Source of the DNA: an uncultured Planctomycetota bacterium
GTDB taxonomy: Bacteria; Planctomycetota; Planctomycetia; Isosphaerales; Isosphaeraceae
DNA: 64,000 nt
Assembly: GCA_963823665.1 (NCBI GenBank)
Contig: CAWGMQ010000010.1
Span: 1,728,001 to 1,792,000, forward strand
Reading direction: 5' to 3'
In this document: one piece after another, positions 1-64,000 of the stretch
Layout of the letters: each line of letters begins with the position of its first letter
Position numbering within the stretch: position 1 is the first letter of the stretch
Program-made: the position numbers and the translations under genes
The notes under the pieces: generated by a model
Databases searched by the model: none
The model's input: only the letters and a program-made list of their open reading frames with translations
What the model was told of the DNA's origin: nothing

Positions 1-627
1 GACAAACAAGTCGGCGGTAAAACTCTCTCCAGTCTCGGTCTGGATCGAGGCGACGGCGCCGGAACTGTCGGTGAGAATTCCCCGCAGCTCGCCATCGTGA
101 AACCGGATTCCTCTCTCTCTCGCCACGGTGCCCAGGAAGCCCGTGAAACGCTGATTCTCGATGTGGTATCCATAAGGAAGGAAATGATGCTCACCTGTCA
201 CCGGATCACGAACGACCGGGCTCTTGTTCCTGCGGATGAGCGCGCTCGAAAGCGCGAGGTCTCGGCCGAGTGCGCCGTAGTAGACTCCGAGTCGTTGAGA
301 CAGGCGATCATCCCGGCGCAGGATCTGCTTGTCGAACGCAAAATTAAAAGAGTTCGTGGCTTCGCTTCCCCACCGTTCGAACCGCAAGCCAACCTTCCAG
401 GTAGGCCAAACGGCTCGATGAAAACGGCCCGGCTCGAGCTCGAGATTCGTGTGCAGGAAGAACGGAATCGCGCCGGTCGTCGATTCTCCCACGCCAATGA
501 TCGGCTTTCGTGTCGACGCGAGAATCCGGACATCAAGCTCTGGAAACCGCGTCTTGAGTGCCAACGCCGCAAGCAAGCCCGCGCTACCTTCGCCCACGAC
601 AACGACCGATGAAATGGGTTTTGGCAT
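1..627 (-). CDS. Tryptophan-halogenase-family flavin-dependent halogenase, N-terminal part (runs off the window start)
   Basis: Manual translation of an ORF missing from the track: MPKPISSVVVVGEGSAGLLAALALK...IIGVGESTT...PYGYHIENQRF...FTADLFV. It has the Rossmann GxGxxG, the GVGEST motif and the YH/ADLFV motifs of the family. Confidence 0.85.
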   Translation of the reverse strand, partial: MPKPISSVVVVGEGSAGLLAALALKTRFPELDVRILASTRKPIIGVGESTTGAIPFFLHTNLELEPGRFHRAVWPTWKVGLRFERWGSEATNSFNFAFDKQILRRDDRLSQRLGVYYGALGRDLALSSALIRRNKSPVVRDPVTGEHHFLPYGYHIENQRFTGFLGTVARERGIRFHDGELRGILTDSSGAVASIQTETGESFTADLFV

Positions 628-810
628 CGTCGGAATGGTTTTCCCATCCGGTGCACGCATGCCAAGGCGTTAGATAATCGCATGCGCGGCGAATTCCTGG
701 AGTTTCAAGCCCCGTCGGAGGAGACTAGCATTTCGATCGGCCCGTTGAAAGAGCCTCTCCTCGCATGGACGGGGCGAGGGAAACCAATACGACACCGAAT
801 TCTTGCATTA

Positions 811-845
811 TCCGTGTTTCATCAGGTTTCATCCGTGGCTAAAAT
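811..845. repeat. Short internally repetitive REP-like element
   Basis: tccgtgtttcatcaggtttcatccgtggctaaaat. It resembles the ccacggatgaa-cacggat repeat class I recall from PVC bacteria. Confidence 0.4.
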
Positions 846-937
846 CTCCGGCGCTCTTCCCTTTCACTTCTCAATTTCCAGCCCGAACGGGTCTTGTCCG
901 CGGCCTGATCCAATCGCCTCCGCGCTGCCGTTTTACC

Positions 938-1001
938 GTGAACCCATGAACCCAGACACCCATTCTCTGGTGAACCCATGAACCCGAACACCCATTCTCT
1001 G
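938..1001. repeat. 32-bp tandem direct repeat x2 downstream of the transposase
   Basis: gtgaacccatgaacccagacacccattctctg (938-969) and gtgaacccatgaacccgaacacccattctctg (970-1001), 2 mismatches. Confidence 0.9.
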
Positions 1002-1308
1002 GAGGGGGTTGCGGGGTTAACCAGGCACACGTGACTTGCACTGGTTCGCGTCCCGCGATTGCTAGGTGCCACACGGCCGACGCCGCGCAGAGCTGGTGCT
1101 GCGCCATGCACTGTCAGCAACGGGATGCGCTCGGTTCGGCGCCGGCGCTTGCACGCGTCGGTTGCTGCGAACCACTCGATACGGACGGCGCTGCTTCGTC
1201 GCTTGCCGCGCCAGCGAAAGAGAACGCCGCTGGCCGGCCTCTAATCCAATCGAATTCCACGTCTGCCGCTACGACTGGGGCTCGCGAGAGAGAGCGCGAG
1301 CCGCTTAC

Positions 1309-2527
1309 TCAAAGAAACGCGATTTGCGCGGCCGCCTTCCCCTGAAACCAGCGCCGTGAACAACGCGGTGCGGCGCGCACAAGCGAACTCGCTCGACCTG
1401 CCGCTTGCTTGAACATGCGACCAAAGTCGCGCACCGTGCGCACCCAATTCGATCGATCCACTCCCAGCCTGTCCAGGATGGGAGCCAGGTCTTCAGGGAT
1501 TGCCCCACGCTTGTCGCGCCGCAGTTCCCGGCCCGTCCAATCGAGCAGCATCACGTACTTTCTGGTCTCGATCGGCAGAAACCCTTGATCCGACGCCCGC
1601 GCAGGGAGCGGCCGTTTTGACGCCGCCTGGCGCGGCACGGTCGAGACCGTGGCAGAAGAGCCAGCACGTGCCCGACGCCCCGCGGTACCGACAAGGTCGC
1701 TCGCGATCGGTTCGCGCGGCGGAACCGTTTGTGACGGTGTAGCCGGCGAGCTCTCGGCCTGCCCGGTTCTGGGAACGACGTCGGTCTCCCGCAGCGTCAG
1801 TTCGCACAGCCAAGCATCCGGGCGATCAAAAGATTCGGCCGGGCTTTCTTCGCGCGATGAACGCAAACCACCCGGAGGTCCAGCAAGGCTCAGAATGCGC
1901 TCACATCCCGACGTGAAGTGCGATTCCTCCGGCGTACTGGCGATTCCGGCCCGAATCGGGTTGAGATCGACATAGACGCTGCACGCCAAAAGCGCTGCCT
2001 CATCGAGTAGCGGCTGCGACTTGAAGCGACCGGCCCAGAATCTGCCTGCCGAGCCGTCCTCGCGATTGGCCGCTCGGGCGACCCATTCGCACAAGCACCT
2101 CATGAACCACGACAGACTCGACAGGCGGCCGCGCAGGGCCGCCATCCTGCCAGCGTCGGCCATGAGCATCGCCAGGTCGTGGTCGTCAGGCTCCGCCGGC
2201 TCACCCGTAACATCGTCACGTTGCGGAAAGAGCTTGCGCCAGCGCAGTGCGACTTCAGCGTCGCACCATTGCTCGACTCTGTCGGGTCGATTGCGGACCA
2301 CGAGATGCAGGTGGTTGCTCATAATGGCATAACCGCACACCTCAACGCCGAACAGTCCGGCGAGAGCGCGTAGCCGATCGAGAATCCATGCCTTTCGGTG
2401 AGAGTAATCACGACCGGAGTAGGAGTCGGTGCCGCACACGAAAGCTCTTCGGACGCACCGAGCAATGCAGTGATAGTCACCGACGAACTCCTCGTGAACG
2501 ATGTCGCGACGTGCAGCAGGCAGGCAC
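1309..2527 (-). mobile_element. HUH/Y1 tyrosine transposase (IS200/RAYT-like, long form)
   Basis: ORF 1309..2439 extends upstream in frame as ARRDIVHEEFVGDYHCIARCVRRAFVCG. Motifs: MSNHLHLV (HUH), FWAGRFKS, YVDLNPIRAG. The likely GTG start at 2527 follows a GGAG and needs one indel. Confidence 0.85.
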
Positions 2528-2559
2528 GTAAAGCTCCATCACCAGGCAGGTGCAGCACG

Positions 2560-3055
2560 TTAGCTTGTCGCCGAAAGCCGTTGCGGTCGTGGTGCCGGCC
2601 CTGCATGCGTAGTTCCACTGCGCCTCGGTGGGTAGCCGGAATTCCCAGCCCTCGGGAAGCTCGTTGGATTTGTGCGCCAGCAGGGTGAGCTTGTGGCAGA
2701 ACGCCTCGGCCTCGGCGAAGTTGACGTTGCCGACGGGGTAGTCGTCGCCTTCGGGCAGCTCGGCCGTCAGCGGGCCGGGGAGCGTTCCGACGACGCGCTT
2801 CCAGTCGCCCTGGGTGACCTCATACTTCCCGGTATAGAATCCCTGGGTGAGCGTGACCTCGACCTGGTCTTCGCTGGGACGCCGCTCTCGCTCGCCGGGA
2901 GGGCTTCCCATCGTGAACTTGCCGGGCGGCCACCAGCAGAGCTCGATGCCGGCGATGGTGCGCTCTTCGCGGGGCTTCTTGCCTGCAAAGTCGTCCGGCG
3001 CGGCGGCGAGGCCGGCGGCGAAAAGGAGCATGATGGTCAATGCGAACAGCCGCAT
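2560..3055 (-). pseudogene. Formylglycine-generating-enzyme (FGE-sulfatase) family secreted protein, 3' truncated
   Basis: Signal peptide, then PPGKFTMGSP, GKYEVTQ and FRLPTEAQWNYACRAG. Homology stops after FGDKL, where the transposase upstream region begins. Confidence 0.8.
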
Positions 3056-3190
3056 GGGAGTCCCCTCAGACCAGATTCGTCGCTCTTGAGGCCGAAGGCA
3101 AGTGCGGAACGGCGGTTCTTGCGGGGGATCTCGCGCAAACGGCCCATCTTTTGTGCGTGGCTGGATTCCGGTCTTCCGGCGCCTCTTAGT

Positions 3191-3219
3191 TTGCGTCCGC
3201 CTCGTCGTTTACTTATAAT
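3191..3219 (+). promoter_or_regulatory. Sigma70-type promoter for the 3306/3629 gene pair
   Basis: TTGCGT (3191-3196), 17 nt, TATAAT (3214-3219). Confidence 0.6.
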
Positions 3220-3305
3220 ATCAGCAGGATTCCGTGATCGGCCCTCCGGCCGCTGGCGATGGTCATGGGAAGCTGTCCGAGCGGGATTGAGTCAGGAGAC
3301 AACAC

Positions 3306-3632
3306 ATGCCGGATACGACTAGCTCGCTGCAAAAGGAAACGGACAGTTTGCTTGAGAAAATGTCCATCGAGAAGCGCGAGTACTTGCTCCGGCGCCTGGC
3401 GACCGACAAACTTGCGGGCGTGCAGTCGTCGGGTCCGATTCCTGTCCTGAGTCCCGATGACGGAACAGTTGTTGGATACCTGCGAAAAGTGGTGCCCCCC
3501 TCGGATCAGGAAATAGCGCTGGTGCACGAACGTGCGAGACGGATGGATCTGTCGGCGGGACGGAGCACGCGCGAGCTTCTCGATCGAATGAGAGCGGGCG
3601 ACGTTGATGGGGTTGAGAAGTTCATCCAGTGA
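3306..3632 (+). CDS. Small hypothetical protein, putative antitoxin
   Basis: 108 aa with an AGGAG RBS. Its stop overlaps the next gene's GTG (GTGA). Confidence 0.55.
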   Translation: MPDTTSSLQKETDSLLEKMSIEKREYLLRRLATDKLAGVQSSGPIPVLSPDDGTVVGYLRKVVPPSDQEIALVHERARRMDLSAGRSTRELLDRMRAGDVDGVEKFIQ

Positions 3633-3915
3633 TTAACGAGTCAGTATCCGCGTCGAGTTCGATCGCGATGGCAACGCGGAGAACGACCTGGCACGATTGT
3701 GGATTTCTGCGGAGCAGGGTGATCGGCAGCGGATCACGGATGCTGCTTTCGATGTAGAAGCGATCCTCGAGCAAAATCCTCACGCAGGCGTTTCAATTAC
3801 AAACGGCGTCAGTCCGCCTGTTCGTCACCTGGACTGGGATATCCTGCGGGTTTTCTACCGAATCGACGATTCACGCGAAACTGTCGTCATCATCAGATTG
3901 TCGCTATCCGGGTGA
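3629..3915 (+). CDS. Putative RelE/ParE-like toxin (5' frameshift)
   Basis: RVEFDRDGNAENDLARLWISAEQGDRQRITDAAFDVEAILEQNP...LRVFYRIDDSRETVVII follows the RelE/ParE pattern. The GTG at 3629 is out of frame by one base. Confidence 0.5.
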
Positions 3916-4132
3916 ATCGTCGTTGGTTGCACGTGCGGCAAGGCGACGCCAGAGGCGGTGGAGCTGCTCTCGGAGATCCTTGATCGGCGCGTCACGAGCC
4001 GGTTGAGAGCGCGCCGCGCAAGGTGAACGGGTCAAGTCGCGTGTCCGGATTCGTACCGGGTTCGATACGGAATTGGCTAAGCACGTCATCACCACGTCGG
4101 ATCGATCAATGCCGCCCGCCTTGACGGGTGCG

Positions 4133-4594
4133 TCACATTCCACTTCCTGTACCATAGGCCAGATCGAATCGCGAGTTTTCGTCTTTCAAGTACATCTCGA
4201 CGAATTCGCTGAAGGAGCGGGCGACTGTTGAGATTTCGTGTCGTTTGTCTTGGTCGTCCCACGAGAAGGCGATCACTGGATGATCGCCGGTTCTGGCGGA
4301 GTCCAGGCGGATGGCGTAGGCGGGCAGGAAAATCGAGTGGTCGGCGAAGATGAAGAAGGAGGGCCCTTCTGCGGTTTGGATGTCTTCGTAACTCGGATCG
4401 TCGGTGATGGTGAAAACTTCTTGGAGAGGCCAGAAACGGAAAAGGTCGTTGTCGTAAGTCATCTCGCCTCCGATACCGTTTACGTGAAGGTAGTAGGTCC
4501 GCATGTCGTCGGGCAGGGTCACGGCGTAATGGGTCTCGAATTGCTGGAGGAGCGCTTCGGCGACGCCAGGCGGAGGGTCGAGGCCCTGGGCCAA
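4133..4594 (-). CDS. SMI1/KNR4 (SUKH) family protein
   Basis: LQQFETHYAVTLPDDMRTYYLHVNG...FIFADH...VARSFSEFVEMYL. The frame stays open to about 4650. Confidence 0.8.
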   Translation of the reverse strand: MAQGLDPPPGVAEALLQQFETHYAVTLPDDMRTYYLHVNGIGGEMTYDNDLFRFWPLQEVFTITDDPSYEDIQTAEGPSFFIFADHSIFLPAYAIRLDSARTGDHPVIAFSWDDQDKRHEISTVARSFSEFVEMYLKDENSRFDLAYGTGSGM

Positions 4595-4893
4595 CCAGTG
4601 CGCCTTCAGGCGTTCGCCGATTCCTTGGGCTTTGACTGGCTCAGTGCTAATTTATGACCTCGATCCAGCCACCCCAATTCTGCTGTCGTGCGTGGGATAT
4701 CATCAACTTCAGGAAGAAGGGGTTATAAGGGACGTTGGACTCAATCGCTGGGCGGTCGAACCGCGTCGTCGATCTTCGTCGTCCGAGCCAAGCCTATTGT
4801 ATTGTCTCACCTACTATCCACGTTCACCATGATTCTTGCCGGAGCGGCGCTATTAGGTCTTCGTTCGTAGGATCTGTGCGCCGTTCGAGCGTG

Positions 4894-5013
4894 TCGGAGA
4901 CCTGCGGTCGCGCGTTCGGCCGGGGTCGGAGACCCGCGCCCAACGTCCGGACGGTGCGCAGCTCGGAGACCTGTGGTCACGCCTTCGGGCGGGGTCGGAG
5001 ACCCGCGCCCAAC
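4894..5013. repeat. Two 51-bp REP-like direct repeats (period 69 bp)
   Basis: tcggagacctg(c/t)ggtc...ggggtcggagacccgcgcccaac at 4894-4944 and 4963-5013. Confidence 0.85.
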
Positions 5014-5461
5014 ATTGCGGCTTCGCCGCGATGGGCTCAATCGTCGTGCGCATCGCCCGCTGCGCCCAGCCGCTGATCTCGCCACCGTGCCTCGCGCAAG
5101 TCTTGCTTGATCTGCGCGTCAAACCTTTCGCTGCATACTTTGGGAGAATCGATTCGTTTGTACTGCCTCCAGATGTCGTTGTTCCTGGGGATTCACCAGC
5201 TTGTCTCCGTCCCACGTCCAGCCCGCATCAAGCAGGCAGCGGATTTCCTCCGGGATCGGCACACCCGCATTGACGAGTTCCGATGCGCGCGGGTACGTCC
5301 CAACCTAGCCGGGCCGCTGCAACCTCGAACTGTCATCCGATATTGCCGGTGTTATCTATACCGCGTACGATGTGACTTGGGCATGGCGATTCGATTTGCT
5401 GAGGGAATTGAAGGCTTCTGGCTATAGTGTGGACGCCAACAAGTTGACCTGAGTCGCTTTC

Positions 5462-5887
5462 TTGCAACGAGGTAAGCACCCGTTTGACTGTTGGTCAAGC
5501 GAACAGAATCTTGCGAAGCGAGCGGCGATAGTGGCAAAAGCAAGAACCGGGGGTCTAGCCCTGCTGCGCCTGAATCTTGGGGGCGAAGGCGAAGACCCAG
5601 ACTGCATTAACCAGCAACCACCGTGGGTTGACCTTACTTGGATAATTGCGAGGACTTCATTACCGCTCAGCACGTTAACACGAGCCGGAGTCCCTCTGCT
5701 GTTTTGCGAGAATACCTGCTTGTGTTTTCCAAATTCAACGATAGATATCGTGATCACTAATGGTGTTCCTGTAGACGTTGGAGTGACATGGTTGGGACCG
5801 TCAATCCCTTCGGGCGAAATAAAGCGTGGTCTCAAGACAGGCGGCTCTTGGTACGACAACGGATCTCTCGTGTATCAGAAACCGTAA
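5462..5887 (+). CDS. Hypothetical protein with a methyltransferase-like fold; possible toxin C-terminal fragment
   Basis: LNLGGEGE (SAM motif I-like), FPNSTIDIVIT and EIKRGLKTGG (motif II/III-like). Lower GC than the flanks; start uncertain. Confidence 0.45.
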   Translation: MQRGKHPFDCWSSEQNLAKRAAIVAKARTGGLALLRLNLGGEGEDPDCINQQPPWVDLTWIIARTSLPLSTLTRAGVPLLFCENTCLCFPNSTIDIVITNGVPVDVGVTWLGPSIPSGEIKRGLKTGGSWYDNGSLVYQKP

Positions 5888-5889
5888 CC

Positions 5890-6312
5890 ATGTTCCATGA
5901 ACTCTTAGACAATGCGGGATGCCTCGAACCGGGGCCATTGCAATCTGCTGCTCGCCAGCAGTTCCCATCAATCGTAAAGAGAAGCCACCTGGAACGTCGT
6001 GTAGTCGGCGACCCCGTCCCTTGTGATGGCAAATACATCATTATTGGAATCGCTAGTTATTCACCGCATGATCTTCGACTACTTGATGAGGTAGACGCCG
6101 CCTATGCTCAATGGAAGGATGTAGCCAAGGTCACGGTGTTTGATCTTATGGAATGCAGAGATATGAGCGACGTGGGGAGATTCTTGTTAAACGCCGTCGA
6201 TGTAAGGCAGACGCCGGTCGTCGAAATCTGGGACGACGGACAACTCGTTACATTCCAGACCGGTTTGCCCATGACGCACAAAGTTTTGCAGAATGCGGGT
6301 CTCTTGAAGTAG
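5890..6312 (+). CDS. Hypothetical protein with a thioredoxin-like pattern; possible immunity protein
   Basis: ATG 3 nt after the upstream stop; IIIGIASYS...VTVFD...QTPVVEIWDDGQLV; low GC. Confidence 0.5.
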   Translation: MFHELLDNAGCLEPGPLQSAARQQFPSIVKRSHLERRVVGDPVPCDGKYIIIGIASYSPHDLRLLDEVDAAYAQWKDVAKVTVFDLMECRDMSDVGRFLLNAVDVRQTPVVEIWDDGQLVTFQTGLPMTHKVLQNAGLLK

Positions 6313-6564
6313 CCGATTGCGCATGTGAAGCTTGTCTAGAACGCCCGTGCATCCGAGCGTGTCTGCAACACCTCGCGTTTTCCCTATTCTGGGTGTGGAT
6401 TTTTGAAAAAAAGTCTATTGCGGGATACCCGAGCGACGACCAAATAATTGGGCAACACCTCGTCCGGCTTCACGATCGAATGGCGACACGGCTCGGAGAA
6501 GCCGAATCGCTGCGGGGCCTTGGACCCGGTTACCCAGCGACAAACGGACTGGAGCGAAAAATCC

Positions 6565-7260
6565 ATGCCACGACGGCGAGCGTTTCGTCCCGCGCTCTCG
6601 AATGTTCTGGAAGGCCGAATCGCCTTGAGCAGCGCAGCAGCCGTAGCCCATAAGTCCTCGGTCGTCGCGGCGGAAACCCAGGCCGCGAGCACCGTAACGA
6701 CCCCGCCATCATACGAGAAGCTGACGACGACCTACGCCAACGGGGATGCCGGCAATATTGTCGGAATTGGCGAGATCCATGGCACGACCGAGACCGCATA
6801 TCGCCTGATCGTGCCGACCGGCACGAACACGACCACGACCACCGACTCGATCGATTTGCCCGGTACCGCCGGTCACGAAACGGTCGTGAACGTGGCGACC
6901 ACGCAGGGCAACACGACGACCGAAAATATCACGACGACGCTGCCGGACGGTTCGACCACGACCGAGACCAGGATCCTCAACACCTACGGCCGCAAGACCA
7001 AAATCGACGCATGGCTCGATTTACCTGGCCTGGGCAATCAGACCACCGTGGGCACCACGGTTCAGAGCGGACCGAAGGCGATCACCACCGAGGTGATCCA
7101 CACGGCCGCCGGCAAGGCTTATCACTACCACCGAGTCGTGACCCATATCAGTCCGCTCGAATCGACCGTCAGCACCACGACCACCGGGCCGAGCGGCGCG
7201 GCTACCAATCACGTGCGGTCAACCACCACGATTACATCGCTGTCGTTGCCGACGACGTGA
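6565..7260 (+). CDS. Thr-rich secreted protein with a planctomycete-type N-terminal signal
   Basis: GGAG RBS, then MPRRRAFRPALSNVLEGRIALS (LEPR-XLL-like), then a strongly Thr-rich beta-type body. Confidence 0.7.
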   Translation: MPRRRAFRPALSNVLEGRIALSSAAAVAHKSSVVAAETQAASTVTTPPSYEKLTTTYANGDAGNIVGIGEIHGTTETAYRLIVPTGTNTTTTTDSIDLPGTAGHETVVNVATTQGNTTTENITTTLPDGSTTTETRILNTYGRKTKIDAWLDLPGLGNQTTVGTTVQSGPKAITTEVIHTAAGKAYHYHRVVTHISPLESTVSTTTTGPSGAATNHVRSTTTITSLSLPTT

Positions 7261-7321
7261 GGGGCCGACTCCTCAGAGGGCGTTCCGCCTCAATCTTGCG
7301 CCGTCCCGATTCGGGCCAACG

Positions 7322-10300
7322 TCACTTTTTCGGTGTCGCCGTCCCGTCCGTGGCGGACGCGGGATGCGGGGAGGCCGTCGGGCTGCCCTTCGAGTCGTGA
7401 TTTGCGTCGAGCCGCTTTCGCCACGCGCCGGCTTCGGCCTTCTTGCCCCAGTCCTCATAGAATTTGACGACGCGGTCGCCTGCCTCTTTGACGTAGCGTT
7501 GATCGGGAGTGGGCATCGCGGACGACTTCGAGCGCAATTCCTCGCAGCCTTTGACCAGCAGCGGCTCGGCCGCGTCGAATTTCCGTTCCATGGCAAGTGC
7601 CGCGCCGAGCAGGCTGCGTGCACACGAGGTCTCCCAGTCGGCGGGCGTCGTTTTCTCTCGGATTGCCAGCAGCTCACGCGCGAGCTTCAGGGCGGCGACC
7701 GCGTCCCCGGAACCGACGTAAGAATGCGTTAATACCATCATCGAGCTCAGAGTGTCGGGGTGGTCGGCGCCGAGCTTAGCTGCTTGCAAGGGAAATGTCT
7801 TTGCGAGCAGTTTGATCGCTTCGCCATAGCGTGCGTTCATGTCATGGAACGAGGCGAGCTCGAAAACGCACAACAGGGTGTCGGGGTTGTCGTCGCCGAG
7901 CTTCTTTTTGTAAAGCGCGAGTGTTTGCTCGAATAAATTCTTCGCGTCAACATCGCGGCCGAGGACCGCGTAGGCGCTGGCGAGATTCATCATGATGTAG
8001 AGCGTATCGGGATGATCCTCGCCGATCTCGGCCTTGTCGATCGCGACCGTTTGCTCGAAGAGCTCGGTCGCCTGCTGTTTCAGGCCGGCGACCATGTAGG
8101 CGCTCGCGAGGTTGCCCATGCATTTGACCGTCTCGGGATGCTTGGCGCCGAGCCTGGACTTGCTGACTACGAGTGTCTTCTCGTAGAGATCGATCGCCGC
8201 GGCGTTTCGATGCGCGCTGTAATAGGCGTTTGCCAGGTTCATCATGCTGATGATGGTGTCGGGGTGGTCGGGGCCGATCGTTGCCTTGCGGATTTCAAGC
8301 ACCTGTTCGTTGAGTGCGATCGACTCGTCGATGCGCCCAGAGGTTCGATAAATCGAGGCGAGGTTGCCCATGTAGTCGATCGTGTGCGGATCGGCCATGC
8401 CCAGGGCGGCCTTGCTGAGTGCGACCGACTGTTTCATCATTTTGATCGACGGCTCGGCTCGGCCGGCATACCAGTAAGCGATCGCAAGTCGGTTCATGCT
8501 CATGATCGTGTCGAGATGGTTCGCGCCGAGCTTCGCGGTCAAGAGCGCAAGCGCCTGCTCTTCCAGTTTGAGCGATTGGTCGAATCGGCCCGCATACCGG
8601 CAGGCGTTGGCCAGGCCACTCATGGCCGCGAGTGTCTCGCGGTTGTCCTCACCCAGCACGCGTCGGCGCAGCGCCCAGGCGCCCTCGTAGAGCGGAATGG
8701 CCTCGTCGTACTTGCCCAGCGCGTTCAGAGTACCGCCGATCGTGATCCGAATCGAGGCCTCGACGAGCGGCTGATCCGGAAACTTGCCGTCGATTTTCGC
8801 GGCAGCCCGACGCACGACCTCCTCGACCGTCACCTGCTTGTCGCGCGCGTTCTTATCCGGCGAGGCTTCCTCAAGCAGATCATGCCGCAGAAAGTCGTTC
8901 ACTCCTTTCGCGATCGCGGCCTCCGATTTCGCTTGCCGCGCCGATTCGCTGGCGAGCGCCTCCGCTTTGAGTGCGCGGGTCGCCTCTGCCCGCGCCTGCG
9001 ACTCGGCGATCAAGGCCCGACTCGCCTCGCCGCGAGCCCTCTTCTCGGCAGCCGTCGCACGCATCGCCTGCCACGCGCTGGCCACCACGCCGATCAACAG
9101 CAACAGCGCGAACGAGCCCGCCGTGATGATCGCGCCGCGGTTCTTGGTCGCGAACTTCCGCAATCGATAGCCACGCGACGGCGGACTCGCTTCGACGGCG
9201 TCGCCCGCGAGGTACCGCTCGATGTCGCGCGCCAGCCCGGTCGCCGACTCGTATCTCCGCGCGCGGTTCTTCTCAATTGCCTTCATCACGATCCAGTCGA
9301 GATCGCCGCGAACAAGCTTCGTCAGCCGCGCCGGATCCGTGTTCCGGACGTCCGATATCGACGTGATTGCGTCTTTCGATTCGACCAATCGCGTCGACGG
9401 GCGCGGCGGATCCTCCTCCCGGATCCGACGCAAGACCTCGCTCAGTCCTTCATCCCGACGGTTTGCGCGATCGAGAGGAGTGGAGCCCGTGAGCAATTCA
9501 TACAGCAACACTCCCAGTGCATAAATGTCGCTTCGCGTATCGATATCCACTCCACCCAGATCGGCCTGCTCGGGACTCATGTACTCCAAGGTGCCGATGA
9601 TCGAACCCAACTGGGTTTCGAGCGTGCGCTCGGTGAGCCGCTGCTCGATTGCCTTGGCGATTCCAAAATCGATCACCTTCGGGACCGGCACGCCGTCCTG
9701 CACGGTCACGAGCACGTTCGAGGGCTTGATGTCGCGGTGAACGATTCCCTTCTGGTGCGCGTGCTGGATCGCCCTGCAGACCGGGATGAACAGCTCCAGC
9801 CGGGCGCGCGGCGAGAGTCGCTCAGAATCGCAATACTCGGTGATTGGAGTCCCCTTGACCAGCTCCATCACGAAGTAGGGCCGGCCCAGCTCCGTCGTGC
9901 CCGCGTCGTGGACTTTGGCGATATTCGCATGGTCCATCAGCGCCAGCGCCTGACGCTCGGCCTCGAACCGCGCGACGAATTGAGTGGAGTCCATTCCCGG
10001 CTTGATGATCTTCAAGGCAACCTGTCGCCGCACAGGACTGTCTTGATCGGCGAGCCAGACGGAGCCCATCCCGCCCTCGCCTAGAGGCGCGACGAGACGA
10101 TAAGGCCCGACCATGCTCCCGATCGCTTCGACGCGCGAAGACGGGCTCGACCGAGCCTCGCGCTCTGGCGGGGGCGTTGCCGTGTGCGTCGCGTCGCGGT
10201 CAATGACGATGTCACTTGTTTCGATGCGGGCCTTGTCATCGAGACGGGCCTCGAGTCGGTGCCGCAGGTCGTGATCCCCGGCGCACGCAACCTGCAAGAA

Positions 10301-10362
10301 TGCAGGCGCGCGGCGACGTCGGCCAGTTTCACGGCCTCGCGAAAGAGTTGATCCTCGGTCAT
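7322..10362 (-). CDS. Ser/Thr kinase with TM helix and ~42-aa TPR (kinesin-light-chain-like) repeats (STK0)
   Basis: GEGGMG, VALK, HRDIKPSN, DFG, a TM segment and GxDHPDT repeats. Start MTEDQLF at 10362, with a frameshift near 10305. Confidence 0.9.
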
Positions 10363-10619
10363 CGCCAGGTCCCCAAAAATCGACTCGCGTTCGCGGCGAT
10401 CAAGGATCTGTTCTTCTTCGGGATGGCGAACGCGGACGACCGCCGGAAGAACGAGGACGACGAACTTGGGGATGTGTGATCGGAACGCGAGGCTGGGCGC
10501 CGGCTCTTTGCGACTTAGGCTCTCCTGGAGCACAGCCTGCGACCGCCCGAGTAGGGCGGGGCTCAGGCGACGGACCTCCGCAATTCGAGTCGCTCCCGGG
10601 TATCGCTTCGTTCGGACTT

Positions 10620-10979
10620 TTGGACCGGCTCACGATAAGTTGACGCAGGCGATCCTTCCAGTAGTCAGGACGCACGGAGATTTCCTCGAGGAACCGGCGT
10701 ACCACGCCCGATGGAGTTTTCCCGCCATTTTCCCATGCGCACCGCGTGAAGCGACACACCGAGGAATTGTGCAAAGAGCGCCTGGCTGAGGCCAAGCATG
10801 CGTCGTACGCCCTCGACATCTTTTCGGGAATACACTTGAGGTTCCAGCTTCAATTTCACCGTGCGCACTGTGTACTTCTTTTCGACAGCACGGCTTCCCT
10901 CCCTGAGAGTGTCGCGGAACTCAGTCAGTGCGCCGACGATTTCAGCTCCGGCTCGGGAGAGCGTTTCGTCTCGCATCAT
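10620..10979 (-). CDS. HTH_XRE antitoxin (HigA-like), frameshifted; 3' end uncertain
   Basis: VRRMLGLSQALFAQFLGVSLHAVR, continuing in another frame as AWENGGKTPSG. Confidence 0.75.
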
Positions 10980-11389
10980 CGGATAATTCCTTTGTCAAGT
11001 TCGTGTTTGATGCTGGACAGGATCGCGGAAATAGCGCGTTTGTCAGCGGCGTTCAAATCGGCCGTCTCGTTCTTGGCGAAGATGGTAACGAGTACCGCAA
11101 TTCCATACTCAGGAAAGTGCGAAAAACAGACACGAAAGCTCTCCCTTTTGCTCAGATTGGAGTCGTGAGCGGCGAAGCGAAGCTTACGCAGACCTCCCGT
11201 GCCTTGGATTACCGGGAAACGCTCGGGCCCCGCCATGATCGCAATCTGCAACGCGTTCAGCTCCCTATCCCGGAGCTTGAATCGCGCCCACTTGTTATCG
11301 AAGGGCGGCAAGTGAATGAAACGCAACCAATCTGTAGGTTTAAAAAGCTCCGGTGGATACTGCACTGTGTGCGTTTCCTTGCGATGCAT
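10976..11389 (-). CDS. RelE/HigB-like toxin
   Basis: PVIQGTGGLRKLRFA...RVCF...LVTIFAKNETADL. It overlaps the antitoxin start, in toxin-first order. Confidence 0.8.
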   Translation of the reverse strand: MHRKETHTVQYPPELFKPTDWLRFIHLPPFDNKWARFKLRDRELNALQIAIMAGPERFPVIQGTGGLRKLRFAAHDSNLSKRESFRVCFSHFPEYGIAVLVTIFAKNETADLNAADKRAISAILSSIKHELDKGIIR

Positions 11390-11558
11390 GCAAGAGGTTC
11401 ATCTCTTCTACCTCCGCTTGCACCAAGCGTTTTCTGCGCCTGCATACCGACAGATTCGATTTCAGAATCGGCAGTCTGCGCTCCGGAACTATAATAATCA
11501 GTAGCATAGTAGGCTCAGAAAGTCTACTAATGGGTACTACGTTTCGCAGGGGCACATC

Positions 11559-11592
11559 GCAGATACGCTCTGAAAGCAGATACGCTCTGAAA
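11559..11592. repeat. Perfect 17-bp tandem duplication
   Basis: gcagatacgctctgaaa x2. Confidence 0.9.
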
Positions 11593-11636
11593 TCGTGCGA
11601 AAATGAAGCGACGCCTCTAGGACGCTCCCCCGATCG

Positions 11637-11665
11637 TTGACAAACGTAATCGAATCGATTACATT
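11637..11665 (+). promoter_or_regulatory. Sigma70 promoter with an overlapping palindromic operator (probable BlaI box)
   Basis: TTGACA (11637-42), 17 nt, TACATT (11660-65). Perfect inverted repeat GTAATCGA-A-TCGATTAC at 11646-11662. Confidence 0.8.
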
Positions 11666-11743
11666 CCCAGACGGCTGGAGAATCCATCAACCGTGGCCAA
11701 CACGCGGCTTCCCGCTGCCCGTTCAGATCAAGAGGCCGATCCA

Positions 11744-12148
11744 ATGAGTTCCGGCGAGCGAAAAGACCTATCCAAAGCAGAATGGAAGGTCATGAAAATC
11801 GTCTGGGAGCTGCAGAAGGCAATGGCCCGCGAAGTCTACACGCTCGCCGGTGAGCAATACTCCTGGACTCCCGCCACCGTCAAAACGATCCTCAAGCGTC
11901 TGGTCGACAAGGGTTACTTATCAACCACGCGCGTGGGGAACGGGTTCGTCTACCGCCCGGCACAGTCGGCGCTGGCAACGCTCCAATCCGCGGCCGATAC
12001 ATTGATGACGAACGTCGTCAATGACGTGACTGGCCCACTGCTCGTTCATATGGTCGAACGCGTGCCGCTGAATGAAGGCGACCTCGACTCACTTCAGAAG
12101 CTCATCGACGCCAAGAAGAAATCCTTGAAGAAGCGCGGAGACCGGTAG
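11744..12148 (+). CDS. BlaI/MecI/CopY family repressor
   Basis: LSKAEWKVMKIVW...WTPATVKTILKRLVDKGYL...FVYRP. Confidence 0.92.
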   Translation: MSSGERKDLSKAEWKVMKIVWELQKAMAREVYTLAGEQYSWTPATVKTILKRLVDKGYLSTTRVGNGFVYRPAQSALATLQSAADTLMTNVVNDVTGPLLVHMVERVPLNEGDLDSLQKLIDAKKKSLKKRGDR

Positions 12149-12166
12149 GCTGTAAAGGTCTCCAGC

Positions 12167-15100
12167 ATGGGAGACGCGCTGATGATGAACATCCTGATCG
12201 ACTCCGCAAATTCCGCGGCCGGCCGCTGGGCGCCGTGGGTCGTCGCCGCATCCCTGGATGCGGCCCTGTTACTCGGCTTGATCGGGCTGGTGTGGGGTGC
12301 CATTCACAACCGCGTCGCGCCTCAGGTCGGCTACCTGCTCTTTCTCCTGGTTCCACTCAAGTTGCTTGTGCCGGTAGTCGTGACGCTCCCGGCCGAACTG
12401 GCGCGCTGGACGCCGTCGGGGCTAATGTCGTCATGGCTCCGATCAGCTCACGGCCCCGAGCAGATTTTAAGCCGGCCGCTGGTGGCACCGCCCATCGCTA
12501 CGGCGCGCACGGAATCCGCCGCGCCCTCCCAGCCCGGTTTCGCCCCTGGCTCGCGGTCACAGTCCGCCATGCCCGGTTCGAATCAAGAGCGATCCTCCGC
12601 GGAATTCCGATCCCCGCCGGCAGTCGAGCCCTGCGCGCGCGTGTCAGACCCAAAGGTAATCGACGCTCGCCGCCTGTCGACAACCGCCATGGTCATGATC
12701 GGCTGGCTGGCCGGTGTCCTGTTGCTGCTGGGACGGCTGGTCGTCACCCAACTTCGTTTTTGCGCATGGCTTCAGCATGGTCGTCCGCTCGATGAGTCGA
12801 CCATGGCCATCGACGTGCCCGAGCTGTGTCGCCGCGCAGGAGTGTCCGCGACGATCCGGATCGTGGAGCTCGATGGCATCGCCGCGCCCGCGGTGTGGGG
12901 CTTTGCTCGGCCCACGATCATCTTGCCGCAAGGACTTACCGCGTCTCTGAAGCCAGACCAACTGCGATGGGTCCTGTATCACGAGCTGGCCCATGTTCGT
13001 CGCTATGATCTGATCGTCGTCACGATGCAGCGGCTCGCGGCCGTCCTGCACTTCTTCAATCCGTCTATCTGGATCGCGAATCGCATGATCCATCAACTGC
13101 GCGAATACGCTTGCGACGATCTCGCGGTCACCATGAGCCAGGCGTCGGCAGTCGAGTCGGGCGAAGCGTTCTTGCAGATCTTGCGGCATGCCGATGGTCG
13201 CCGCCGCGGTATGAACGGGGCTCTCGGCGTCTTCGGCCTGGATTCGCGCGCCGCCTGTTTCCGCCGGGTTCACCGGTTGGTGGATGCCGAACGGTCGATC
13301 CGCCCCGCACCAGGGGCGTGGTCGCTGTGGGCCTTGATTTTCCTCGCCGTCATCTTGCTACCTCAGCTTCGCGCCGCCGGTGATGCCACTCCAGCCCGGT
13401 CCCAGAATCCCGCCACGGAATCGACGACGCCGGGCCAAGTGAACGCGAAGCAAACGACCAGCGATGCCCAGCCTCGAAAGGCTCAAGAATTCGCGCTGCG
13501 CGTCGTCGGGCCGGATGGGAAACCAGTACCGCGGGCCGTCGTCGAGCTTTACACTTATCCTGATCCTGTAATCGAAGAAGTGCGCCGGGGCAAGCTCGTC
13601 AAGCGTGAATCGAACGACGTGCTGGTGGCGACGGATGATCAGGGCGGGCTCGCGGTCGTGCTTCGGCAGGCGCCGATTAATTTCAATGTATATATCGAAA
13701 TTCCCGGCTACGGACCCTACTGCACGCGCTGGTCGTCGGAAGAGCATGCCGAGCCGATCCCGCCTCACTTCACGGCCGAGCTGGACGCGGCCTGGTCAAT
13801 CGGGGGAATCGTCGTCGACGCCGAAGGTAAACCCATCACGGGTGCCATCGTCTGGCCCAGTTTGGAATTCAAGAACCGTCCCGGCGACACTCAGCAGGGG
13901 TTTATCGGCACCAGGCTGAAGACCGATGCCGCGGGCCGGTGGCAGTTCGACAGCGTACCGGTCTCGTTAACTGATGTTCACGTGAACATCGATCATCCGA
14001 GCTTCCAGCCGGTGCGAAGGAAGTTGACACGCACGGAGTTTGGTGTCGAGCGCGGTCGACAACCGGCAGCCAGGCTCGTTCTGGATCGTGGCCTGACGGT
14101 CTTCGGCAAGGTCACCGACGAAGCGGGAAAGCCGATCCCGGGTGCCCTGGTGCGGACGAAGTATCTCAACAACATCCGCAAAGCGAAGACAGGAACCGAC
14201 GGCGCGTACCGGTTGCTCGGTTGCGAACCGGTCGCAACCCAGATCGTGGTTTCCGCCAAGGGCCGGGCCACCGACATGAAGGAGCTGAGTATCGCCCTGG
14301 ATATGGGACCGATTGATTTCCAGATGAAGCCCGGCGGCACCGTGCGCATTCGCGTGCTGGATGAGAAGGGTAACCCGGTTCCCAAGGCGCGCATCTTCTT
14401 CCAGCAGTGGCGCGTCCCCTTCTTCAAATACTTCGAGTTCGACCACGTTAGCCCGTATTCCGACGAGAATGGAATCTGGGTGTGGAATGAAGCGCCGCTC
14501 GACGAATTCAAAGCGGATATCTGCCGTCCAGGCGGGATGCAACTGCCGCGACAGTCACTGGTCGCCCGGGCGGAGGAGTACGTGTTTCGCGTGCCCGGTG
14601 CGCTGGTGGTCTCCGGCGATGTCATCGACGCCGCGACCCGAAAGCCGATCCCGGAGTTTCGCGTCGTCCCCGGGGGAGCAGACAACCAGGAGCCCGTATT
14701 CTGGAGGAGGAACCAGAGCTTCACGGCCAGGGGCGGTCAATACCGGATTGAAGAGACCCGGGGTGGTTCCGTTAATCTGATTCGTATCGAAGCGGAAGGA
14801 TATCAGCCAGCGATTTCGCGTGAAATAAAGAGCGACGAGGGAGCGATCTCGATCAATTTCGAGCTCAAGCGCGGGACGGGCATCGTCGCCAAAGTGGTTA
14901 CTCCGCGCAACCTCCCCGCGGCGGGGGCCAAGGTCGCGCTGGGTGTTCCAGGATCGCAGATCAGCGTCAAGAACGGTGAAATCAGTGATATTCAAACATA
15001 CTGTGCGCGAAACCACCGACAACGCCGGCGGTTTCCACTTCCCCCCGCAGGACAAGGACTTTCAGCTTGTGATCACGCACCCCTCGGGCTTCGCTCATAT

Positions 15101-15766
15101 CAGATCGACACCCGAATGGGATTTAGCGCGGATCATCCATCTGGAGCCATGGTCGAGGGTGGAAGGGACGTTTCGGATCGGCAAGGCGGCGGTCGCGAAT
15201 GTAGCGATCGGTATTGACGTCGTTCGCCTGGGGTCTTTCGGAAGGAACGGACCGACAATCTTCTCGCAACACCAAGCCACGAGCGGTTCCGACGGCCGGT
15301 TTGTCTTTGAGCGCGTCATCCCGGGCCGAGGACGGATTGGTCGGAGCCTCATGCTGATGGCGGATGAAGGCGCCAGGGAAGTGACCTCAACGTGCAAGAT
15401 TGCCGCGAGTTTCCCCGCCGGTCAAACCGTTCACATCGATCTCGGGGGAACCGGTCGAGCGGTGGTCGGCAAGCTGCAACCGCCCGAGGGGTTCCCCGGG
15501 AAGGTCCGCTGGAATTTCGCGATAGTCCATGTCCGGCCCGACGAGAAAGAGGAACGCGAAGATAGCCCGTTCATCATGGCCACCGTAGACCAAGACGGCA
15601 AATTCCGCATCGACGACGTGCCCGCCGGCCAGTATTCACTCAGCGTTCGGTTCGACCGGGATGGTGCAGGCCGTCTGGATCAGTACCGCTTCGCCGTGCA
15701 GCAAACCAATGAGGGCGCGCGGCGCAGCCGGTCGATCTGGGAACGCTGAAGCTACAGGAGCCTTGA
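12167..15766 (+). CDS. BlaR1-like M56 peptidase with carboxypeptidase-regulatory-like repeats (frameshifts near 15007 and 15720)
   Basis: TM segments, HELAHVRR zinc motif, REYACDD, and repeated GxVxDxxGKPIxGA domains. ORFs 12167..15217 and 14943..15749 are joined. Confidence 0.88.
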
Positions 15767-15866
15767 CGCGGGGCGCACGGATGCACGGCAGCCACACGTG
15801 AATCGCAATTTCGCGATTGCCAGGCTCTCGCCGAGCCGCGCAGGCGTGGCTGCAGACTCCTGGAGC

Positions 15867-16208
15867 TCACGACGCTTCGTTTTTGCGCTCTGCAAGATTG
15901 AAGATGAGACCGAATGGATCGCGAACATAGCAACGAGGAACACTTGGGTCTTCATCTTCGATGCGACACCCGGCAGCGATCAGCCTTTTTTTTGCGATGC
16001 CCAGGTCCGAGACGTAAAACTCGAAGACCGGTCCGTAAGCGGGGCCCTGGGCAAGATAGAGGCAAAACGAGCCCGTCTCCAAGCCAACAAGCGTCTCAGT
16101 CCGGTGAGCAACTCGCAAACCGAGCACCGTCTCGTAGAAGCTCACCGCGTCGTTAAAGACTTCGCTCTGAATCAGAACGTCTCGCGATGACCGGGCCTCG
16201 AGCGTCAT
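15867..16208 (-). CDS. VOC/glyoxalase family protein
   Basis: AVSFYETVLGL...FEFYVSDL...YVRDPFGLIFNL. Confidence 0.8.
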   Translation of the reverse strand: MTLEARSSRDVLIQSEVFNDAVSFYETVLGLRVAHRTETLVGLETGSFCLYLAQGPAYGPVFEFYVSDLGIAKKRLIAAGCRIEDEDPSVPRCYVRDPFGLIFNLAERKNEAS

Positions 16209-16524
16209 TGTATTAACTCTGGTTTTGTGCGGCTTCGCCTGACGCCGTGATTTTGCGTGTCTCTTGCATGATTATGTTGGTTCGCGGCGGGCGAGGCAAG
16301 CACTGCGCGAAAACGTCGCCGCGCTTGTCGCACGCGGCGAACTCCTGGTATAACGAGCCTCTCTGACACGATCGTGGCCGCCCGCGCCACGATCATGTCG
16401 ACGCACCCGGGCCCCATTCCTTCAGAAGCGTCCTGACATTGATGCGAAGGGCTGTCCCTCCCGCGTGCTTGCGATGCGGCGTCTTGCCCTGACGTGATGT
16501 TGCCCTCTCCCAGGAGTTTCCCCG

Positions 16525-18546
16525 ATGCGGCAAGCACTCGTTCTCGTATACATGCTATGCAGCGCGGTCTCTCAGGCGGGTACTCAGGCGCCGCCGAAGG
16601 CCGTCGTAACGGGGCTCACGAACCCGGAGTCGGTCGTGGTAGATCCACAGGGACAGGTCTTCGTCTCGGTCATGGGCGAGGCCGACCGCGACGGTGACGG
16701 CGCCGTCCTCAAGATCGATCATGGTAAAGCAGTTCCGTTCGCCTCGGGTTTCGATGACCCGAAGGGGTTGGTGGCGTACGACCGTTGGCTCTTCGTGGCC
16801 GACAAGCATCAGGTCTGGCGGATCGACGGCGAGGGCAAAGCGGAGGTCCTCGCGCCCACGTCGGCATTCCCCACGCCCCCGCTGCTACTCAACGATCTGG
16901 CGGTCGATGTCGAGACCGGCACTCTTTATGTAACGGATTCGGGAGACTTGAAGGGAGCGGGTGGGGCGGTCTACCGGATCTCGCCGAAGGGCGCTGTGAG
17001 CCTGATCCTGGACAAGAAGCGAGTTCCGGACCTGCACACGCCGAACGGCTTGCTGCTCGACGGTGCTTCGCACCTTTTGCTGGCCGATTTCGGCACGGGC
17101 GCACTCTACCGTATCAAGCTGGTGGATCAGTCGATCGAGAAGATCGCCGATGGCTTGGGGTCCGCAGATGGCCTTGCGTGGGACCAGTTCGGTCGCCTTT
17201 TCGTGAGCGACTGGAAGGGAGGTCGCGTCTTCGTGATCGCGCGGCCCGGAGCAAAGCCCGTGCTCCTGGCCCAGGGGCTCACAAATGCGGCCGATCTCAC
17301 CGTGGAATCCGCAACAAAGCGGCTCTTGATTCCCGACATGGGTGGCGGCAAGATCGCCGCGGTGGCGATCACCGCTCCAGGCTCGGAGGTCAACGAGGAA
17401 CCGCTTTCGTTGCAAACGAGTGTGGCCTTCCCCAACCTGCAGTGGGCCGGTTGGAAAGGCGAAACCGACGATGGCCGCGTCAATACCCTGCGGCCGGTGG
17501 TGCTGACCCATGCCGGCGACGGTTCGAACCGAATCTTTGTCGGCACGCAGCACGGCGTGATCCATGTTTTCCCCAACGACCAGGCGGCGACCCAGACCAC
17601 CCTTTGCCTGGATATTCAGGATCGAGTTTCTTACAAGGACGAAACCAACGAGGAAGGTTTCCTGGGACTCACGTTCCACCCTCGTTTCAAGGAAAACGGT
17701 TATTTCTACGTCTTCTATACGTCGAAGTCGGAACGGCTGACGAACATCGTATCGCGATTCCAGTTGCGCAAGGGTGACCCCAACCAGGTCGACCCGGCCT
17801 CCGAGGTGGAGATCATGTGCTTCAAAAAACCTTACTGGAACCACGACGGCGGCACGATCATCTTCGGTCCGGACGGCTTCCTTTACGTCACGCACGGCGA
17901 CGGCGGTGCCGGCAACGACCCCCACGAGAACGGCCAGAATCTCGGGACGTTGCTTGGAAAGGTGCTTCGCATCGACGTTGACCACCGCGAAGGCGGCAAG
18001 AATTACGCAATCCCCAAGGACAACCCCTTCGTCGACCGTCCTGGCGCCCGCCCCGAGATCTGGGCTTATGGCATTCGCAACATCTGGCGCATGGCGTTCG
18101 ATCGCAAGACCGGCCAGCTCTGGGCGGGCGAGGTCGGCCAGAACCTCTGGGAGGAAATTGACATCATCGTCAAGGGTGGCAATTATGGCTGGAACCTCCG
18201 CGAGTCGCTGCACCCGTTCGGGCAAAAAGGGGTTGGCCCCCGGCCCGAACTGATTGACCCGATCTGGGAGTACTACCACTTCGACACGGGCAAATCGATT
18301 ACCGGGGGCAGCGTCTACCGTGGAACTCGGCTGCCCGAGCTGGATGGAGCTTATCTTTACGCTGATTACGTGAGTGGTCGTCTCTGGGCGCTGCGTTATG
18401 ATGAGACACAACGGCGCGTCGTCGAGAACCGTCCCATCCCCTCGCGCGGCCTGCCCGTCCTGTCATTCGGCGAGGACGAGCGAGGTGAGATCTATTTCCT
18501 GACCACCACCGTCACCGGCAAAGGAATCTATTGGTTCACCAAGTGA
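16525..18546 (+). CDS. Secreted SMP-30/gluconolactonase-like propeller fused to a PQQ-dependent glucose/sorbosone dehydrogenase domain
   Basis: Signal peptide; PES, LNDL, PNGL and DGL propeller motifs; then EEGFLGLTFHP, NHDGG, GDGG, LGKVLRID, EIWAYGIRN, GGNYGW. Confidence 0.88.
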   Translation: MRQALVLVYMLCSAVSQAGTQAPPKAVVTGLTNPESVVVDPQGQVFVSVMGEADRDGDGAVLKIDHGKAVPFASGFDDPKGLVAYDRWLFVADKHQVWRIDGEGKAEVLAPTSAFPTPPLLLNDLAVDVETGTLYVTDSGDLKGAGGAVYRISPKGAVSLILDKKRVPDLHTPNGLLLDGASHLLLADFGTGALYRIKLVDQSIEKIADGLGSADGLAWDQFGRLFVSDWKGGRVFVIARPGAKPVLLAQGLTNAADLTVESATKRLLIPDMGGGKIAAVAITAPGSEVNEEPLSLQTSVAFPNLQWAGWKGETDDGRVNTLRPVVLTHAGDGSNRIFVGTQHGVIHVFPNDQAATQTTLCLDIQDRVSYKDETNEEGFLGLTFHPRFKENGYFYVFYTSKSERLTNIVSRFQLRKGDPNQVDPASEVEIMCFKKPYWNHDGGTIIFGPDGFLYVTHGDGGAGNDPHENGQNLGTLLGKVLRIDVDHREGGKNYAIPKDNPFVDRPGARPEIWAYGIRNIWRMAFDRKTGQLWAGEVGQNLWEEIDIIVKGGNYGWNLRESLHPFGQKGVGPRPELIDPIWEYYHFDTGKSITGGSVYRGTRLPELDGAYLYADYVSGRLWALRYDETQRRVVENRPIPSRGLPVLSFGEDERGEIYFLTTTVTGKGIYWFTK

Positions 18547-18601
18547 TCGCGCGGCGGACCGAGTACGAACGGCGCGTGGTCGGCGTGGGAGCGGATGTGC
18601 C

Positions 18602-20042
18602 GTGAAGTCAGTTACGATCATCGGCGGCGGATTCTGCGGCACTCTAACTGCCGTCAATCTAGCCCGCTTGAGTACCGATTCTCTACGCGTCAACATCGTG
18701 AACAAGCAGTATCCGCTCGGCCGCGGGGTCGCGTACGGGACGCCGCGCCCGGAACACCTGCTCAATGTGGTCGCCCGTAATATGTCGGCGTTCCCGGATG
18801 TGCCGTTGCATTTCGTCGAATGGCTTCGCAATCGGGCTGACTTCGCTGACATTCCGCTCGGGGATCTTCGCGAACAATTCGTTCCTCGTCGCGTTTTTGG
18901 GGACTATCTCCAGGACATCTTGTTCTGGCACGCACAACCCGTGGCCGGGCCGGCTAGGGTGCAGATTCACACGGTCGAAGACGAAGTCCTTGACGTTGCA
19001 CCGGCCGCGCAGCGCGGAAGTCGTGCTTGCCGGCGGCGACACCCTTCAGGCGGACCGAGTCGTTCTCGCCACGGGAAACCTTGCGCCGCACGAGCTTGCT
19101 TCCGGGGCTCTCGTACACGATCATCCCGCTTACTTCGCCAATCCGTGGTGCGGGTGGTACGAAAAACTACCAGACTCACATGAAGATATTCTGCTGGTCG
19201 GAACCGGCCTCACCATGATCGATGTCTTCTTGACGATTCGGAGCGCCGGGTGGTGCGGGACGATTTTTGCCCTTTCGCGCAATGGCCTTTTACCGCTTCC
19301 GCATTTCAAGGGGAGCGACTACTCGCAATTCCCACCGGACGATGTGGAATCATTGGGCCTGAGCAGGCTTGTGACCTTGATGGAAGAGCACTGCGCCCGG
19401 GTCCGGGCGGATGGGCTGAACCCGGCGGTGGTGGTTGACAAGCTTCGCCCGTTCACTCAGCGCATCTGGCGCAACTTCTCCGTCGCGGAACGGCTGGAGT
19501 TTTCTCGGCGTTTCCGTACCCGCTGGAACGTGGTCCGGCACCGCATCCCGCCTGCGGTCGCATCGCAGATTGAAGCCTCTCAGAAAGAGAAGACGCTTCG
19601 TATTCTCAAGGGAAGCCTTCAGGAAATCCGGGGCCACGGCGACCGGATACGCGCGTTAATCGACCCGGGAAACGGGCTGCCGTCGCACGAGCTCGTAGTG
19701 GGAACGCTGGTCAACTGCACCGGCCCCCGAGAGTCGGTGAACGATACGCCAGAGACGCTCTTCAGGAACTTGATTGGACGAGGACTCATTCGCCCAGACG
19801 AGCTCGACATGGGAATTGAGGTTACGCCAGACTTCGCCGTCGTTGACAAAGAAGGGCGAGCCTCAGATTATCTTTTTGCAATCGGTCCCTTGCTGAAGGG
19901 GACGCTTTGGGAGACGACTGCGGTTCCCGAGCTGCGCTCACAGGCTTATCAGATCGCAAAAGCCCTGATAACCCACGAAGAGCGGCACGAGCCGGAATGG
20001 GTGCAAGAGACGCCAGAGAATCTCGTGGAATACTACATCTAG
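18602..20042 (+). CDS. FAD/NAD(P)-binding oxidoreductase (YdhS-like), frameshift near 19015
   Basis: IIGGGFCG, GRGVAYGT, HLLNV, VLATGN, GTGLTMID, NCTGP, WETTAVPELR. Confidence 0.88.
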
Positions 20043-20122
20043 CGGCACGTTCTGCCCCAGCAAGTCGGCGGTGACCGGTTTTTGGTAGCGGCCAGTTCTC
20101 CGCCGGGGTATAACCGGACGGC

Positions 20123-20701
20123 ATGGCCGACGTCACGCAGATCTTGGCCGCCATCGAACAGGGCGACCGGCACGCCTCGGAGGAGCTGCTGCCGCTCGTC
20201 TACGACGAGCTGCGCAAGCTCGCCGCCGAGAAGCTGGCCCACGAACAGCCGGGTCAGACCCTGCAAGCGACCGCGCTGGTCCATGAGGCGTACCTCAGGC
20301 TGCTGGGCGGGAAGCAGACCCAGGATTGGGGCGGCCGCCGCCACTTCTTCGCCGCCGCCGCCGAGTCCATGCGCCGTATCCTGATCGACCGCGCCCGGCA
20401 CAAGCAGACCAAGAAGGCCGGGGGCGGCGGCCGCCGCCTCGACCTCGACGACATCGAGCCGATCCTGGAGGAGGAGAACGGCGACCGCTTACTCGCCCTG
20501 GACGAAGCCCTCCGGCAGCTCGAAGCGGAAGACCCGCGCAAGGCCGAGCTGGTCAAGCTCCGGTTCTTCGCCGGCCTCACCGCCCTACAGGCAGCCGCAG
20601 CGCTGGGCGTCTCCACCTCCACTGCCGAGAAGGACTGGGCGTACGCCCGGAGCTGGCTCCGGGTGGCGATCAACCGCATGTCGTCCGGCCACCAGCCCTG
20701 A
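20123..20701 (+). CDS. ECF sigma factor, TIGR02999/ECF43-like kinase-associated type (ECF-A)
   Basis: LLPLVYDELRKLA...QTLQATALVHEAYLRL...HFFAAAAESMRRILID...LVKLRFFAGL...DWAYARSWL. Confidence 0.93.
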   Translation: MADVTQILAAIEQGDRHASEELLPLVYDELRKLAAEKLAHEQPGQTLQATALVHEAYLRLLGGKQTQDWGGRRHFFAAAAESMRRILIDRARHKQTKKAGGGGRRLDLDDIEPILEEENGDRLLALDEALRQLEAEDPRKAELVKLRFFAGLTALQAAAALGVSTSTAEKDWAYARSWLRVAINRMSSGHQP

Positions 20702-20720
20702 CCGACCGCGAAAAAAAGCG

Positions 20721-20749
20721 TTACGGGTTCGGCCCCGGTTTCTCGCATT
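20721..20749 (+). promoter_or_regulatory. Putative ECF promoter, type A copy 1
   Basis: A-tract, then TTACGGG-N16-CGCATT. Confidence 0.65.
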
Positions 20750-20789
20750 AGGTTCTGGACGGGCCTCGCGGCCCGCTACTGAGGCTCCC

Positions 20790-23700
20790 ATGACCGAATC
20801 GCCACCCGACAACGAGGCGATCTTCTACGCCGCCCGGCAGGTTCCCGACCCGGACCGTCGGCGCGAGTTCGTCCGGGAGGCGTGCGGCCCAGACGAGGCA
20901 CGAATCGCCCGCATCGAGGCGCTGCTGGCGGCCGCCGAAGGCCCCGACAGCCTGCTGGACCGTCCAGTCCCGGCAACTGCCGTGGCGGCCTTCGGCCAGC
21001 CTGCCACGGAGAGCCCCGGCACGGTGATCGGCCCGTACAAGCTCATCGAGCAGATCGGCGAGGGCGGCATGGGCAGCGTCTGGATGGCCCAGCAGACCAA
21101 GCCTGTCTACCGCCTCGTCGCCGTCAAGCTGATCAAGGCGGGAATGGACTCCCGGCAGGTCATCGCCCGCTTCGAAGCCGAGCGGCAGGCGCTGGCCCTC
21201 ATGGACCACCCCAACATCGCCCGTGTGCTCGAGGGCGGCACCACCGGCGCTGGCCGGCCATATTTCGTCATGGATCTCGTCAAGGGTGTCCCGATCACCC
21301 GCTATTGCGACGAGCACCACCTCACGCCGCGGCAGCGGCTCGAACTGTTCATCACGGTCTGCCAGGCTGTCCAGCACGCTCATCAGAAGGGCATCATCCA
21401 CCGCGACTTGAAACCTACCAACGTGCTGGTCGCCCTCTATGATGGCAAGCCCGTGCCTAAGATCATCGACTTCGGCGTCGCCAAGGCGGCCGGGCAACAG
21501 TTGACCGACAAGACGCTGGTCACCCACTTCGGGGCAATCGTCGGCACGCTGGAATACATGTCGCCCGAGCAGGCGGAGTTGAACCAGCTCGACATCGACA
21601 CGCGCAGCGACATCTACTCGCTGGGCGTGCTGCTGTACGAGCTTTTGGCCGGCAGCCCGCCGTTCAGTCGCAAGGAGCTGACTCAGTCCGGCATGCTGGA
21701 AATGCTCCGCGTGATCCGCGAGCAGGAGCCAACCAAACCCAGCACGAAACTGAGCACTTCGGACGGCTTGCCGACCTTGGCCGCCAACCGCGGGACAGAG
21801 CCGGCGAGGCTGACCAAGCTGCTGCGTGGCGAACTTGATTGGATCGTGATGAAAGCGCTCGAAAAGGACCGCAACCGCCGCTACGAGACCGCCAACGGAT
21901 TCGCGATGGACGTGGCGCGCTACCTGGCCGATGAGCCGGTGCGGGCCTGTCCGCCGTCGGCCGGGTACCGGCTCCGGAAGTACGCCCGGCGCAACCGGGG
22001 TGGGCTGGCGGTGGCCGCGCTCTCGCTGTTCTTCCTCGTGCTTCTCGGTAGCGGCGTCGGGTGGGTCGTGCGCGATCGGTCGGCGCGGGAGATGGAAGCG
22101 GCCCGGCAACAGGGGGAGCGGCAGGCGAAGGTGGCCGGGCAGGTCATTTCGATCTTTGGCGAGGTAAACCGGCTGGAGAACGAGCAGAAGTGGCCCGAGG
22201 CCCTGGAGGCGGCCCGGCGGGCCGAGGCGGCCGTGGCCGTCGGCGAGGCAGATCCGGCAACCGCCGAGCGGGTCCACCAGCAGTTGAGGGAACTTGAGTT
22301 CATCGACCGGCTGGAGCGAATCCGGATGGAGAGGGCAACGCACGTTGAAGGGGTGTTCGACATTGCCGAGGCGGATCGGGATTACGCCCGGGCCTTCCGC
22401 GAGTACGGCGTCGATGTCGACGAGCTGCCGGTCGAGACGTCGATCGACCGGCTCAAGGCCCGCCCGCCACTCGCCGTCGTCTTGGCGGTGGCACTGGACG
22501 ACTGGGCTCGCGCCCGGCGCCAGGTCCCGCAACAGGATGCCGGCGGCTGGAAGCGGCTCGCGGCCGTGGCACGCGGTATCGACCCGGAGCCCCTGCGGGA
22601 CCGGGTCCGGGCGGCCTGGGGCCAGCCCGTCGCCAACGTGCCCGACGACCTGCTCCGGCTGGCCGACTCGATCGACGTTCGGGCCCAACACACCGCGACG
22701 CTCGACTTGCTCACCCGCACCCTCCGGCAGGTTCAGCATACCGACTCCGCGCTTCGGATTCTGCGGGAGGCGCACTTTGTCCACCCGGGCGATTTCTGGC
22801 TCAATTTCGAGCTGGGCCATGCGCTCCAGCAACAAGGAGACTACGAGGGCGCGGTTCGGTTCTACACCGCGGCCGTAGCCAGCCAACCGAGTTCGGCTGG
22901 CGCCCACAATAACCTCGGCAACGCCCTGTCCGCCCAGAAGCAGCCGGACGAGGCCATCGCCTGCTACCGCAAGGCCATCGAGCTCGACCCGAAATTCGCC
23001 GGCGCTTACCGCAACCTTGGCCTCGCCCTGCGCGACCAGGGCAAGCTGGACGAGGCCATCGTCGCCTTCGAAGAAGTCACCCGGCGCCAGCCGGATTTCC
23101 CCGAGGCGCATTTCGGACTTGCTTCAGTCCTCGCTCAGGCGAAGCAATGGGATCGCTCGGCTGGTGTCTACGCAGCAGCACTGAAGCGGTTTGGCGCCGA
23201 TCAATGGCCTGGGCCATGGTTTGAAGCCATCCGCTCCGACGAAGTTTTCACGCGCTTGACGGCCCAGCAACCGGATGCTCGCCTCCCTTGGATCGTCCGG
23301 GCTCGCCTCCATGTCTTCGAGCGCGACTGGAAACGCGCCGCGGCGGACTATACCCGCGCGAGCGAATCGTGGGCAAGCATGGGCCCGGCCGAACTCGCGC
23401 CGGAGGGCGATGACCTGCTTAGCTATGGCTGCCTGTTGCTCTTCTTGGGCGACCGCCACGGCTACGAGCAGTTTTGCAAAAAGTGGGCGGATGCGGTGGG
23501 CGACTCCCCGGCTTGTCGGTACAGCTTGGCGCGCGTCCGGGCGATGAGCCCCCGGCCGGTTGTCCCCGCGCAGCAGATCGTCGAGCTGGCTGGGAAGATC
23601 CTCCAGGCTGGTAGGTATCCCTGGGATCTACACGTCCTGAGCCTCGCCCACTACCGCAATGGGGAATTCGAACTGGCGGCCGAGCGCGCCCTTGAGTCGA

Positions 23701-23963
23701 ACGGGGGGAACTGGCGCGGCAGCGCAAAAGCTCTCAATTGGGTCGTCCTGGCGATGGCCCATTCCCGCCTGGGTCATGCGGCAGACGCGCGCAAGTCCCT
23801 GCAGCAGGCCCTCAAACTGGCCGGCCGAGCGAGCCCCGAGCAACTCCCCGGAGTGGAATGGCAGGACATGGCAGCGCCCGACGTCGTCGAATTCGAGCTC
23901 CTTCGCCGCGAGGCCGAGGAGCTCATCAACCCCAGATCGAAGGAAAAACCGGATAAGAAATAA
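20790..23963 (+). CDS. Membrane Ser/Thr kinase with TPR C-terminus (STK1, 4 core TPRs)
   Basis: Intact 1057-aa ORF with kinase motifs, a TM helix and 34-aa TPRs. Confidence 0.93.
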   Translation: MTESPPDNEAIFYAARQVPDPDRRREFVREACGPDEARIARIEALLAAAEGPDSLLDRPVPATAVAAFGQPATESPGTVIGPYKLIEQIGEGGMGSVWMAQQTKPVYRLVAVKLIKAGMDSRQVIARFEAERQALALMDHPNIARVLEGGTTGAGRPYFVMDLVKGVPITRYCDEHHLTPRQRLELFITVCQAVQHAHQKGIIHRDLKPTNVLVALYDGKPVPKIIDFGVAKAAGQQLTDKTLVTHFGAIVGTLEYMSPEQAELNQLDIDTRSDIYSLGVLLYELLAGSPPFSRKELTQSGMLEMLRVIREQEPTKPSTKLSTSDGLPTLAANRGTEPARLTKLLRGELDWIVMKALEKDRNRRYETANGFAMDVARYLADEPVRACPPSAGYRLRKYARRNRGGLAVAALSLFFLVLLGSGVGWVVRDRSAREMEAARQQGERQAKVAGQVISIFGEVNRLENEQKWPEALEAARRAEAAVAVGEADPATAERVHQQLRELEFIDRLERIRMERATHVEGVFDIAEADRDYARAFREYGVDVDELPVETSIDRLKARPPLAVVLAVALDDWARARRQVPQQDAGGWKRLAAVARGIDPEPLRDRVRAAWGQPVANVPDDLLRLADSIDVRAQHTATLDLLTRTLRQVQHTDSALRILREAHFVHPGDFWLNFELGHALQQQGDYEGAVRFYTAAVASQPSSAGAHNNLGNALSAQKQPDEAIACYRKAIELDPKFAGAYRNLGLALRDQGKLDEAIVAFEEVTRRQPDFPEAHFGLASVLAQAKQWDRSAGVYAAALKRFGADQWPGPWFEAIRSDEVFTRLTAQQPDARLPWIVRARLHVFERDWKRAAADYTRASESWASMGPAELAPEGDDLLSYGCLLLFLGDRHGYEQFCKKWADAVGDSPACRYSLARVRAMSPRPVVPAQQIVELAGKILQAGRYPWDLHVLSLAHYRNGEFELAAERALESNGGNWRGSAKALNWVVLAMAHSRLGHAADARKSLQQALKLAGRASPEQLPGVEWQDMAAPDVVEFELLRREAEELINPRSKEKPDKK

Positions 23964-23990
23964 GGCTGACGATCCGCCCGTTGTTTCGGT

Positions 23991-24019
23991 TTACGGGTTC
24001 GGCCCCGGTTTCTCGCATT
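23991..24019 (+). promoter_or_regulatory. Putative ECF promoter, type A copy 2
   Basis: TTACGGG-N16-CGCATT. Confidence 0.65.
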
Positions 24020-24059
24020 GTATTCTGGACGGGCCCTGCGGCCCGCCGCGGAGGCTCCC

Positions 24060-26997
24060 ATGACGGCATCACCACCCGACAACGAAGCAATCTTCCACGC
24101 CGCCCGCGACATCCCCGACCCGGCCCGCCGTCGGGCGTACGTCCGGGAGGCGTGCGGCCCAGACGAACCCCGGATCGCCCACATCGAGGCGCTGCTTGTG
24201 GCCGCCGACGGCCCCGACAGCCTGCTGGACCGTCCGGCGGCGGCCGCCGTCTTGGCGGCCATCGGCCAGCCTGCCACGGAGAGCCCCGGCACGGTGATCG
24301 GCCCGTACAAACTTATCGAGCAGATCGGCGAAGGCGGCATGGGCAGCGTCTGGATGGCCCAGCAGGCCAAGCCTGTCTACCGCCTCGTCGCGGTCAAGCT
24401 AATCAAGGCCGGCATGGACTCCCGGCAGGTCATCGCCCGCTTCGAGGCCGAGCGACAGGCGCTGGCCCTGATGGACCACCCGAACATCGCCCGCGTGCTC
24501 GACGGTGGCACCGCGGGCGGTGGCCGGCCGTACTTCGTCATGGATCTCGTCAAGGGTGTGCCCATCACCCGCTACTGCGACGAGCACCACCTCACGCCGC
24601 GGCAGCGGCTGGAGCTGTTCGTCCCCGTGTGCCAGGCAGTGCAGCACGCGCACCAGAAGGGCATCATCCACCGCGACCTGAAGCCCTCGAACGTGCTGGT
24701 CGCCCTCTATGACGGCAAGCCCGTGCCCAAGATCATCGACTTCGGCGTGGCCAAGGCTGCCGGGCAACAGTTGACCGACAAGACCCTGGTCACCGGCTTC
24801 GGGGCGATCGTGGGCACGCTGGAATACATGTCGCCCGAGCAGGCTGAGTTGAACCAGCTCGACATCGACACGCGCAGCGACATCTACTCGCTGGGCGTGC
24901 TGCTTTACGAATTGCTGGCCGGCAGCCCGCCGTTTTCTCGCAAGGAGCTGACGCACGCCGGCGTGCTGGAGATGCTCCGCGTGATCCGCGAGCAGGAGCC
25001 ATCAAAACCGAGCACGAAACTGAGCACGGCGGACGGCTTGCCGACGTTGGCCGTCAACCGCGGGACGGAACCGGCCAAGCTGACGAAGCTGGTGCGTGGC
25101 GAGCTCGATTGGATCGTCTTGAAGGCCCTGGAAAAGGACCGCAACCGCCGCTACGAGACCGCCAACGGCTTCGCGATGGACGTGCAGCGCTACCTGGCGG
25201 ATGAAGCTGTACAAGCGTGTCCGCCGGGCGGCGGCATACCGGCTGCGGAAGTTTGTGCGGCGGCACAAGGGGCCGGTGCTCGCCGGGTTGTTGATCTTGC
25301 TGGCCTTACTCGCCGGCGTCGTCGGCACGACCTATGGCCTGATTCGGGCGAAACAGCAACGCAAGGTCGTCGAGAATCAACGCAACGAGCTCGCCGAGCG
25401 CAACCAGGCGCTGCAAGCAGCCCGTGAACATGAACGCCTCCTGAGCGAACGTGCCCGCCAGGCCATCGAAACGGTCACGTCCGAAGCGTCCATCGACCTG
25501 CTCATGCGCGAGAAGGAGCTCCGCCCGGAGCAAAAAGACTTCCTGGACAAAATGATCCAGTATTACGCCGAGGTCAGCCAGGACGGGGGCACCACCGAAC
25601 AGGAACGAACCCGGCAGGCGCGAGCCTACTATCGGATGGGGCGCATGAACGACATTCTGGGCCGGTCCCGTGATAGTCAGAACGCTTATCGCCGGGCCGT
25701 GTCGCTTCTACAGCAACTCGCCGACGAGTTCCCCACCAGGACCGAGTACCGGCAGGAACTTGCCCTCGCCCACAGTGCGCTTGGAAACCTGCTCAACCAC
25801 GGCTTCGGGCGGCTGAAGGAGGCGGAGTCGGCCTACCGCGACGCCTTGGCCATCCAGAAGAAGCTCGCGGCCGAGGTCCCCGGCCGGCCCGAGTTCGGGC
25901 AGACCCTGGCCGGGATTTACAACAACCTGGGCAACGTGCTCGTCCTCGACACCGCGCGGTTGAAGGAAGCGGAGTCGGCCCACGCCGAGGCCCTGGCGAT
26001 TCGTCAGCAGCTTATCGTCGCTTTCCCCGGCCGGCCCATACTCCACCGCGCCCTGGCGATGAGCCACAACAATCTTGGCTGGTTATTCCAGATTACCAGG
26101 CGGCCGGAGAAAGCCGAGCCGGCCTTGCGCGATGCGATCGCCGCCCAGAAGCAGGCTGTCGCCAGCTTCCCCGACCGGCCCGAGTTTCGTCTGGAACTGG
26201 CGAGCTACCTCTTCAACCTCGGCAACCTGATCCGCGACAAGGGGCTGCTCAAGGAAGCGGAGGCGATCTATGGCGAGGCGCTGCCGATTGAGAAGCACCT
26301 CGTTGCCATGTTCCCAGGTCGGCCCCAGTTCCACGAGGAGCTGGCCGCGGGCCACAACAACGTGGGCCTTCTGCTCCGGGACAAGGGCCTGCTTGAGGAT
26401 GCAGAGGCTGCGCAGACCGAGGCCCTGGCTATTCAGAAGCGGCTCGCCTCCGAGTTCCCCGAGGTCACCAAATATCGCAACGCGGTCGCCGGCACACTCT
26501 TCAACCTGGCGAACCTGGCCGGCAAGCGTCGCGACTTCGCCGCCGCCCGCCGATTCCTCGACGAGGCGCTCCCCCACCACCAGGCTGCGCTAAAGGGCGA
26601 TTCGCAACGTTCGGACTACCGGCAGTTTTATCGAAACAGCCTGCTTGAGCTGACCCGGACTCATGCCGGCCAGGGGGACCGTCCCGGGGCGCTCGCCGTC
26701 GCAATGAAGGGGCATGATTTCGGTTGGGACCCAGCCGCCGATGCCTACGGGGCCGCTTGCATGTTGGCCCAGTGCATGCCAATTGTCGACAAAGACGACA
26801 AACTCGCTGCGGCAACACGACAAGCCGAAATCGCGTTCTACGCCGACCAGGCGATGGCCATGCTCCGCGATGCCCTCGCCAAGGGCTACAAGGATGCCGA
26901 CCACATGCAGACGGACAAAGACCTCGACCCGCTACGGCCACGCGAGGACTTCAAGACGGTAGTCGCGGAGCTGGAGGCGAAGGTGAAGAAGAACTGA
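24060..26997 (+). CDS. Membrane Ser/Thr kinase with ~48-aa TPR-like repeats (STK2), frameshift near 25230
   Basis: ORFs 24018..25427 and 25201..26997. FPxRPExRxxLA repeats and a DxDLDPLRxRxDF cap. Confidence 0.9.
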
Positions 26998-27002
26998 CAT
27001 CC

Positions 27003-27071
27003 AAGGACTGGGCGTACGCCCGGAGCTGGCTCCGGATGGCGATCGACCGCATGTCCGGCCACCGGCCCTGA
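27003..27071 (+). pseudogene. Orphan copy of the ECF-A 3' tail
   Basis: Encodes KDWAYARSWLRMAIDRMSGHRP*, matching 20630-20701. Confidence 0.9.
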
Positions 27072-27093
27072 CCGACCGGGAAGAAAAAATACG

Positions 27094-27121
27094 TTACGGG
27101 TACGGCCCCGATTCTCGCATT
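27094..27121 (+). promoter_or_regulatory. Putative ECF promoter, type A copy 3
   Basis: TTACGGG-N15-CGCATT. One base short, possibly a homopolymer error. Confidence 0.6.
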
Positions 27122-27162
27122 GTATTCTGGACGGGCCTAACCGGCCCGCTGCGGAGTCTCCC

Positions 27163-31189
<4,027 letters not shown>

Positions 31190-31216
31190 GACTGACCATT
31201 CGCCCGCTGAATCGGT

Positions 31217-31245
31217 TTACCGGTTCGGCCCCGGTTTCTCGCATC
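31217..31245 (+). promoter_or_regulatory. Putative ECF promoter, type A copy 4
   Basis: TTACCGG-N16-CGCATC. Confidence 0.6.
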
Positions 31246-31285
31246 AAGTACTGGACGGGCCAGGCCTCCCGCTGCGGAGTTTCGC

Positions 31286-34200
31286 ATGACGGCATCACCA
31301 CCCGACAACGAGGCGATTTTCCACGCCGCGCGCGCCATCCCCGACTCGGACCGCCGAAGGGCGTACGTGCGGGAGGCGTGCGGCGGAGACGAGACCCGGA
31401 TCGCCCACATCGAGGCGCTGCTTGTGGCCGTCGAAGGCCCCGACAGCCTGCTCGACCGTGCGGCGGCGGGTAATCCCATGGTGACCATCGACCGGCCTGC
31501 CACGGAGAGCCCCGGCACCGTGATCGGTCCGTACAAGCTCATTGAGCAAATCGGCGAGGGGGGCATGGGCAGCGTCTGGATGGCCCAGCAGACTGTGCCG
31601 GTCAAGCGATTGGTCGCCGTCAAGTTGATCAAGGCGGGCATGGACTCACGGCAGGTCATCGCCCGCTTCGAGGCCGAGCGGCAGGCGCTGGCGCTTATGG
31701 ACCACCCGAACATCGCCCGCGTGCTGGATGCCGGCACCACAGGCGGTGGCCGGCCGTACTTCGTGATGGATCTCGTCAAGGGGGTGTCGATCACGCGCTA
31801 CTGCGACGAGCACCACCTCACGCCGAGGCAGCGGCTGGAACTCTTTATCCCCGCCTGCCAGGCTGTTCAGCACGCGCATCAGAAGGGCATCATCCACCGT
31901 GACTTGAAACCTTCGAACGTGCTGGTCGCCCTCTATGATGGCAAGCCGGTGCCCAAGATCATCGACTTCGGCGTGGCCAAGGCTGCCGGGCAACAGTTGA
32001 CGGATAAGACGCTGGTCACCGGCTTCGGGGCGATCGTGGGCACGCTGGAATACATGTCGCCCGAGCAGGCGGAGGTCAACCAGCTCGACATCGACACACG
32101 CAGCGACATCTACTCGCTGGGCGTGTTGCTCTACGAGTTGCTGACGGGCAGCCCGCCGTTTTCACGCAATGAGCTGACCCAGGCCGGCATGCTGGAAATG
32201 CTCCGCTTGATCCGCGAGCAGGAGCCGTCAAAACCGAGCACGATGCTGAGCACGGCGGAGGGCTTGCCGACGTTGGCCGCCAATCGCGGGACGGAGCCGG
32301 CGAGGCTGACGAAGCTTGTGCGTGGCGAGCTTGATTGGATCGTGATGAAGGCCCTGGATAAAGACCGCATCCGCCGCTACGAGACCGCCAGCGGCTTCGC
32401 GATGGACGTGCGGCGCTACCTGGCCGACGAGCCAGTGCAGGCGTGTCCGCCTGGAGCGGGGTATCGGCTGCGCAAGTTCGCCAGGCGAAACAAGGGTGTG
32501 CTGGCGGTGGCAGCGCTGGTGCTGTTCTTCCTCGTGCTTTTCGGCAGCGGCGTCGGCTGGGTGGTGCGGGATCGGTCGGCGCGGGAGGGGGAGTTGCGTG
32601 CGGCGGTGACGGCGGCGCTCGACAAGGTGACGGACTTGCGAGAGCGCGGCGCTCGGGCGAGGCGCGTGCGGTGCTCGAGCAGGTGCGGCAGAGGCTCACG
32701 TCCTCGGGCGCGGAGGATTTGCCGCGTCAGGTGAAGCAAGCGGAGGCCGATGTGGCGCTCGTGGACAGGCTGGAGGCGGCGCGGCTGCAAGCGTCGGCGG
32801 TGGCCGGCAACATTCTCGACCATGCCTCGGCGGTAAGGGAGTACGCGGCGGCGTTTCGAGAAGCGGGTATCGGAGAGGAGACGGAGGCGGCGGAAGTCGT
32901 CGCGGATCGGATTCGATCAAGGGCGGTGCGGGAGCAGTTGGTGGCGGCCGTGGACGATTGGGCCGTGCGCGTGGGCAAGGAAGAACCGCCGCGTGCGACC
33001 TGGATGTTGGCGGTGGCGCGGGCGGTGGACCCCAATCCGTGGCGCAATCGTTTTCGGGATGCGGCGGTGTGGAACGACCGCACGGCGCTTGAGCGTCTGG
33101 CCCGCGAGGCGAAGGTGAGCGAACTGTCCCCGCAAATCATGAATGCATTGGGGATGCTATTGGTGAAGCTAAACGCGGATGCGATACCGTTGTTGACCGC
33201 GGCGCAGCGGCGTTATCCGAGCGATTTCTGGTTGAATTTTAGTTTGGGTGGGGCATTATATAATGCCCAGCGATGGGAGGAGGCGATCAGTTGCTACCGA
33301 GCGGCGTTGGTGTTGCGTCCGGCAGCCAGCGCCGCGTACCACAGCCTCGGCAACGCCCTGCGGATGAACGGCCGTGTGGATGAGGCCATCGCCGAGTACC
33401 AGAAGGCGATCGAACTCGACCCCAAGTATGGCCTTGCCCACGTCAACCTCGGCCACGCCCTGCGGGAGAAGCGCCGTGGGGATGACGGCATCGCCGAGTA
33501 CCGGAAGGCCATCGAACTCGACCCCAAGTTTGCCGCTGCCCACGTCAACCTCGGCCACGCCCTGCGGGATATGGGCCGTGGGGATGACGCCATCGCCGAG
33601 TACCGGAAGGGCATCGAACTCGATCCCAAGAATGGCCGTGCCTACGACAACCTCGGCCACGCCCTGCGGGATATGGGCCGTGTGGACGAGGCCATCGCCG
33701 AGTACCGGAAGTTCATCGAACTCGACCCCAAGTTTGCCGCTGCCCACTACTTCCTCGGCCTCGCCATGAAAGCCAAGGGAGACCTGGACGGGGCTGAGCG
33801 TGCCTTCCGTGAGGCAGTTCGTCTGGACGGCGAAAAGCACGGGGACGCCATCGATGCGCTGGCGGAACTGCTGCTGTCCCGCGGCAATTTGAAGGAAGCC
33901 ATCGCCACGTATCAAAAGATCATGATCCTCGATCCCGAGAGCGCGTCGGCGCACTACCACCTCGGAATCGCCCTGAAAGCCAAGGGAGACCTGGACGAGG
34001 CCATCGCCGCCTTCGAAGACGTCATCCGGCGCCAGCCGGATTTCACCGCGGCGCATTTCGGACTGGCTTCCGCCCTCGCCGAGGCCAAGCAATGGGATCG
34101 CTCGGCGAGTGTCTACGCAGCGGCACTGAAGCAGTTTGGCCCCGAGCGATCGCCCGGGCCGTGGTTTGAAGCCATCCGCTCGGACGAGGTTTTCACGCGC

Positions 34201-34567
34201 TTGACGGCCGAGCAACCGGATGACCGCCTCCCTCGGATCATGCGGGCTCGCCTCCATGTCTTGGAGCGCGACTGGAAATGCGCCGTGGCGGAGTATGCCC
34301 GCGTCTATGAATCGTTGGCAAGTATCGACCCGGCTAAGCTCCGCGTCGAGGGGGGCGATGGCCCATTCCCGACTGGGTCATGTGGAGGACGCGCGCAAGT
34401 CCCTGCAGCGCGCTCTCGAACTGGCCGGCCGAGCGAGCCCCGAGCAACCACCGGGACTGGCATGGCCCGACATGGCGCCGCCTGATTTCGTGGAATTCGA
34501 GCTCCTTCGCCACGAGGCCGAGGAACTCATCGACCCCAAATCGGAGGAGAAACGGGACAAGAAATAA
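31286..34567 (+). pseudogene. Membrane Ser/Thr kinase with 9 core TPRs (STK4); frameshift near 32650 and an out-of-frame 344-bp deletion at 34354
   Basis: ORFs 31286..32734, 32443..34485 and 34220..34567, compared with STK1 and STK3. Confidence 0.8.
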
Positions 34568-34569
34568 AC

Positions 34570-34730
34570 GGACTGGGCGTACGCCCGAAGCTGGCTCCGG
34601 CTGGCTATCGACCGTACATCCGGCCACCGGCCCTGACCGACCGGGAAGAAGAAAAACGTTACGGGTCCGCCCCCGGTTTCTCGCATTGTATTCTGGACGG
34701 GCCCCACGGCCCGCCGCGGAGGCTCCCATT
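34570..34730 (+). promoter_or_regulatory. ECF-A tail copy, type A promoter copy 5 and leader with a dead start codon
   Basis: ggactgggcgtacgcccg..., then TTACGGG-N16-CGCATT (34659-34687). The leader ends ggctcccATT where other copies read ggctcccATG. Confidence 0.75.
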
Positions 34731-34933
34731 ACCGTATCGGTCACTGTTGGCATCGTTATCGGCCGGGTATTCTGAGTCAGTTGCTCTTCACCAGGCCGGC
34801 TGCCTTTTTTCCTGTCCTCGCGCTGGCCTGCAGTGCGGAATATACCTTTAGAGGCTCTAACTTTTGGACGGGGAACCCCCGGTATCTTCAGGCCAAGCGC
34901 CTCATTCTGTTCAGTACCTCTCAGGGGACCATC

Positions 34934-35566
34934 ATGACCGCACCCGCGACCGACGAGGCCGACCTCTTGCGGCGGGCGAAGGCGGGCGATCAGCAGGCTG
35001 TGGCCACGCTGTTCGCCCGCTACCGCGACCGCCTGCGCAAGATGGTCCGGCTTCGCCTCGATCGCCGCCTGTACGGTCGCATCGACACGTCGGACGTCCT
35101 CCAGGACGCTTACCTGGAGGTGGCCCGACGCTTCCCCGAGTACGCGGCCTCCCCGACCGTGCCGTTCTACATCTGGCTGCGGTCCCTGACGGGGCAGCGG
35201 CTCGTCGATGTGCATCGCCGCAACCTGGGCGCGGAGATGCGCGATGCCGGGCGGGAGGTGTCGCTGTACCGCGGCCCACTGCCGGCGGCCTCGTCCGCGT
35301 CGCTGGCGCAGCACCTGCTGGCCGGCCTGACGTCGCCCACACAGGCCGCCATCCGGGCGGAGATGCAGCTTCGGCTGCACGAGGTGCTCAACAGCATGGA
35401 CCCGATCGACCGCGAGGTGGTCGTGCTGCGTCACTTCGAAGAACTGAGCAACATCGAGGCGGCCGAGGTCCTCGGGATCGAGACCTCGGCGGCCAGCAAG
35501 CGCTACATCCGGGCGATTCGACGGCTCAAGGCGATTCTCGACGCCGTGCCCGGGTTTTTCGGCTGA
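34934..35566 (+). CDS. ECF sigma factor, planctomycete TIGR02984/ECF59-like type (ECF-C)
   Basis: RLRKMVRLRLDRRLYGRIDTSDVLQD...DREVVVLRHFEELSN...ASKRYIRA. Confidence 0.92.
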   Translation: MTAPATDEADLLRRAKAGDQQAVATLFARYRDRLRKMVRLRLDRRLYGRIDTSDVLQDAYLEVARRFPEYAASPTVPFYIWLRSLTGQRLVDVHRRNLGAEMRDAGREVSLYRGPLPAASSASLAQHLLAGLTSPTQAAIRAEMQLRLHEVLNSMDPIDREVVVLRHFEELSNIEAAEVLGIETSAASKRYIRAIRRLKAILDAVPGFFG

Positions 35567-35584
35567 ACGTCCCGGAGGAATGCA

Positions 35585-38500
35585 ATGCCCTCGTCCCATT
35601 CGTCCCGCGATGTGGTGCTGGAGCGGTTGGCCGCGGATTTCGTCGAACGCCACCGCCAGGGCAAGCACCCGCCCCTGAGCGAGTACACCGACCGCTACCC
35701 CGACCTCGCCGCCGACATCCGCGATCTGTTTCCGGCGCTGGTGCAGATCGAGAAACTGAAGCCACCCACCGACGTCACCGACGACTTCGAGCGGCCGGCG
35801 ATAGCCGCCTTCGCCAACCTGGAGCGCCTCGGCGACTACCGCATCCTGCGTGAGGTGGGCCGGGGCGGCATGGGGGTCGTTTACGAGGCGGAGCAAGAAT
35901 CGCTCGGCCGGCACGTTGCCCTCAAGGTGCTGCCGTCCTCGGCGCTCCTGAACCCGACGTACCTGGCCCGCTTCCGCCGCGAGGCCCAGGCGGCCGGGCG
36001 GCTGCACCACACCAACATCGTGCCCGTCTTCGGCGTCGGCGATTGCGACGGCGTCCACTACTACGCCATGCAGTTCATCCAGGGCGAGGGGCTCGACAAG
36101 GTGCTCTGCCGACGTCCGCCGCCTCCGCCGGCCGCTGGATTCCGGTGAAGCGCTGCCCGCCGAGGGTAGCGTGGCGCACAGCCTTCTGACCGGCCAGTTC
36201 AACCCGCCCACGGCCGTCGATCCCGGCCAGCCGACCGAACACCCCGATTCTTCGTCGCTCACCTCGCGGCTGTCGCCGTGCGGGCCCGAGGCCGAATACT
36301 ACCGAGGCGTGGCGCGGATCGGCGTTCAGGTCGCCGACGCGCTGGCCTACGCCCACCGCCAGGGCATCCTGCACCGCGACGTCAAGCCGTCGAACCTGCT
36401 GCTCGATCTGCAGGGGACCGTGTGGGTCACCGACTTTGGGCTGGCCAAGGCCGAGGGAACCGAGGAGCTGACGCACACCGGCGACATCGTCGGCACGATC
36501 CGCTTCATGGCTCCCGAGCGGTTCGAGGGCAAGTCGCTGCCGCAGAGCGACGTCTATGGCCTGGGCCTGACGCTCTACGAGTTGCTGACACTCCGGCCGG
36601 CGTTCGACGACACGAACAAGGGCCGGCTCATCGACAGGGTGCTGCACGAGCCGCCCCGGCCGCCGTGCAAGCTCGACCCGCGGGTCCCGCGCGATCTGGA
36701 GACGCTCGTGCTGAAGTGCCTGACGAAGGACCCCAGCGAGCGCTACGCGACGGCCGAGGCGCTGGCGAAGGACCTGCGCCGTTTCCTGGCCGATCGCCCC
36801 ATCCATGCGCGGCGCGCCACCGCGGCCGAGCAAGCCTGGCGCTGGTGCCGCCGCAATCCCTGGCTGGCTGGCCTGTCGGCCGCCGTTCTGCTGCTCTTGC
36901 TGGTCGTGGCCATGGGTTCCCTGGTGTTCGCCCTGCGCTTGCAGCAGGAGCTGGGCCACCGGCGCCAGGCGGAAGGCGACGCGCTGGAGAAGCTGTTCAC
37001 GGCCCGGGTCGCCGAGGCACAGGCGCGGCGCTACAGCGGCCGATCCGGGCAGCGCTTCAAAAGCCTGGAGGCGATTCAGGAGGCGGTCCAGTTGGCCCGG
37101 CGACTGCAGAAGCCGCCCGAGACTTTCGACGAGCTGCGCAACGAGGCCATTGCCGCGCTGTGCTTGCCCGACATTGATGACGGTGGGCCCCAATGGAAGA
37201 CGGCGTGTCCCGCTTCCGACATGGCCTTCGACCCGACCGGGCAGGGCTACGTGCAAGTGGACGAGGGACACGCCTATTACTGTCGGCTGGTCGACGGGAA
37301 AGAACAGCGGCTCAAGGAGCTGCACGTTTCCGGGAGGGCCCTCTTTGGGGAGTGGCACAGCCCGGACCTCCGTTTTCTGGCCCTGGGCAGCCCGCACATT
37401 CCCGGGAAAGGGTACGACTGGCTGAAGCTGTGGCGCTGCGATGGGCCCCAGGCGAAGTTGGTGCTGGAAGATCGCGGGATATCCGAGTCGGCCACGGCGT
37501 TCCGGCCGGACGGGCGGCAACTGGCCGTCGGCCACCGCGACGGCACGCTCACGGTCCACGACACCGAAACGGGGGCGGTCGTGCGGCAGTGGCAGGTCGG
37601 AGTTCCCCCGTTCGCCGCCATGTTCCACCCCCGCCTTCCCCGCCTGGCCGTCGCTTGCGGGGCAGAGGTACGCCTCTACGACGTCGAGAGCGGCGCCCTC
37701 CTTTCCCCCCGGTTCACCAACCCCAACGGCGTGTCGGCTGTCGCCTGGAACCCAGACGGCAGAAGGCTGGCCATCGACTGCTTTGAGCAAAAACTCGTCC
37801 TGTGGGACAGCGAGACCGGGCAGCAACTGACCCCGCACTATGAGGGGCTCGGCGGCGCCGGCCTCGACCTCCGATTCAACGCGACCGGCGATCGCCTCCT
37901 CACCGCCGACTGGGGCGGAATCCTCCGCCTCTGGGACGCGGGTACGGGCAAGCAGCTATTCAACACGCCGCGTACCAGCTTACGGCCCACCTCGGGGTAT
38001 TGGCCCCGCTTTTGCCGGGATGACCAGTGTCTCGTGTTGCGATTCGCCGGAGACACCATCAAGTTACTGCGGTTCGCCCCAGGCCGAGAACACCGGGTGC
38101 TGATCTCGGCCACCCCGTCGATCATCGAGGACGACTTCTATCACCTGCTGTACCCGCACGGGTGGCTGTTGTCGGCGGACCTGGCGATCGAGGGCCGGTT
38201 TGGGTTTGATGCCTCGGGTGCCCTCTTGAGTCGGAATGCGAACGGAGTCTTCCGCTGGCCTGTCCGCGTGGACGCCGGCTCGCCAGAGAGCTACCGCCTG
38301 GGCCCGCCTCAGAGGGTCACCTCGCAGCACACCGCGCAGGCAACCATCGGCGACGAGCCGTTCGGTGCCTCCCGGGATGGGCGAGTGCTGGCGTTTGCGC
38401 ACGCGACGCACGCAACGGTCGTTCACATGGGCCCGCCGCTCCGAACACTGACCCTGGGGCCCCAGTACGACGTGCGACACGTCAGCGTCAGTCCCGATGG

Positions 38501-39997
38501 GCGCTGGGTCGTAACCGGCAGCCGCTGGGCCGACCCAAACGGTGAGAACGCCAAGGTCTGGGAGGCGTCCACAGGCAAGTTGATCACCGTGTTGCCGATC
38601 GGCGCGGACTTGAAACCCGTTTTCAGCGCGGACGGCATCTGGCTGCACACCACGAATCCCACGCATCGCTCGCCGTACTGGTGCAAGGTCGGCACCTGGC
38701 AGCCCAAAGCTGTTCCCCGTCCGTCCGGCCTGCTCGCGCCGGACGGCCGGCTGCTCGCCTGTCTCGCTGGGTATGGTGAAATCCTGCTGGTGAACTTCGA
38801 GACCGGCAAGGAGATGGCACGCCTGAGCATCCCTCCGCAGACTCGCCTCGAGCCGCGGAACTTCAGCCCCGACGGCGCCTGGTTATATGCCATCGGCTGG
38901 GACCCAGCAGCTCTATCGCTGGGACCTGAGGGTCATTCGCCGTCAGCTCGCCGAGCTGGGTTTGGACATGGATCTGCCTCCGTGCCCCGAGCAGACGGAC
39001 CGACCGATGGCGTGGCCGCCGCCGGCCGTGACGGTGCATCATCCGGAGCTGGCGAGCGACGCGGCCAAACTGCGCCAGTCGGAGCTGACGCAGGCGTCCA
39101 TCGCCTCTTGGGTCAATCCCTTCGACGCCGATGCCCACGCCCGGCTCGGGGCCCTGGCGTACGCGGACGGGCGCTTCGGGGATGCGTTCGCCCACCTGTC
39201 GATTGCACGAACGATCCGCCCCGACGACTTCGAGGTTCGCCGCCTGCGGGCCATGGCCGCGCGCCGATGCGGTCAGTGGGCGGAGGCCGTCGTCGATGCG
39301 GATTGGGTACTGCGCGAGCAACCCGGTCACCTGGACGCCCTCGGGGCTCGGGGCGAGTCCCTGCAGCGCCTCGGACGCCACGCGGAGGCGGTCGCGGACC
39401 TCACCGCCTTGCTGAAGTTCTACCCCGAGGACGCCGAGCTGTACGAGCAGCGCGCCCGCTGTTACGACGCCTTGAACGACGCGGAGCCACGCCGACGCCG
39501 ACCGCAAGAAGGCGGCGGAGGTCGCGCGAAACGACCCGCGGCAGCTCAATAACAGGGCCTGGCATCTCCTCACCGGCCCCGCGGCCGAGCGCGACCCGGT
39601 GCGAGCGCTGGAGCTAGCAAGGAAGATCATCGAGCGGGCGCCCAACTCCCAGGCGTACCTCAACACGCTGGGCTTGGCCCAGTATCGCAACGGACTTTAT
39701 GGAGAGTCCATTGCGACGCTCGAAAACAGCCTCAAAGCCGGAAAGGGACAGTTCGACGCCTTTGACCTGTTCTTCCTCGTCATGTGCCATGCCAAACTCG
39801 GGGATTCGCTGAAGGCCAGGGACTGCTTTGATCGAGCCCTGAAGTGGACCGAGGCGCACAAGGACTTGCCGGCGCAGTACAAGGAAGAATTGAAGGCGTT
39901 CCGCGCGGAGGCCGAAGAGCTGCTGCGAAGTGCGCCAGGCACAAGCGGCAAAGGAGGAGGGGGAGAAGGGGAGGGAGAAAAGGTGGGGGGAAGGTGA
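35585..39997 (+). CDS. Membrane Ser/Thr kinase with WD40 and TPR domains (STK5); frameshifts near 36108, 38900 and 39490
   Basis: [21 protein letters not shown], a TM helix, WD40 blades, then a TPR tail. This is a different kinase subfamily from STK1-4. Confidence 0.88.
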
Positions 39998-40204
39998 AGA
40001 AGAACGATCAGGACTGGGCTTACGCCCGCAGCGATCGACCGCATGTCCGGCCACCGGACCTGACCGACCGACCAGGAAAAAATATTACGGGTTCGGTCCC
40101 GGTTTCTCGCATTGTGCTCTGGACGGGCCTAACCGGCCCGCCGCGGAGAAGGAGTAACCTGACACGATCTAACGCTGACCATTCGCGTTGATTCGGTGTG
40201 CGGG
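39991..40204 (+). other. Fused remnants: STK2-type 3' end, ECF-A tail, type A promoter copy 6, STK1/3-type 3' end and spacer
   Basis: aaggtgaagaagaac matches 26980-26994. ggactgggcttacgcccg is the ECF tail. TTACGGG-N16-CGCATT lies at 40085-40113. aaggagtaacctgacacgatctaacgctgaccattcgc resembles 31166-31203. Confidence 0.8.
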
Positions 40205-40212
40205 CTTCGTTG

Positions 40213-40369
40213 ATCACCGAACTGACAACGTTCAGAGGAAAGCGGCCGGCGGGGTCCTTACCGCCAAGCAAGCCCCCGCCGGCCCGGCACCGCTCCGGCG
40301 ATCGGTCTGCGCACCGGCGCGATGTCTTTTTCATTGTACCGCAGACCAGCTCTCGAAAGGAGAAGCATC
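40213..40369 (+). ncRNA. Candidate structured 5' leader, copy 1
   Basis: 11-bp stem 40244-54/40274-84, second stem 40304-11/40340-47, then an AAAGGAG RBS. Near-identical copy at 62008-62164. Confidence 0.45.
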
Positions 40370-40480
40370 ATGTTGTTTCTCTTCCTGGCTGCGAACTCGG
40401 AATTTGAGCGGCAGCTGCGCGGCAGCGGGCGCGAACGTCCCCCCGCCGGACCAACCTCTTTCTCCGCCCCGTCCTCCGGC
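40370..40480 (+). pseudogene. Decayed 5' stub of a secreted-protein gene homologous to the start of the 62165 gene
   Basis: atgttgtttctcttcctggctgcgaactcg versus atgttgtcctcttcctggctgcgaaactcg at 62165. Confidence 0.6.
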
Positions 40481-40531
40481 CGAAGTCCGACCGCCTGGTC
40501 ACTGGGTGCCCTGACCGACCGGGAAAAAACT

Positions 40532-40560
40532 TTGCGGGTTCGGTCCCGGTTTCTCGCATT
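40532..40560 (+). promoter_or_regulatory. Putative ECF promoter, type A copy 7 (upstream of the giant surface protein)
   Basis: TTGCGGG-N16-CGCATT, preceded by ccctgaccgaccgggaaaaaa. Confidence 0.65.
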
Positions 40561-40655
40561 GTGTTCTGGACGGGCCCTGCGGCTCGCCGCGGCGGAGAGC
40601 CCCGCCATGGTGATCGGCCCTATCGCATGACATCCCACTCGAGGAGGAGACATCC

Positions 40656-43600
40656 ATGGCCAGCCATCGCAGACTTCAAGAGCGGTTCGCATTCGCCTCC
40701 CGCCCGGTTCACCATCACCGCCTCCGCCGCCGCCCGGACCTGGAGGTCCTCGAGGGCCGCGCCCTGCTGTCCACGTTCACCGTCAACAGCCTGGGCGATG
40801 TGGGGAGCGGTTCCGGCGACTCGGGCGACCTGCGGTACTGCATCAACCAGGCCAACGCCGATGACCAGGCGAACACGATCGTCTTCGATTCGACCATGTT
40901 CGGCACGCCCCAGACGATCACGCTCTCCAGCGGCGGCCAGCTCGAGCTGAGCGACACCGGCGGAACGCAGACGATCACCGGGCCGGCCGCGGGGGTGACC
41001 ATCAGCGGCGGCGGGAATAGCCGCGTCTTTCAGGTCGACAGCGGCGTGACGGCCTCGATTCTCCGGCCTGACCATCTCCGGCGGCTCAGTGCAGGGCAAA
41101 GGCGGCGGTCTGGCTGAACTACGGCACGGCGACGCATCACTGACTGCACCATAAGCGGCAACACCGTCACCAGATTCGTCTTCTACGGCCGATACGGCCA
41201 GGTGTACAGCGCCGACCAGGGCGGCGGCGTGTTCAATTCCGGAACGGCCGACCCTGACCGACTGCACCATCAGCGGCAACACCGCCTTCTCTATAGTCCG
41301 AAAGGCAAGACCAGGCTACGACACCTACTACTATTACAACTATTACGGCAACGGCGGCGGCGTGTTCAATGCCGGCACGGCCAAACTGACCGACTGCACC
41401 GTCAGCGGCAACGACGCCGGCGCCGCCGGATTCGCTGGCGGCGGCCTGTACAATCTCGGTACGGCCAACCTTATCCTGACCGACTGCACCGTCAGCGGCA
41501 ACACCGGCGGCGGCGAGGAAAACCTGGGCGTTACAACGTCACCCTGACCGACACCATCGTCGCCGGCAACAGCGGCGGCGACATCGCCGGTTACACCAAC
41601 GTCTCGGGCAGCTTTAACTTGATCGGCACCGGCGGCTCGGGGTCGGCTGACCAATGGCGTAGAATGGCAACATCGTCTTGACCAGCCTCACCGGTTTGGA
41701 CCTGGCCCCGCTCGGCAATTTTGGCGGGCCGACCCAGACCATGGCCTTGCTCCCCGGCAGCCCTGCCTTGGGCGCGGGTGTGATCGCCGACTACCCGGGC
41801 ACCACCACTCGCGATCACGACCGACCAACGCGGCGAGCCCCTCGACACACCCAATCCCGACATCGGCGCCTTCCAGTCCCAGGATCCCACGCTCACCGCG
41901 CTCTCCTTCTCGGGAATCAGCAACCAGGTTATCACCGACGGCACCTCGAGCGTGACCATTTCCGGTACGCTGGCCGACGGCTCGCAGGCCCCGGTGGGCG
42001 AGACCGTCGCCGTCACGCTCGATGGCGTGGAACAGTCGCCCACGATTGGCTCCGGCGGCGCCTTCTCCACGACCTTTGACACCACCAGCCTCACCGTGGC
42101 CAATTCGCCCTACACGGTCAACTATGTCTACTTGAGCGACGGCACCTTCGCCTCCGCCGATACCACCAGCGAGCTAACCGTCAACTCGGCGACGCCCACC
42201 ATCTTCACAGTCAACAGCTTGGGGGATGCCGGGAGCGGTTCCGGCGACTCGGGCGACCTGCGGTACTGCATCAACCAGGCCAACGCCGATGACCAGGCGA
42301 ATACGATCGTCTTCGATCCGACCCTGTTCAGCACGCCCCAGACGATCACGCTCTCAGGCACCGGGCTCTTTCTGGAAGACACCGGTGGAACGCAGACGAT
42401 CACCGGGCCGGCCGCGGGGCTGACCATCAAGAGCGGCGGGAACAGCCGCGTCTTTCAGATCGACGATGGTGTGACCGCCTCGATCTCCGGCCTGACCATT
42501 TCCGGCGGCACGGTCCAGTGGCCCGGTTCCGGTGGCGGTTTGAAGAACTACGGCACGGCGACGCTCACTGACTGCACGATCAGCGGCAACTCCGCCAACA
42601 TCGGCGGCGGCGTGTACAACGGCTCTTATGCCAACCTGACCCTGACCGACTGCACCGTCAGCGACAACTCGGCCCGGAGCTGGGGCGGCGGACTGTTCAA
42701 TGACGGCTTCGCCACCCTGACCGACTGCACCTTGAGCGGCAACTCGTCCGGGGGCGCGGGCGGAGGAGTGTTCAATACCGGCGTCGAATACGAAATGGGC
42801 GTCTTCCCCAAGCTGACCCTGACCGACTGCACCATCGGCGGCAACTCGGCCGGGGGCGGAGGCGGCGGGGTGTTCAATGACGCCACCGCCACGCTGACCG
42901 ACTGCACCGTCAGCGACAACTCGTCCGGGAGCACGGGCGGAGGCGTGTTCAATAAGGGCCCGGCCAACCTGACCCTGACCGGCTGCACCGTCAGCGGCAA
43001 CACCGGTGTCCGTGCCGGCGGTGTGGGAAATTACGCCGGCACGAGCACGCTGATCGACTGCACCGTCGGCGGCAACTACGCCGCCTACGGCGGCGGCGCG
43101 TTCAATTATTACCAAGAGGCCACCCTGATCCTGATCGACTGCACCGTGAGCGGCAACAACGCCACGGACTCCGGCGGTGGCGTGTTCAGTTACGGCACGG
43201 TCAACCTGACCGACACCATCCTCGCCGGCAACACCAGTGGCTCGAGCGCCAGCGACATCGTGGGTAACGTCTCGGGCAGCTTTAACTTGATCGGCACGGG
43301 CGGCTCGGGCGGGCTGGTTAATGGCGTCGACGGCAACATCGTCTTGACCAGCCTGAGCGGGCTCGGCCTGGCCCCGCTGGCCAAGAACGGCGGCCCGACC
43401 CAGACCATCGCCTTGCTCCGCGGCAGCCCGGCCATCGCCGCGGGTGTGATCGCCGACTATCCCGGCACCACCACTCCGATCACCACCGACCAGCGCGGCG
43501 AGCCCCTCGATTCGCCCTACCCTGACATGGGCGCCTTCCAGGTCCAGGGGTCCGGACTCATCGCGCTCTCCTTCTCGGGACTGAGCAACCCGAGCATCAC

Positions 43601-46600
43601 CTACGGCACCCCCAGCGTGACCATTTCCGGCACCCTCTCGAGCGGCTCGCGGGCCCCGGTGGGCGAGAGCGTCGCCGTGACGCTCGACGGCGTCCAGCAG
43701 TCGGCCAACATCGGCACCGGCGGCGCCTTCTCCACGACCTTCGACACCACCGGCCTCACCATTGCCAATTCGCCCTACACCGTCAGCTACGTCTACACGA
43801 GCGACGGGACTTTCGCCCCCGCCAGAACCACCAGCGAGCTGACGGTAACGCCCCCCATCTTCACCGTCAATAGCTTGGGAGACGCCGGGATCGGTTCCGG
43901 CGACTCGGGCGACCTGCGGTACTGCATCAACCAGGCCAACGCCGATGACGAGGCGAACACGATCGTCTTCGATCCGACCCTCTTCAGCACGCCCCAGACG
44001 ATCACGCTCAGCGGCGGCCAGCTCTCGCTGGAAGACACCGGCGGCACGCAGACGATCACCGGGCCGGCCACGGGGGTTACCATCAGCGGCGGCGGCAACA
44101 GCCGCGTCTTTCAGGTCGAACCCGGTGTGACAGCCTCGTTCTCCGGCCTGACCATCTCGGACGGCGCGTTAGTGCACGCCGGTGCCGGTCTGGAGAACTA
44201 CGGCACGGCGACGCTCACCGATTGCACAATCAGCGGCAACTCGCTCCCCGCCAGCGACCCCTACGGCACCCCCAGCGACGGCGCCGCCGTGTTCAATGGC
44301 CAAACGTTCCCGAACTACTACGGGACAAGATATGGCACGGGGAACCTGACGCTCATCGATTGCACCATCAGCGGCAACTCCTCCGGAGGATCTGGCGGCG
44401 GCGTGTTCAATTCCGGCACGGCCTACATCTACGGCTGCACCTTGAGCGACAACTATGGCGCTTCGAACAGCGGCGGCTTGTTCAATATCGGCACGGCCAA
44501 CCTGGCCGACTGCACCTTGAGCGGCAACTCCGCCGGTTTCAACGGCGGCGGTCTGGGCAACTACGGCGGCTGGAGCACGCTCGTCAACTGCACGATCAGC
44601 GGCAACTCCTCCACGATCGTCTCCGTCCGCGCCGGCGGCAGCTATGGCTACAACGGCGGCGTGTACAATTGGTCCGGCGCGGTCAACCTGACCGATACCA
44701 TCGTCGCCGGCAACACCAATTCCGTCGGCGCCAGCGCCGACATCGCCGGTCCCGGCAACGTCTCGGGCCGCTACAACCTGATCGGCCCCGGCGGCTCGGG
44801 GGGGCTGGTCAATGGAGTCTACGGCAACATCGTTCTAACCAGCCTCACCGGGTTGGGCTTGGCCCCGCTAGGCAACTACGGCGGCCCGACCCAGACCATG
44901 GCCTTGCTTCCCGGCAGCCCGGCGATCGGCGCGGGTGTGATCGCCGGCTACCCGGGCAACTTCATGACGCCGATCACCACCGATCAGCGCGGCCTCCCGC
45001 TCGACTCCCCCAATCCCGACATCGGCGCCTTCCAGAACCAGGGGTCCCCACTCCTCGGGCTAACCTTCTCGGTGAGCAATCAGAGCATCAACTACGGCAC
45101 GCCCAGCGTGACCATTTCCGGGACGCTGACCGACGGCGCGCGGGCCCCGGTGGGCGAGACCGTCGCCGTGACGCTCGACGGCGTCGAGCACTCGGCCACC
45201 ATCGGCCCTGGCGGCGCCTTTTCGACCACCCTCGACACCGCCGGCCTCACCGTGCCCGATTCGCCCTACACGATCATCTACGCGTATACCACCGACGGGA
45301 CCTTCGCCGCCGAGAGCACAACCAGCAAGCTGACGGTCAACCCGACGCTCATCACTTTGACGGTCGACAGCCTGGGGGATGCCGGGATCGGTTCCGGCGA
45401 CGCGGGCGACCTGCGGTACTGCATCGACCAGGCCAACGCCGATGACGTGCCAAACACGATCGTCTTCGATCCGACCGTCTTCAGCACGCCTCAGACGATC
45501 ACGCTCAGCGGTGGCCCGCTCGAGCTGAGCGACACCGCCGGAACGCAGACGATCACCGGGCCGGCCGCGGGGCTGACCTTGAGCGGCGGCGGGAGCAGCC
45601 GCGTCTTCCAGGTCGACTCGGGCGTGACCGCCTCGATCACCGGCCTGACCATCTCCGGCGGCTCGGCGGCGGGCCTTGGCGGCGGTCTGGCGAACTACGG
45701 CACCGCGACGCTCACCGACTGCACCTTGAGCGGCAACACATGCTTCAACTCACGCGGCGGCTACTGCGACGGCGGCGCCGTGTTCAATGGCCAAACGGCG
45801 CCGAACTACGACGGGGTCCGCTACGGCGCGGCCAACCTGACCCTGACCGACTGCACCTTGAGCGGCAACGACGCAACCTACGGCGGCGGAGTGTTCAATT
45901 CCGGCACGGCCAACCTGACCGACTGCACCTTGAGCGACAACGCCGCAACGTACGGCGGCGGCGTGCTCAACGTTTCCGGCACGGCCAACCTGACCGACTG
46001 CACCGTGAGCGGCAACTCCGCCGTCGGCTTGGGCGGCGGTCTGGCCAACTACGGCTACGCACAAACCGCGGTCGGCCCGGCCAACTTGACAGACACGATC
46101 GTCGCCGGCAACACCGATCCCTCCGGCGCCAGCGACATCGCCGGTGGCGACGTCTCGGGCAGCTTTAACCTGATCGGCACCGGCGGATCGGGGGGGCTGG
46201 TCAATGGAGTCGACGGCAACATCGTCTTGACCAGCCTCACTGGATTGGGCCTGGCCCCGCTGGGCAACAACGGCGGCCCGACCCAGACCATGGCCCTGCT
46301 CCCCGGCAGCCCGGCGATCGGCGCGGGTGTAATCGCCGACTACCCAGGCACCACCACTCCGATCACCACCGACCAGCGCGGCGAGCCCCTCGATTCGCCC
46401 AATCCCGACATCGGCGCCTACCAGACCCAGGGTTCCACACTCACGTCGCTCTCTTTCTCGGGGATCAGCAACCAGAGCATCACCTACGGCACCTCCAGCG
46501 TGACCGTTTCCGGTACGCTGGCCGACGGCTCGCAAGCCCCGGTCGGCGAGACCGTCGCCGTGACGCTCGACCACGTCCAGCAGTCGGCCACGATCGGCTC

Positions 46601-49201
46601 CGGCGGCGCCTTCTCCACCACCTTCAATGCCGACGGCCTCACCGTGTCCAATTCGCCCGACACGATCACCTACGCGTATACCAGCGACGGGACCTTCGCC
46701 TCCGCCAGCACCACCAGCACGCTGACGGTCAACCCGGCGACGCTCACCATCACGGCAAACCCCGAGACCAAGGTCTACGGCACCGCCGACCCGGCGCTGG
46801 CCTATACCGCCAGCGGCTTCCAGTTCCACGACACCGCCGACTCGGTCCTGACCGGCGCGCTGGCCCGGGCGCAGGCGGGCACCCTGGCCGGCGAGCAAGC
46901 CGGCGGCTACGCGATCAGCCAGGGGACGCTCGCCGCCGACAGCAATTACACGATCAGCTTCACCGGCAGCACGCTCACCATCACCCCGGCACCGCTAACC
47001 GTCACCGCCAATCCCCAGACCAAGGTCTACGGCACCGACGACCCCGCCTTGACCGACACGGCCACCGGATTTGTCGATACCACGGTCGACGGCGTGACGA
47101 TCGACGACACGGCCGCGACGGCGCTCTCGGGCCAGCTTGCGCGGACACCGGGCGAGACGGTATCCGGCGGCCCCTATGCGATCACCCAGGGGACGCTCGC
47201 CGCCGACAGCAACTACACGATCACCTTCACCGGCAGCACGCTCACCATCACCCCGGCTCCGCTGACCGTCACCGCCAATCCCCAGACCAAGGTCTACGGC
47301 ACGAGTGACCCCAGCTTGACCGACAGCGTGACCGGCCTGGTCGACACAACGGTGGACGGGCGTGACGATCGACGACACCGCCGCCTCGGTGCTGACGGGC
47401 CATCTGGTGCGCGGACGTCCGGCGAGACGGTGGCCGGCGGTCCCTACGCGATCACCCCGGGACGCTCGCCGCCGACAGCAATTACACGATCAGCTTCACG
47501 GGCAACACGCTGACGATTACCCCGGCCCCGCTGACCGTCACGGCCAATCCCCAGACCAAGGTCTACGGCACCGGCGATCCCAGCTTGACCGACAGCGTGA
47601 CCGGCCTGGTCGACACAACGGTGGACGGCGTGACGATCGACGACACCGCCGCGTCGGTGCTTACGGGCCATCTGGTGCGCGGACATCCGGCGAGACGGTG
47701 GCCGGCGGCCCCTACGCGATCACCCAGGGCACGCTCGCCGCCGACAGCAACTACACGCTCAGCTTCACCGGCAGCACGCTCACCATCACCCCGGCGACCT
47801 TGACCGTCACCGCCAATCCCCAGACCAAGGTCTACGGCACCGCCGATCCCGCCTTGACCGTCACGCCGGCAGGACTCGTCGACACAACGGTGGATGGCGT
47901 GACCATCGACGACACGCGCCGCGACAGTCCTCACCGGGTCGCCGGCCCGTGCCCAGGCGGGCACCATCGCCGGGGAGCAGGTGGGCCATTACGCAATCAC
48001 CCAGGGCACGCTCGCCGCCGACAGCAATTACACGCTGAGCTTCACCGCCAGCACGCTCACCATCACCCCGGCGACCTTGACCGTCACCGCCAATCCCCAG
48101 ACCAAGGTCTACGGCACCGCCGATCCCGCTCTGACCGACACCGCAACCGGATTTGTCGACACTACCGTCGACGGCGTGACGATCGACGACACCGCCGCGA
48201 CCGTGCTGACGGGCCAGCTTGCGCGCACACCCGGCGAGACGGTATCCAGCGGCCCCTACGCGATCACCCAGGGCACGCTCGCTGCCGACAGCAATTACAC
48301 GCTGAGCTTCACCGGCAGCACGCTGACGATCACCCCGGCGACGCTCACCATCACGGCGAAGCCCGAGACGAAGGTCTTCGGCTCAGCCGACCCGGCGCTG
48401 GCCTTCACCGCCGCCGGCTTCCAGTTCGGCGACACCGCCGCGACGGTGCTGAGCGGACATCTCTCGCGCGCAGCCGGCCAGACGGTGGCCGGCGGTCCCT
48501 ACGCGATCACGCAGGGGACGCTCGCGGCCGACGCCAACTATACGATCCAGTTCACCGCCAGCACGCTGACGATCACGCCGGCGACGCCCCTGGTGACCGA
48601 GAGCGCCGCGGGCGGGACCTACACCGGCGCTCCGATCGCCGCCACGGCTTCGGTCACAGGCGTCGGCAGCACGGCGACCCCGAACCTGGAAGACGTGACA
48701 CCGACCCTGACGTATTTTGCCGGTTCGAGCACCTCGGGCACGAATCTGGGCTCCACGGCCCCTTCCGCCGCCGGAACGTACACCGTCGTGGCCCGCTTCC
48801 CCGGCAGCGCCGATTACGCCGCGGCCCAGTCGAAGCCCGCCACCTTCACGATCACGCCGGCCACGACGACGATCGTCCTGGAGCCGCACGCGGTCCTCAC
48901 GCGAAAGAAGGTGCTGAAGGGAGTCGAGCTCACGGCGGCTATCCAGCCGATGACCCCCGGCGGCGGCGTGCCGACCGGCACGGTGACCTTCGAGTTCGTC
49001 ACGAAGCACGGGAAGAAGGTCAAGGTGACGACGCTCGGCACCGCGGCCTTGAGCGGCGGCGCGGCCACGCTGACGTTCAAGCCGAACAAGGTGCTGAACC
49101 AGACGCTGACGATCGTCTACAGCGGCGATCCCGACTTCCTGGCCAGCACGATGAGCCCGCCCAAATTGACCAAGTCCGAGGTCGCAAGTTCCAGGATTTG
49201 A
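40656..49201 (+). CDS. Giant secreted/surface repeat protein: LEPR-XLL-like signal, four beta-helix/choice-of-anchor-Q modules, MBG-like repeats and Ig-like C-terminus (multiple frameshifts)
   Basis: GGAGG RBS; RRRPDLEVLEGRALLS; GDLRYCINQANADD-type modules starting near 40775, 42200, 43860 and 45355; GGGVFN/LTDCTVSGN repeats; GGPTQTMALLPGSPA...DQRG..DIGA; TKVYGTADP repeats at 46740-48580. Confidence 0.85.
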
Positions 49202-49216
49202 CCGGAGGGTAGCACC

Positions 49217-51224
49217 ATGAACTGCAAGAGACATCGTTTTGGAAGTCGATTCGTCGTGAGGGTCAGCGTGATCCTCGCCTCCTGGCTCGGCGCCGGAGCA
49301 GTCCAGGCGCCGGCCCAAGAAGGGCCTTCGCACGCCGAGGCCCCGGCGCTTTCTCCGCCGCTTGAGAGGATCGATCAGGACAAACTTCTTCTGGGCGTAT
49401 ACACACTCCGGCAGGTCATCGAGAACGGCCGCCACTTGTTCACCACACCCTTCACCAAAGCCGAAGGCTATGGAGAGGGAGGTAAACCGAATGGTTCAGG
49501 CGGGTTTCTGATCGGTCCGCGCGAAACGACCTTCCGCCAGAACCTCGATGCCTTCCGGGTCCAGACCCACTCTAGCCTATCGGACGACCAGCTCCGCCAG
49601 TTCCTGAACTTCCCCGTGCCGGAGGTCAATCCCGATACCCGAAAGATTGTCTACCCCTACCTCCGGCTCAACGGGCTCGATTCTCAAAGTTGCTGGGAGT
49701 GCCACAACTTGATCGGCTCGGAGCGTTTGCCCGACACCCGCACCTATGCACTCTCACGTAAACAGAGCGTTGCCGGCGGCGCGGGGGGATTCGCCGGCAA
49801 CGCGTTCATCAACCCCAACTTACCCAACCCGATCTTCATGTTCATCCGCAACCCGCCGCACATGTTCGGCAGCGGCTACGCGCAGGAGCTTGCGGAGGAG
49901 ATGACGCTGGATTTACTCGGACTGCGGACAATCGCCTTGAGAGACGCTCTCGCGAATCCAGGCGTTGCGGCCACGCAACCTCTACAGGCCAAGACGATTG
50001 ACTTCGGCCTTTTTGTCGTCACGTACACAGGCGACCCCGCCGCCAAGCCCGGTCTGAAGACAGTCACCAACGAGTTGAACGATCACCCAGGCCAGGACCC
50101 GCCGGGCTTCAAGATTCAGTGGGACAAGATTCTTGGTGTAAGCTCCGACCTGGTTGTCCGACCGTTCCAGTTCAAGGGTATCGCTTCGAAATGTGCGCAA
50201 CTTCGTGCGCGACGCGAGCCAGTTCCATTTCGGAATGGAACCACGCGAGAACAATCCTGGTTTTGACACATCAAGCGAGAACCACGATTCGGACAATGAC
50301 GGGGTCCCTGATGAGCTGAGCGTCGGTGACGTCTCGGCCTTGACGATTTACACGATGGCGATCCGACCCCCGTTCCAGGTGCAGTCACGAGATGACGCTG
50401 AAAATCGTTTGGCCAAGCGAGGGCGGAATCTCTTCGAGGGAAACGACGTGTTCACAAAGGCCGTATCCTGCGCACACTGCCATACCCCCTCGCTCCACCT
50501 GATCGACTCCACCGTTGTCGTCAGGGACCCCAGCAAGGACCGCGCGAAGTTCGGTCCGGAGCAGTTGGTCGGCAACGGAATCGGGCTGTCGGCTCAACGG
50601 AAGTCGAGCGCGCAGCTTCCAATCGTGCGGCGGTTCATGGAGCTCGACCCGGTCGCGACGGTCGCGAGCCGAGATGCTGGCTCGGCACTGGACGCGCTGC
50701 GCCAGGCACGGACCAGGTATGAGCTGTCGTTCTTTGCACCGTCGAATAACCCGCTCGACGCGTATGCGTTTGACCTCACGACCCTCAAGCCTGCGAACCG
50801 GCTCCCGAATTCACCCTCGGAACCGAGAGCGCTCTCCGAGACACAACCGAGGCTGCCTGCCTCCGGCCGGTCCATTGAGGTCCCCCTCTTCAGCGACTTG
50901 CGCCGTCACAAGATGGGTAAGGGCTTGAAGGAACGCGATGGCTTCCGCCAGGCGACCGACGTGGCCGGACTCGTTGTGCCCGAGGACGAGTTCCTCACCC
51001 GGCCGCTATGGGGCGTCGGAGACACCGGTCCCTGGCTGCACGACGGCCGCGCCCAGTCGCTCGAAGAGGCCATCTTGTTGCACAGGTCCGAAGGAAGCGA
51101 GGCCAACGATGTCATCGATGCCTTCACGAGCCTACCTCGCGGCGATCAGGACGCCATCATCAAGTTCCTGCTAATTCTGAGGTTGCCGCTCGACCCGCGT
51201 TACGATTTCGATGACTATCGTTAG
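49217..51224 (+). CDS. Secreted di-heme oxidoreductase (DHOR-like) protein, frameshift near 50190
   Basis: Signal peptide, CWECH and CAHCH heme motifs, LFSDLRRHKMG, FLTRPLWGVG, WLHDGRA, LEEAILLH. Confidence 0.85.
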
Positions 51225-51257
51225 ACGAAAGGGGCGGGCACAAAGAGCAGGGGATTC

Positions 51258-51325
51258 GTGTCTCCGCGCCCCCGATTTCTCGCATGACGTTCTGGACGGG
51301 CCTCGCGGCCCGCCGCGAGGCTCGC
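51258..51325 (+). promoter_or_regulatory. Type A promoter/leader copy 8 with a degenerate upstream box
   Basis: cccccgatttctCGCATgacgttctggacgggcctcgcggcccgccgcgaggctcgc-ATG. The upstream box is not conserved. Confidence 0.55.
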
Positions 51326-54300
51326 ATGACCGCATCGCCACCCGACAACGAGGCGATCTTCCACGCCGCCCGCGACATCCCCGACCCGGACCGCCGGCGG
51401 AAGTACGTCCGGGAGGCGTGCGGCGAGAGACGAGGCCCGGATCGCCCACATCGAGGCGCTGCTGGCGGCCGCCGACAGCCCCGACAGTCTGCTGGACCGT
51501 CCGGTGGCGGCCGCTGCCTCGGCGACCATCGACCAGCCTACCACGGAGAGCCTCGGCACAATCGTCGGCCCGTACAAGCTCCTCCAGCAGATCGGCGAGG
51601 GGGGAATGGGCGCCGTCTACATGGCCGATCAGCTCGAGCCGGTTCGCCGCCGCGTGGCGCTGAAGATCATCAAGCCGGGGATGGACAGCCGCCAGGTCAT
51701 CGCCCGCTTCGAGGCCGAGCGGCAGGCCCTGGCCATGATGGACCACCAGAACATCGCCCGCGTCCTCGACGTCGGCACGACCGCCAGCGGCCGGCCCTAC
51801 TTCGTGATGGAGCTGGTCCATGGCGTGCCCATCACCCAGTTTTGCGACGACGGCAAGCTGAACCCGCGGCAGCGGCTGGAACTGTTCGTGCCGGTGTGCC
51901 AGGCGATCCAGCACGCGCATCAGAAGGGGATCATCCACCGCGACGTCAAGCCGTCCAACGTCCTGGTGACGATGTACGACGATCTTCCGGTGCCCAAGGT
52001 GATCGACTTCGGCGTGGCCAAGGCGGTCGAGCAGCGGCTGACGGAAAAGACGATGTTCACGCAGTTCGGCGCCTTTGTCGGCACCTTTGAGTACATGAGC
52101 CCCGAGCAGGCCGAGATGAATGCCTTCGGCGTCGACACGCGCAGCGACATCTACTCGCTGGGCGTCCTGCTCTATGAACTGCTTACAGGGACGACGCCCC
52201 TGGAGCAGAAACGGCTGCGCGAAGCAGGCCTGGCCGAGATGGTGCGGCTGATCAAGGAAGCGGAAGCGCCGCGGCCGAGCGTGCGGCTCTTCAGCTCGAA
52301 CAACCTGCCGAAGATCGCGGCGGCGCGGAACACGGATCCGGGCCGGCTATCGGGAATTGTCCGCGGCGAGCTCGACTGGATCGTGATGAAGTGCCTGGAG
52401 AAGGACCGCAAGCGGCGGTACGAAACCGCAAGCGGCCTGGCGCGGGACATCCAGAGATACCTCGCCGACGAGCCGGTGGAGGCGTGCCCGCCGGGCGCGG
52501 GCTACCGGCTGCGCAAGGCCGCACGCAAGCACCGCACGCCGCTGCTCGTGGCGAGCGCATTCCTGGTACTGCTGGTCTCAGGCGCGGTCGCCAGCGCCTG
52601 GCAAGCCGTTCGCGCCACCGTGGCCGAGAGAGAGGCCGAGAGCCGCAAGCGCGAGGCCGACGACGCCCGGGCGCAGGCCGAAGAGCGGCGCGACAAGCTG
52701 GCGGCCGTGAACGACACCCTGCGACGGGCCAGTTACGTCGCCGACGTGAACCTGGCCCACGTCGCCTGGGACGAGAACAATCTGAGCCGCGCCCACGAGT
52801 TGCTGGAGAAACACCGGCCCCGGCCCGGCGAGACCGATCTGCGCGGGTTCGAATGGCATTACCTTCGCCGTCTTTTTCAGCGCGATCTGCTCACCGTGAA
52901 GGCGCATCCCGGTGGGGTTACGGCCGTCGCCTTCACCCCCGACGGCAAGCGGCTGGTCACTTCCGGTGCGAGCCGCCCACGACAGAAATACTCGGACCCG
53001 AGGCTCGGCGATTTCAAGCTCTGGGATGCGGCTACGGGCCAGCAACTTCGCTTCCCGCTCGGCGGCCGCGCCCTTGAAGTGGAAAGAGTGGCGCTCAGCC
53101 CCGACGGTACCCGTCTCGCCGCGACTTGTTTGAATCAGACGGTCCTGGTATGGGAACTGGCCACCGGCGGCCTCGTCTCGCTGCAAGGGCCCGCGGGAGC
53201 GGTCGCCCGGAATGTGAATTTCAGTCCCGACGGCAAGCGACTGGTCTGCTCGTTTAACCCCGCTGACGACGATCCGACGAAGGATTCGCCGCGTTCGATC
53301 TGGATCTGGGACCTGGTAGAGCGCCGGGCCGTCGTGACCATCGATCGGCTCCCGTGGGGTGGATTCATGGCACCGTCCTTCAGCCCGGACGGCAAACTCC
53401 TGGCCGCCCCCCACGGGAGGGGTCTCGTCAAGGTGTGGGATGCGGCTACAGGCCACGAGGTCTTCTCTTGCAAATACGCCGATAGGTCAATCGTCTGTGA
53501 CGCAGCCTTCAGCCCGGACGGCAAACGTCTGGCCATCTGCGGTTATTATAACGGGATCCGCACCTGGGACGTGGCCAGCCGCGAGATGCTCTCCGCCTGG
53601 ACGTCCGAGTTCCAGGTCCGCGAATGCCTGGCCTTCAGCCGCGACGGCAAACGCCTGGCGACGGGAGGTATCCGCGGGATCGTCGAGGTGTGGGACACCA
53701 TGACGGGTCTCAAGGTCCAGACCTTCAAAGGGCACTTAGGACCGGTCGACGCCATCGCCTTCGCTCCGGACGGCATGCGCCTGGCCACCGGGAGCGCCGA
53801 CGGCACCTTGCGCCTCTGGGACGTGACCGAGCCTCCGGAGGCCGTCTCCATCCCCAAAGATGCAGCCGCGGCCGGAGGATTCCCCGACTTGAGCCCCGAC
53901 GGCCAGACGCTCCTGACCGATCCCGTATCGGGCGAGCGAAGGCCTCTTCGGCTCTGGGACACCGCCACGGGCAAGCCGCGCTGCGAGGCGATCGAGCTCC
54001 CGCAGCCCGCAGTCAGCTGGGCATGGACCGCCGACGGGAATCATCTGTACCTCGCAGACTCCGGCAAGGCCATCCGCGTCGTGGACGTCGCGACCGGCAA
54101 GGTGATCCGCACGTTCCCGGTCGACGCCGAAATCAATCCACTTAGGTACGACATCGCGCTTAGTCCTGATGAGAGATGGTGCGCGAACAGCGGGCCAGCC
54201 GGCACGATCACGGTGCGGGATGCCCAGAACGGCGCCCCATTCCGCACGATGGGGAAGCTCGAAGGCTCGGCGGGGATCTTGGCGTTCGGCCCGGACGGCT

Positions 54301-54758
54301 CGCGGTTGCTGGGAGCCGATGAGTACGGGGCGCTCAAGATCTGGGAAGTCGCCACGGGGCGCGAGATCGCGGCGACACGTTTGAGCGGCGTCTTGATCCA
54401 GGTCGCCCGGTTCAGCGCGGACGGAAAGCGCGTGGCCGTCGCGGGCCTCGTCGGTCAGTTGCTGACCGGTGAGGTGCGGATCCTGGACGCCGAAACCGCC
54501 CGCGAAGTCCAATCACTCAGGGGGCACTCCGCCAACGTGAAGGACGCGGTTTTCAGCCCCGACGGCGGGCGCCTGGCTACCGCGAGCGTGGACCAGACGA
54601 TCCGGATCTGGGACCTCGCCACCGGCCAGGAGATCCTCAAGTTGAGCGGCGACCCGAAGGTCTACACTGTCCGGTTCGTCGCGGGCGGCCGCCGATTGAT
54701 CGGCGCATCGGCGGATCGGACCATCCGCGTCTGGGACGCCACGCCGCTGCCGGAATAG
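51326..54758 (+). CDS. Membrane Ser/Thr kinase with WD40 propellers (STK6), frameshift near 51425
   Basis: [12 protein letters not shown] leader, kinase motifs, a TM helix, [10 protein letters not shown] and many [11 protein letters not shown] blades. Confidence 0.92.
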
Positions 54759-54807
54759 CGTCCTGTCCCGGTCGATCCCTGCCCCCCACTGCGTTATCAT
54801 GGCCGGC

Positions 54808-55365
54808 ATGAGTGAAGTCACACAGCTTTTGGATCAGATCCAGCAAGGCGATCCGCAAGCCGCTGCCGACCTGCTGCCCTTGGTCTATTCCGAATTGCGT
54901 CGCCTCGCCGCGGCGCGGTTGGCTCATGAAAAGCCCGGACAGACACTGGATGCGACGGCCTTGGTGCACGAAGCGTACCTGCGCCTGGTGGGGCCGGCCG
55001 ACGAGGAACGCTGGCGGAGCCGCGGCCACTTTTTCGCCGCCGCGGCCGAAGCAATGCGCCGAATTCTCGTCGAGCTTGCCCGGCGAAAGAGTCGAAAGAA
55101 ACGCGGGGGCGAACGTGTCCGCACGAACCTGGATCAGGTCGAGCCGGCTGCGGCGCCGCCCGGCGAGGACTTGCTGGCCCTCGACGAAGCCTTGACCCGG
55201 CTTGCCGTTGCCGATCCGATCGCCGCGGAGCTCGTGAAACTGCGCTATTTTGCCGGCATGACGATTCCTCAAGCCGCCGAATCTCTGGGCATAGGGAAGC
55301 GGTCGGCCGACCGGCTCTGGCTTTATGCCCGTGCCTGGCTGCGCAACGCGCTTTCCGAGAGCTAG
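54808..55365 (+). CDS. ECF sigma factor, TIGR02999/ECF43-like (ECF-B)
   Basis: MSEVTQLL...LLPLVYSELRRLA...QTLDATALVHEAYLRL...WLYARAWL. The start was chosen by alignment with ECF-A. Confidence 0.92.
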   Translation: MSEVTQLLDQIQQGDPQAAADLLPLVYSELRRLAAARLAHEKPGQTLDATALVHEAYLRLVGPADEERWRSRGHFFAAAAEAMRRILVELARRKSRKKRGGERVRTNLDQVEPAAAPPGEDLLALDEALTRLAVADPIAAELVKLRYFAGMTIPQAAESLGIGKRSADRLWLYARAWLRNALSES

Positions 55366-55386
55366 GAATTAGCCAACGGATTTTCC

Positions 55387-55415
55387 TGGCGCGATTTCTG
55401 CGCCGTTGGCGCATG
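55387..55415 (+). promoter_or_regulatory. Putative ECF promoter, type B copy 1
   Basis: TGGCGCG-N16-CGCATG. Confidence 0.65.
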
Positions 55416-55461
55416 TTGAATTGCAGTCGAAGCGGCGACCTCCAAGCGGGAGAAAACGCCA

Positions 55462-58400
55462 ATGGGCGAACGATCGATTTTCATCGCGGCGCTGGAAAAG
55501 GACGATGCCGCCGAGCGCGCCGCCTATCTCGACCAGGCGTGCGCCGGTGATGAGCTCTTCGCGCACGGATCGAACGGTTGCTCAAGGCACACGAGCCCGC
55601 CGACAGTTTCCTCGAGCGAGGTCCCACAGTCCTGGATGCGACCGACAATCTCGATCCGATCGCGGAACCCCTCGGCACGGTCATTGGCCCGTACAAGCTT
55701 ATTGAGCCGATCGGCGAGGGGGGCATGGGCAGCGTCTGGATGGCACAGCAGACCGAGCCGATCAAACGCTTGGTCGCCGTCAAATTGATCAGGGCCGGCA
55801 TGGACTCCCGCCAGGTCATCGCCCGCTTCGAGGCCGAGCGGCAGGCGCTGGCCCTGATGGACCACCCCAACATCGCCCGCGTCCTGGACGCCGGCACCAC
55901 AAGCGCTGGCCGGCCGTACTTCGTCATGGATCTCGTCAAGGGAGTGCCCATCACGCGCTACTGCGACGAGCACCACCTCACGCCGCGGCAGCGGCTGGAA
56001 CTCTTCATCCCCGTCTGCCAGGCCGTCCAGCACGCTCATCAGAAGGGCATCATCCACCGTGACTTGAAGCCCTCCAACGTGCTGGTCGCGCAATACGACG
56101 GCAAGCCGGTGCCGAAGATCATCGACTTCGGCGTGGCCAAGGCTGCCGGGCAACAGTTGACCGAGAAGACGCTCGTCACCGGCTTCGGCGCGATCGTGGG
56201 CACGCTGGAATACATGTCGCCCGAGCAGGCGGAGTTGAACCAGCTCGACATCGACACGCGCAGCGACATCTACTCGCTGGGCGTGCTGCTCTACGAGTTG
56301 CTTACCGGCAGCCCGCCGTTTTCCCGCAAGGAGTTGACGCAGGCCGGCATGCTGGAGATGCTCCGCGTGATCCGCGAGCAGGAGCCATCGAAACCGAGCA
56401 CGAAGCTGAGCACGGCCGAAGGTTTGCCCACATTGGCCGCCAACCGCGGGACAGAGCCGGCCAAGCTGACAAAGCTGGTGCGTGGCGAACTGGATTGGAT
56501 CGTGATGAAGGCGCTGGAGAAAGACCGCAACCGCCGCTACGAGACGGCCAACGGCTTCGCCATCGACGTGCAGCGTTTCCTCTCGGGCGAGCCCGTGCTG
56601 GCGGTGCCGGCGACCACGCTGTACCGGCTGCGGAAGTTTGTAAAGCGGCACAGGGGGCCGGTGGCGGCGGTGGGGCTGGTCCTGCTCACGCTGGTCGGCG
56701 GCATAGCCGGGACGACGTCGGGTCTGCTGCGGGCCGCGGCGAAGAATCGAGAAGCCGTGGCCCAACGCGATGCCAAGGATAGGGCGCTGATAAGCGAGCA
56801 ACAGGCCCGCGCTGACGAAACGAAGGCCCGCCAGCAAGCGTTCGCCGCCTTGCGGAGCATGACCACCGACGTGGTCGAGAGGAAGTTCGCCCAGGGGACT
56901 GCGCTCACGGCGGACGATCGGGCGTTCCTCCGCGGTGTCATCGCACAGTTCGATGCCTTTGCGGCGATCAAGGGAAACGACGCCGGCAGCCGGTTTGTGC
57001 GGGCCGACGGACGATCGCGGGTCGGCAACATTCGTCGCAGACTAGGTGAGCTCAAGGAGGCGGAGCAGGACTTAGGCCAGGCTATGAGCATGTACAAGGA
57101 ACTGGCGGCCGACTTCCCTGGTCGACCCGACTTCCGCAAGGAACTGGCCGCAACTCACCGCCTCCGGGGCCTTCTGTTGGTTCAGTTGGGCCGGCTCAGA
57201 GAGGCGGAGCCGGACATCAACCAGGCCGTGACGCTCAACGAGCAACTGGCGGCGGACTTCGCCTCACAAGCCGACGACAGCCAGGAGCTGGCCAGAAGCT
57301 TTAACAACCGAGGCCTTCTGCGGCAGGAGACAGGCCGGCCGAAAGAGGCCGAGCAGGACTTCGAACAGGTCCTGCGCATCTACACGCAACTGGGGGCCGA
57401 CTTCCTTGGTCGACCCGACTTCCGCAAGGATCTGGCCCGTGGTCAGCATAACCTGGCTTTCCTGCTGAGCATCACGGGCCGGCTGCCTGAGGCGTTAACG
57501 GCCTTCGACCAGGCCCTGGGCGTCCAGAAGCAACTGGCGGCGGAGTTTCCGTCCCAACCCGAGTTCCGCAATGAGGCAGCCGTAACTCACATCGACCGGG
57601 GCACGCTGCTGGTGAACATGGGCCGGCCCAAGGAGGCGGAAGAGGACTGCGACCAGGCCGTGCGTATCTACACGCAACTGGCGGCTGACTTCCCCTCGGC
57701 ACCCGAATTCCGCACGAGGCTGGCCACAGGTCACCACAACCGGGGAAATGTGCGGCTCGCCACGGGCCGGCTGCCTCTGGCAGAGAAGGACTTCGATCAG
57801 GCCCTGAGTATCAACAAGCAACTCGCGGCCGACTTCCCCTCCCAAACTGCGTTCCGCCACGACCTGGCCTCCAGCCGCAGTGCCCGCGGCAGTCTGCTGT
57901 TGGAAATGGGCCGGCTCAAGGAGGCAGAGCAGGAATATGACCAAACCTTGAGCGTCCGGAAGCAACTGGTAGCCGAGTCCCCCAGCCAGCCGGACCTGCG
58001 GAAGGAACTGGGGGGCACCTTCGACAACCTGGCGCTTGTCTATCTGCGCCAAGGATACTTTGCTGCGGCCAAACCCCTGCTCCTGGAGGGCCTGCCGCAC
58101 CATCTGGCCGCCCTGAAGGTCAACCCCCGGCATCCTCAATATCGCCTGACCTACCGCAAGCATCTGAGCCTGCTGCCAGAGGTTCACGCGGAGCTGCTGG
58201 AGCAGGAAGATGCCGTGCACGCCGCTCTTGCCGTGGGGGACCTGGGTTATGACCCGCCCGCGGATGCCTACGACGCGGCGTGTCTTCTGAGCCGGTGCGT
58301 CCGGAGGGTATCGAAGCACGACAAGTTGGACGACAAAGAGCGCCAGCAGGCGGCGCAGTTCTACGGCGACGAGGCGATGAAGCTCCTCCGCGCAGCGGTG

Positions 58401-58541
58401 AGCAAGGGCTTCAAAAACGTGGCGCACATGAAAAAAGACACCGATCTCGATCCCTTGCGCAAGCGGGACGATTTCCAGAAGCTCGTCGCGGAGCTGGAGG
58501 CCGCGGCCGTCCCAGAAAAAGATAAAAGCATAGAAGAATAA
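55462..58541 (+). CDS. Membrane Ser/Thr kinase with diverged 48-aa repeats (STK7), frameshift near 55560
   Basis: MGERSIFIAALE leader plus ORF 55578..58541. Confidence 0.92.
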
Positions 58542-58554
58542 TCGACCGATTTTC

Positions 58555-58583
58555 TTGCGCGATTTCCGCGCCGATGGCGCATC
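58555..58583 (+). promoter_or_regulatory. Putative ECF promoter, type B copy 2
   Basis: TTGCGCG-N16-CGCATC. Confidence 0.65.
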
Positions 58584-58628
58584 CTGAATTGGAGTGGAAG
58601 AGGCGATCTCGAAGCGAGTGAAAACGCC

Positions 58629-61600
58629 ATGAGCGAACGAACGATTTTCATCGCGGCGCTGGAAAACGACGATGCCAACGAGCGGGCCGCCTATCTCGAC
58701 CAGGCGTGCGCCGGTGATGAGCTCTTGCGCGAACGGATCGAACGGTTGCTCAAGGCACACGAGCCGGCCGACAACTTCCTCGAGCGTGCGTCCCGCAGTC
58801 CTCGATGCTACCGACAATTTTGAGCCAATCGCCGAATCTGCCGGCACGGTGATCGGCCCGTACAAGCTCATTGAGCCGATCGGCGAGGGCGGCATGGGCA
58901 GCGTCTGGATGGCACAGCAGACCGAGCCGGTCAAGCGCCTGGTCGCCGTCAAGTTGATCAAGGCCGGCATGGACTCCCGGCAGGTCATCGCCCGCTTCGA
59001 GGCCGAGCGGCAGGCGCTGGCCCTGATGGACCACCCGAACATCGCCCACGTGCTCGATGCCGGCACCACCAGCGGTGGCCGGCCGTACTTCGTCATGGAT
59101 CTGGTCAAGGGGATGCCCATCACCCGCTACTGCGACGAGCACCAGCTCACGCCGCGGCAGCGGCTGGAACTGTTCATTCCGGTCTGCCAGGCGGTCCAGC
59201 ACGCGCATCAGAAGGGCATCATCCACCGCGACTTCAAGCCCTCCAACGTGCTGGTCGCCCTCTACGACGGCAAGCCGGTGCCCAAGGTCATCGACTTCGG
59301 CGTGGCCAAGGCGACCGGGCAACAGCTGACCGACAAGACGCTGGTCACCGGCTTCGGGGCGATCGTCGGCACGCTGGAATACATGTCGCCCGAGCAGGCG
59401 GAGGTCAACCAGCTCGACATCGACACCCGCAGCGACATCTACTCGCTGGGCGTGCTGCTCTACGAGTTGCTGACCGGCAGCCCGCCGTTCTGCCGCAAGG
59501 AGCTGGACAAGGCCGGCATGCTGGAGATGCTGCGCGTGATCCGCGAGCAGGAGCCATCGAAACCGAGCACGAAGCTGAGCACGGCCGACGGCTTGCCGAC
59601 GCTGGCCGCCAACCGCGGGACGGAGCCGGCAAAGCTGACCAAGCTGGTCCGGGGCGAACTCGACTGGATCGTGATGAAGGCGCTGGAGAAGGACCGCGGC
59701 CGGCGTTACGAGACGGCCAACGGCTTCGCGATGGACGTGCAGCGCTACCTGGCGGGCGAGCCGGTGCTGGCGGCGCCGGCGACCGGCTGTACCGGCTGCG
59801 GAAATTTGTAAAGCGGCATCGGGGGCCGGTCGCGGCGGCGGGGCTGGTCCTGCTGACGTTGGTCGGCGGCATCGCCGGGACGACGTGGGGCCTGCTGGCG
59901 GCCGCGTGCCGAGGCGAAGAATCGAGAAGCCGTGGCCGAGCGCGATGCCAAGGATCGGGCCCTGAAAAGCGGAACAACAGGCCCGCGCAGACGAAACGAA
60001 GGCCCGGCAGCAAGCGTTCGCCGCCTTGCGGAGCATGACCACCGACGTGGTCGAGACGGAAGTTCGCCCAGGGGACGGTGCTGACGGAGGACGACCGGGC
60101 GTTCCTGCGCGGCGTCATCGCGCAGTTCGATGCCTTTGCGGCGATCAAGGGAAACGACGCCGACAGCCGGGCGATGCGGGCGGAGGGACGATTCCGAGTC
60201 GGCACCATGCGTCACAGGCTGGGTGAACTCCAGGAGGCGGAGCAGGACTACGACCAGGCCCTCATCATCCAGAAGCAACTGGCGGCCGACTTCCCCTCCC
60301 GCCCCGAGTTCCGCGAGGGCCTGGCCAATGGCCACAACAACCGGGGCATTCTGCTGCGGAAGACGGGCCGGCTCAAGGAGGCGGAGCAGGACTACGACCA
60401 GGCCCTGAGCATCAAGAAGCAACTGGCGGCCGACTTCCCCGCCCGACCCGAGTTCCGCCAGGAGCTGGCCAAAAGCCACAACAACCGAGGCACTCTGCTG
60501 CAGAAAACGGGCCGGCCCAAGGAAGCGGAGCAGGACTACGACCAGGCCCTGAGCATCCAGCAAGCAACTGGCGGCCGACTTCCCCTCCCGACCCGAGTTC
60601 CGCCAGGAGCTGGCCAGAAGCCACAACAACCGGGGCAATCTGCTGCGCGACACGGGCCGGCCCAAGGAGGCGGAGCAGGACTACGACCAGGCCCTCTTCA
60701 TCCAGAAGCAACTGGCGGCCGACTTCCCTGCCCGACCCGAGTTCCGCCAGGAGCTGGCCAGAAGCCACTTCAACCGGGGCGGTCTTCTGCGTGAGACGGG
60801 CCGGCTCCAGGAGGCGGAGAAGGACTACGACCAGGCCCTGAGCGTCCAGAAGCAACTGGCGGCCGACTTCCCCGCCCGACCCGAGTTTCGCCAGGAACTG
60901 GCCAGAAGCCACAACAGCCGAGGCAATCTGCTGCGTGACACGGGCCGGCTGACAGAGGCGGAGCAGGACTACGACCAGGCCCTGAACATCAAGAAGCAAC
61001 TGGCGGCCGACTTCCCCGCCCGACCCGAGTTCCGCCAGGACCTGGCCAGAAGCCACAACAGCCGAGGCAATCTGCTGCGTGACACGGGCCGGCCCAAGGA
61101 GGCGGAGCAGGACTACGGCCAGGCCGTATGCCTCTACAAGCAGCTAGTGGCCGACTTCCCCTCCCGGCCCGAGTTCCGCCAGGACCTGGCCAGAAGCCAC
61201 AACAGCCGGGGCAATCTACTGGCTACCACGGGCCGGCCCAAGGAGGCGGAGACAGGACTTCGACCAGGCACTGAGCCTCGACCAGCAATTGGCGGCCGAC
61301 TTCCCCAACCAGCCGGACCTGCGGAACGACCTGGCGGGCACCTGCGTGAACCTGGCGCATCTCCATCAACTCGAGGGGCAACTGGGCTGCCGCCAAACGG
61401 CTGCTCCTGGAAGGCCGGCCGCACCACCTGGCCGCCCTGAAGGCCAACCCCCGCCACCCGGCCTATCGCCAGTTCTATCGCACCCATCTCGGCCTGCTGA
61501 CCGAGGTCCACGCGGGGCTGCTGGAGCAGGAGGACGCTGTCCGCACCGCCGAAACGTGTCGGGACCTGGGCTGGAACGCGCCGGCGGATGCCTACGACGC

Positions 61601-61859
61601 GGCGTGCATGCTGAGCCAGTGCGTCCCCATCGTGGCCAAGCACGACAAGCTGGACGACCAGCAGCGGAAGCCAGCGGCGCAGTTCTATGGCGACGCGGCG
61701 ACGAAGATGCTCCGCGATGCAGTGAGCAAGGGCTACAAGGACTTGGCGCACATGAAGAAAGACACCGATCTCGATCCCTTGCGCCAGCGGGACGATTACC
61801 GGAAGCTCGTCGCCGAACTGCAGACCGCGGCCGTCCCAGAAAAAGTTAATAGCAGATAG
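58629..61859 (+). CDS. Membrane Ser/Thr kinase with near-identical 48-aa repeats (STK8), several frameshifts
   Basis: Paralog of STK7, pieced together from ORFs at 58629, 58672, 60078, 61147 and 61608. Confidence 0.85.
60230..61310 (+). repeat. 144-bp tandem repeat array inside STK8
   Basis: Anchor ggact(a/t)cg at 60245, 60389, 60533, 60678, 60822, 60966, 61110 and 61255. Confidence 0.92.
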
Positions 61860-61866
61860 GTGACAC

Positions 61867-61955
61867 GCCCGCGCCTGGCTGCGTGACGCAGCTTTCTGCC
61901 AGCTAGAAATTAGCCAACGGATTTCTTGGCGCGAATTCCACGCCGACGGCGCATG
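61867..61955 (+). promoter_or_regulatory. Orphan ECF-B 3' tail plus type B promoter copy 3
   Basis: gcccgcgcctggctgcgtgacgcagctttctgccagctagaaattagccaacggattt resembles 55327-55383. TGGCGCG-N16-CGCATG lies at 61927-61955. Confidence 0.75.
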
Positions 61956-62007
61956 CTGTCTTGGAGTCGCAGCGGCGATCTCCAGGCGAGATAGAGGCAA
62001 GCCGTTC

Positions 62008-62164
62008 ATCACCGAACTGACTACACCCAAAGCGAAGCGGCCGGCGGGGTCCTTACCGCCAAGCAAGCCCCCGCCGGCCCGGCAACGCTCCAGCGATCGG
62101 TCTGCGCGCTGGGACGATGTCTATTGCATTGTATCGCAGACCAGCTCCCGAAAGGAGAAACATC
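62008..62164 (+). ncRNA. Candidate structured 5' leader, copy 2
   Basis: Stems 62039-49/62069-79 and 62099-106/62135-42, then an AAAGGAG RBS. Confidence 0.45.
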
Positions 62165-62793
62165 ATGTTGTCCTCTTCCTGGCTGCGAAACTCGAAAAGC
62201 TCCGCACCCGTGGCGGCCCGGCGCACACCAACATCCCCTCGCCGGCGAACCAGTGTCCGCCCGCGACTGGAAGCGATCGAAGATCGCTGTTTGATGTCGA
62301 CGGCCGTCGTGCAAACCAACCTCGTGTCTGACGACACCCAATTCACTTCGGCCCAGATTCAGGACCCGAACCTGGTCAATCCCTGGGGGCTGGCCGTCGG
62401 TCCAACCGGCGCGTGGTGCGTCGCCAACGAGGGAACGGGCACCAGTACGCTCTACAACACCTCGAAAATCAGCCGTGGGCAGTAGCGATGGCCCCCTCGA
62501 ACTTTGGCAGCTTCAGCCACGATCTGCTGGTCGGCAATTTCGGCGACGGCACGATCAACGCCTTCAATCCCAAGAACGGCCATTTCGCCGGTGAGCTCAA
62601 GAACTCGAGCGGCCAACCGATCGCCATCACGCACCTGTGGGGGCTGGTGTTCGGCAATGGCGGCGCCGCCGGCCCCAAGAACACGCTGTACTTCACGGCC
62701 GGCCTGACCTCGCACCTGGCCCCCAGCGACAACCCTTTCCACGGCCTGTTTGGCTCCCTGCGAATGGCGCGGCACCGGCCAGGCGGGCGCTGA
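62165..62793 (+). pseudogene. TIGR03118-like secreted protein with a LEPR-XLL-like signal and a large internal deletion
   Basis: RPRLEAIEDRCLMS, QTNLVSD, DPNLVNPWGLA and GTSTLY, joined out of frame near 62465 to QPW...LLVGNFGDGTINAF...LWGLVFGNG...LYFTAG...HGLFGSL. Confidence 0.75.
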
Positions 62794-62914
62794 CGGTCAA
62801 CGGGAGCGTGGCCGTCCCCGTGAGAAAGTCGGTGTCAGATCATGAGTTTGAGAAAGGATGAACTGACACCGAGTTGCTGCGATCGGCGCGGATTCCGAAA
62901 AAAAAGCTCTCTGC

Positions 62915-62943
62915 TGGCGCGATTCTGGTCTGGACGGCGCATT
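62915..62943 (+). promoter_or_regulatory. Putative ECF promoter, type B copy 4 (upstream of the second surface protein)
   Basis: A-tract, then TGGCGCG-N16-CGCATT, in otherwise non-homologous context. Confidence 0.65.
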
Positions 62944-63203
62944 AAGGGGTGACGTAAGCGGCCGACCATCGTCTCAGGCCGATCCGCGATACCTAAGCAC
63001 GTTCGATCTCACGAATGGCCGACAGAGGTGATCACCGGACTGTAAGCAAGCTTACTCAGTCGCGCGTTGGCGGTGATCAAGGCCACGGCCGGTCCATTGT
63101 CGGAGCCGGGGACATCGAGAGTGCCGCGCCCGCGTCTCGGGAATCGCACCGCTTCGCATCACACCGTATCGCAGGGCATTTCACTCGAGAGAGGAGACGA
63201 GCC

Positions 63204-64000
63204 ATGGTCAGCCGTCACAGACTTCCAGAGCGGTTCGCGTTCGACTCCCGCGCGGTTCCGCATCGCCGCCTCCGCCGCCGCCCGGTCCTGGAGCTCCTCG
63301 AGGGCCGCGCCCTTCTGGCCACGTTCACGGTCACCAACGCGGGGGATGTGGGGATCGGTTCCAACGACGCGGGCGACTTGCGGTACTGCATCAACGAGGC
63401 CAACGCCGATAACCAGGCAAACACGATCGTCTTCGATTCGACGGCGTTCGCCACGCCCCAGACGATCACGCTGGCCGGCAGCCAGCTCGAGCTGGAAGAC
63501 ACCGGGGGGACGCAGACGATTACCGGGCCGGCGGCGGGTGTGACGATCAGCGGCGGCGGACAGAGCCGGGTGTTCCAGATCGACGGCGGTGTGACCGCCT
63601 CGATCTCCGGCCTGACCATCTCAGGCGGCTCGACCTCGGGCGAAAATGGCGGCGGTCTGGCGAACTACGGCACGGCGACGCTCACCGGCTGCACCTTGAG
63701 CGGCAACTCCGCCGCCCTCACTTACTACAACGGCTACTTCAGCGGCGGCGACGGTGGCGGCGTGGTCAATGGCCAAGCGGCGCCGAACTTCGGGAACGGC
63801 TATGGCGCGGCCAGCTTGACCATGACCGACTGCACCTTGAGCGGCAACTCTGCCGCAGAGGGTGGCGGCGTGTCCAATTCCGCCACGGCCTACCTGGCCT
63901 TGACCGACTGCACCTTGAGCGGCAACTCCGCCGCCGAGGGCGGCGGCGTATCCAGTTCCGCCACGGCCTACCTGGCCTTGACCGCCTGCACCGTGAGCGG
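63204..64000 (+). CDS. Paralog of the giant beta-helix surface protein (runs off the window end)
   Basis: GAGGAG RBS; MVSRHRLPERFAF...RRPVLELLEGRALLATFTVTNAGD...GDLRYCINEANAD. Confidence 0.88.
   Translation, partial: MVSRHRLPERFAFDSRAVPHRRLRRRPVLELLEGRALLATFTVTNAGDVGIGSNDAGDLRYCINEANADNQANTIVFDSTAFATPQTITLAGSQLELEDTGGTQTITGPAAGVTISGGGQSRVFQIDGGVTASISGLTISGGSTSGENGGGLANYGTATLTGCTLSGNSAALTYYNGYFSGGDGGGVVNGQAAPNFGNGYGAASLTMTDCTLSGNSAAEGGGVSNSATAYLALTDCTLSGNSAAEGGGVSSSATAYLALTACTVS

Follow-up and report, generated by a model that had tools for sequence, protein, structure and literature searches.

Among described systems, the closest to the locus analyzed here are EcfK/PknS of Xanthomonas citri and EcfP/PknT of Vibrio parahaemolyticus, which, in the parts of the published accounts available to us, share with it a PF07638 sigma factor with a threonine where the acidic motif of sigma2.2 would otherwise lie and a +1 kinase with one transmembrane helix (TM) and periplasmic TPRs; EcfK/PknS serves in defense against amoebae (PMC13147305). 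The published range of the ECF43 group was "only Proteobacteria", and the group was afterwards enlarged to more than 900 members. The architecture of STK-TM-TPR/WD40 kinases of Planctomycetota, their lineage-specific duplication and their domain reshuffling are known as well, at least from the portion of the survey used here (PMC11032199), and ECF217 contexts include planctomycete extracellular proteins.

Judged by its sequence, the array is an ECF43-type sigma/PknS-like receptor-kinase system, a known kind. It was analyzed in a window of 64,000 nt from a host whose relatives place it in Planctomycetota (coordinates below are those of the window, and every feature lies on the + strand). An earlier note had described a single-stranded array of about 44 kb at 20123–64000 with three ECF sigma factors, eight kinase-TM-repeat genes and two giant genes; our recount returned the same numbers, with all array genes in that interval on the + strand, but the array itself is longer, about 77 kb, and runs past the window, ending near 96,730 (extended coordinates; C10:1,824,730). 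As a whole it holds four ECF43 genes, one TIGR02984 gene, 12 kinase genes or remnants and four giant genes or remnants. From this directly observed anatomy and the evidence below, we consider it probable that the array is an expanded ECF43/receptor Ser/Thr kinase regulon with many inputs, whose cassettes are gained, swapped and lost. Five other loci of this genome have two or three whole kinases behind one ECF43 gene, and at least 41 TIGR02999 and at least 17 TIGR02984 matches lie above cutoff (150 candidates scored for each model).

Two sigma factors of the window, ECF-A1 (20123–20701; TIGR02999, 219 bits) and ECF-A2 (54808–55365; 206 bits; 59% identity to ECF-A1), score above the TIGR02999 cutoff and match Pfam Sigma70_ECF (PF07638; E 1e-63 and 6e-63) in place of separate sigma2 and sigma4 matches. 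The acidic sigma2.2 motif is replaced by a Ser/Thr motif (QTTA in the ECF43 consensus), namely QATA in ECF-A1 and DATA in ECF-A2, the threonine (T50 in ECF-A1) is invariant across 48 homologues, and the +1 kinases, K1 and K7, have one TM and extracytoplasmic TPRs; we call these sigmas ECF43-type on the strength of PF07638/TIGR02999, the Thr motif and the +1 kinase, rather than of formal group HMMs. The proposed kinship to ECF43/PknS thus holds, since PknS is also the best solved-structure match of K1, which aligns to PknS(1–364) (PDB 9EED) from residue 9, N-terminal extension included (E 5e-62). ECF-B (34934–35566; 186 bits against a cutoff of 183.75) is a TIGR02984 planctomycete ECF with a +1 kinase, K5, which starts 19 nt downstream, and this pair is itself placed behind a type A header. 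The idea that one sigma serves the whole array must be abandoned, given two ECF43 promoter types and a TIGR02984 pair whose kinase, K5, belongs to another clade (33–37% identity).

Most units are headed, as had been claimed, but by two header families rather than one. Type A reads TTACGGG-N13-TCTCGCAT and occupies eight window sites: 20709–20748 (preceded by an A-tract), 23991–24018, 27003–27120 (with an ECF-A1 3' tail and a 12-nt spacer), 31217–31244, 34570–34686 (with an ECF-A1 3' tail; the start codon of the downstream kinase is lost), 40085–40112, 40532–40559 (before giant 1) and 51267–51285 (before K6, its -35 half lost). Type C, TGGCGCG-N13-TGGCGCAT, occupies four: 55387–55414, 58555–58582, 61927–61954 (with an ECF-A2 3' tail) and 62915–62942 (before giant 2, with a differing spacer). 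Chance expectation per 123 kb at up to seven mismatches is 0.05 for type A and 0 for type C, and with the spacer left free type A occurs seven times in this genome, always inside the array. K5, the di-haem gene at 49217 and both ECF43 genes lack headers of their own. Each type fits one ECF43 sigma, A with ECF-A1 and C with ECF-A2, and the header is most likely that sigma's own promoter, sited downstream of the sigma gene.

Each of the window kinases K1–K8 has a sensor of TPR or WD40 repeats and a single hydrophobic helix (peak KD19 1.9–2.9). K1 (20790–23963; intact, 1057 aa) comprises an N-terminal helical domain, a Hanks kinase, a TM and a TPR sensor; K2 (24060–26997; one frameshift near 25226) has a 48-aa TPR-like sensor, K3 (27163–31189; frameshift near 27566) a long array of 34-aa TPRs, and K4 (31286–34567; frameshift near 32649) 34-aa TPRs and a deletion of about 335 nt near 34350 at GGCGATG microhomology. 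K5 (35585–39997; three frameshifts) combines WD40 and TPR; K6 (51326–54758; frameshift near 51425) joins a type A N-terminal domain to a divergent kinase (69% aa identity to K1) and WD40; and K7 (55462–58541; frameshift near 55553) joins a type C N-terminal domain to a K1-like kinase and a 48-aa TPR-like sensor, an arrangement that K8 (58629–61859; several frameshifts) resembles. The Hanks motifs (GxGGMG, VAxK, HRDxKPxN, DFG, SPE) are complete in K1, K2, K4, K6, K7 and K8; in the piece of K3 that was read, the C-terminal ones are present. The cassettes are three-part mosaics of predicted promoter plus N-terminal helical domain, kinase and sensor: header and N-terminal domain are 78–90% identical within a type and 44–54% between types, kinases are 88–93% identical across header types, and sensors are reassorted. 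In orthologous K1 and K2, kinase dS (0.25–0.39) exceeds sensor dS (0.14–0.20). No dedicated recombinase of the kind that serves integrons and shufflons appeared among 30 scanned proteins, the ORFs beyond the window having been read by eye only.

Secreted-protein genes form the other part of the array, and repeat-domain matches, together with secreted genes behind a shared leader, bear out the claim of putative adhesin-like outputs. Giant secreted repeat protein 1 (40656–49201; choice-of-anchor Q, MBG_2 and Big_3_5; several frameshifts) has a signal-like N-terminus with LExRxLL and is followed by a frameshifted, di-haem oxidoreductase-like secreted protein (49217–51224; PF06537); giant 2 starts at 63204, fills the window to 64000 and continues to about 71,060. 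A second header element, a covarying two-hairpin leader, precedes secreted-protein genes: at 40239–40357 before a gene stub at 40370, and at 62035–62151 before a TIGR03118-family gene (62165–62793) that has lost about 540 nt internally and of which an intact copy is located beyond the window. The leader gave no Rfam match at the gathering score in 104 kb (chance matches only, up to E 10), differs by eye from the Rhodopirellula-1 consensus, and was seen, weakly, in three of 121 genomes, this one included (29 candidates scored per genome).

Eukaryotic receptor-kinase and NLR clusters combine tandem paralogues, ectopic recombination, birth and death, and variable repeat sensors, and the array resembles them in each of these respects. 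The earlier note had seen a layout reminiscent of immune-receptor clusters, and tandem paralogues, module exchange and decay are present. Constraint on sensors is two to five times weaker than on kinases, the most variable positions across 17 TPRs include 2, 5, 6 and 9, and the amoeba defense of EcfK/PknS cited above also favors an immune-like cluster under diversifying selection against predators or competitors. Against it stands sensor dN/dS of 0.27–0.55 between orthologues (pairwise counts; the G083 sensor row, not being orthologous, was left out), with 0.30–0.46 for the K1 sensor in frame. The sensors evolve under purifying rather than positive selection: every in-frame comparison of orthologues gives a whole-sensor dN/dS below 1, which weakens the immune-receptor analogy. 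The output differs as well, running through a sigma factor, and the genes downstream encode adhesin-like and redox proteins; a scan of 30 proteins showed no toxin and no secretion machine. We regard an immune-like cluster as unlikely.

Rather less probable is neutral duplication debris, with one working ECF-A1/K1 pair and the other cassettes hitch-hiking as decaying copies. Several copies are truly decayed: real deletions occur in K4, in the TIGR03118 copy at 62165, in the K5 copy at 71080 and in the K6 copy at 94822, and stubs remain at 40370 and 92661. In this assembly, frameshifts interrupt giant 1 and seven of the eight window kinases (all except K1); however, the same assembly has a frameshifted rpoB and an rpoC with an in-frame stop, so most of the frameshifts in the array are probably assembly errors. 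The indels at 25227, 27566, 38902 and 39481 are missing from public contigs of relatives, a K6-like gene in G117 has an open frame of 1158 aa, and the K2, K5 and K6 sensors show the purifying selection described above across genomes, all of which argues against debris.

A third alternative, which we consider very improbable, is that the motif is a conserved leader or another factor's site that travels with the sigma gene by linkage only. The motif does physically adjoin the sigma gene, and the tree-based test of the code is underpowered, since well-supported branches supplied between zero and three independent pairs, a number that cannot reach significance. Across planctomycetes, 65 of 130 ECF43 genes have a -10-like motif in the 100 nt at their stop; the control counts are 3 for the reverse strand, 6 for the upstream region and 4 for sequence further downstream. 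About half of the genes have no scoring motif. A matrix trained on 17 sites of this genome recovered 49 of 100 in other genomes (controls 6, 6 and 2), and held-out loci had the motif in 36 of 60 cases versus 2 and 7, 10 of these 36 sites belonging to close kin of ECF-A1. Over 64 sigma–motif pairs, the top five couplings join residues 96 and 70 (sigma2) to the -10 flanks and residues 169, 166 and 170 (sigma4.2 helix) to -35 bases, at Z of 9.5–24.5 (permutation maximum: median 5.5, 95th percentile 7.0, highest 9.9). All 36 pairs with R96 have G, and all 28 with another residue there have a base other than G; on held-out loci the corresponding counts are 15 of 17 and 19 of 19. Covariation of the putative promoter's bases with sigma2 and sigma4.2 residues is therefore confirmed on held-out loci; its focus on sigma2/-10 and recognition-helix/-35 pairs speaks against mere linkage, as does the divergence of the spacer while both boxes persist, for example at L247 (62% sigma identity), which keeps TTACGGG and carries a second downstream copy. 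The covariation likewise upholds the earlier suggestion that kinase and output genes are under the sigma's promoter. A housekeeping -10 is not enriched before ECF43 genes. Autoregulation of the sigma gene was also rejected, its own motif lying upstream in 8 of 130 cases versus downstream in 60.

Repeat mis-assembly, already largely refuted and in our judgment scarcely credible, might be suspected of an error-rich assembly with no array-spanning record among the public contigs examined, but the kinase copies are 88–93% identical, not identical, and related arrays in G001, G012, G083 and G117 hold the same cassettes in other orders, so the array is not mis-assembled. These directly observed order differences, with the mosaic identities, also agree with the recombination and varying cassette order that the earlier note had proposed; it had asked in advance for a comparison across relatives, and the locus is not invariant.

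In the expanded-regulon reading, the ECF43 sigma would be made in an inactive state, and a membrane kinase whose TPR or WD40 domain detects a ligand in the periplasm would phosphorylate the sigma2.2 threonine, as extrapolated from EcfK and EcfP. Active sigma would then read the promoter just 3' of its own gene and drive the kinase, giving positive feedback via the kinase rather than via the sigma, and the promoter would go on to drive secreted proteins, often behind the two-hairpin leader. The stimulus, the feedback, the motif's role in transcription and the phosphorylating activity of each kinase are what we infer. Tandem duplication and homologous recombination via near-identical kinase domains would multiply the cassettes, placing many kinases, adhesin-like genes and a further sigma–kinase pair under the control of one sigma, because, we propose, a short block of promoter, leader and kinase start can move as one unit. 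The outcome would be a private, many-input regulon that gains, swaps and loses cassettes.

More tentatively, and with some doubt, promoter, leader and the N-terminal helical domain of about 70 aa may form a sigma address, in which the promoter would assign a gene to one sigma, the helical domain would dock the kinase on it, kinase and sensor would be freely exchanged, and the conserved RNA leader would gate secreted outputs. If so, a planctomycete genome would maintain dozens of orthogonal phospho-sigma channels, with recombination rewiring what feeds into them. The N-terminal domain matches no convincing Pfam family, and its profile gives a weak 9EED match (E 0.19). Its rank correlation with sigma identity (0.26) is no higher than the kinase's (0.33), and it may go with sigma type simply because the two are physically linked. 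The modeled complex of sigma and N-terminal domain lends weak support to docking, at 0.51 versus 0.00 for the best of three controls; 18 of 157 solved complexes attained such a mark at or below 0.60, as did two of 215 mismatches, the only two to pass. Between runs, contact agreement is at least 71%, and partner pLDDT is at least 73.

The putative downstream cognate promoter with its residue-to-base code should allow planctomycete ECF43-type regulons (at least 41 such sigmas here) to be predicted from sequence and tested in a heterologous host, and would offer a set of orthogonal, phosphorylation-gated sigma–promoter pairs. The array illustrates how bacterial many-input signaling may be built from one-to-one pairs and gives a testable role to an uncharacterized N-terminal extension that PknS also has. 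The literature searched names no targets for planctomycete kinase-activated ECF43-type sigmas, and in it we did not find a downstream cognate ECF43 promoter with residue covariation. The published ECF43 prediction, derived from proteobacterial members and not a defining test, places a GTC -35 and CAG -10 upstream (PMC7826278 and its supplement), whereas here a different motif lies downstream, with a (T/G)CGCA(T/C) -10. Our code follows the logic and method of Todor et al., who derived an ECF recognition code by mutual information between sigma2/sigma4 residues and -10/-35 bases (bioRxiv 10.1101/2020.06.23.168245); in the parts of that preprint at hand, the sequences came from upstream of sigmas, operons and divergent genes rather than downstream, and "ECF43" and "Planctomyc" are absent from the main text. 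The array shares STK-TM-TPR/WD40 architecture, duplication and domain reshuffling with the planctomycete kinase expansions (PMC11032199), to which the kinase-linked ECF groups ECF59–62 and ECF217 belong, and differs from them, as described in the portions consulted, in its promoter-linked cassettes, order variation and recognition code. Unlike EcfK/PknS and EcfP/PknT, as far as the available accounts describe them, it assigns many kinases to one sigma, with a copy of the putative promoter before each, and has secreted repeat proteins as outputs.

The header preceding the array's cassettes is best read, on comparative evidence across loci, as a promoter of the cognate ECF43 sigma. We found 131 ECF43 genes, one of which was left out for its short flank; the 130 distinct genes retained comprise 30 from the genome under study (G000) and 100 from related genomes. 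In 65 of them, the 100-nt stretch around the stop codon contains a scoring (T/G)CGCA(T/C) box (3, 6, and 4 in the controls), mainly 10 to 60 nt past the sigma stop. Because the first matrix was seeded by eye, a second was trained on 17 G000 sites only; applied to the other genomes, it recovers 49 of the 100 ECF43 genes, against 6, 6, and 2 in the controls. The motif is seldom found upstream of ECF43 sigmas (8/130 versus 60/130 downstream); thus, feedback would run via the kinase, as the motif sits downstream of the sigma gene. Three tandem, near-identical ECF43-kinase pairs (loci L012-L013, contig C6, 342-355 kb) and a fourth on C10 (L019) have a -10-like box within the 3' end of the sigma gene.

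Covariation analysis of 64 sigma-motif pairs, retained by filtering on score and on distance (the proteins having a median identity of 57%), reveals a residue-to-base code. The top couplings join sigma2 residues 96 and 70 to the bases on either side of the -10 core, and three residues in the sigma4.2 helix (169, 166, and 170) to -35 bases. Arg96 is accompanied by G in 36/36 pairs and other residues by C or T in 28/28; Asn70 goes with C (17/17) and Asp70 with T (29/32). At the -35 element, Arg170 pairs with G (40/46) and other residues with non-G (18/18); Arg166 with GC (26/30) and Ala166 with AG (11/18); Glu169 with GG (12/13), Lys169 with CC (7/8), Asn169 with AC (6/7), and Asp169 with GC (12/20). 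Among 63 held-out loci, 60 were usable and 36 contained a site, 10 of these 36 being close kin of ECF-A1, one of the array's ECF43 sigmas. These sites reproduce the pattern, with Arg96 and G in 15/17 and non-Arg with non-G in 19/19, Arg170 with G in 12/14 and non-Arg with non-G in 22/22, Ala166 with AG in 7/7, and Glu169 with GG in 13/15. Residue 96 requires 16 changes on the best tree; a tree-based contrast test was not significant, since well-supported branches supply only two independent pairs.

The earlier note described one portable block heading nearly every unit; portable header copies are indeed present, in two families instead of one, and these match the code for ECF-A1 (type A, -35 TTACGGG) and ECF-A2 (type C, -35 TGGCGCG). 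Type A precedes kinase genes K1-K4, the pair containing the TIGR02984 sigma ECF-B, a stub, and giant 1, as well as K6, where the -35 half is missing; type C precedes giant 2, K7, K8, and one TIGR03118 gene. When the spacer is left free, type A matches seven G000 sites, every one inside the array. Of 121 genomes in the order, 9 (G000 counted) contain the type A pattern. The type C pattern has eight G000 sites: five lie within the array, one follows a different ECF43, and two fall in short tandem repeats. Short tandem TGGCGCA repeats at C5:1080672 and C6:447051 imitate this pattern.

Three cassette parts assort independently: the header with the N-terminal domain, the kinase, and the sensor. K7, K8, and K12 (the last beyond the window) place a K1-like kinase behind a type C head; in K6, a type A head precedes a divergent kinase with a WD40 sensor; and K12 has a membrane region of K3/K4 type. 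In orthologous K1 and K2, kinase dS (0.25-0.39) is near paralogue dS (0.38-0.44) and above sensor dS (0.14-0.20), as would be expected if kinase domains were exchanged among copies. The likeness to immune-receptor clusters drawn in the earlier note is only partly borne out; it is weakened by the sensors, which are under purifying selection (dN/dS 0.27-0.55, versus 0.10-0.17 for kinases). In 86 sigma-kinase pairs out of 190 sigmas, N-domain identity of at least 60% is accompanied by sigma identity of at least 70% in 19/19 comparisons; for kinase identity of at least 85% the figure is just 15/75. Linkage alone could explain the N-domain association, and rank correlation with sigma identity does not favor the N-domain (0.26 versus 0.33 for the kinase). 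A predicted ECF-A1/N-domain complex weakly supports contact between the two: it scores 0.51 (best control 0.00), a band into which 18 of the 157 solved complexes fall, as do the two mismatches, out of 215, that passed. Contact agreement is at least 71% and partner pLDDT at least 73.

The array is real and variable. Its kinase copies share 88-93% DNA identity. G001, of the same genus, has eight type A copies within a related array that differs in order and includes an inverted foreign pair; shorter versions in yet other orders occur in G012, G083, G117, and G081. No array-spanning contig was found among public contigs. The frameshifts are mostly single bases and are probably assembly errors for the most part, because two essential genes are broken in the same assembly, rpoB by a frameshift and rpoC by an in-frame TGA (L046 10122-14007 and 15894-20000, contig C3). 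Larger deletions in K4, one TIGR03118 copy, and two copies past the window look like real decay.

The gene counts reported earlier for window positions 20123-64000 (3 ECF sigmas, 8 kinase genes, and 2 giants) are correct. The array continues past the window to ~96,730 in extended coordinates, a total of 77 kb. Four sigmas in it are ECF43 and one is TIGR02984; remnants included, there are 12 kinase genes and four giant genes, accompanied by copies of TIGR03118. The window is C10:1,728,001-1,792,000 of a 16.5-Mb, 12-contig genome. GC rises from 0.605 upstream of the array to 0.664 inside (mean 0.632 over 57 other G000 stretches). The upstream flank has almost nothing in common with the 28 kb upstream of the G001 array; thus, the two occupy different sites. 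This flank encodes a BlaR1/M56 peptidase with carboxypeptidase-regulatory repeats (window 12167-15217) and a lone kinase-TM-TPR gene from the same clade as the array kinases (7322-10300, minus strand; 65% kinase identity), the latter with neither an adjoining ECF43 nor a scoring promoter. The records closest to ECF-A1 carry the labels Planctomycetota, Isosphaerales/Isosphaeraceae, Gemmataceae, or Planctomycetaceae; homologues with 82-85% identity under the latter two labels, as deposited (L238, L239, L244), suggest transfer between lineages.

Five other G000 loci have one ECF43 followed by two to three whole same-clade kinases, one locus with a clear promoter copy (28/31 bases). Two sigma-less kinases on C3 (1.61 Mb; L045 10258 and 18292) have the promoter of an ECF43 on C12 (27/31 bases), suggesting control in trans. 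The array is an extreme case of a process common in G000.

Domains of the choice-of-anchor Q, MBG_2, and Big_3_5 families occur in the giants. Their N-terminal LExRxLL stretch resembles the planctomycete export signal but matched no model. A second portable element, a two-hairpin leader of ~115 nt with a ACCGCCAAG loop, lies at window 40239-40357 and 62035-62151, at L001 12178 and 12545, at L002 9531, and in many ECF43 loci, where (the loci having been picked for ECF43) it falls between the stop of a long gene, often a kinase, and a secreted-protein gene. Nine of its 19 base pairs changed on both sides, a count reached in 0/500 shuffles, though kinship can inflate it. Of the 12 G000 matches, several from the training set, five are in the array and five more are divided between two other ECF43-kinase loci; the remaining two follow a TIGR02984 sigma at 3 kb and an ECF43 fragment at 5 kb. 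In G083 the leader precedes the ECF-B homologue, which gives ECF-B/K5 the appearance of a second tier further downstream. No Rfam family and no report in our literature search matched the leader, and it differs from the Rhodopirellula-1 RNA as described in the accessible part of PMC2864571.

In the accessible portions of the sources, ECF43-kinase pairing is of an established kind (PMC13147305, PMC8999054, PMC6653060, PMC7826278), and the kinase-TPR/WD40 expansion of Planctomycetota is already known (PMC11032199, PMC8567305). The best solved relative of K1 is Xanthomonas PknS (9EED). Our literature search returned no description of a downstream promoter, code, or cassette array, although an earlier mention may exist; the promoter search of Todor et al. 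(bioRxiv 10.1101/2020.06.23.168245), in the part available, covered upstream regions only. The best-supported new element is the putative downstream cognate promoter with its residue code, whose motif differs from the ECF43 promoter prediction in the available part of PMC7826278.

Follow-up and report, generated by a model that had tools for sequence, protein, structure and literature searches.

EcfK-PknS of Xanthomonas citri and EcfP-PknT of Vibrio parahaemolyticus are the closest described counterparts of the sigma factor-kinase pairs considered here: they share with them a PF07638 sigma domain with threonine in place of DAED, a kinase gene in the +1 position, one membrane helix, TPRs, and a helical segment ahead of the kinase domain (PMC13147305; PMC7826278). 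The classification of Casas-Pastor et al. (2021) gives ECF43 only from Proteobacteria, with a remark by its authors on poor retrieval of this type, and prints a promoter prediction (GTC at -35, CAG at -10) derived from sequence upstream of the sigma gene (PMC7826278), whereas the motif analysed here is of the CGCAY type and lies downstream. The promoters of ECF41 and ECF42 have a -35 element beginning with TG (TGTCACA or TGTCGAT) and a -10 element beginning with CG (CGTC), as here (PMC7826278); they differ in that the -10 element here is CGCAY(TG), and in that those groups autoregulate and have C-terminal extensions, not kinases, as their control. ECF59, ECF61, ECF62 and ECF217 resemble the present locus in having a kinase next to the sigma gene, and Planc_extracel proteins occur near ECF217s1; the predicted promoter of ECF61 is described as not conserved and that of ECF59 as TC alone. 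The ECF217 label, considered for the sigmas of this locus, was dropped on the group descriptions (PMC7826278). Todor 2020 mined only the sequence upstream of sigma genes or operons, and was for that reason blind to the site described below (PMC7776599). We found no printed report of a target promoter for planctomycete kinase-linked ECF sigmas; Jogler 2012, Iyer 2020 and Wiegand 2020 may contain predictions.

The window (the whole stretch of DNA analysed, 64,000 nucleotides from an uncultured Planctomycetota bacterium) holds two sigma genes of this type, ECF-A and ECF-B, which match the TIGR02999 profile at 219 and 206 bits (cut-off 126) and PF07638 at E 1e-63. A Sigma70_ECF Pfam domain takes the place of separate sigma2 and sigma4 matches; the +1 gene encodes a kinase with TPRs and, judged by hydropathy only, one membrane helix (peaks of 2.0-2.9 in the window kinases); and in sigma region 2.2 QATA or DATA replaces DAED, with Thr in 180 of 183 sigmas of the full set. 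Since the nearest named relatives are from Planctomycetota and Verrucomicrobiota, we call these sigmas ECF43-type and not members of ECF43. Set against EcfK-PknS and EcfP-PknT, this locus has a candidate promoter between sigma and kinase genes, up to five kinase paralogues for one sigma, and at least 41 such sigmas in a single genome (TIGR02999 matches over the cut-off in this one); in the one proteobacterial sigma-kinase locus examined, the genes overlap and the site is missing.

Twelve copies of a bipartite motif are found in the window, all on the + strand like every gene named below, and each has the form that the sequence-only reading had ascribed to it: ten are exact, one (27094) has a 15-nt spacer and one (51258) lacks the first box. 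Six copies fit the type A pattern TTRCSGG-N16-CGCAT (0.05 expected by chance; six or more in 0 of 100 shuffles) and four the type B pattern TKGCGCG-N16-CGCAT (0.09 expected; four or more in 0 of 100 shuffles), and the predicted -1/+1 is T|G in all twelve. ECF-A (20123..20701; QATA with Thr50; code residues S166, E169, K170, T96, D89, G70; K140) stops 20 nt before the first type A copy (20721..20748, TTACGGG-N16-CGCAT, predicted +1 at 20757), behind which lies kinase A1 (20790..23963), with an intact frame and consisting of an N-terminal helical domain (with E9), a Hanks kinase domain, one hydrophobic helix and TPRs. The second copy (23991..24018, predicted +1 at 24027), whose homology with the first begins at the -35 box, precedes the TPR kinase A2 (24060..26997, two frames, break near 25200-25430); the third (27094..27120), preceded from 27003 by a remnant of some 90 nt of the ECF-A 3' end, is followed by the TPR kinase A3 (27163..31189, two frames, break near 27570); and the fourth (31217..31244, TTACCGG) by the TPR kinase A4 (31286..34567, several frames). 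At the fifth (34659..34686), which also has an ECF-A remnant, the ATG of the following kinase has become ATT, and a third ECF sigma gene comes next, of another group, TIGR02984 (34934..35566), a possible downstream target of ECF-A, paired with a kinase-WD40 of a different type (35585..39997, split over frames) that has no motif 5' of it. The sixth copy (40085..40112) precedes a leader and gene stub (ATG 40370), the seventh (40532..40559, TTGCGGG) a large repeat protein (40656..49201, several frames) with an N-terminal LEVLEGRALL motif, choice-of-anchor Q, MBG_2 and Big_3_5, likely an exported adhesin, and the eighth (51258..51285), which keeps the -10 half alone and has GTGTCTC for its first box, a WD40 kinase, A5 (51326..54758, frame break near 51420), with an A-type N-terminal domain and a more distant kinase domain (72-75% at the nucleotide level).

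ECF-B (54799..55365; DATA with Thr; code residues R166, D169, R170, R96, E89, R70; A140) is followed by the first type B copy (55387..55414, TGGCGCG-N16-CGCAT, predicted +1 at 55423) and the TPR kinase B1 (55462..58541, frame break near 55560), whose B-type N-terminal domain has Arg at the E9 position; the second copy (58555..58582, TTGCGCG) precedes the TPR kinase B2 (58629..61859, several frames). The third (61927..61954), behind about 60 nt of the ECF-B 3' end, precedes a TIGR03118-family gene (62165..62793, two frames, N-terminal LEAIEDRCLM motif), and the fourth (62915..62942, predicted +1 at 62951) a paralogue of the large repeat protein (63204..64000, LELLEGRALL motif) that continues beyond the window. 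Most genes of the window are broken over several frames. The LE.R.LL motif label was assigned by eye, and these likely exported proteins may be of the kind labelled Planc_extracel or LEPR-XLL; for the proteins at 40656, 62165 and 63207, Pfam and NCBIfam gave no match, nor did a search of the genome with PF07595 in which 150 of 512 candidates were scored.

The motif is likely the target promoter, with predicted -35 and -10 boxes, of the adjacent TIGR02999 (ECF43-type) sigma; ECF-A would recognise type A and ECF-B type B, in each case by way of six sigma residues predicted to contact the DNA. The first line of evidence comes from other genomes. De novo EM on 79 regions from 80 unrelated loci, the window being excluded, recovers the site in 54 of them as a TG(A/G)-like -35 element, 16 nt and a CGCAY -10 element; 28 of these 54 have TG at -23 relative to CGC, and no other offset is shared by more than five. 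The spacer of ECF41 and ECF42 promoters is 16 nt. Among held-out loci, the site is found downstream of the sigma gene in 12 of 28 from this genome and 12 of 22 from relatives, upstream in 0 of 28 and 0 of 22, and on the reverse strand in 0 and 1. In the full set it lies downstream of 117 of 183 TIGR02999 sigma genes (the other 66 loci score below the cut), reversed in 1 of 183, and upstream, where an autoregulatory copy would stand, in 1 of 182 within 230 nt, one locus (L234) having a cognate site farther upstream; in 120 regions 5' of sigma genes, de novo EM yields no motif. The expectation that the motif would precede kinases encoded after TIGR02999 sigmas is borne out, in fixed orientation, at 108 of 148 kinase-containing loci; the count for kinase-less loci is 9 of 35. 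In a more distant metagenome set the matrix detects 5 of 74. Among cultured carriers, plasmid PALBO1 of Paludisphaera borealis shows TGAGGCG-N16-CGCAT downstream of its sigma gene. A purine occupies +1 in 107 of the 117 sites, a signal that is partly circular because the +1 purine columns sat in the scoring matrix. Near other sigmas of the genomes G000, G001 and G008, cognate copies again stand before further kinases or LE.R.L proteins. Genome-wide counts come from pattern searches and selected stretches.

The second line of evidence is that the letters of the site vary with the protein. The strongest covariations between sigma residue and promoter base are 96 with -15 (z 20), 169 with -32 and -31, 166 with -33 and -34, 170 with -35, 70 with -9, and 89 with -14 and -13. 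With whole clusters left out, a sigma's own promoter has a median rank of 0.017, against 0.50 with random columns, and if residue-base pairs are picked from half of the set, the promoters held out reach the top tenth in 49, 46 and 51 of 58 cases. Counted on the tree there are 12-30 changes per trait; because the sigma tree is star-like, its supported branches give only 2-4 independent pairs (p 0.25 or worse), among which 70/-9 has one in the opposite direction. Residues 166, 169 and 89 correspond, through a weak SigL alignment (E 0.03), to Gly168, Arg171 and Asn84 in RpoE numbering. By the same method, Todor 2020 (Table S1) tied these residues to -33, -32/-31 and -13, position pairs in common with ours (PMC7776599); against that code, the Ser172 position here tracks -35 and not -34, and residue 96 tracks -15/-16, which is outside their table. 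Where that code has Arg176, 152 of the 183 sigmas carry Tyr or Phe. That the motif letters track predicted DNA-reading residues makes a private promoter for each sigma likely.

Once trained on 114 other pairs, the code places the type A copies with ECF-A (8/8) and the type B copies with ECF-B (4/4), exactly the partition that had been proposed from the window alone, the low scores of the A copies (+0.8 to +3.7) reflecting the rarity in training of the -33 C (2 of 24) and K170 (1 case) of ECF-A. The proposal of an ECF promoter with two dialects, one for each sigma, is supported as to the promoter, which recurs downstream of sigma genes elsewhere, and as to its sorting by sigma; it needs correcting as to their number, A and B being only two of many, since 30 sigma loci of this genome show 24 different six-residue codes. 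After the covariation and code assignment we gave up the idea that A and B were mere copies of a single family consensus, duplicated locally.

Dialects need not insulate, and ECF-A and ECF-B might both read both types and share near-identical kinases, the locus forming one regulon. The -10 core CGCAT is common to A and B, several A copies still reach 17-26 under the sigma-B matrix, where its own copies reach 26-35, with 40532 (TTGCGGG) intermediate, the leader and gene start that lie 3' of A copy 40085 and B copy 61927 are the same, and the kinase domains of the two types share 88-90% identity. Against this stand the 5-20 bits by which every copy favours its adjacent sigma on code positions, the sensitivity of ECF sigmas to single base changes (Todor 2020; PMC7776599), and the kinase N-terminal domains, which differ (56-61% identical at the nucleotide level) and obey a charge rule; a single shared regulon is unlikely. 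The rule relates sigma residue 140 to a kinase N-terminal residue (K140-E9 for A, A140-R for B): basic/acidic combinations number 39, basic/basic 0, non-basic/acidic 3 and non-basic/basic 27, which suggests that this charge swap is a second pairing code. Since the A and B catalytic domains are about 90% identical, it is the N-terminal helical domain that likely picks the sigma. Pfam recognises no family in 55 of these domains. A complex model lends the pairing weak support, scoring 0.59 against a best control of 0.00. The mark was attained by 116 solved pairs out of 157 and by 2 mismatched ones out of 215, but of those that attained it just 18 solved pairs, and both mismatches, stood at 0.60 or below; contact agreement between runs is at least 79% and partner pLDDT at least 76.

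It is very unlikely that the site serves as promoter or operator for some other protein, be it the housekeeping sigma, another ECF or a repressor, and is only carried along with the sigma-kinase pair. The printed ECF43 motif does differ (PMC7826278), but the bases change together with residues of the recognition helix and of sigma-2 in the adjacent sigma, and not with random columns, and a sigma-70 scan of 19900-35100 finds 2 sites, against 1.3 expected, none of them at the motif.

That the copies are neutral, functionless debris of tandem kinase duplication is less probable still, even though cassette duplication within this locus is evident and has spread the motif. The eight A copies belong to one duplicated cassette, 75-92% identical across 60-490 nt (blastn), with the 3' end of the ECF-A gene still attached at 27094, 34659, 40085 and, partly, 40532; copies 55387, 58555 and 61927 form another, 82-88% identical. 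With 11 of 12 copies in two homologous cassettes, retention of the boxes inside the window proves little, since the copies there are mostly duplicates; the sequence-only reading had argued from kept boxes and spacing to function rather than duplication, and its argument is weak while its conclusion is sustained by the other genomes. Some copies look decayed (51258 without a -35 box, 34659 before its ATT, 40085 before a gene stub), most genes are broken over frames, and several window copies are probably dead. Debris may explain individual copies but does not explain the element as a whole: its geometry is maintained after sigmas only 49-66% identical, in two phyla (Planctomycetota and Verrucomicrobiota), and 62915, for which a separate context had rightly been claimed, retains both boxes and T|G with no blastn homology to the other copies. 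Just as improbable is that the conserved unit separating sigma from kinase acts as RNA, whether as terminator, attenuator or leader hairpin. The T-rich tract 5' of the first box and the GGGCC-N4/5-GGCCC hairpin 3' of type A copies might point that way, but the hairpin is missing from type B copies, Rfam has no match in the window, and the family-wide signal consists of two boxes, constantly spaced, whose bases vary with a protein.

If the motif is the target promoter of the adjacent sigma, its place after the sigma gene means that its transcripts would encode kinases and exported proteins and not the sigma itself. The sigma would be made without autoregulation, often probably from a leaderless mRNA with a housekeeping -10 box; TATCAT stands 7 nt before an ATG at 54808 in ECF-B. 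By analogy with EcfP/PknT and EcfK/PknS, it would stay off until a membrane kinase, likely selecting it through the N-terminal helical domain (K140-E9 or A140-R), phosphorylates the Thr of QATA or DATA. The active sigma would then start transcription at C+13 and yield more of its own kinases, a positive feedback through the sensor in which each sigma has several TPR or WD40 sensors; the putative output is surface or exported proteins that carry the LE.R.LL motif.

We judge it evenly balanced whether the expanded TIGR02999 sigma-kinase family of Planctomycetota and Verrucomicrobiota as a whole comprises dozens of insulated channels per genome, each with one sigma and many sensors and governed by two readable codes: the six-residue code of a private promoter after the sigma gene, which takes in a contact with an extended -10 element at -15/-16 and a changed contact at -35, and the charge pair between sigma4 and the N-terminal domain of the kinase. 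In that picture regulons would expand as a 60-160 nt promoter cassette is copied before new kinases and exported proteins. If the motif is a private promoter, the targets of this large family of switches become predictable from sequence: a downstream promoter and a readable code would delimit the regulon of each paralogue, which the standard search misses because it looks upstream of the sigma, with exported LE.R.LL-motif proteins indicated as the output. The code also offers a direct test of how many paralogues avoid cross-talk, the charge pairing gives a testable role to the N-terminal segment left open in the PknS paper, and the system could be a source of orthogonal, phosphorylation-gated sigma/promoter parts.

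The predicted fold of ECF-A (pLDDT 76) has ECF sigmas as its best Foldseek matches, none at E 0.001 or better. Past the end of the window, within 31 kb, lie two further A copies and one further B copy.

All twelve copies of the bipartite element listed by the sequence-only reading are confirmed at their coordinates in the window. Type A (TTACGGG, TTACCGG or TTGCGGG, 16 nt, CGCAT) is at 20721, 23991, 27094, 31217, 34659, 40085, 40532 and 51258, type B (TGGCGCG or TTGCGCG, 16 nt, CGCAT) at 55387, 58555, 61927 and 62915; the first box is the predicted -35 element and CGCAT the predicted -10. Exact copies with a 16-nt spacer number six for type A (0.05 expected) and four for type B (0.09 expected). 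The spacer at 27094 is 15 nt long, and the copy at 51258 is without its -35 box because the A cassette begins inside the spacer there; it follows a di-haem oxidoreductase (DHOR) gene (49217-51224) that is split over two frames and separates the adhesin gene from that of kinase A5. All twelve have T|G at the predicted -1/+1. The first copy of each type begins ~20 nt past the stop codon of its sigma gene, ECF-A (20123-20701) or ECF-B (54799-55365), both TIGR02999/PF07638 sigmas. Seven copies lie upstream of membrane-kinase genes with TPR or WD40 tails. Another four stand ahead of genes or stubs encoding products that open with an LE.R.LL-like motif: a stub (40085), repeat, adhesin-like proteins (40532 and 62915) and a TIGR03118 gene (61927). 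The copy at 34659 is upstream of a lost kinase start; with that kinase gone, it now stands ~240 nt ahead of a TIGR02984 sigma and its own kinase (34659-35566), a possible sigma cascade linking two sigma families.

The sequence-only reading had argued that conserved boxes and spacing speak for function rather than duplication. That argument is weak, since the copies are mostly two duplicated cassettes. The type A copies are a single cassette (75-92% identical), in some cases starting exactly at the -35 box and in others retaining ~90 nt from the 3' end of ECF-A. The second cassette is made up of three type B copies. Only 62915, already assigned a context of its own, has unrelated flanks, and the number of copies, twelve, is therefore weak evidence.

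The element is found well beyond the window. A looser form is present behind many TIGR02999 genes of the same genome (best 30 of 112 matches). De novo expectation maximization on 79 downstream regions (window excluded), from the 80 best loci among the matches listed in a GTDB scan (mostly Planctomycetota, some Verrucomicrobiota), yields a T tract, TG(A/G)GNNN, 16 nt and CGCAYTG in 54 of the 79. With a box-only matrix, held-out loci have the site downstream of the sigma in 12 of 28 cases in the same genome and 12 of 22 in relatives, and upstream in none of either; reverse strands give 0 and 1, shuffles 0.3 and 0.6. The full set of 183 distinct loci (194 before duplicate removal, training loci and both window sigmas included) has the site downstream in 117, upstream in 1 of 182 and reversed in 1 of 183. 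As to the proposed search for the motif behind TIGR02999 sigmas and ahead of kinases, 108 of 148 loci with a downstream kinase carry the site, vs 9 of 35 without one. When the first C of CGCAY is set to -13, a pyrimidine occupies -1 in 81 and a purine +1 in 107 of the 117 sites (columns that are part of the scoring matrix). Leaders that run to a start with a Shine-Dalgarno sequence ahead of it have a median length of 27 nt (89 sites). The element is very probably a promoter read by the adjacent TIGR02999 sigmas, as predicted from these comparisons.

Specificity is addressed by covariation (background-corrected mutual information) across the 117 sigma-promoter pairs. The strongest pairs sigma residue 96 with -15 (z 20; R with G, S/A with T, T with C); others are 169 with -32 and -31, 166 with -33 and -34, 170 with -35, 89 with -14 and -13, and 70 with -9 (D with T, N with C). 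Residues 166, 169, 170 and 89 we take to be Gly168, Arg171, Ser172 and Asn84, by RpoE numbering and a weak SigL alignment (E 0.03). The table in Todor 2020 (PMC7776599) pairs Gly168 with -33, Arg171 with -32 to -30, Ser172 with -34 and -33, and Asn84 with -13 and -12; through that weak alignment, three position pairs agree, residue 170 has moved to -35, and 96/-15,-16 lies outside that table. The same source has the Arg176 position as the -35 reader. Of 183 TIGR02999 sigmas, 152 have Tyr or Phe there, and Arg170 has likely taken over its role.

With sigmas at least 60-75% identical left out, a sigma's own promoter has a median rank of 0.017 among the 117, vs 0.50 on average and 0.33 at best for 30 random column sets; when the choice of pairs is confined to a random half, the top tenth takes in 49, 46 and 51 of the 58 promoters held out. 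Trained on 114 other pairs, with positions picked on all 117, the code assigns 8 of 8 A copies to ECF-A and 4 of 4 B copies to ECF-B, in line with the proposed partition. Counting against the code, the sigma tree gives each trait only two to four supported independent pairs (p 0.25 or worse), with one running in the opposite direction for 70/-9. Thirty loci of the window's genome hold 24 distinct codes and the -10 variants GGCAT and AGCAT. The element itself is real and is likely to be a sigma-specific promoter, and its serving adjacent sigmas in insulated dialects is a probable, if less secure, prediction. A literature search covering parts of PMC7826278, PMC7776599, PMC13147305, PMC8999054, PMC8103513, PMC7671368 and PMC11032199 (Jogler 2012, Iyer 2020, Wiegand 2020 and Staron 2009 being outside its scope) did not find this promoter or code in print, which does not establish its absence from print.

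The sigma-kinase system probably works like ECF43 signalling, a likeness that does not itself establish formal membership of the ECF43 group. At the DNA level the kinase domains of A1-A4 and B1-B2 share 88-92% identity, but their first 180 nt are 81-91% identical within the A group, 92% within B and 56-61% for A vs B. Covariation also links residue 140 of the sigma to residue 9 of the kinase (z 14.7, 58 pairs). In the 79 of 183 loci in which a pattern located the kinase N-terminal domain, the combinations number 39 basic/acidic, 0 basic/basic, 3 other/acidic and 27 other/basic (20, 0, 2 and 12 in 39 fresh loci), with only three supported independent pairs on the tree; the window's pairs conform. 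Modelled as a complex, ECF-A and the A1 N-terminal domain score 0.59 vs 0.00 for the best control, with runs agreeing in at least 79% of contacts and a partner pLDDT of 76 or more. Of 157 solved pairs 116 reach the calibration mark, as do 2 of 215 mismatched ones, but at scores of 0.60 or less only 18 solved pairs plus both mismatched ones do so, so that the model lends weak support to contact. As to the sigmas' own expression, TAnnnT lies 6, 7 or 8 nt ahead of the ATG in 13, 18 and 9 of 149 starts (at most 3 at other distances), which suggests leaderless housekeeping transcription of about one quarter of them; ECF-B matches this arrangement exactly, and the ECF-A counterpart reads TATAAC.

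Both regulons look local: 8 of 10 genome-wide A-pattern matches (up to 2 mismatches) and 5 of 7 B-pattern matches (1 mismatch) lie at 1.75-1.82 Mb of the window's contig (C10 of genome G000), and one further B match stands behind another TIGR02999 sigma. Sigma-specific matrices on 40 genome stretches find additional cognate copies ahead of further kinases or LE.R.L proteins on G000 contigs C7 (five), C11 and C4, in an orthologous cluster of genome G001 (nine) and at G008 L257 (three); most sigmas have one copy, several none, and reverse-strand matches are 0 for every sigma except one with 4. Locus L234 (G000 C4 ~1238400, minus strand) has a cognate site both upstream and downstream of its sigma, possibly autoregulation.

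Most genes of the window locus are broken across reading frames. Several TIGR02999 matches elsewhere in this genome (16.5 Mb, 12 contigs, 92% complete) are also partial, so assembly indel errors are a likely cause. The TIGR02984 sigma and the named relatives point to a planctomycete. Upstream of ECF-A (12167-20042) are genes for a BlaR1/M56 peptidase that carries carboxypeptidase-regulatory repeats and for a fusion of gluconolactonase and GSDH, together with a 425-aa ORF. Two small minus-strand genes at 10400-11389 are presumably a RelE/HigB-like toxin and helix-turn-helix antitoxin (labels taken from the translation); just downstream of them comes an orphan kinase-TPR gene (7322-10297, minus strand) whose start lacks the motif. 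Unique to this locus is a leader of 170 nt, present five times, in which a GC-rich inverted repeat surrounds CCTTACCGCCAAGCAAG (87-91% identical; window 40208-40375 and 61995-62170, C10 1803178, 1803510 and 1820494), behind both A-type and B-type promoters and with no Rfam match. Just beyond the window (C10 1813001-1817833) are two more frame-split TIGR02999 genes; one of them shares 92% identity with ECF-B and has a TGGCGCA-N16-CGCAT and a kinase of its own.

One clade (L029, L031, L033, L038, L042, L245) has TGTCG(C/G)A-N16-AGCAY, which in many cases reaches into the final codons of the sigma gene; the -13 A of this clade falls outside the six-residue code, given Asp at residue 89 and Arg at 96. 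A more distant set combines four plasmid loci with 80 metagenome loci chosen by a betaproteobacterial query; here the matrix matches 5 of 74 downstream regions and 1 of 75 upstream ones, and in many loci the sigma gene overlaps the kinase gene. Twelve of 24 hand-picked gapped loci fit a loose T(G/T)-N21-CG (a count without control, one probably chance), with CGTTT or CGCGTT as -10, which is no more than a lead; that residues 81 and 85 read -11/-10 in such sigmas is another. This geometry and these -10 forms are seen at L280, L292, L295, L313, L315, L316, L329, L338, L283, L321 and L301, where sigma-2 has KAMRH or xxMRR in place of EAMRR. A record titled Chitinophaga (L092) holds 21 TIGR02999 matches; its title is probably wrong, since its phylum sample overlapped the window's same-class relatives.

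Follow-up and report, generated by a model that had tools for sequence, protein, structure and literature searches.

A tandem array of mosaic kinases and ECF43-like sigma factors in a planctomycete, with a kinase leader that probably docks on sigma region 4

The window, a stretch of 64,000 nucleotides from an uncultured Planctomycetota bacterium, contains two TIGR02999-type sigma factor genes, sigA and sigB, and a series of kinase genes (STK), all on the forward strand (Table 1). Seven of the kinases begin with a leader of type A or type B. A hydropathy peak of 1.9–2.9 (19 residues) is found C-terminal to the kinase in all eight segments scanned, and the TPR or WD40 parts beyond this hydrophobic helix would, on the topology that we infer, lie outside the cell. 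Only STK1 of the seven has an intact reading frame; the other six are frameshifted, by single bases where mapped, possibly through assembly errors. Public contigs cover the array region thinly, and the extra base at 27566 is absent from one of them, a single contig of depth 5 that may represent a paralogue. Genes neighbouring the kinases are also frameshifted.

Table 1. Features of the array, in window coordinates. Each leader of type A or B starts at the first position of its kinase gene.
Feature	Position	Strand	Remarks
sigA	20123..20701	+	TIGR02999 / Sigma70_ECF sigma factor; QATA motif (T50, candidate phosphosite); K140
Motif A, promoter-like	20721..20749	+	-35 half ... CGCAT; presumed sigA target
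Leader A of STK1	20790..20978	+	Predicted helices 8-16, 21-32, 36-50; E9; predicted sigma-region-4 docking domain
STK1	20790..23963	+	Intact; leader A, kinase K1, hydrophobic helix near 22002, 34-aa TPRs
Promoter-like motif A ahead of STK2	23991..24019	+	
STK2	24060..26997	+	Leader A, K1, hydrophobic helix, 48-aa repeats; +1 base near 25229
sigA 3' remnant and promoter-like motif A	27003..27121	+	
STK3	27163..31189	+	Leader A, K1, hydrophobic helix, 34-aa TPRs; +1 base at 27566
Promoter-like motif A ahead of STK4	31217..31245	+	
STK4	31286..34567	+	Leader A, K1, hydrophobic helix, 34-aa TPRs; frame shifts 3' of kinase
sigA 3' remnant and motif A	34571..34687	+	No leader start; upstream of TIGR02984 sigma
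sigC	34934..35566	+	TIGR02984 sigma, a family other than TIGR02999
STK5	35585..39997	+	Unrelated N-terminal leader; divergent kinase; WD40 and TPR; frameshifted
Two more motif A copies	40085..40560	+	Followed by non-kinase sequence, with a large choice-of-anchor Q surface protein further downstream
STK6	51326..54758	+	Leader A, kinase K2, hydrophobic helix, WD40; +1 base near 51426
sigB	54799..55365	+	TIGR02999 sigma; DATA motif; A140
Promoter-like motif B ahead of STK7	55388..55414	+	
STK7	55462..58541	+	Leader B (R9), K1, hydrophobic helix, 48-aa repeats; -1 base near 55559
Promoter-like motif B ahead of STK8	58556..58582	+	
STK8	58629..61859	+	Leader B (R9), K1, hydrophobic helix, 48-aa repeats; several frameshifts
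sigB 3' remnant and motif B	61867..61991	+	Upstream of TIGR03118-like gene; a further B-like motif lies at 62916

Comparison of the seven kinases confirms that they are mosaics of leader (A or B), kinase (K1 or K2) and sensor (34-residue TPR, 48-residue repeat or WD40). Leader DNA is 81–91% identical within type A and 91% identical between STK7 and STK8, but only 48–53% identical between types. The C-terminal part of the kinase is 86–91% identical among STK1–4, STK7 and STK8, irrespective of leader, and that of STK6 is only 69–73% identical to these. Beyond the kinase, STK3 and STK4 (86%) and STK7 and STK8 (89%) remain similar, whereas all other pairs fall to 28–59%. The best repeat period is 34 codons in STK1, STK3 and STK4 and 48 codons in STK2, STK7 and STK8, the 48-residue repeats of STK2 being just 64–66% identical in DNA to those of STK8. 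The preliminary description, in which leader A with K1 carries TPRs in STK1, STK3 and STK4 and 48-residue repeats in STK2, leader A with a different kinase carries WD40 in STK6, and leader B with the same K1 carries 48-residue repeats in STK7 and STK8, is borne out throughout.

Identity breaks at about nucleotides 230 and 1190 on the STK1 scale, the start and end of the kinase, and crossovers have occurred at both kinase ends. Promoter, leader and sigma 3' end have been copied as a single block, leaving sigma 3' remnants behind, and a kinase-deleted copy also exists. A combination absent from the window, leader B with K1 and a sensor of the STK3/STK4 type, is found 25 kb beyond it.

Both sigma factors match PF07638 (sigA 215 bits, sigB 213 bits) and TIGR02999 (219 and 206 bits; cut-off 126), the latter with 41 matches above cut-off in this genome. 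They recall two pairs of an ECF43 sigma factor with a Hanks kinase, described in the excerpted text of the papers cited: EcfK-PknS of Xanthomonas citri (PMC13147305) and EcfP-PknT of Vibrio parahaemolyticus (PMC8999054, PMC8103513), in both of which direct phosphorylation activates the sigma factor. The likeness extends to the Sigma70_ECF domain, to replacement of the acidic sigma-2.2 motif by one with a Thr (QATA in sigA, DATA in sigB, compared with the QTTA type), to a kinase at position +1 (STK1 behind sigA, STK7 behind sigB), and to a membrane helix with TPRs that here, too, would be outer. In contrast to those pairs, the genome is of Planctomycete type with its many TIGR02999 matches, the modules are reshuffled, and one sigma factor has several kinases, each behind its own sigma-matched promoter. 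QATA recurs in 90 of 133 relatives, and a -10-like CGCAY motif in 94 of 133 spacers. ECF43 is given in part 13 of the PMC7826278 supplement, as excerpted, as confined to Proteobacteria with a predicted GTC (-35) / CAG (-10) promoter; since the motif here is CGCAY and the closest relatives are titled Planctomycetota, we file these sigma factors as ECF43-like and not as ECF43. Foldseek with the sigA model gives only weak ECF matches (best E 0.03).

It had been claimed that leader type tracks both promoter type and the nearest upstream TIGR02999-type sigma factor. The leader does follow sigma type and promoter type, but the nearest-upstream rule fails: a sixth leader A (G000:C10:1822822) stands behind a sigB copy yet carries an A-type spacer and a sigA 3' remnant of its own, and the TIGR02984 sigma gene intervenes between sigA and STK6. 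The sequence upstream of STK6 is only 50–62% identical to the other A types, with a diverged -35 half. Separate module phylogenies, whose congruence had been named as an outcome that would refute the earlier interpretation, are incongruent. For 19 selected loci, the sigma and leader trees both recover the sigA clade with 100/99 support, whereas the kinase tree rejects it (p-AU 1.3e-4). Over 62 trios (1891 comparisons), close sigma factors have close leaders in 17 of 20 cases and close kinases in only 9 of 20, and close kinases have close sigma factors in 9 of 52. Leader identity is 63–89% for second kinases under one common sigma factor (8 loci) and 37–52% for kinases each with a different sigma factor of its own (3 loci). 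Over the whole family the leader is not favoured over the kinase, the deep Mantel correlation being higher for sigma-kinase (0.47) than for sigma-leader (0.18), for which leader distances are saturated.

Joint copying of promoter, leader and sigma 3' end makes the window alone insufficient to argue for docking, and linkage by itself could yield the module-level pattern. The leader would then be a hitchhiker, rarely split from the sigma end and promoter, with crossovers within the conserved kinase and a kinase-internal role such as dimerisation or autoinhibition. The visible copying of the block with its remnants, the location of crossovers where homology resumes, the need for the intervening promoter to fit the sigma factor in any case and the deep Mantel correlation are all in keeping with this. 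Hitchhiking predicts a diffuse correlation, however, and the residue-level evidence favours docking.

The coupling of sigma K140 to leader E9 reaches z 15.1 in 133 pairs (top values of 6.2–7.4 in 6 shuffles) and z 16.0 in 199 pairs (5.5–8.3 in 15 shuffles). All of the top 11 couplings in the 199 pairs connect sigma region 4 (residues 137–181) with the leader, whereas four kinase windows used as controls give scattered couplings with top z of 6.5–7.8. Sigma-promoter covariation in the same pairs, between E169, K170 and S166 and the -35 bases and between T96 and G70 and the -10 bases, serves as a positive control (z 11–19; shuffles at most 7.8); since S166 and K170 covary with DNA too, their leader couplings may be indirect. 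When sigma 140 is basic, leader 9 is acidic in 43 of 48 pairs and basic in none; when it is non-basic, leader 9 is acidic in 2 of 85. This exchange of K140/E9 for A140 with Lys or Arg at leader 9 is replicated in 66 held-out pairs (acidic leader in 26/29 versus 6/37, p 1.8e-9), although K140-E9 is outside the top 8 when couplings are calculated from those 66 alone. Positions 180/48 form no charge pair, and the charge test in the held-out pairs showed nothing there.

On the sigma tree the two states change 23 and 22 times, and jointly 27 times; strongly supported branches carry only 4 independent pairs (p 0.125), and on them the 170/17 pair shows no direction. Among 53 disjoint close pairs differing at sigma 140, whose paths are not strictly independent, leader 9 moves as expected in 47 and in the opposite direction in none. 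Couplings trained on 165 pairs from other genomes and applied to 20 paralogues here place the cognate leader at a mean rank of 2.8–4.6 of 20 (10.5 expected; z 4.9–6.6, against a maximum of 3.5 for 300 random position sets), although with 10 or 12 couplings the STK4 leader scores above leader B for sigB. Hitchhiking is an unlikely explanation for complementary charge changes at specific sites that recur some 20 times on the tree and again in held-out pairs, stay within a single sigma surface, have no counterpart in the kinase windows and identify partners outside the training set.

The predicted sigma-leader complex scores 0.54, with no interface returned, compared with 0.01 for the best control; runs agree in at least 69% of contacts, with partner pLDDT of at least 75. 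Of the 157 solved complexes, 116 attain the mark, as do 2 of the 215 mismatches; it is passed weakly here, as scores of 0.60 or below comprise 18 of the 157 solved complexes and both passing mismatches.

The leader is predicted to be a three-helix domain of about 60 residues. It belongs to no Pfam family, and leader A and the STK5 leader fall only into unnamed clusters of the ESM Atlas; the leader profile gives no match to the STK5 leader (0.3%). That profile matches residues 9–56 of PDB 9eed_A (E 1.3e-4), a 364-residue chain that we take to be PknS(1-364) of PMC13147305, and by this criterion the leader is homologous to the N-terminus of Xanthomonas PknS, a region of 81 residues with three to four predicted helices that is invisible in the crystal and for which the excerpted text states no function. 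The domain is widespread, with 62,421 representatives at E ≤0.001, and some kinases have several copies (ten matched stretches in P0001). Among 92 further full-length sigma factors checked, none is fused to a leader and 26 have no adjacent leader match. A phylum search at E 1e-60, too strict a cut-off, found 3 of 150 other genomes.

We consider, with a probability of roughly three in four, that the locus is a tandem, reshuffled array of membrane Ser/Thr kinases and ECF43-like sigma factors in which the leader binds region 4 of its own sigma factor, so that an interchangeable kinase would phosphorylate that partner alone. Helix 1 of the leader (N8, E9, Q17) would dock on the start of sigma helix 138–149 and the recognition helix, and helix 3 with the tail (R41, A44, A48, A49, P52, D57) on the last sigma helix (173–181). 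The outer TPR or WD40 part would sense a signal across the membrane, and a flexible linker would, by analogy with EcfP and EcfK, allow the kinase to reach Thr50 of sigma region 2.2. The activated sigma factor would then transcribe from its own promoter type, located ahead of each cognate kinase and of surface-protein genes; with a matched promoter before each cognate kinase, one sigma factor could gather the inputs of several sensors, with positive feedback. As the leader covaries residue by residue with the neighbouring sigma factor, it is likely to be an address label for its own partner among some 40 look-alikes, and this code would restrict cross-talk. The earlier proposal of a sigma-specificity or docking module is in this sense supported, as a probable reading, by region-4 covariation, the charge swap, partner matching and the weak complex prediction. 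We also lean, with less assurance, towards a general role in which the widespread leader is a sigma-recognition domain that grips the -35-reading face of sigma region 4 in the manner of anti-sigma factors but delivers the sigma factor for activation, giving two-component-like specificity through a small charge code with plug-and-play catalytic and sensor domains. The literature searched, a scope outside which Iyer 2020 falls, yielded no earlier claim of leader-sigma docking.

Alternatively, the leader could act on region 4 chiefly as a built-in anti-sigma factor that keeps the sigma factor membrane-bound, with its -35 surface covered, until signalling sets it free, substrate choice being secondary. 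Such a role would not conflict with docking, from which it is set apart by the sign of its effect. The sigma residues coupled to the leader do sit on the helix found to covary with -35 bases, and multiple leader copies, as in P0001, could titrate the sigma factor. Class I anti-sigma domains (RseA, ChrR, RsiW), as excerpted from PMC7406223, are likewise small helical modules, and touch sigma region 4 through a charged pair (RseA D11 with RpoE R149/R178); for leader helix 1 the covariation suggests a charged contact of this kind, setting coarse specificity, whereas the complex run returned no interface. The leader differs from them in lacking a zinc motif and a fourth helix coupled to sigma region 2, and in being fused to an activating kinase. 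ECF43 sigma factors are, in the excerpted text of PMC8999054, inactive until phosphorylated and dependent on their kinase, so an inhibitor is not needed, and we regard this reading as improbable. Kinship of the leader with anti-sigma domains is not supported by profile or fold. Direct comparison with 29 zf-HC2 domains, which represent the zinc type only, gives an hhalign probability of 0.7% (E 0.08); zf-HC2 and RseA_N are not among the 25 families listed of 39 (E ≤1) in the Pfam search; Foldseek with the leader fold finds no match at E 0.001, and the best VIA match (Z 5.8) is to unrelated helical proteins.

The frameshifts in six kinases and neighbouring genes, the sigma remnants and the kinase-deleted copy might suggest that faulty assembly produced the mosaic or that the array consists of decaying pseudogenes. 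This is very hard to credit, as open frames in other genomes carry the same combinations, with sigA-type sigma factor and leader A joined to K1 (L041, L048), K2 (L045) or a third kinase (L054), and one public contig, albeit of depth 5 and perhaps a paralogue, lacks the extra base at 27566.

The expanded Ser/Thr kinases of Planctomycetota in the excerpts of PMC11032199 likewise combine kinase, membrane helix and TPR or WD40 arrays, and arise by lineage-specific duplication and recombination, with similar architectures appearing repeatedly. Those excerpts cover the kinase and C-terminal domains; the N-terminal leader, sigma pairing and a specificity code are absent from them.

A genome with about 40 look-alike sigma/kinase pairs raises the question of cross-talk, for which no answer was found in the literature searched. 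Bacterial Hanks kinases are usually called promiscuous. The domain and residue pairs named here (sigma/leader 140/9, 181/41, 176/57 and 180/48) make the question testable by a few swaps, and the result offers a function for the PknS N-terminus, a means of assigning orphan kinases to sigma factors, a parts list for orthogonal sensor-kinase-sigma circuits and candidate promoters for each sigma factor.

Comparison at the DNA level, which is independent of reading frames, confirms that seven of the eight Ser/Thr kinase genes of the array (STK1–4 and STK6–8) are built from shuffled leader, kinase and sensor modules, as the preliminary description had proposed. Leaders of type A (STK1–4 and STK6) are 81–91% identical to one another but only 48–53% identical to type B (STK7 and STK8). 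The C-terminal part of the kinase is 86–91% identical among STK1–4, STK7 and STK8, whichever leader precedes it, and 69–73% identical to that of STK6; beyond the kinase, STK3 groups with STK4 and STK7 with STK8. Identity switches at the start and end of the kinase. The repeat period is 34 codons in STK1, STK3 and STK4 and 48 codons in STK2, STK7 and STK8, and the sensor of STK6 is WD40. A second copy of sigB, 25 kb past the window, is accompanied by leader B, a K1 kinase and an STK3/4-type sensor. Self-comparison of the window reveals that the leader was copied together with the spacer and sigma 3′ remnants as a single block, so that the tracking of promoter type by leader type within the window is plain linkage.

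Only STK1 has an open frame. Within their first 1200 bases, STK2, 3, 6, 7 and 8 hold seven mapped indels, each of a single base. Non-kinase genes nearby are likewise broken, and an extra base at 27566 is absent from one public contig; the frameshifts are likely assembly errors. A profile search finds 41 TIGR02999 matches above cut-off in the 16.5-Mb genome, and the nearest relatives of sigA carry Planctomycetota titles. Published reports already describe this type of pathway (PMC7826278 and its supplement, PMC8999054, PMC8103513) and the expansion of kinases with TPR or WD40 arrays (PMC11032199).

Features of the kinase/sigma array and its surroundings (window coordinates unless a locus is named)
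Feature	Position	Remarks
Ninth kinase	7322-10360, minus strand	42-aa TPRs; frameshifted leader of a third type; no adjoining sigma; small helix-turn-helix gene upstream
BlaR1/M56-peptidase-like membrane protein	12167-15217	1016 aa
Kinase/sigma array	20123-61859	Two TIGR02999 sigmas (sigA, sigB), one TIGR02984 sigma, eight kinase genes
TIGR02984 sigma, then kinase	34934-39997; L040:7121-11144	Different, unnamed N-terminal leader
TIGR03118-like gene, in pieces	62117-62793; 40188-40402	Follows motif B after the sigB remnant; a stretch of its upstream DNA recurs (88%) behind motif A at 40208
Large surface protein, choice-of-anchor Q domains	40656-49201; 63015-64000	Frameshifted, behind motif A; paralogue begins after B-like motif at 62916
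Frameshifted gene	49217-51224	Immediately before STK6; weak MauG-like (di-haem peroxidase type) match
Leader A–kinase fusion	L033:9955-11001 (G000:C10:1822654 onward)	sigA 3′ remnant with premature stop, then motif A and leader A fused directly to C-terminal part of STK6-like kinase; N-lobe absent

Inheritance of the modules was compared in 133 adjacent sigma–leader pairs from 200 loci and the window, 62 of which have a full kinase domain. In these 62, with closeness thresholds set after the data were seen (sigma at least 72%, leader at least 55%, kinase at least 80%), of 20 comparisons between close sigmas, 17 have close leaders and 9 have close kinases, and of 52 between close kinases, 9 have close sigmas. 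Congruent module trees would have spoken against shuffling; in 19 of the 62 loci, selected after identities were seen, the trees are incongruent. Both the sigma tree and the leader tree recover the sigA clade, with 100/99 support, which the kinase tree rejects (p-AU 1.3e-4); the sigma and leader trees in turn reject the kinase sets K1 and K2. Pointing the other way, over all distances the sigma–kinase correlation (0.47) exceeds that of sigma and leader (0.18), and the short leader is saturated. These close-pair, tree and distance results are all compatible with mere hitchhiking of the leader.

Evidence at the level of single residues speaks for docking. In the 133 pairs, sigma K140 and leader E9 couple with a z of 15.1, compared with 6.2–7.4 in six shuffles. 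Where sigma 140 is basic, leader 9 is acidic in 43 of 48 pairs and basic in none (0/48); in the 85 pairs with a non-basic sigma 140, leader 9 is basic 61 times and acidic twice. Because sigma 137 is mostly acidic, it appears that a lysine comes from either one of the two partners. On the sigma tree the two residues change state 23 and 22 times, but jointly only 27 times; strongly supported branches hold four independent pairs only (p 0.125). The charge swap is replicated in 66 new, held-out pairs taken from 99 further loci (26/29 versus 6/37), as is charge avoidance at 181/41 and 170/17; 26 of 92 sigmas in the further loci have no adjoining leader match, and K140–E9 falls outside the top 8 when the coupling analysis is limited to the 66 pairs. 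When the 199 pairs are pooled, the 11 strongest couplings all lie at sigma 137–181; values for kinase windows, used as control, are scattered and at shuffle level.

Couplings were also selected and trained solely on 165 pairs outside this genome and applied to 20 of its own non-redundant pairs: the cognate leader had a mean rank of 2.8–4.6 (10.5 expected) and was first in 7–11 of 20. In the window, K140 of sigA goes with E9 of leader A, and A140 of sigB with R9 of leader B. Models built on 3, 5 or 8 couplings give each sigma its correct leader; at 10 or 12 couplings, leader B is outscored for sigB by the leader of STK4. The predicted sigA–leader complex scores 0.54, in the weak range and with no interface returned, against 0.01 for the best control; the runs agree in at least 69% of contacts and partner pLDDT is at least 75. 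Of 157 solved pairs 116 attained the score mark, as did 2 of 215 mismatched ones. The couplings, hold-out swap, partner matching and weak complex score thus give computational support to the earlier suggestion that the leader may be a sigma-specificity or docking module.

The leader is predicted to form three helices (pLDDT 76) and matches no Pfam or NCBIfam family. Its profile matches 62,421 representatives, and also residues 9–56 of PDB 9eed_A, taken as PknS(1-364) of Xanthomonas citri. PknS residues 1–81 are invisible in the crystal and predicted to comprise three or four helices attached to a flexible linker; the portions of PMC13147305 available to us give these 81 residues no role, and Fig. 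S3 of its supplement depicts N-terminal helices. No docking role for the leader was found in the literature searched, which excluded Iyer 2020, Jogler 2012, Wiegand 2020 and the PknS supplement. In six non-planctomycete plasmid loci the leader match is strong in two, weak in three and absent from one. Some kinases (P0001, P0009, P0012) carry 2 to 10 tandem leaders before the kinase domain. Homology to class I anti-sigma domains is not supported by profile comparison or fold searches.

Most likely, the leader captures sigma region 4, and the kinase tethered to it phosphorylates the threonine of sigma 2.2, a reaction demonstrated for EcfK (PMC13147305) and EcfP (PMC8999054). Partner specificity would reside in the leader, so that recombination at the conserved ends of the kinase could exchange the catalytic and sensor parts freely. 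Since the coupled sigma surface overlaps the helix that reads the −35 element, the leader may also hold sigma off DNA, by analogy with class I anti-sigma domains (PMC7406223), whose RpoE contact residues, judging from the accessible text of that paper, would lie on the same sigma surface. Each sigma likely transcribes the kinases that belong to it, an arrangement that would provide several inputs together with positive feedback.

Of 133 spacers, 94 (12.8 expected) have a CGCAY motif 22–75 bases 5′ of the kinase start. Across 77 non-redundant pairs, bases 19–22 upstream of this motif covary with sigma E169, K170 and S166, while those at the motif itself covary with T96 and G70 (z 11–19; maximum of 7.8 in ten shuffles). 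The first three residues fall in the recognition helix and the last two in region 2 of the predicted sigA model, and the motif is therefore likely to be the promoter of the adjoining sigma itself. The covariation doubles as a positive control for the method on these pairs. It amounts to a readable code, in which residues 166, 169 and 170 correspond to −35 bases and residues 96 and 70 to the −10 region, and which could predict regulons of this sigma family. Allowing up to 3 mismatches, motif A has seven occurrences, all inside about 55 kb, and non-kinase genes too have motif A or motif B upstream.

Because motif A also precedes the TIGR02984 sigma, sigC, a sigA-to-sigC cascade is suggested. The leader of the kinase linked to sigC falls in Atlas clusters at 0.97, none of them named; it may serve the TIGR02984 sigma family as another docking module. 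In loci L339, L340 and L030 a TIGR02999 domain forms the C-terminal end of open frames of 655–700 codons, possibly fusions; the frames of L339 and L340 showed neither a leader nor a kinase. About 7 kb beyond the window lies a 94–96% copy of the TIGR02984-linked kinase that lacks part of the kinase domain.
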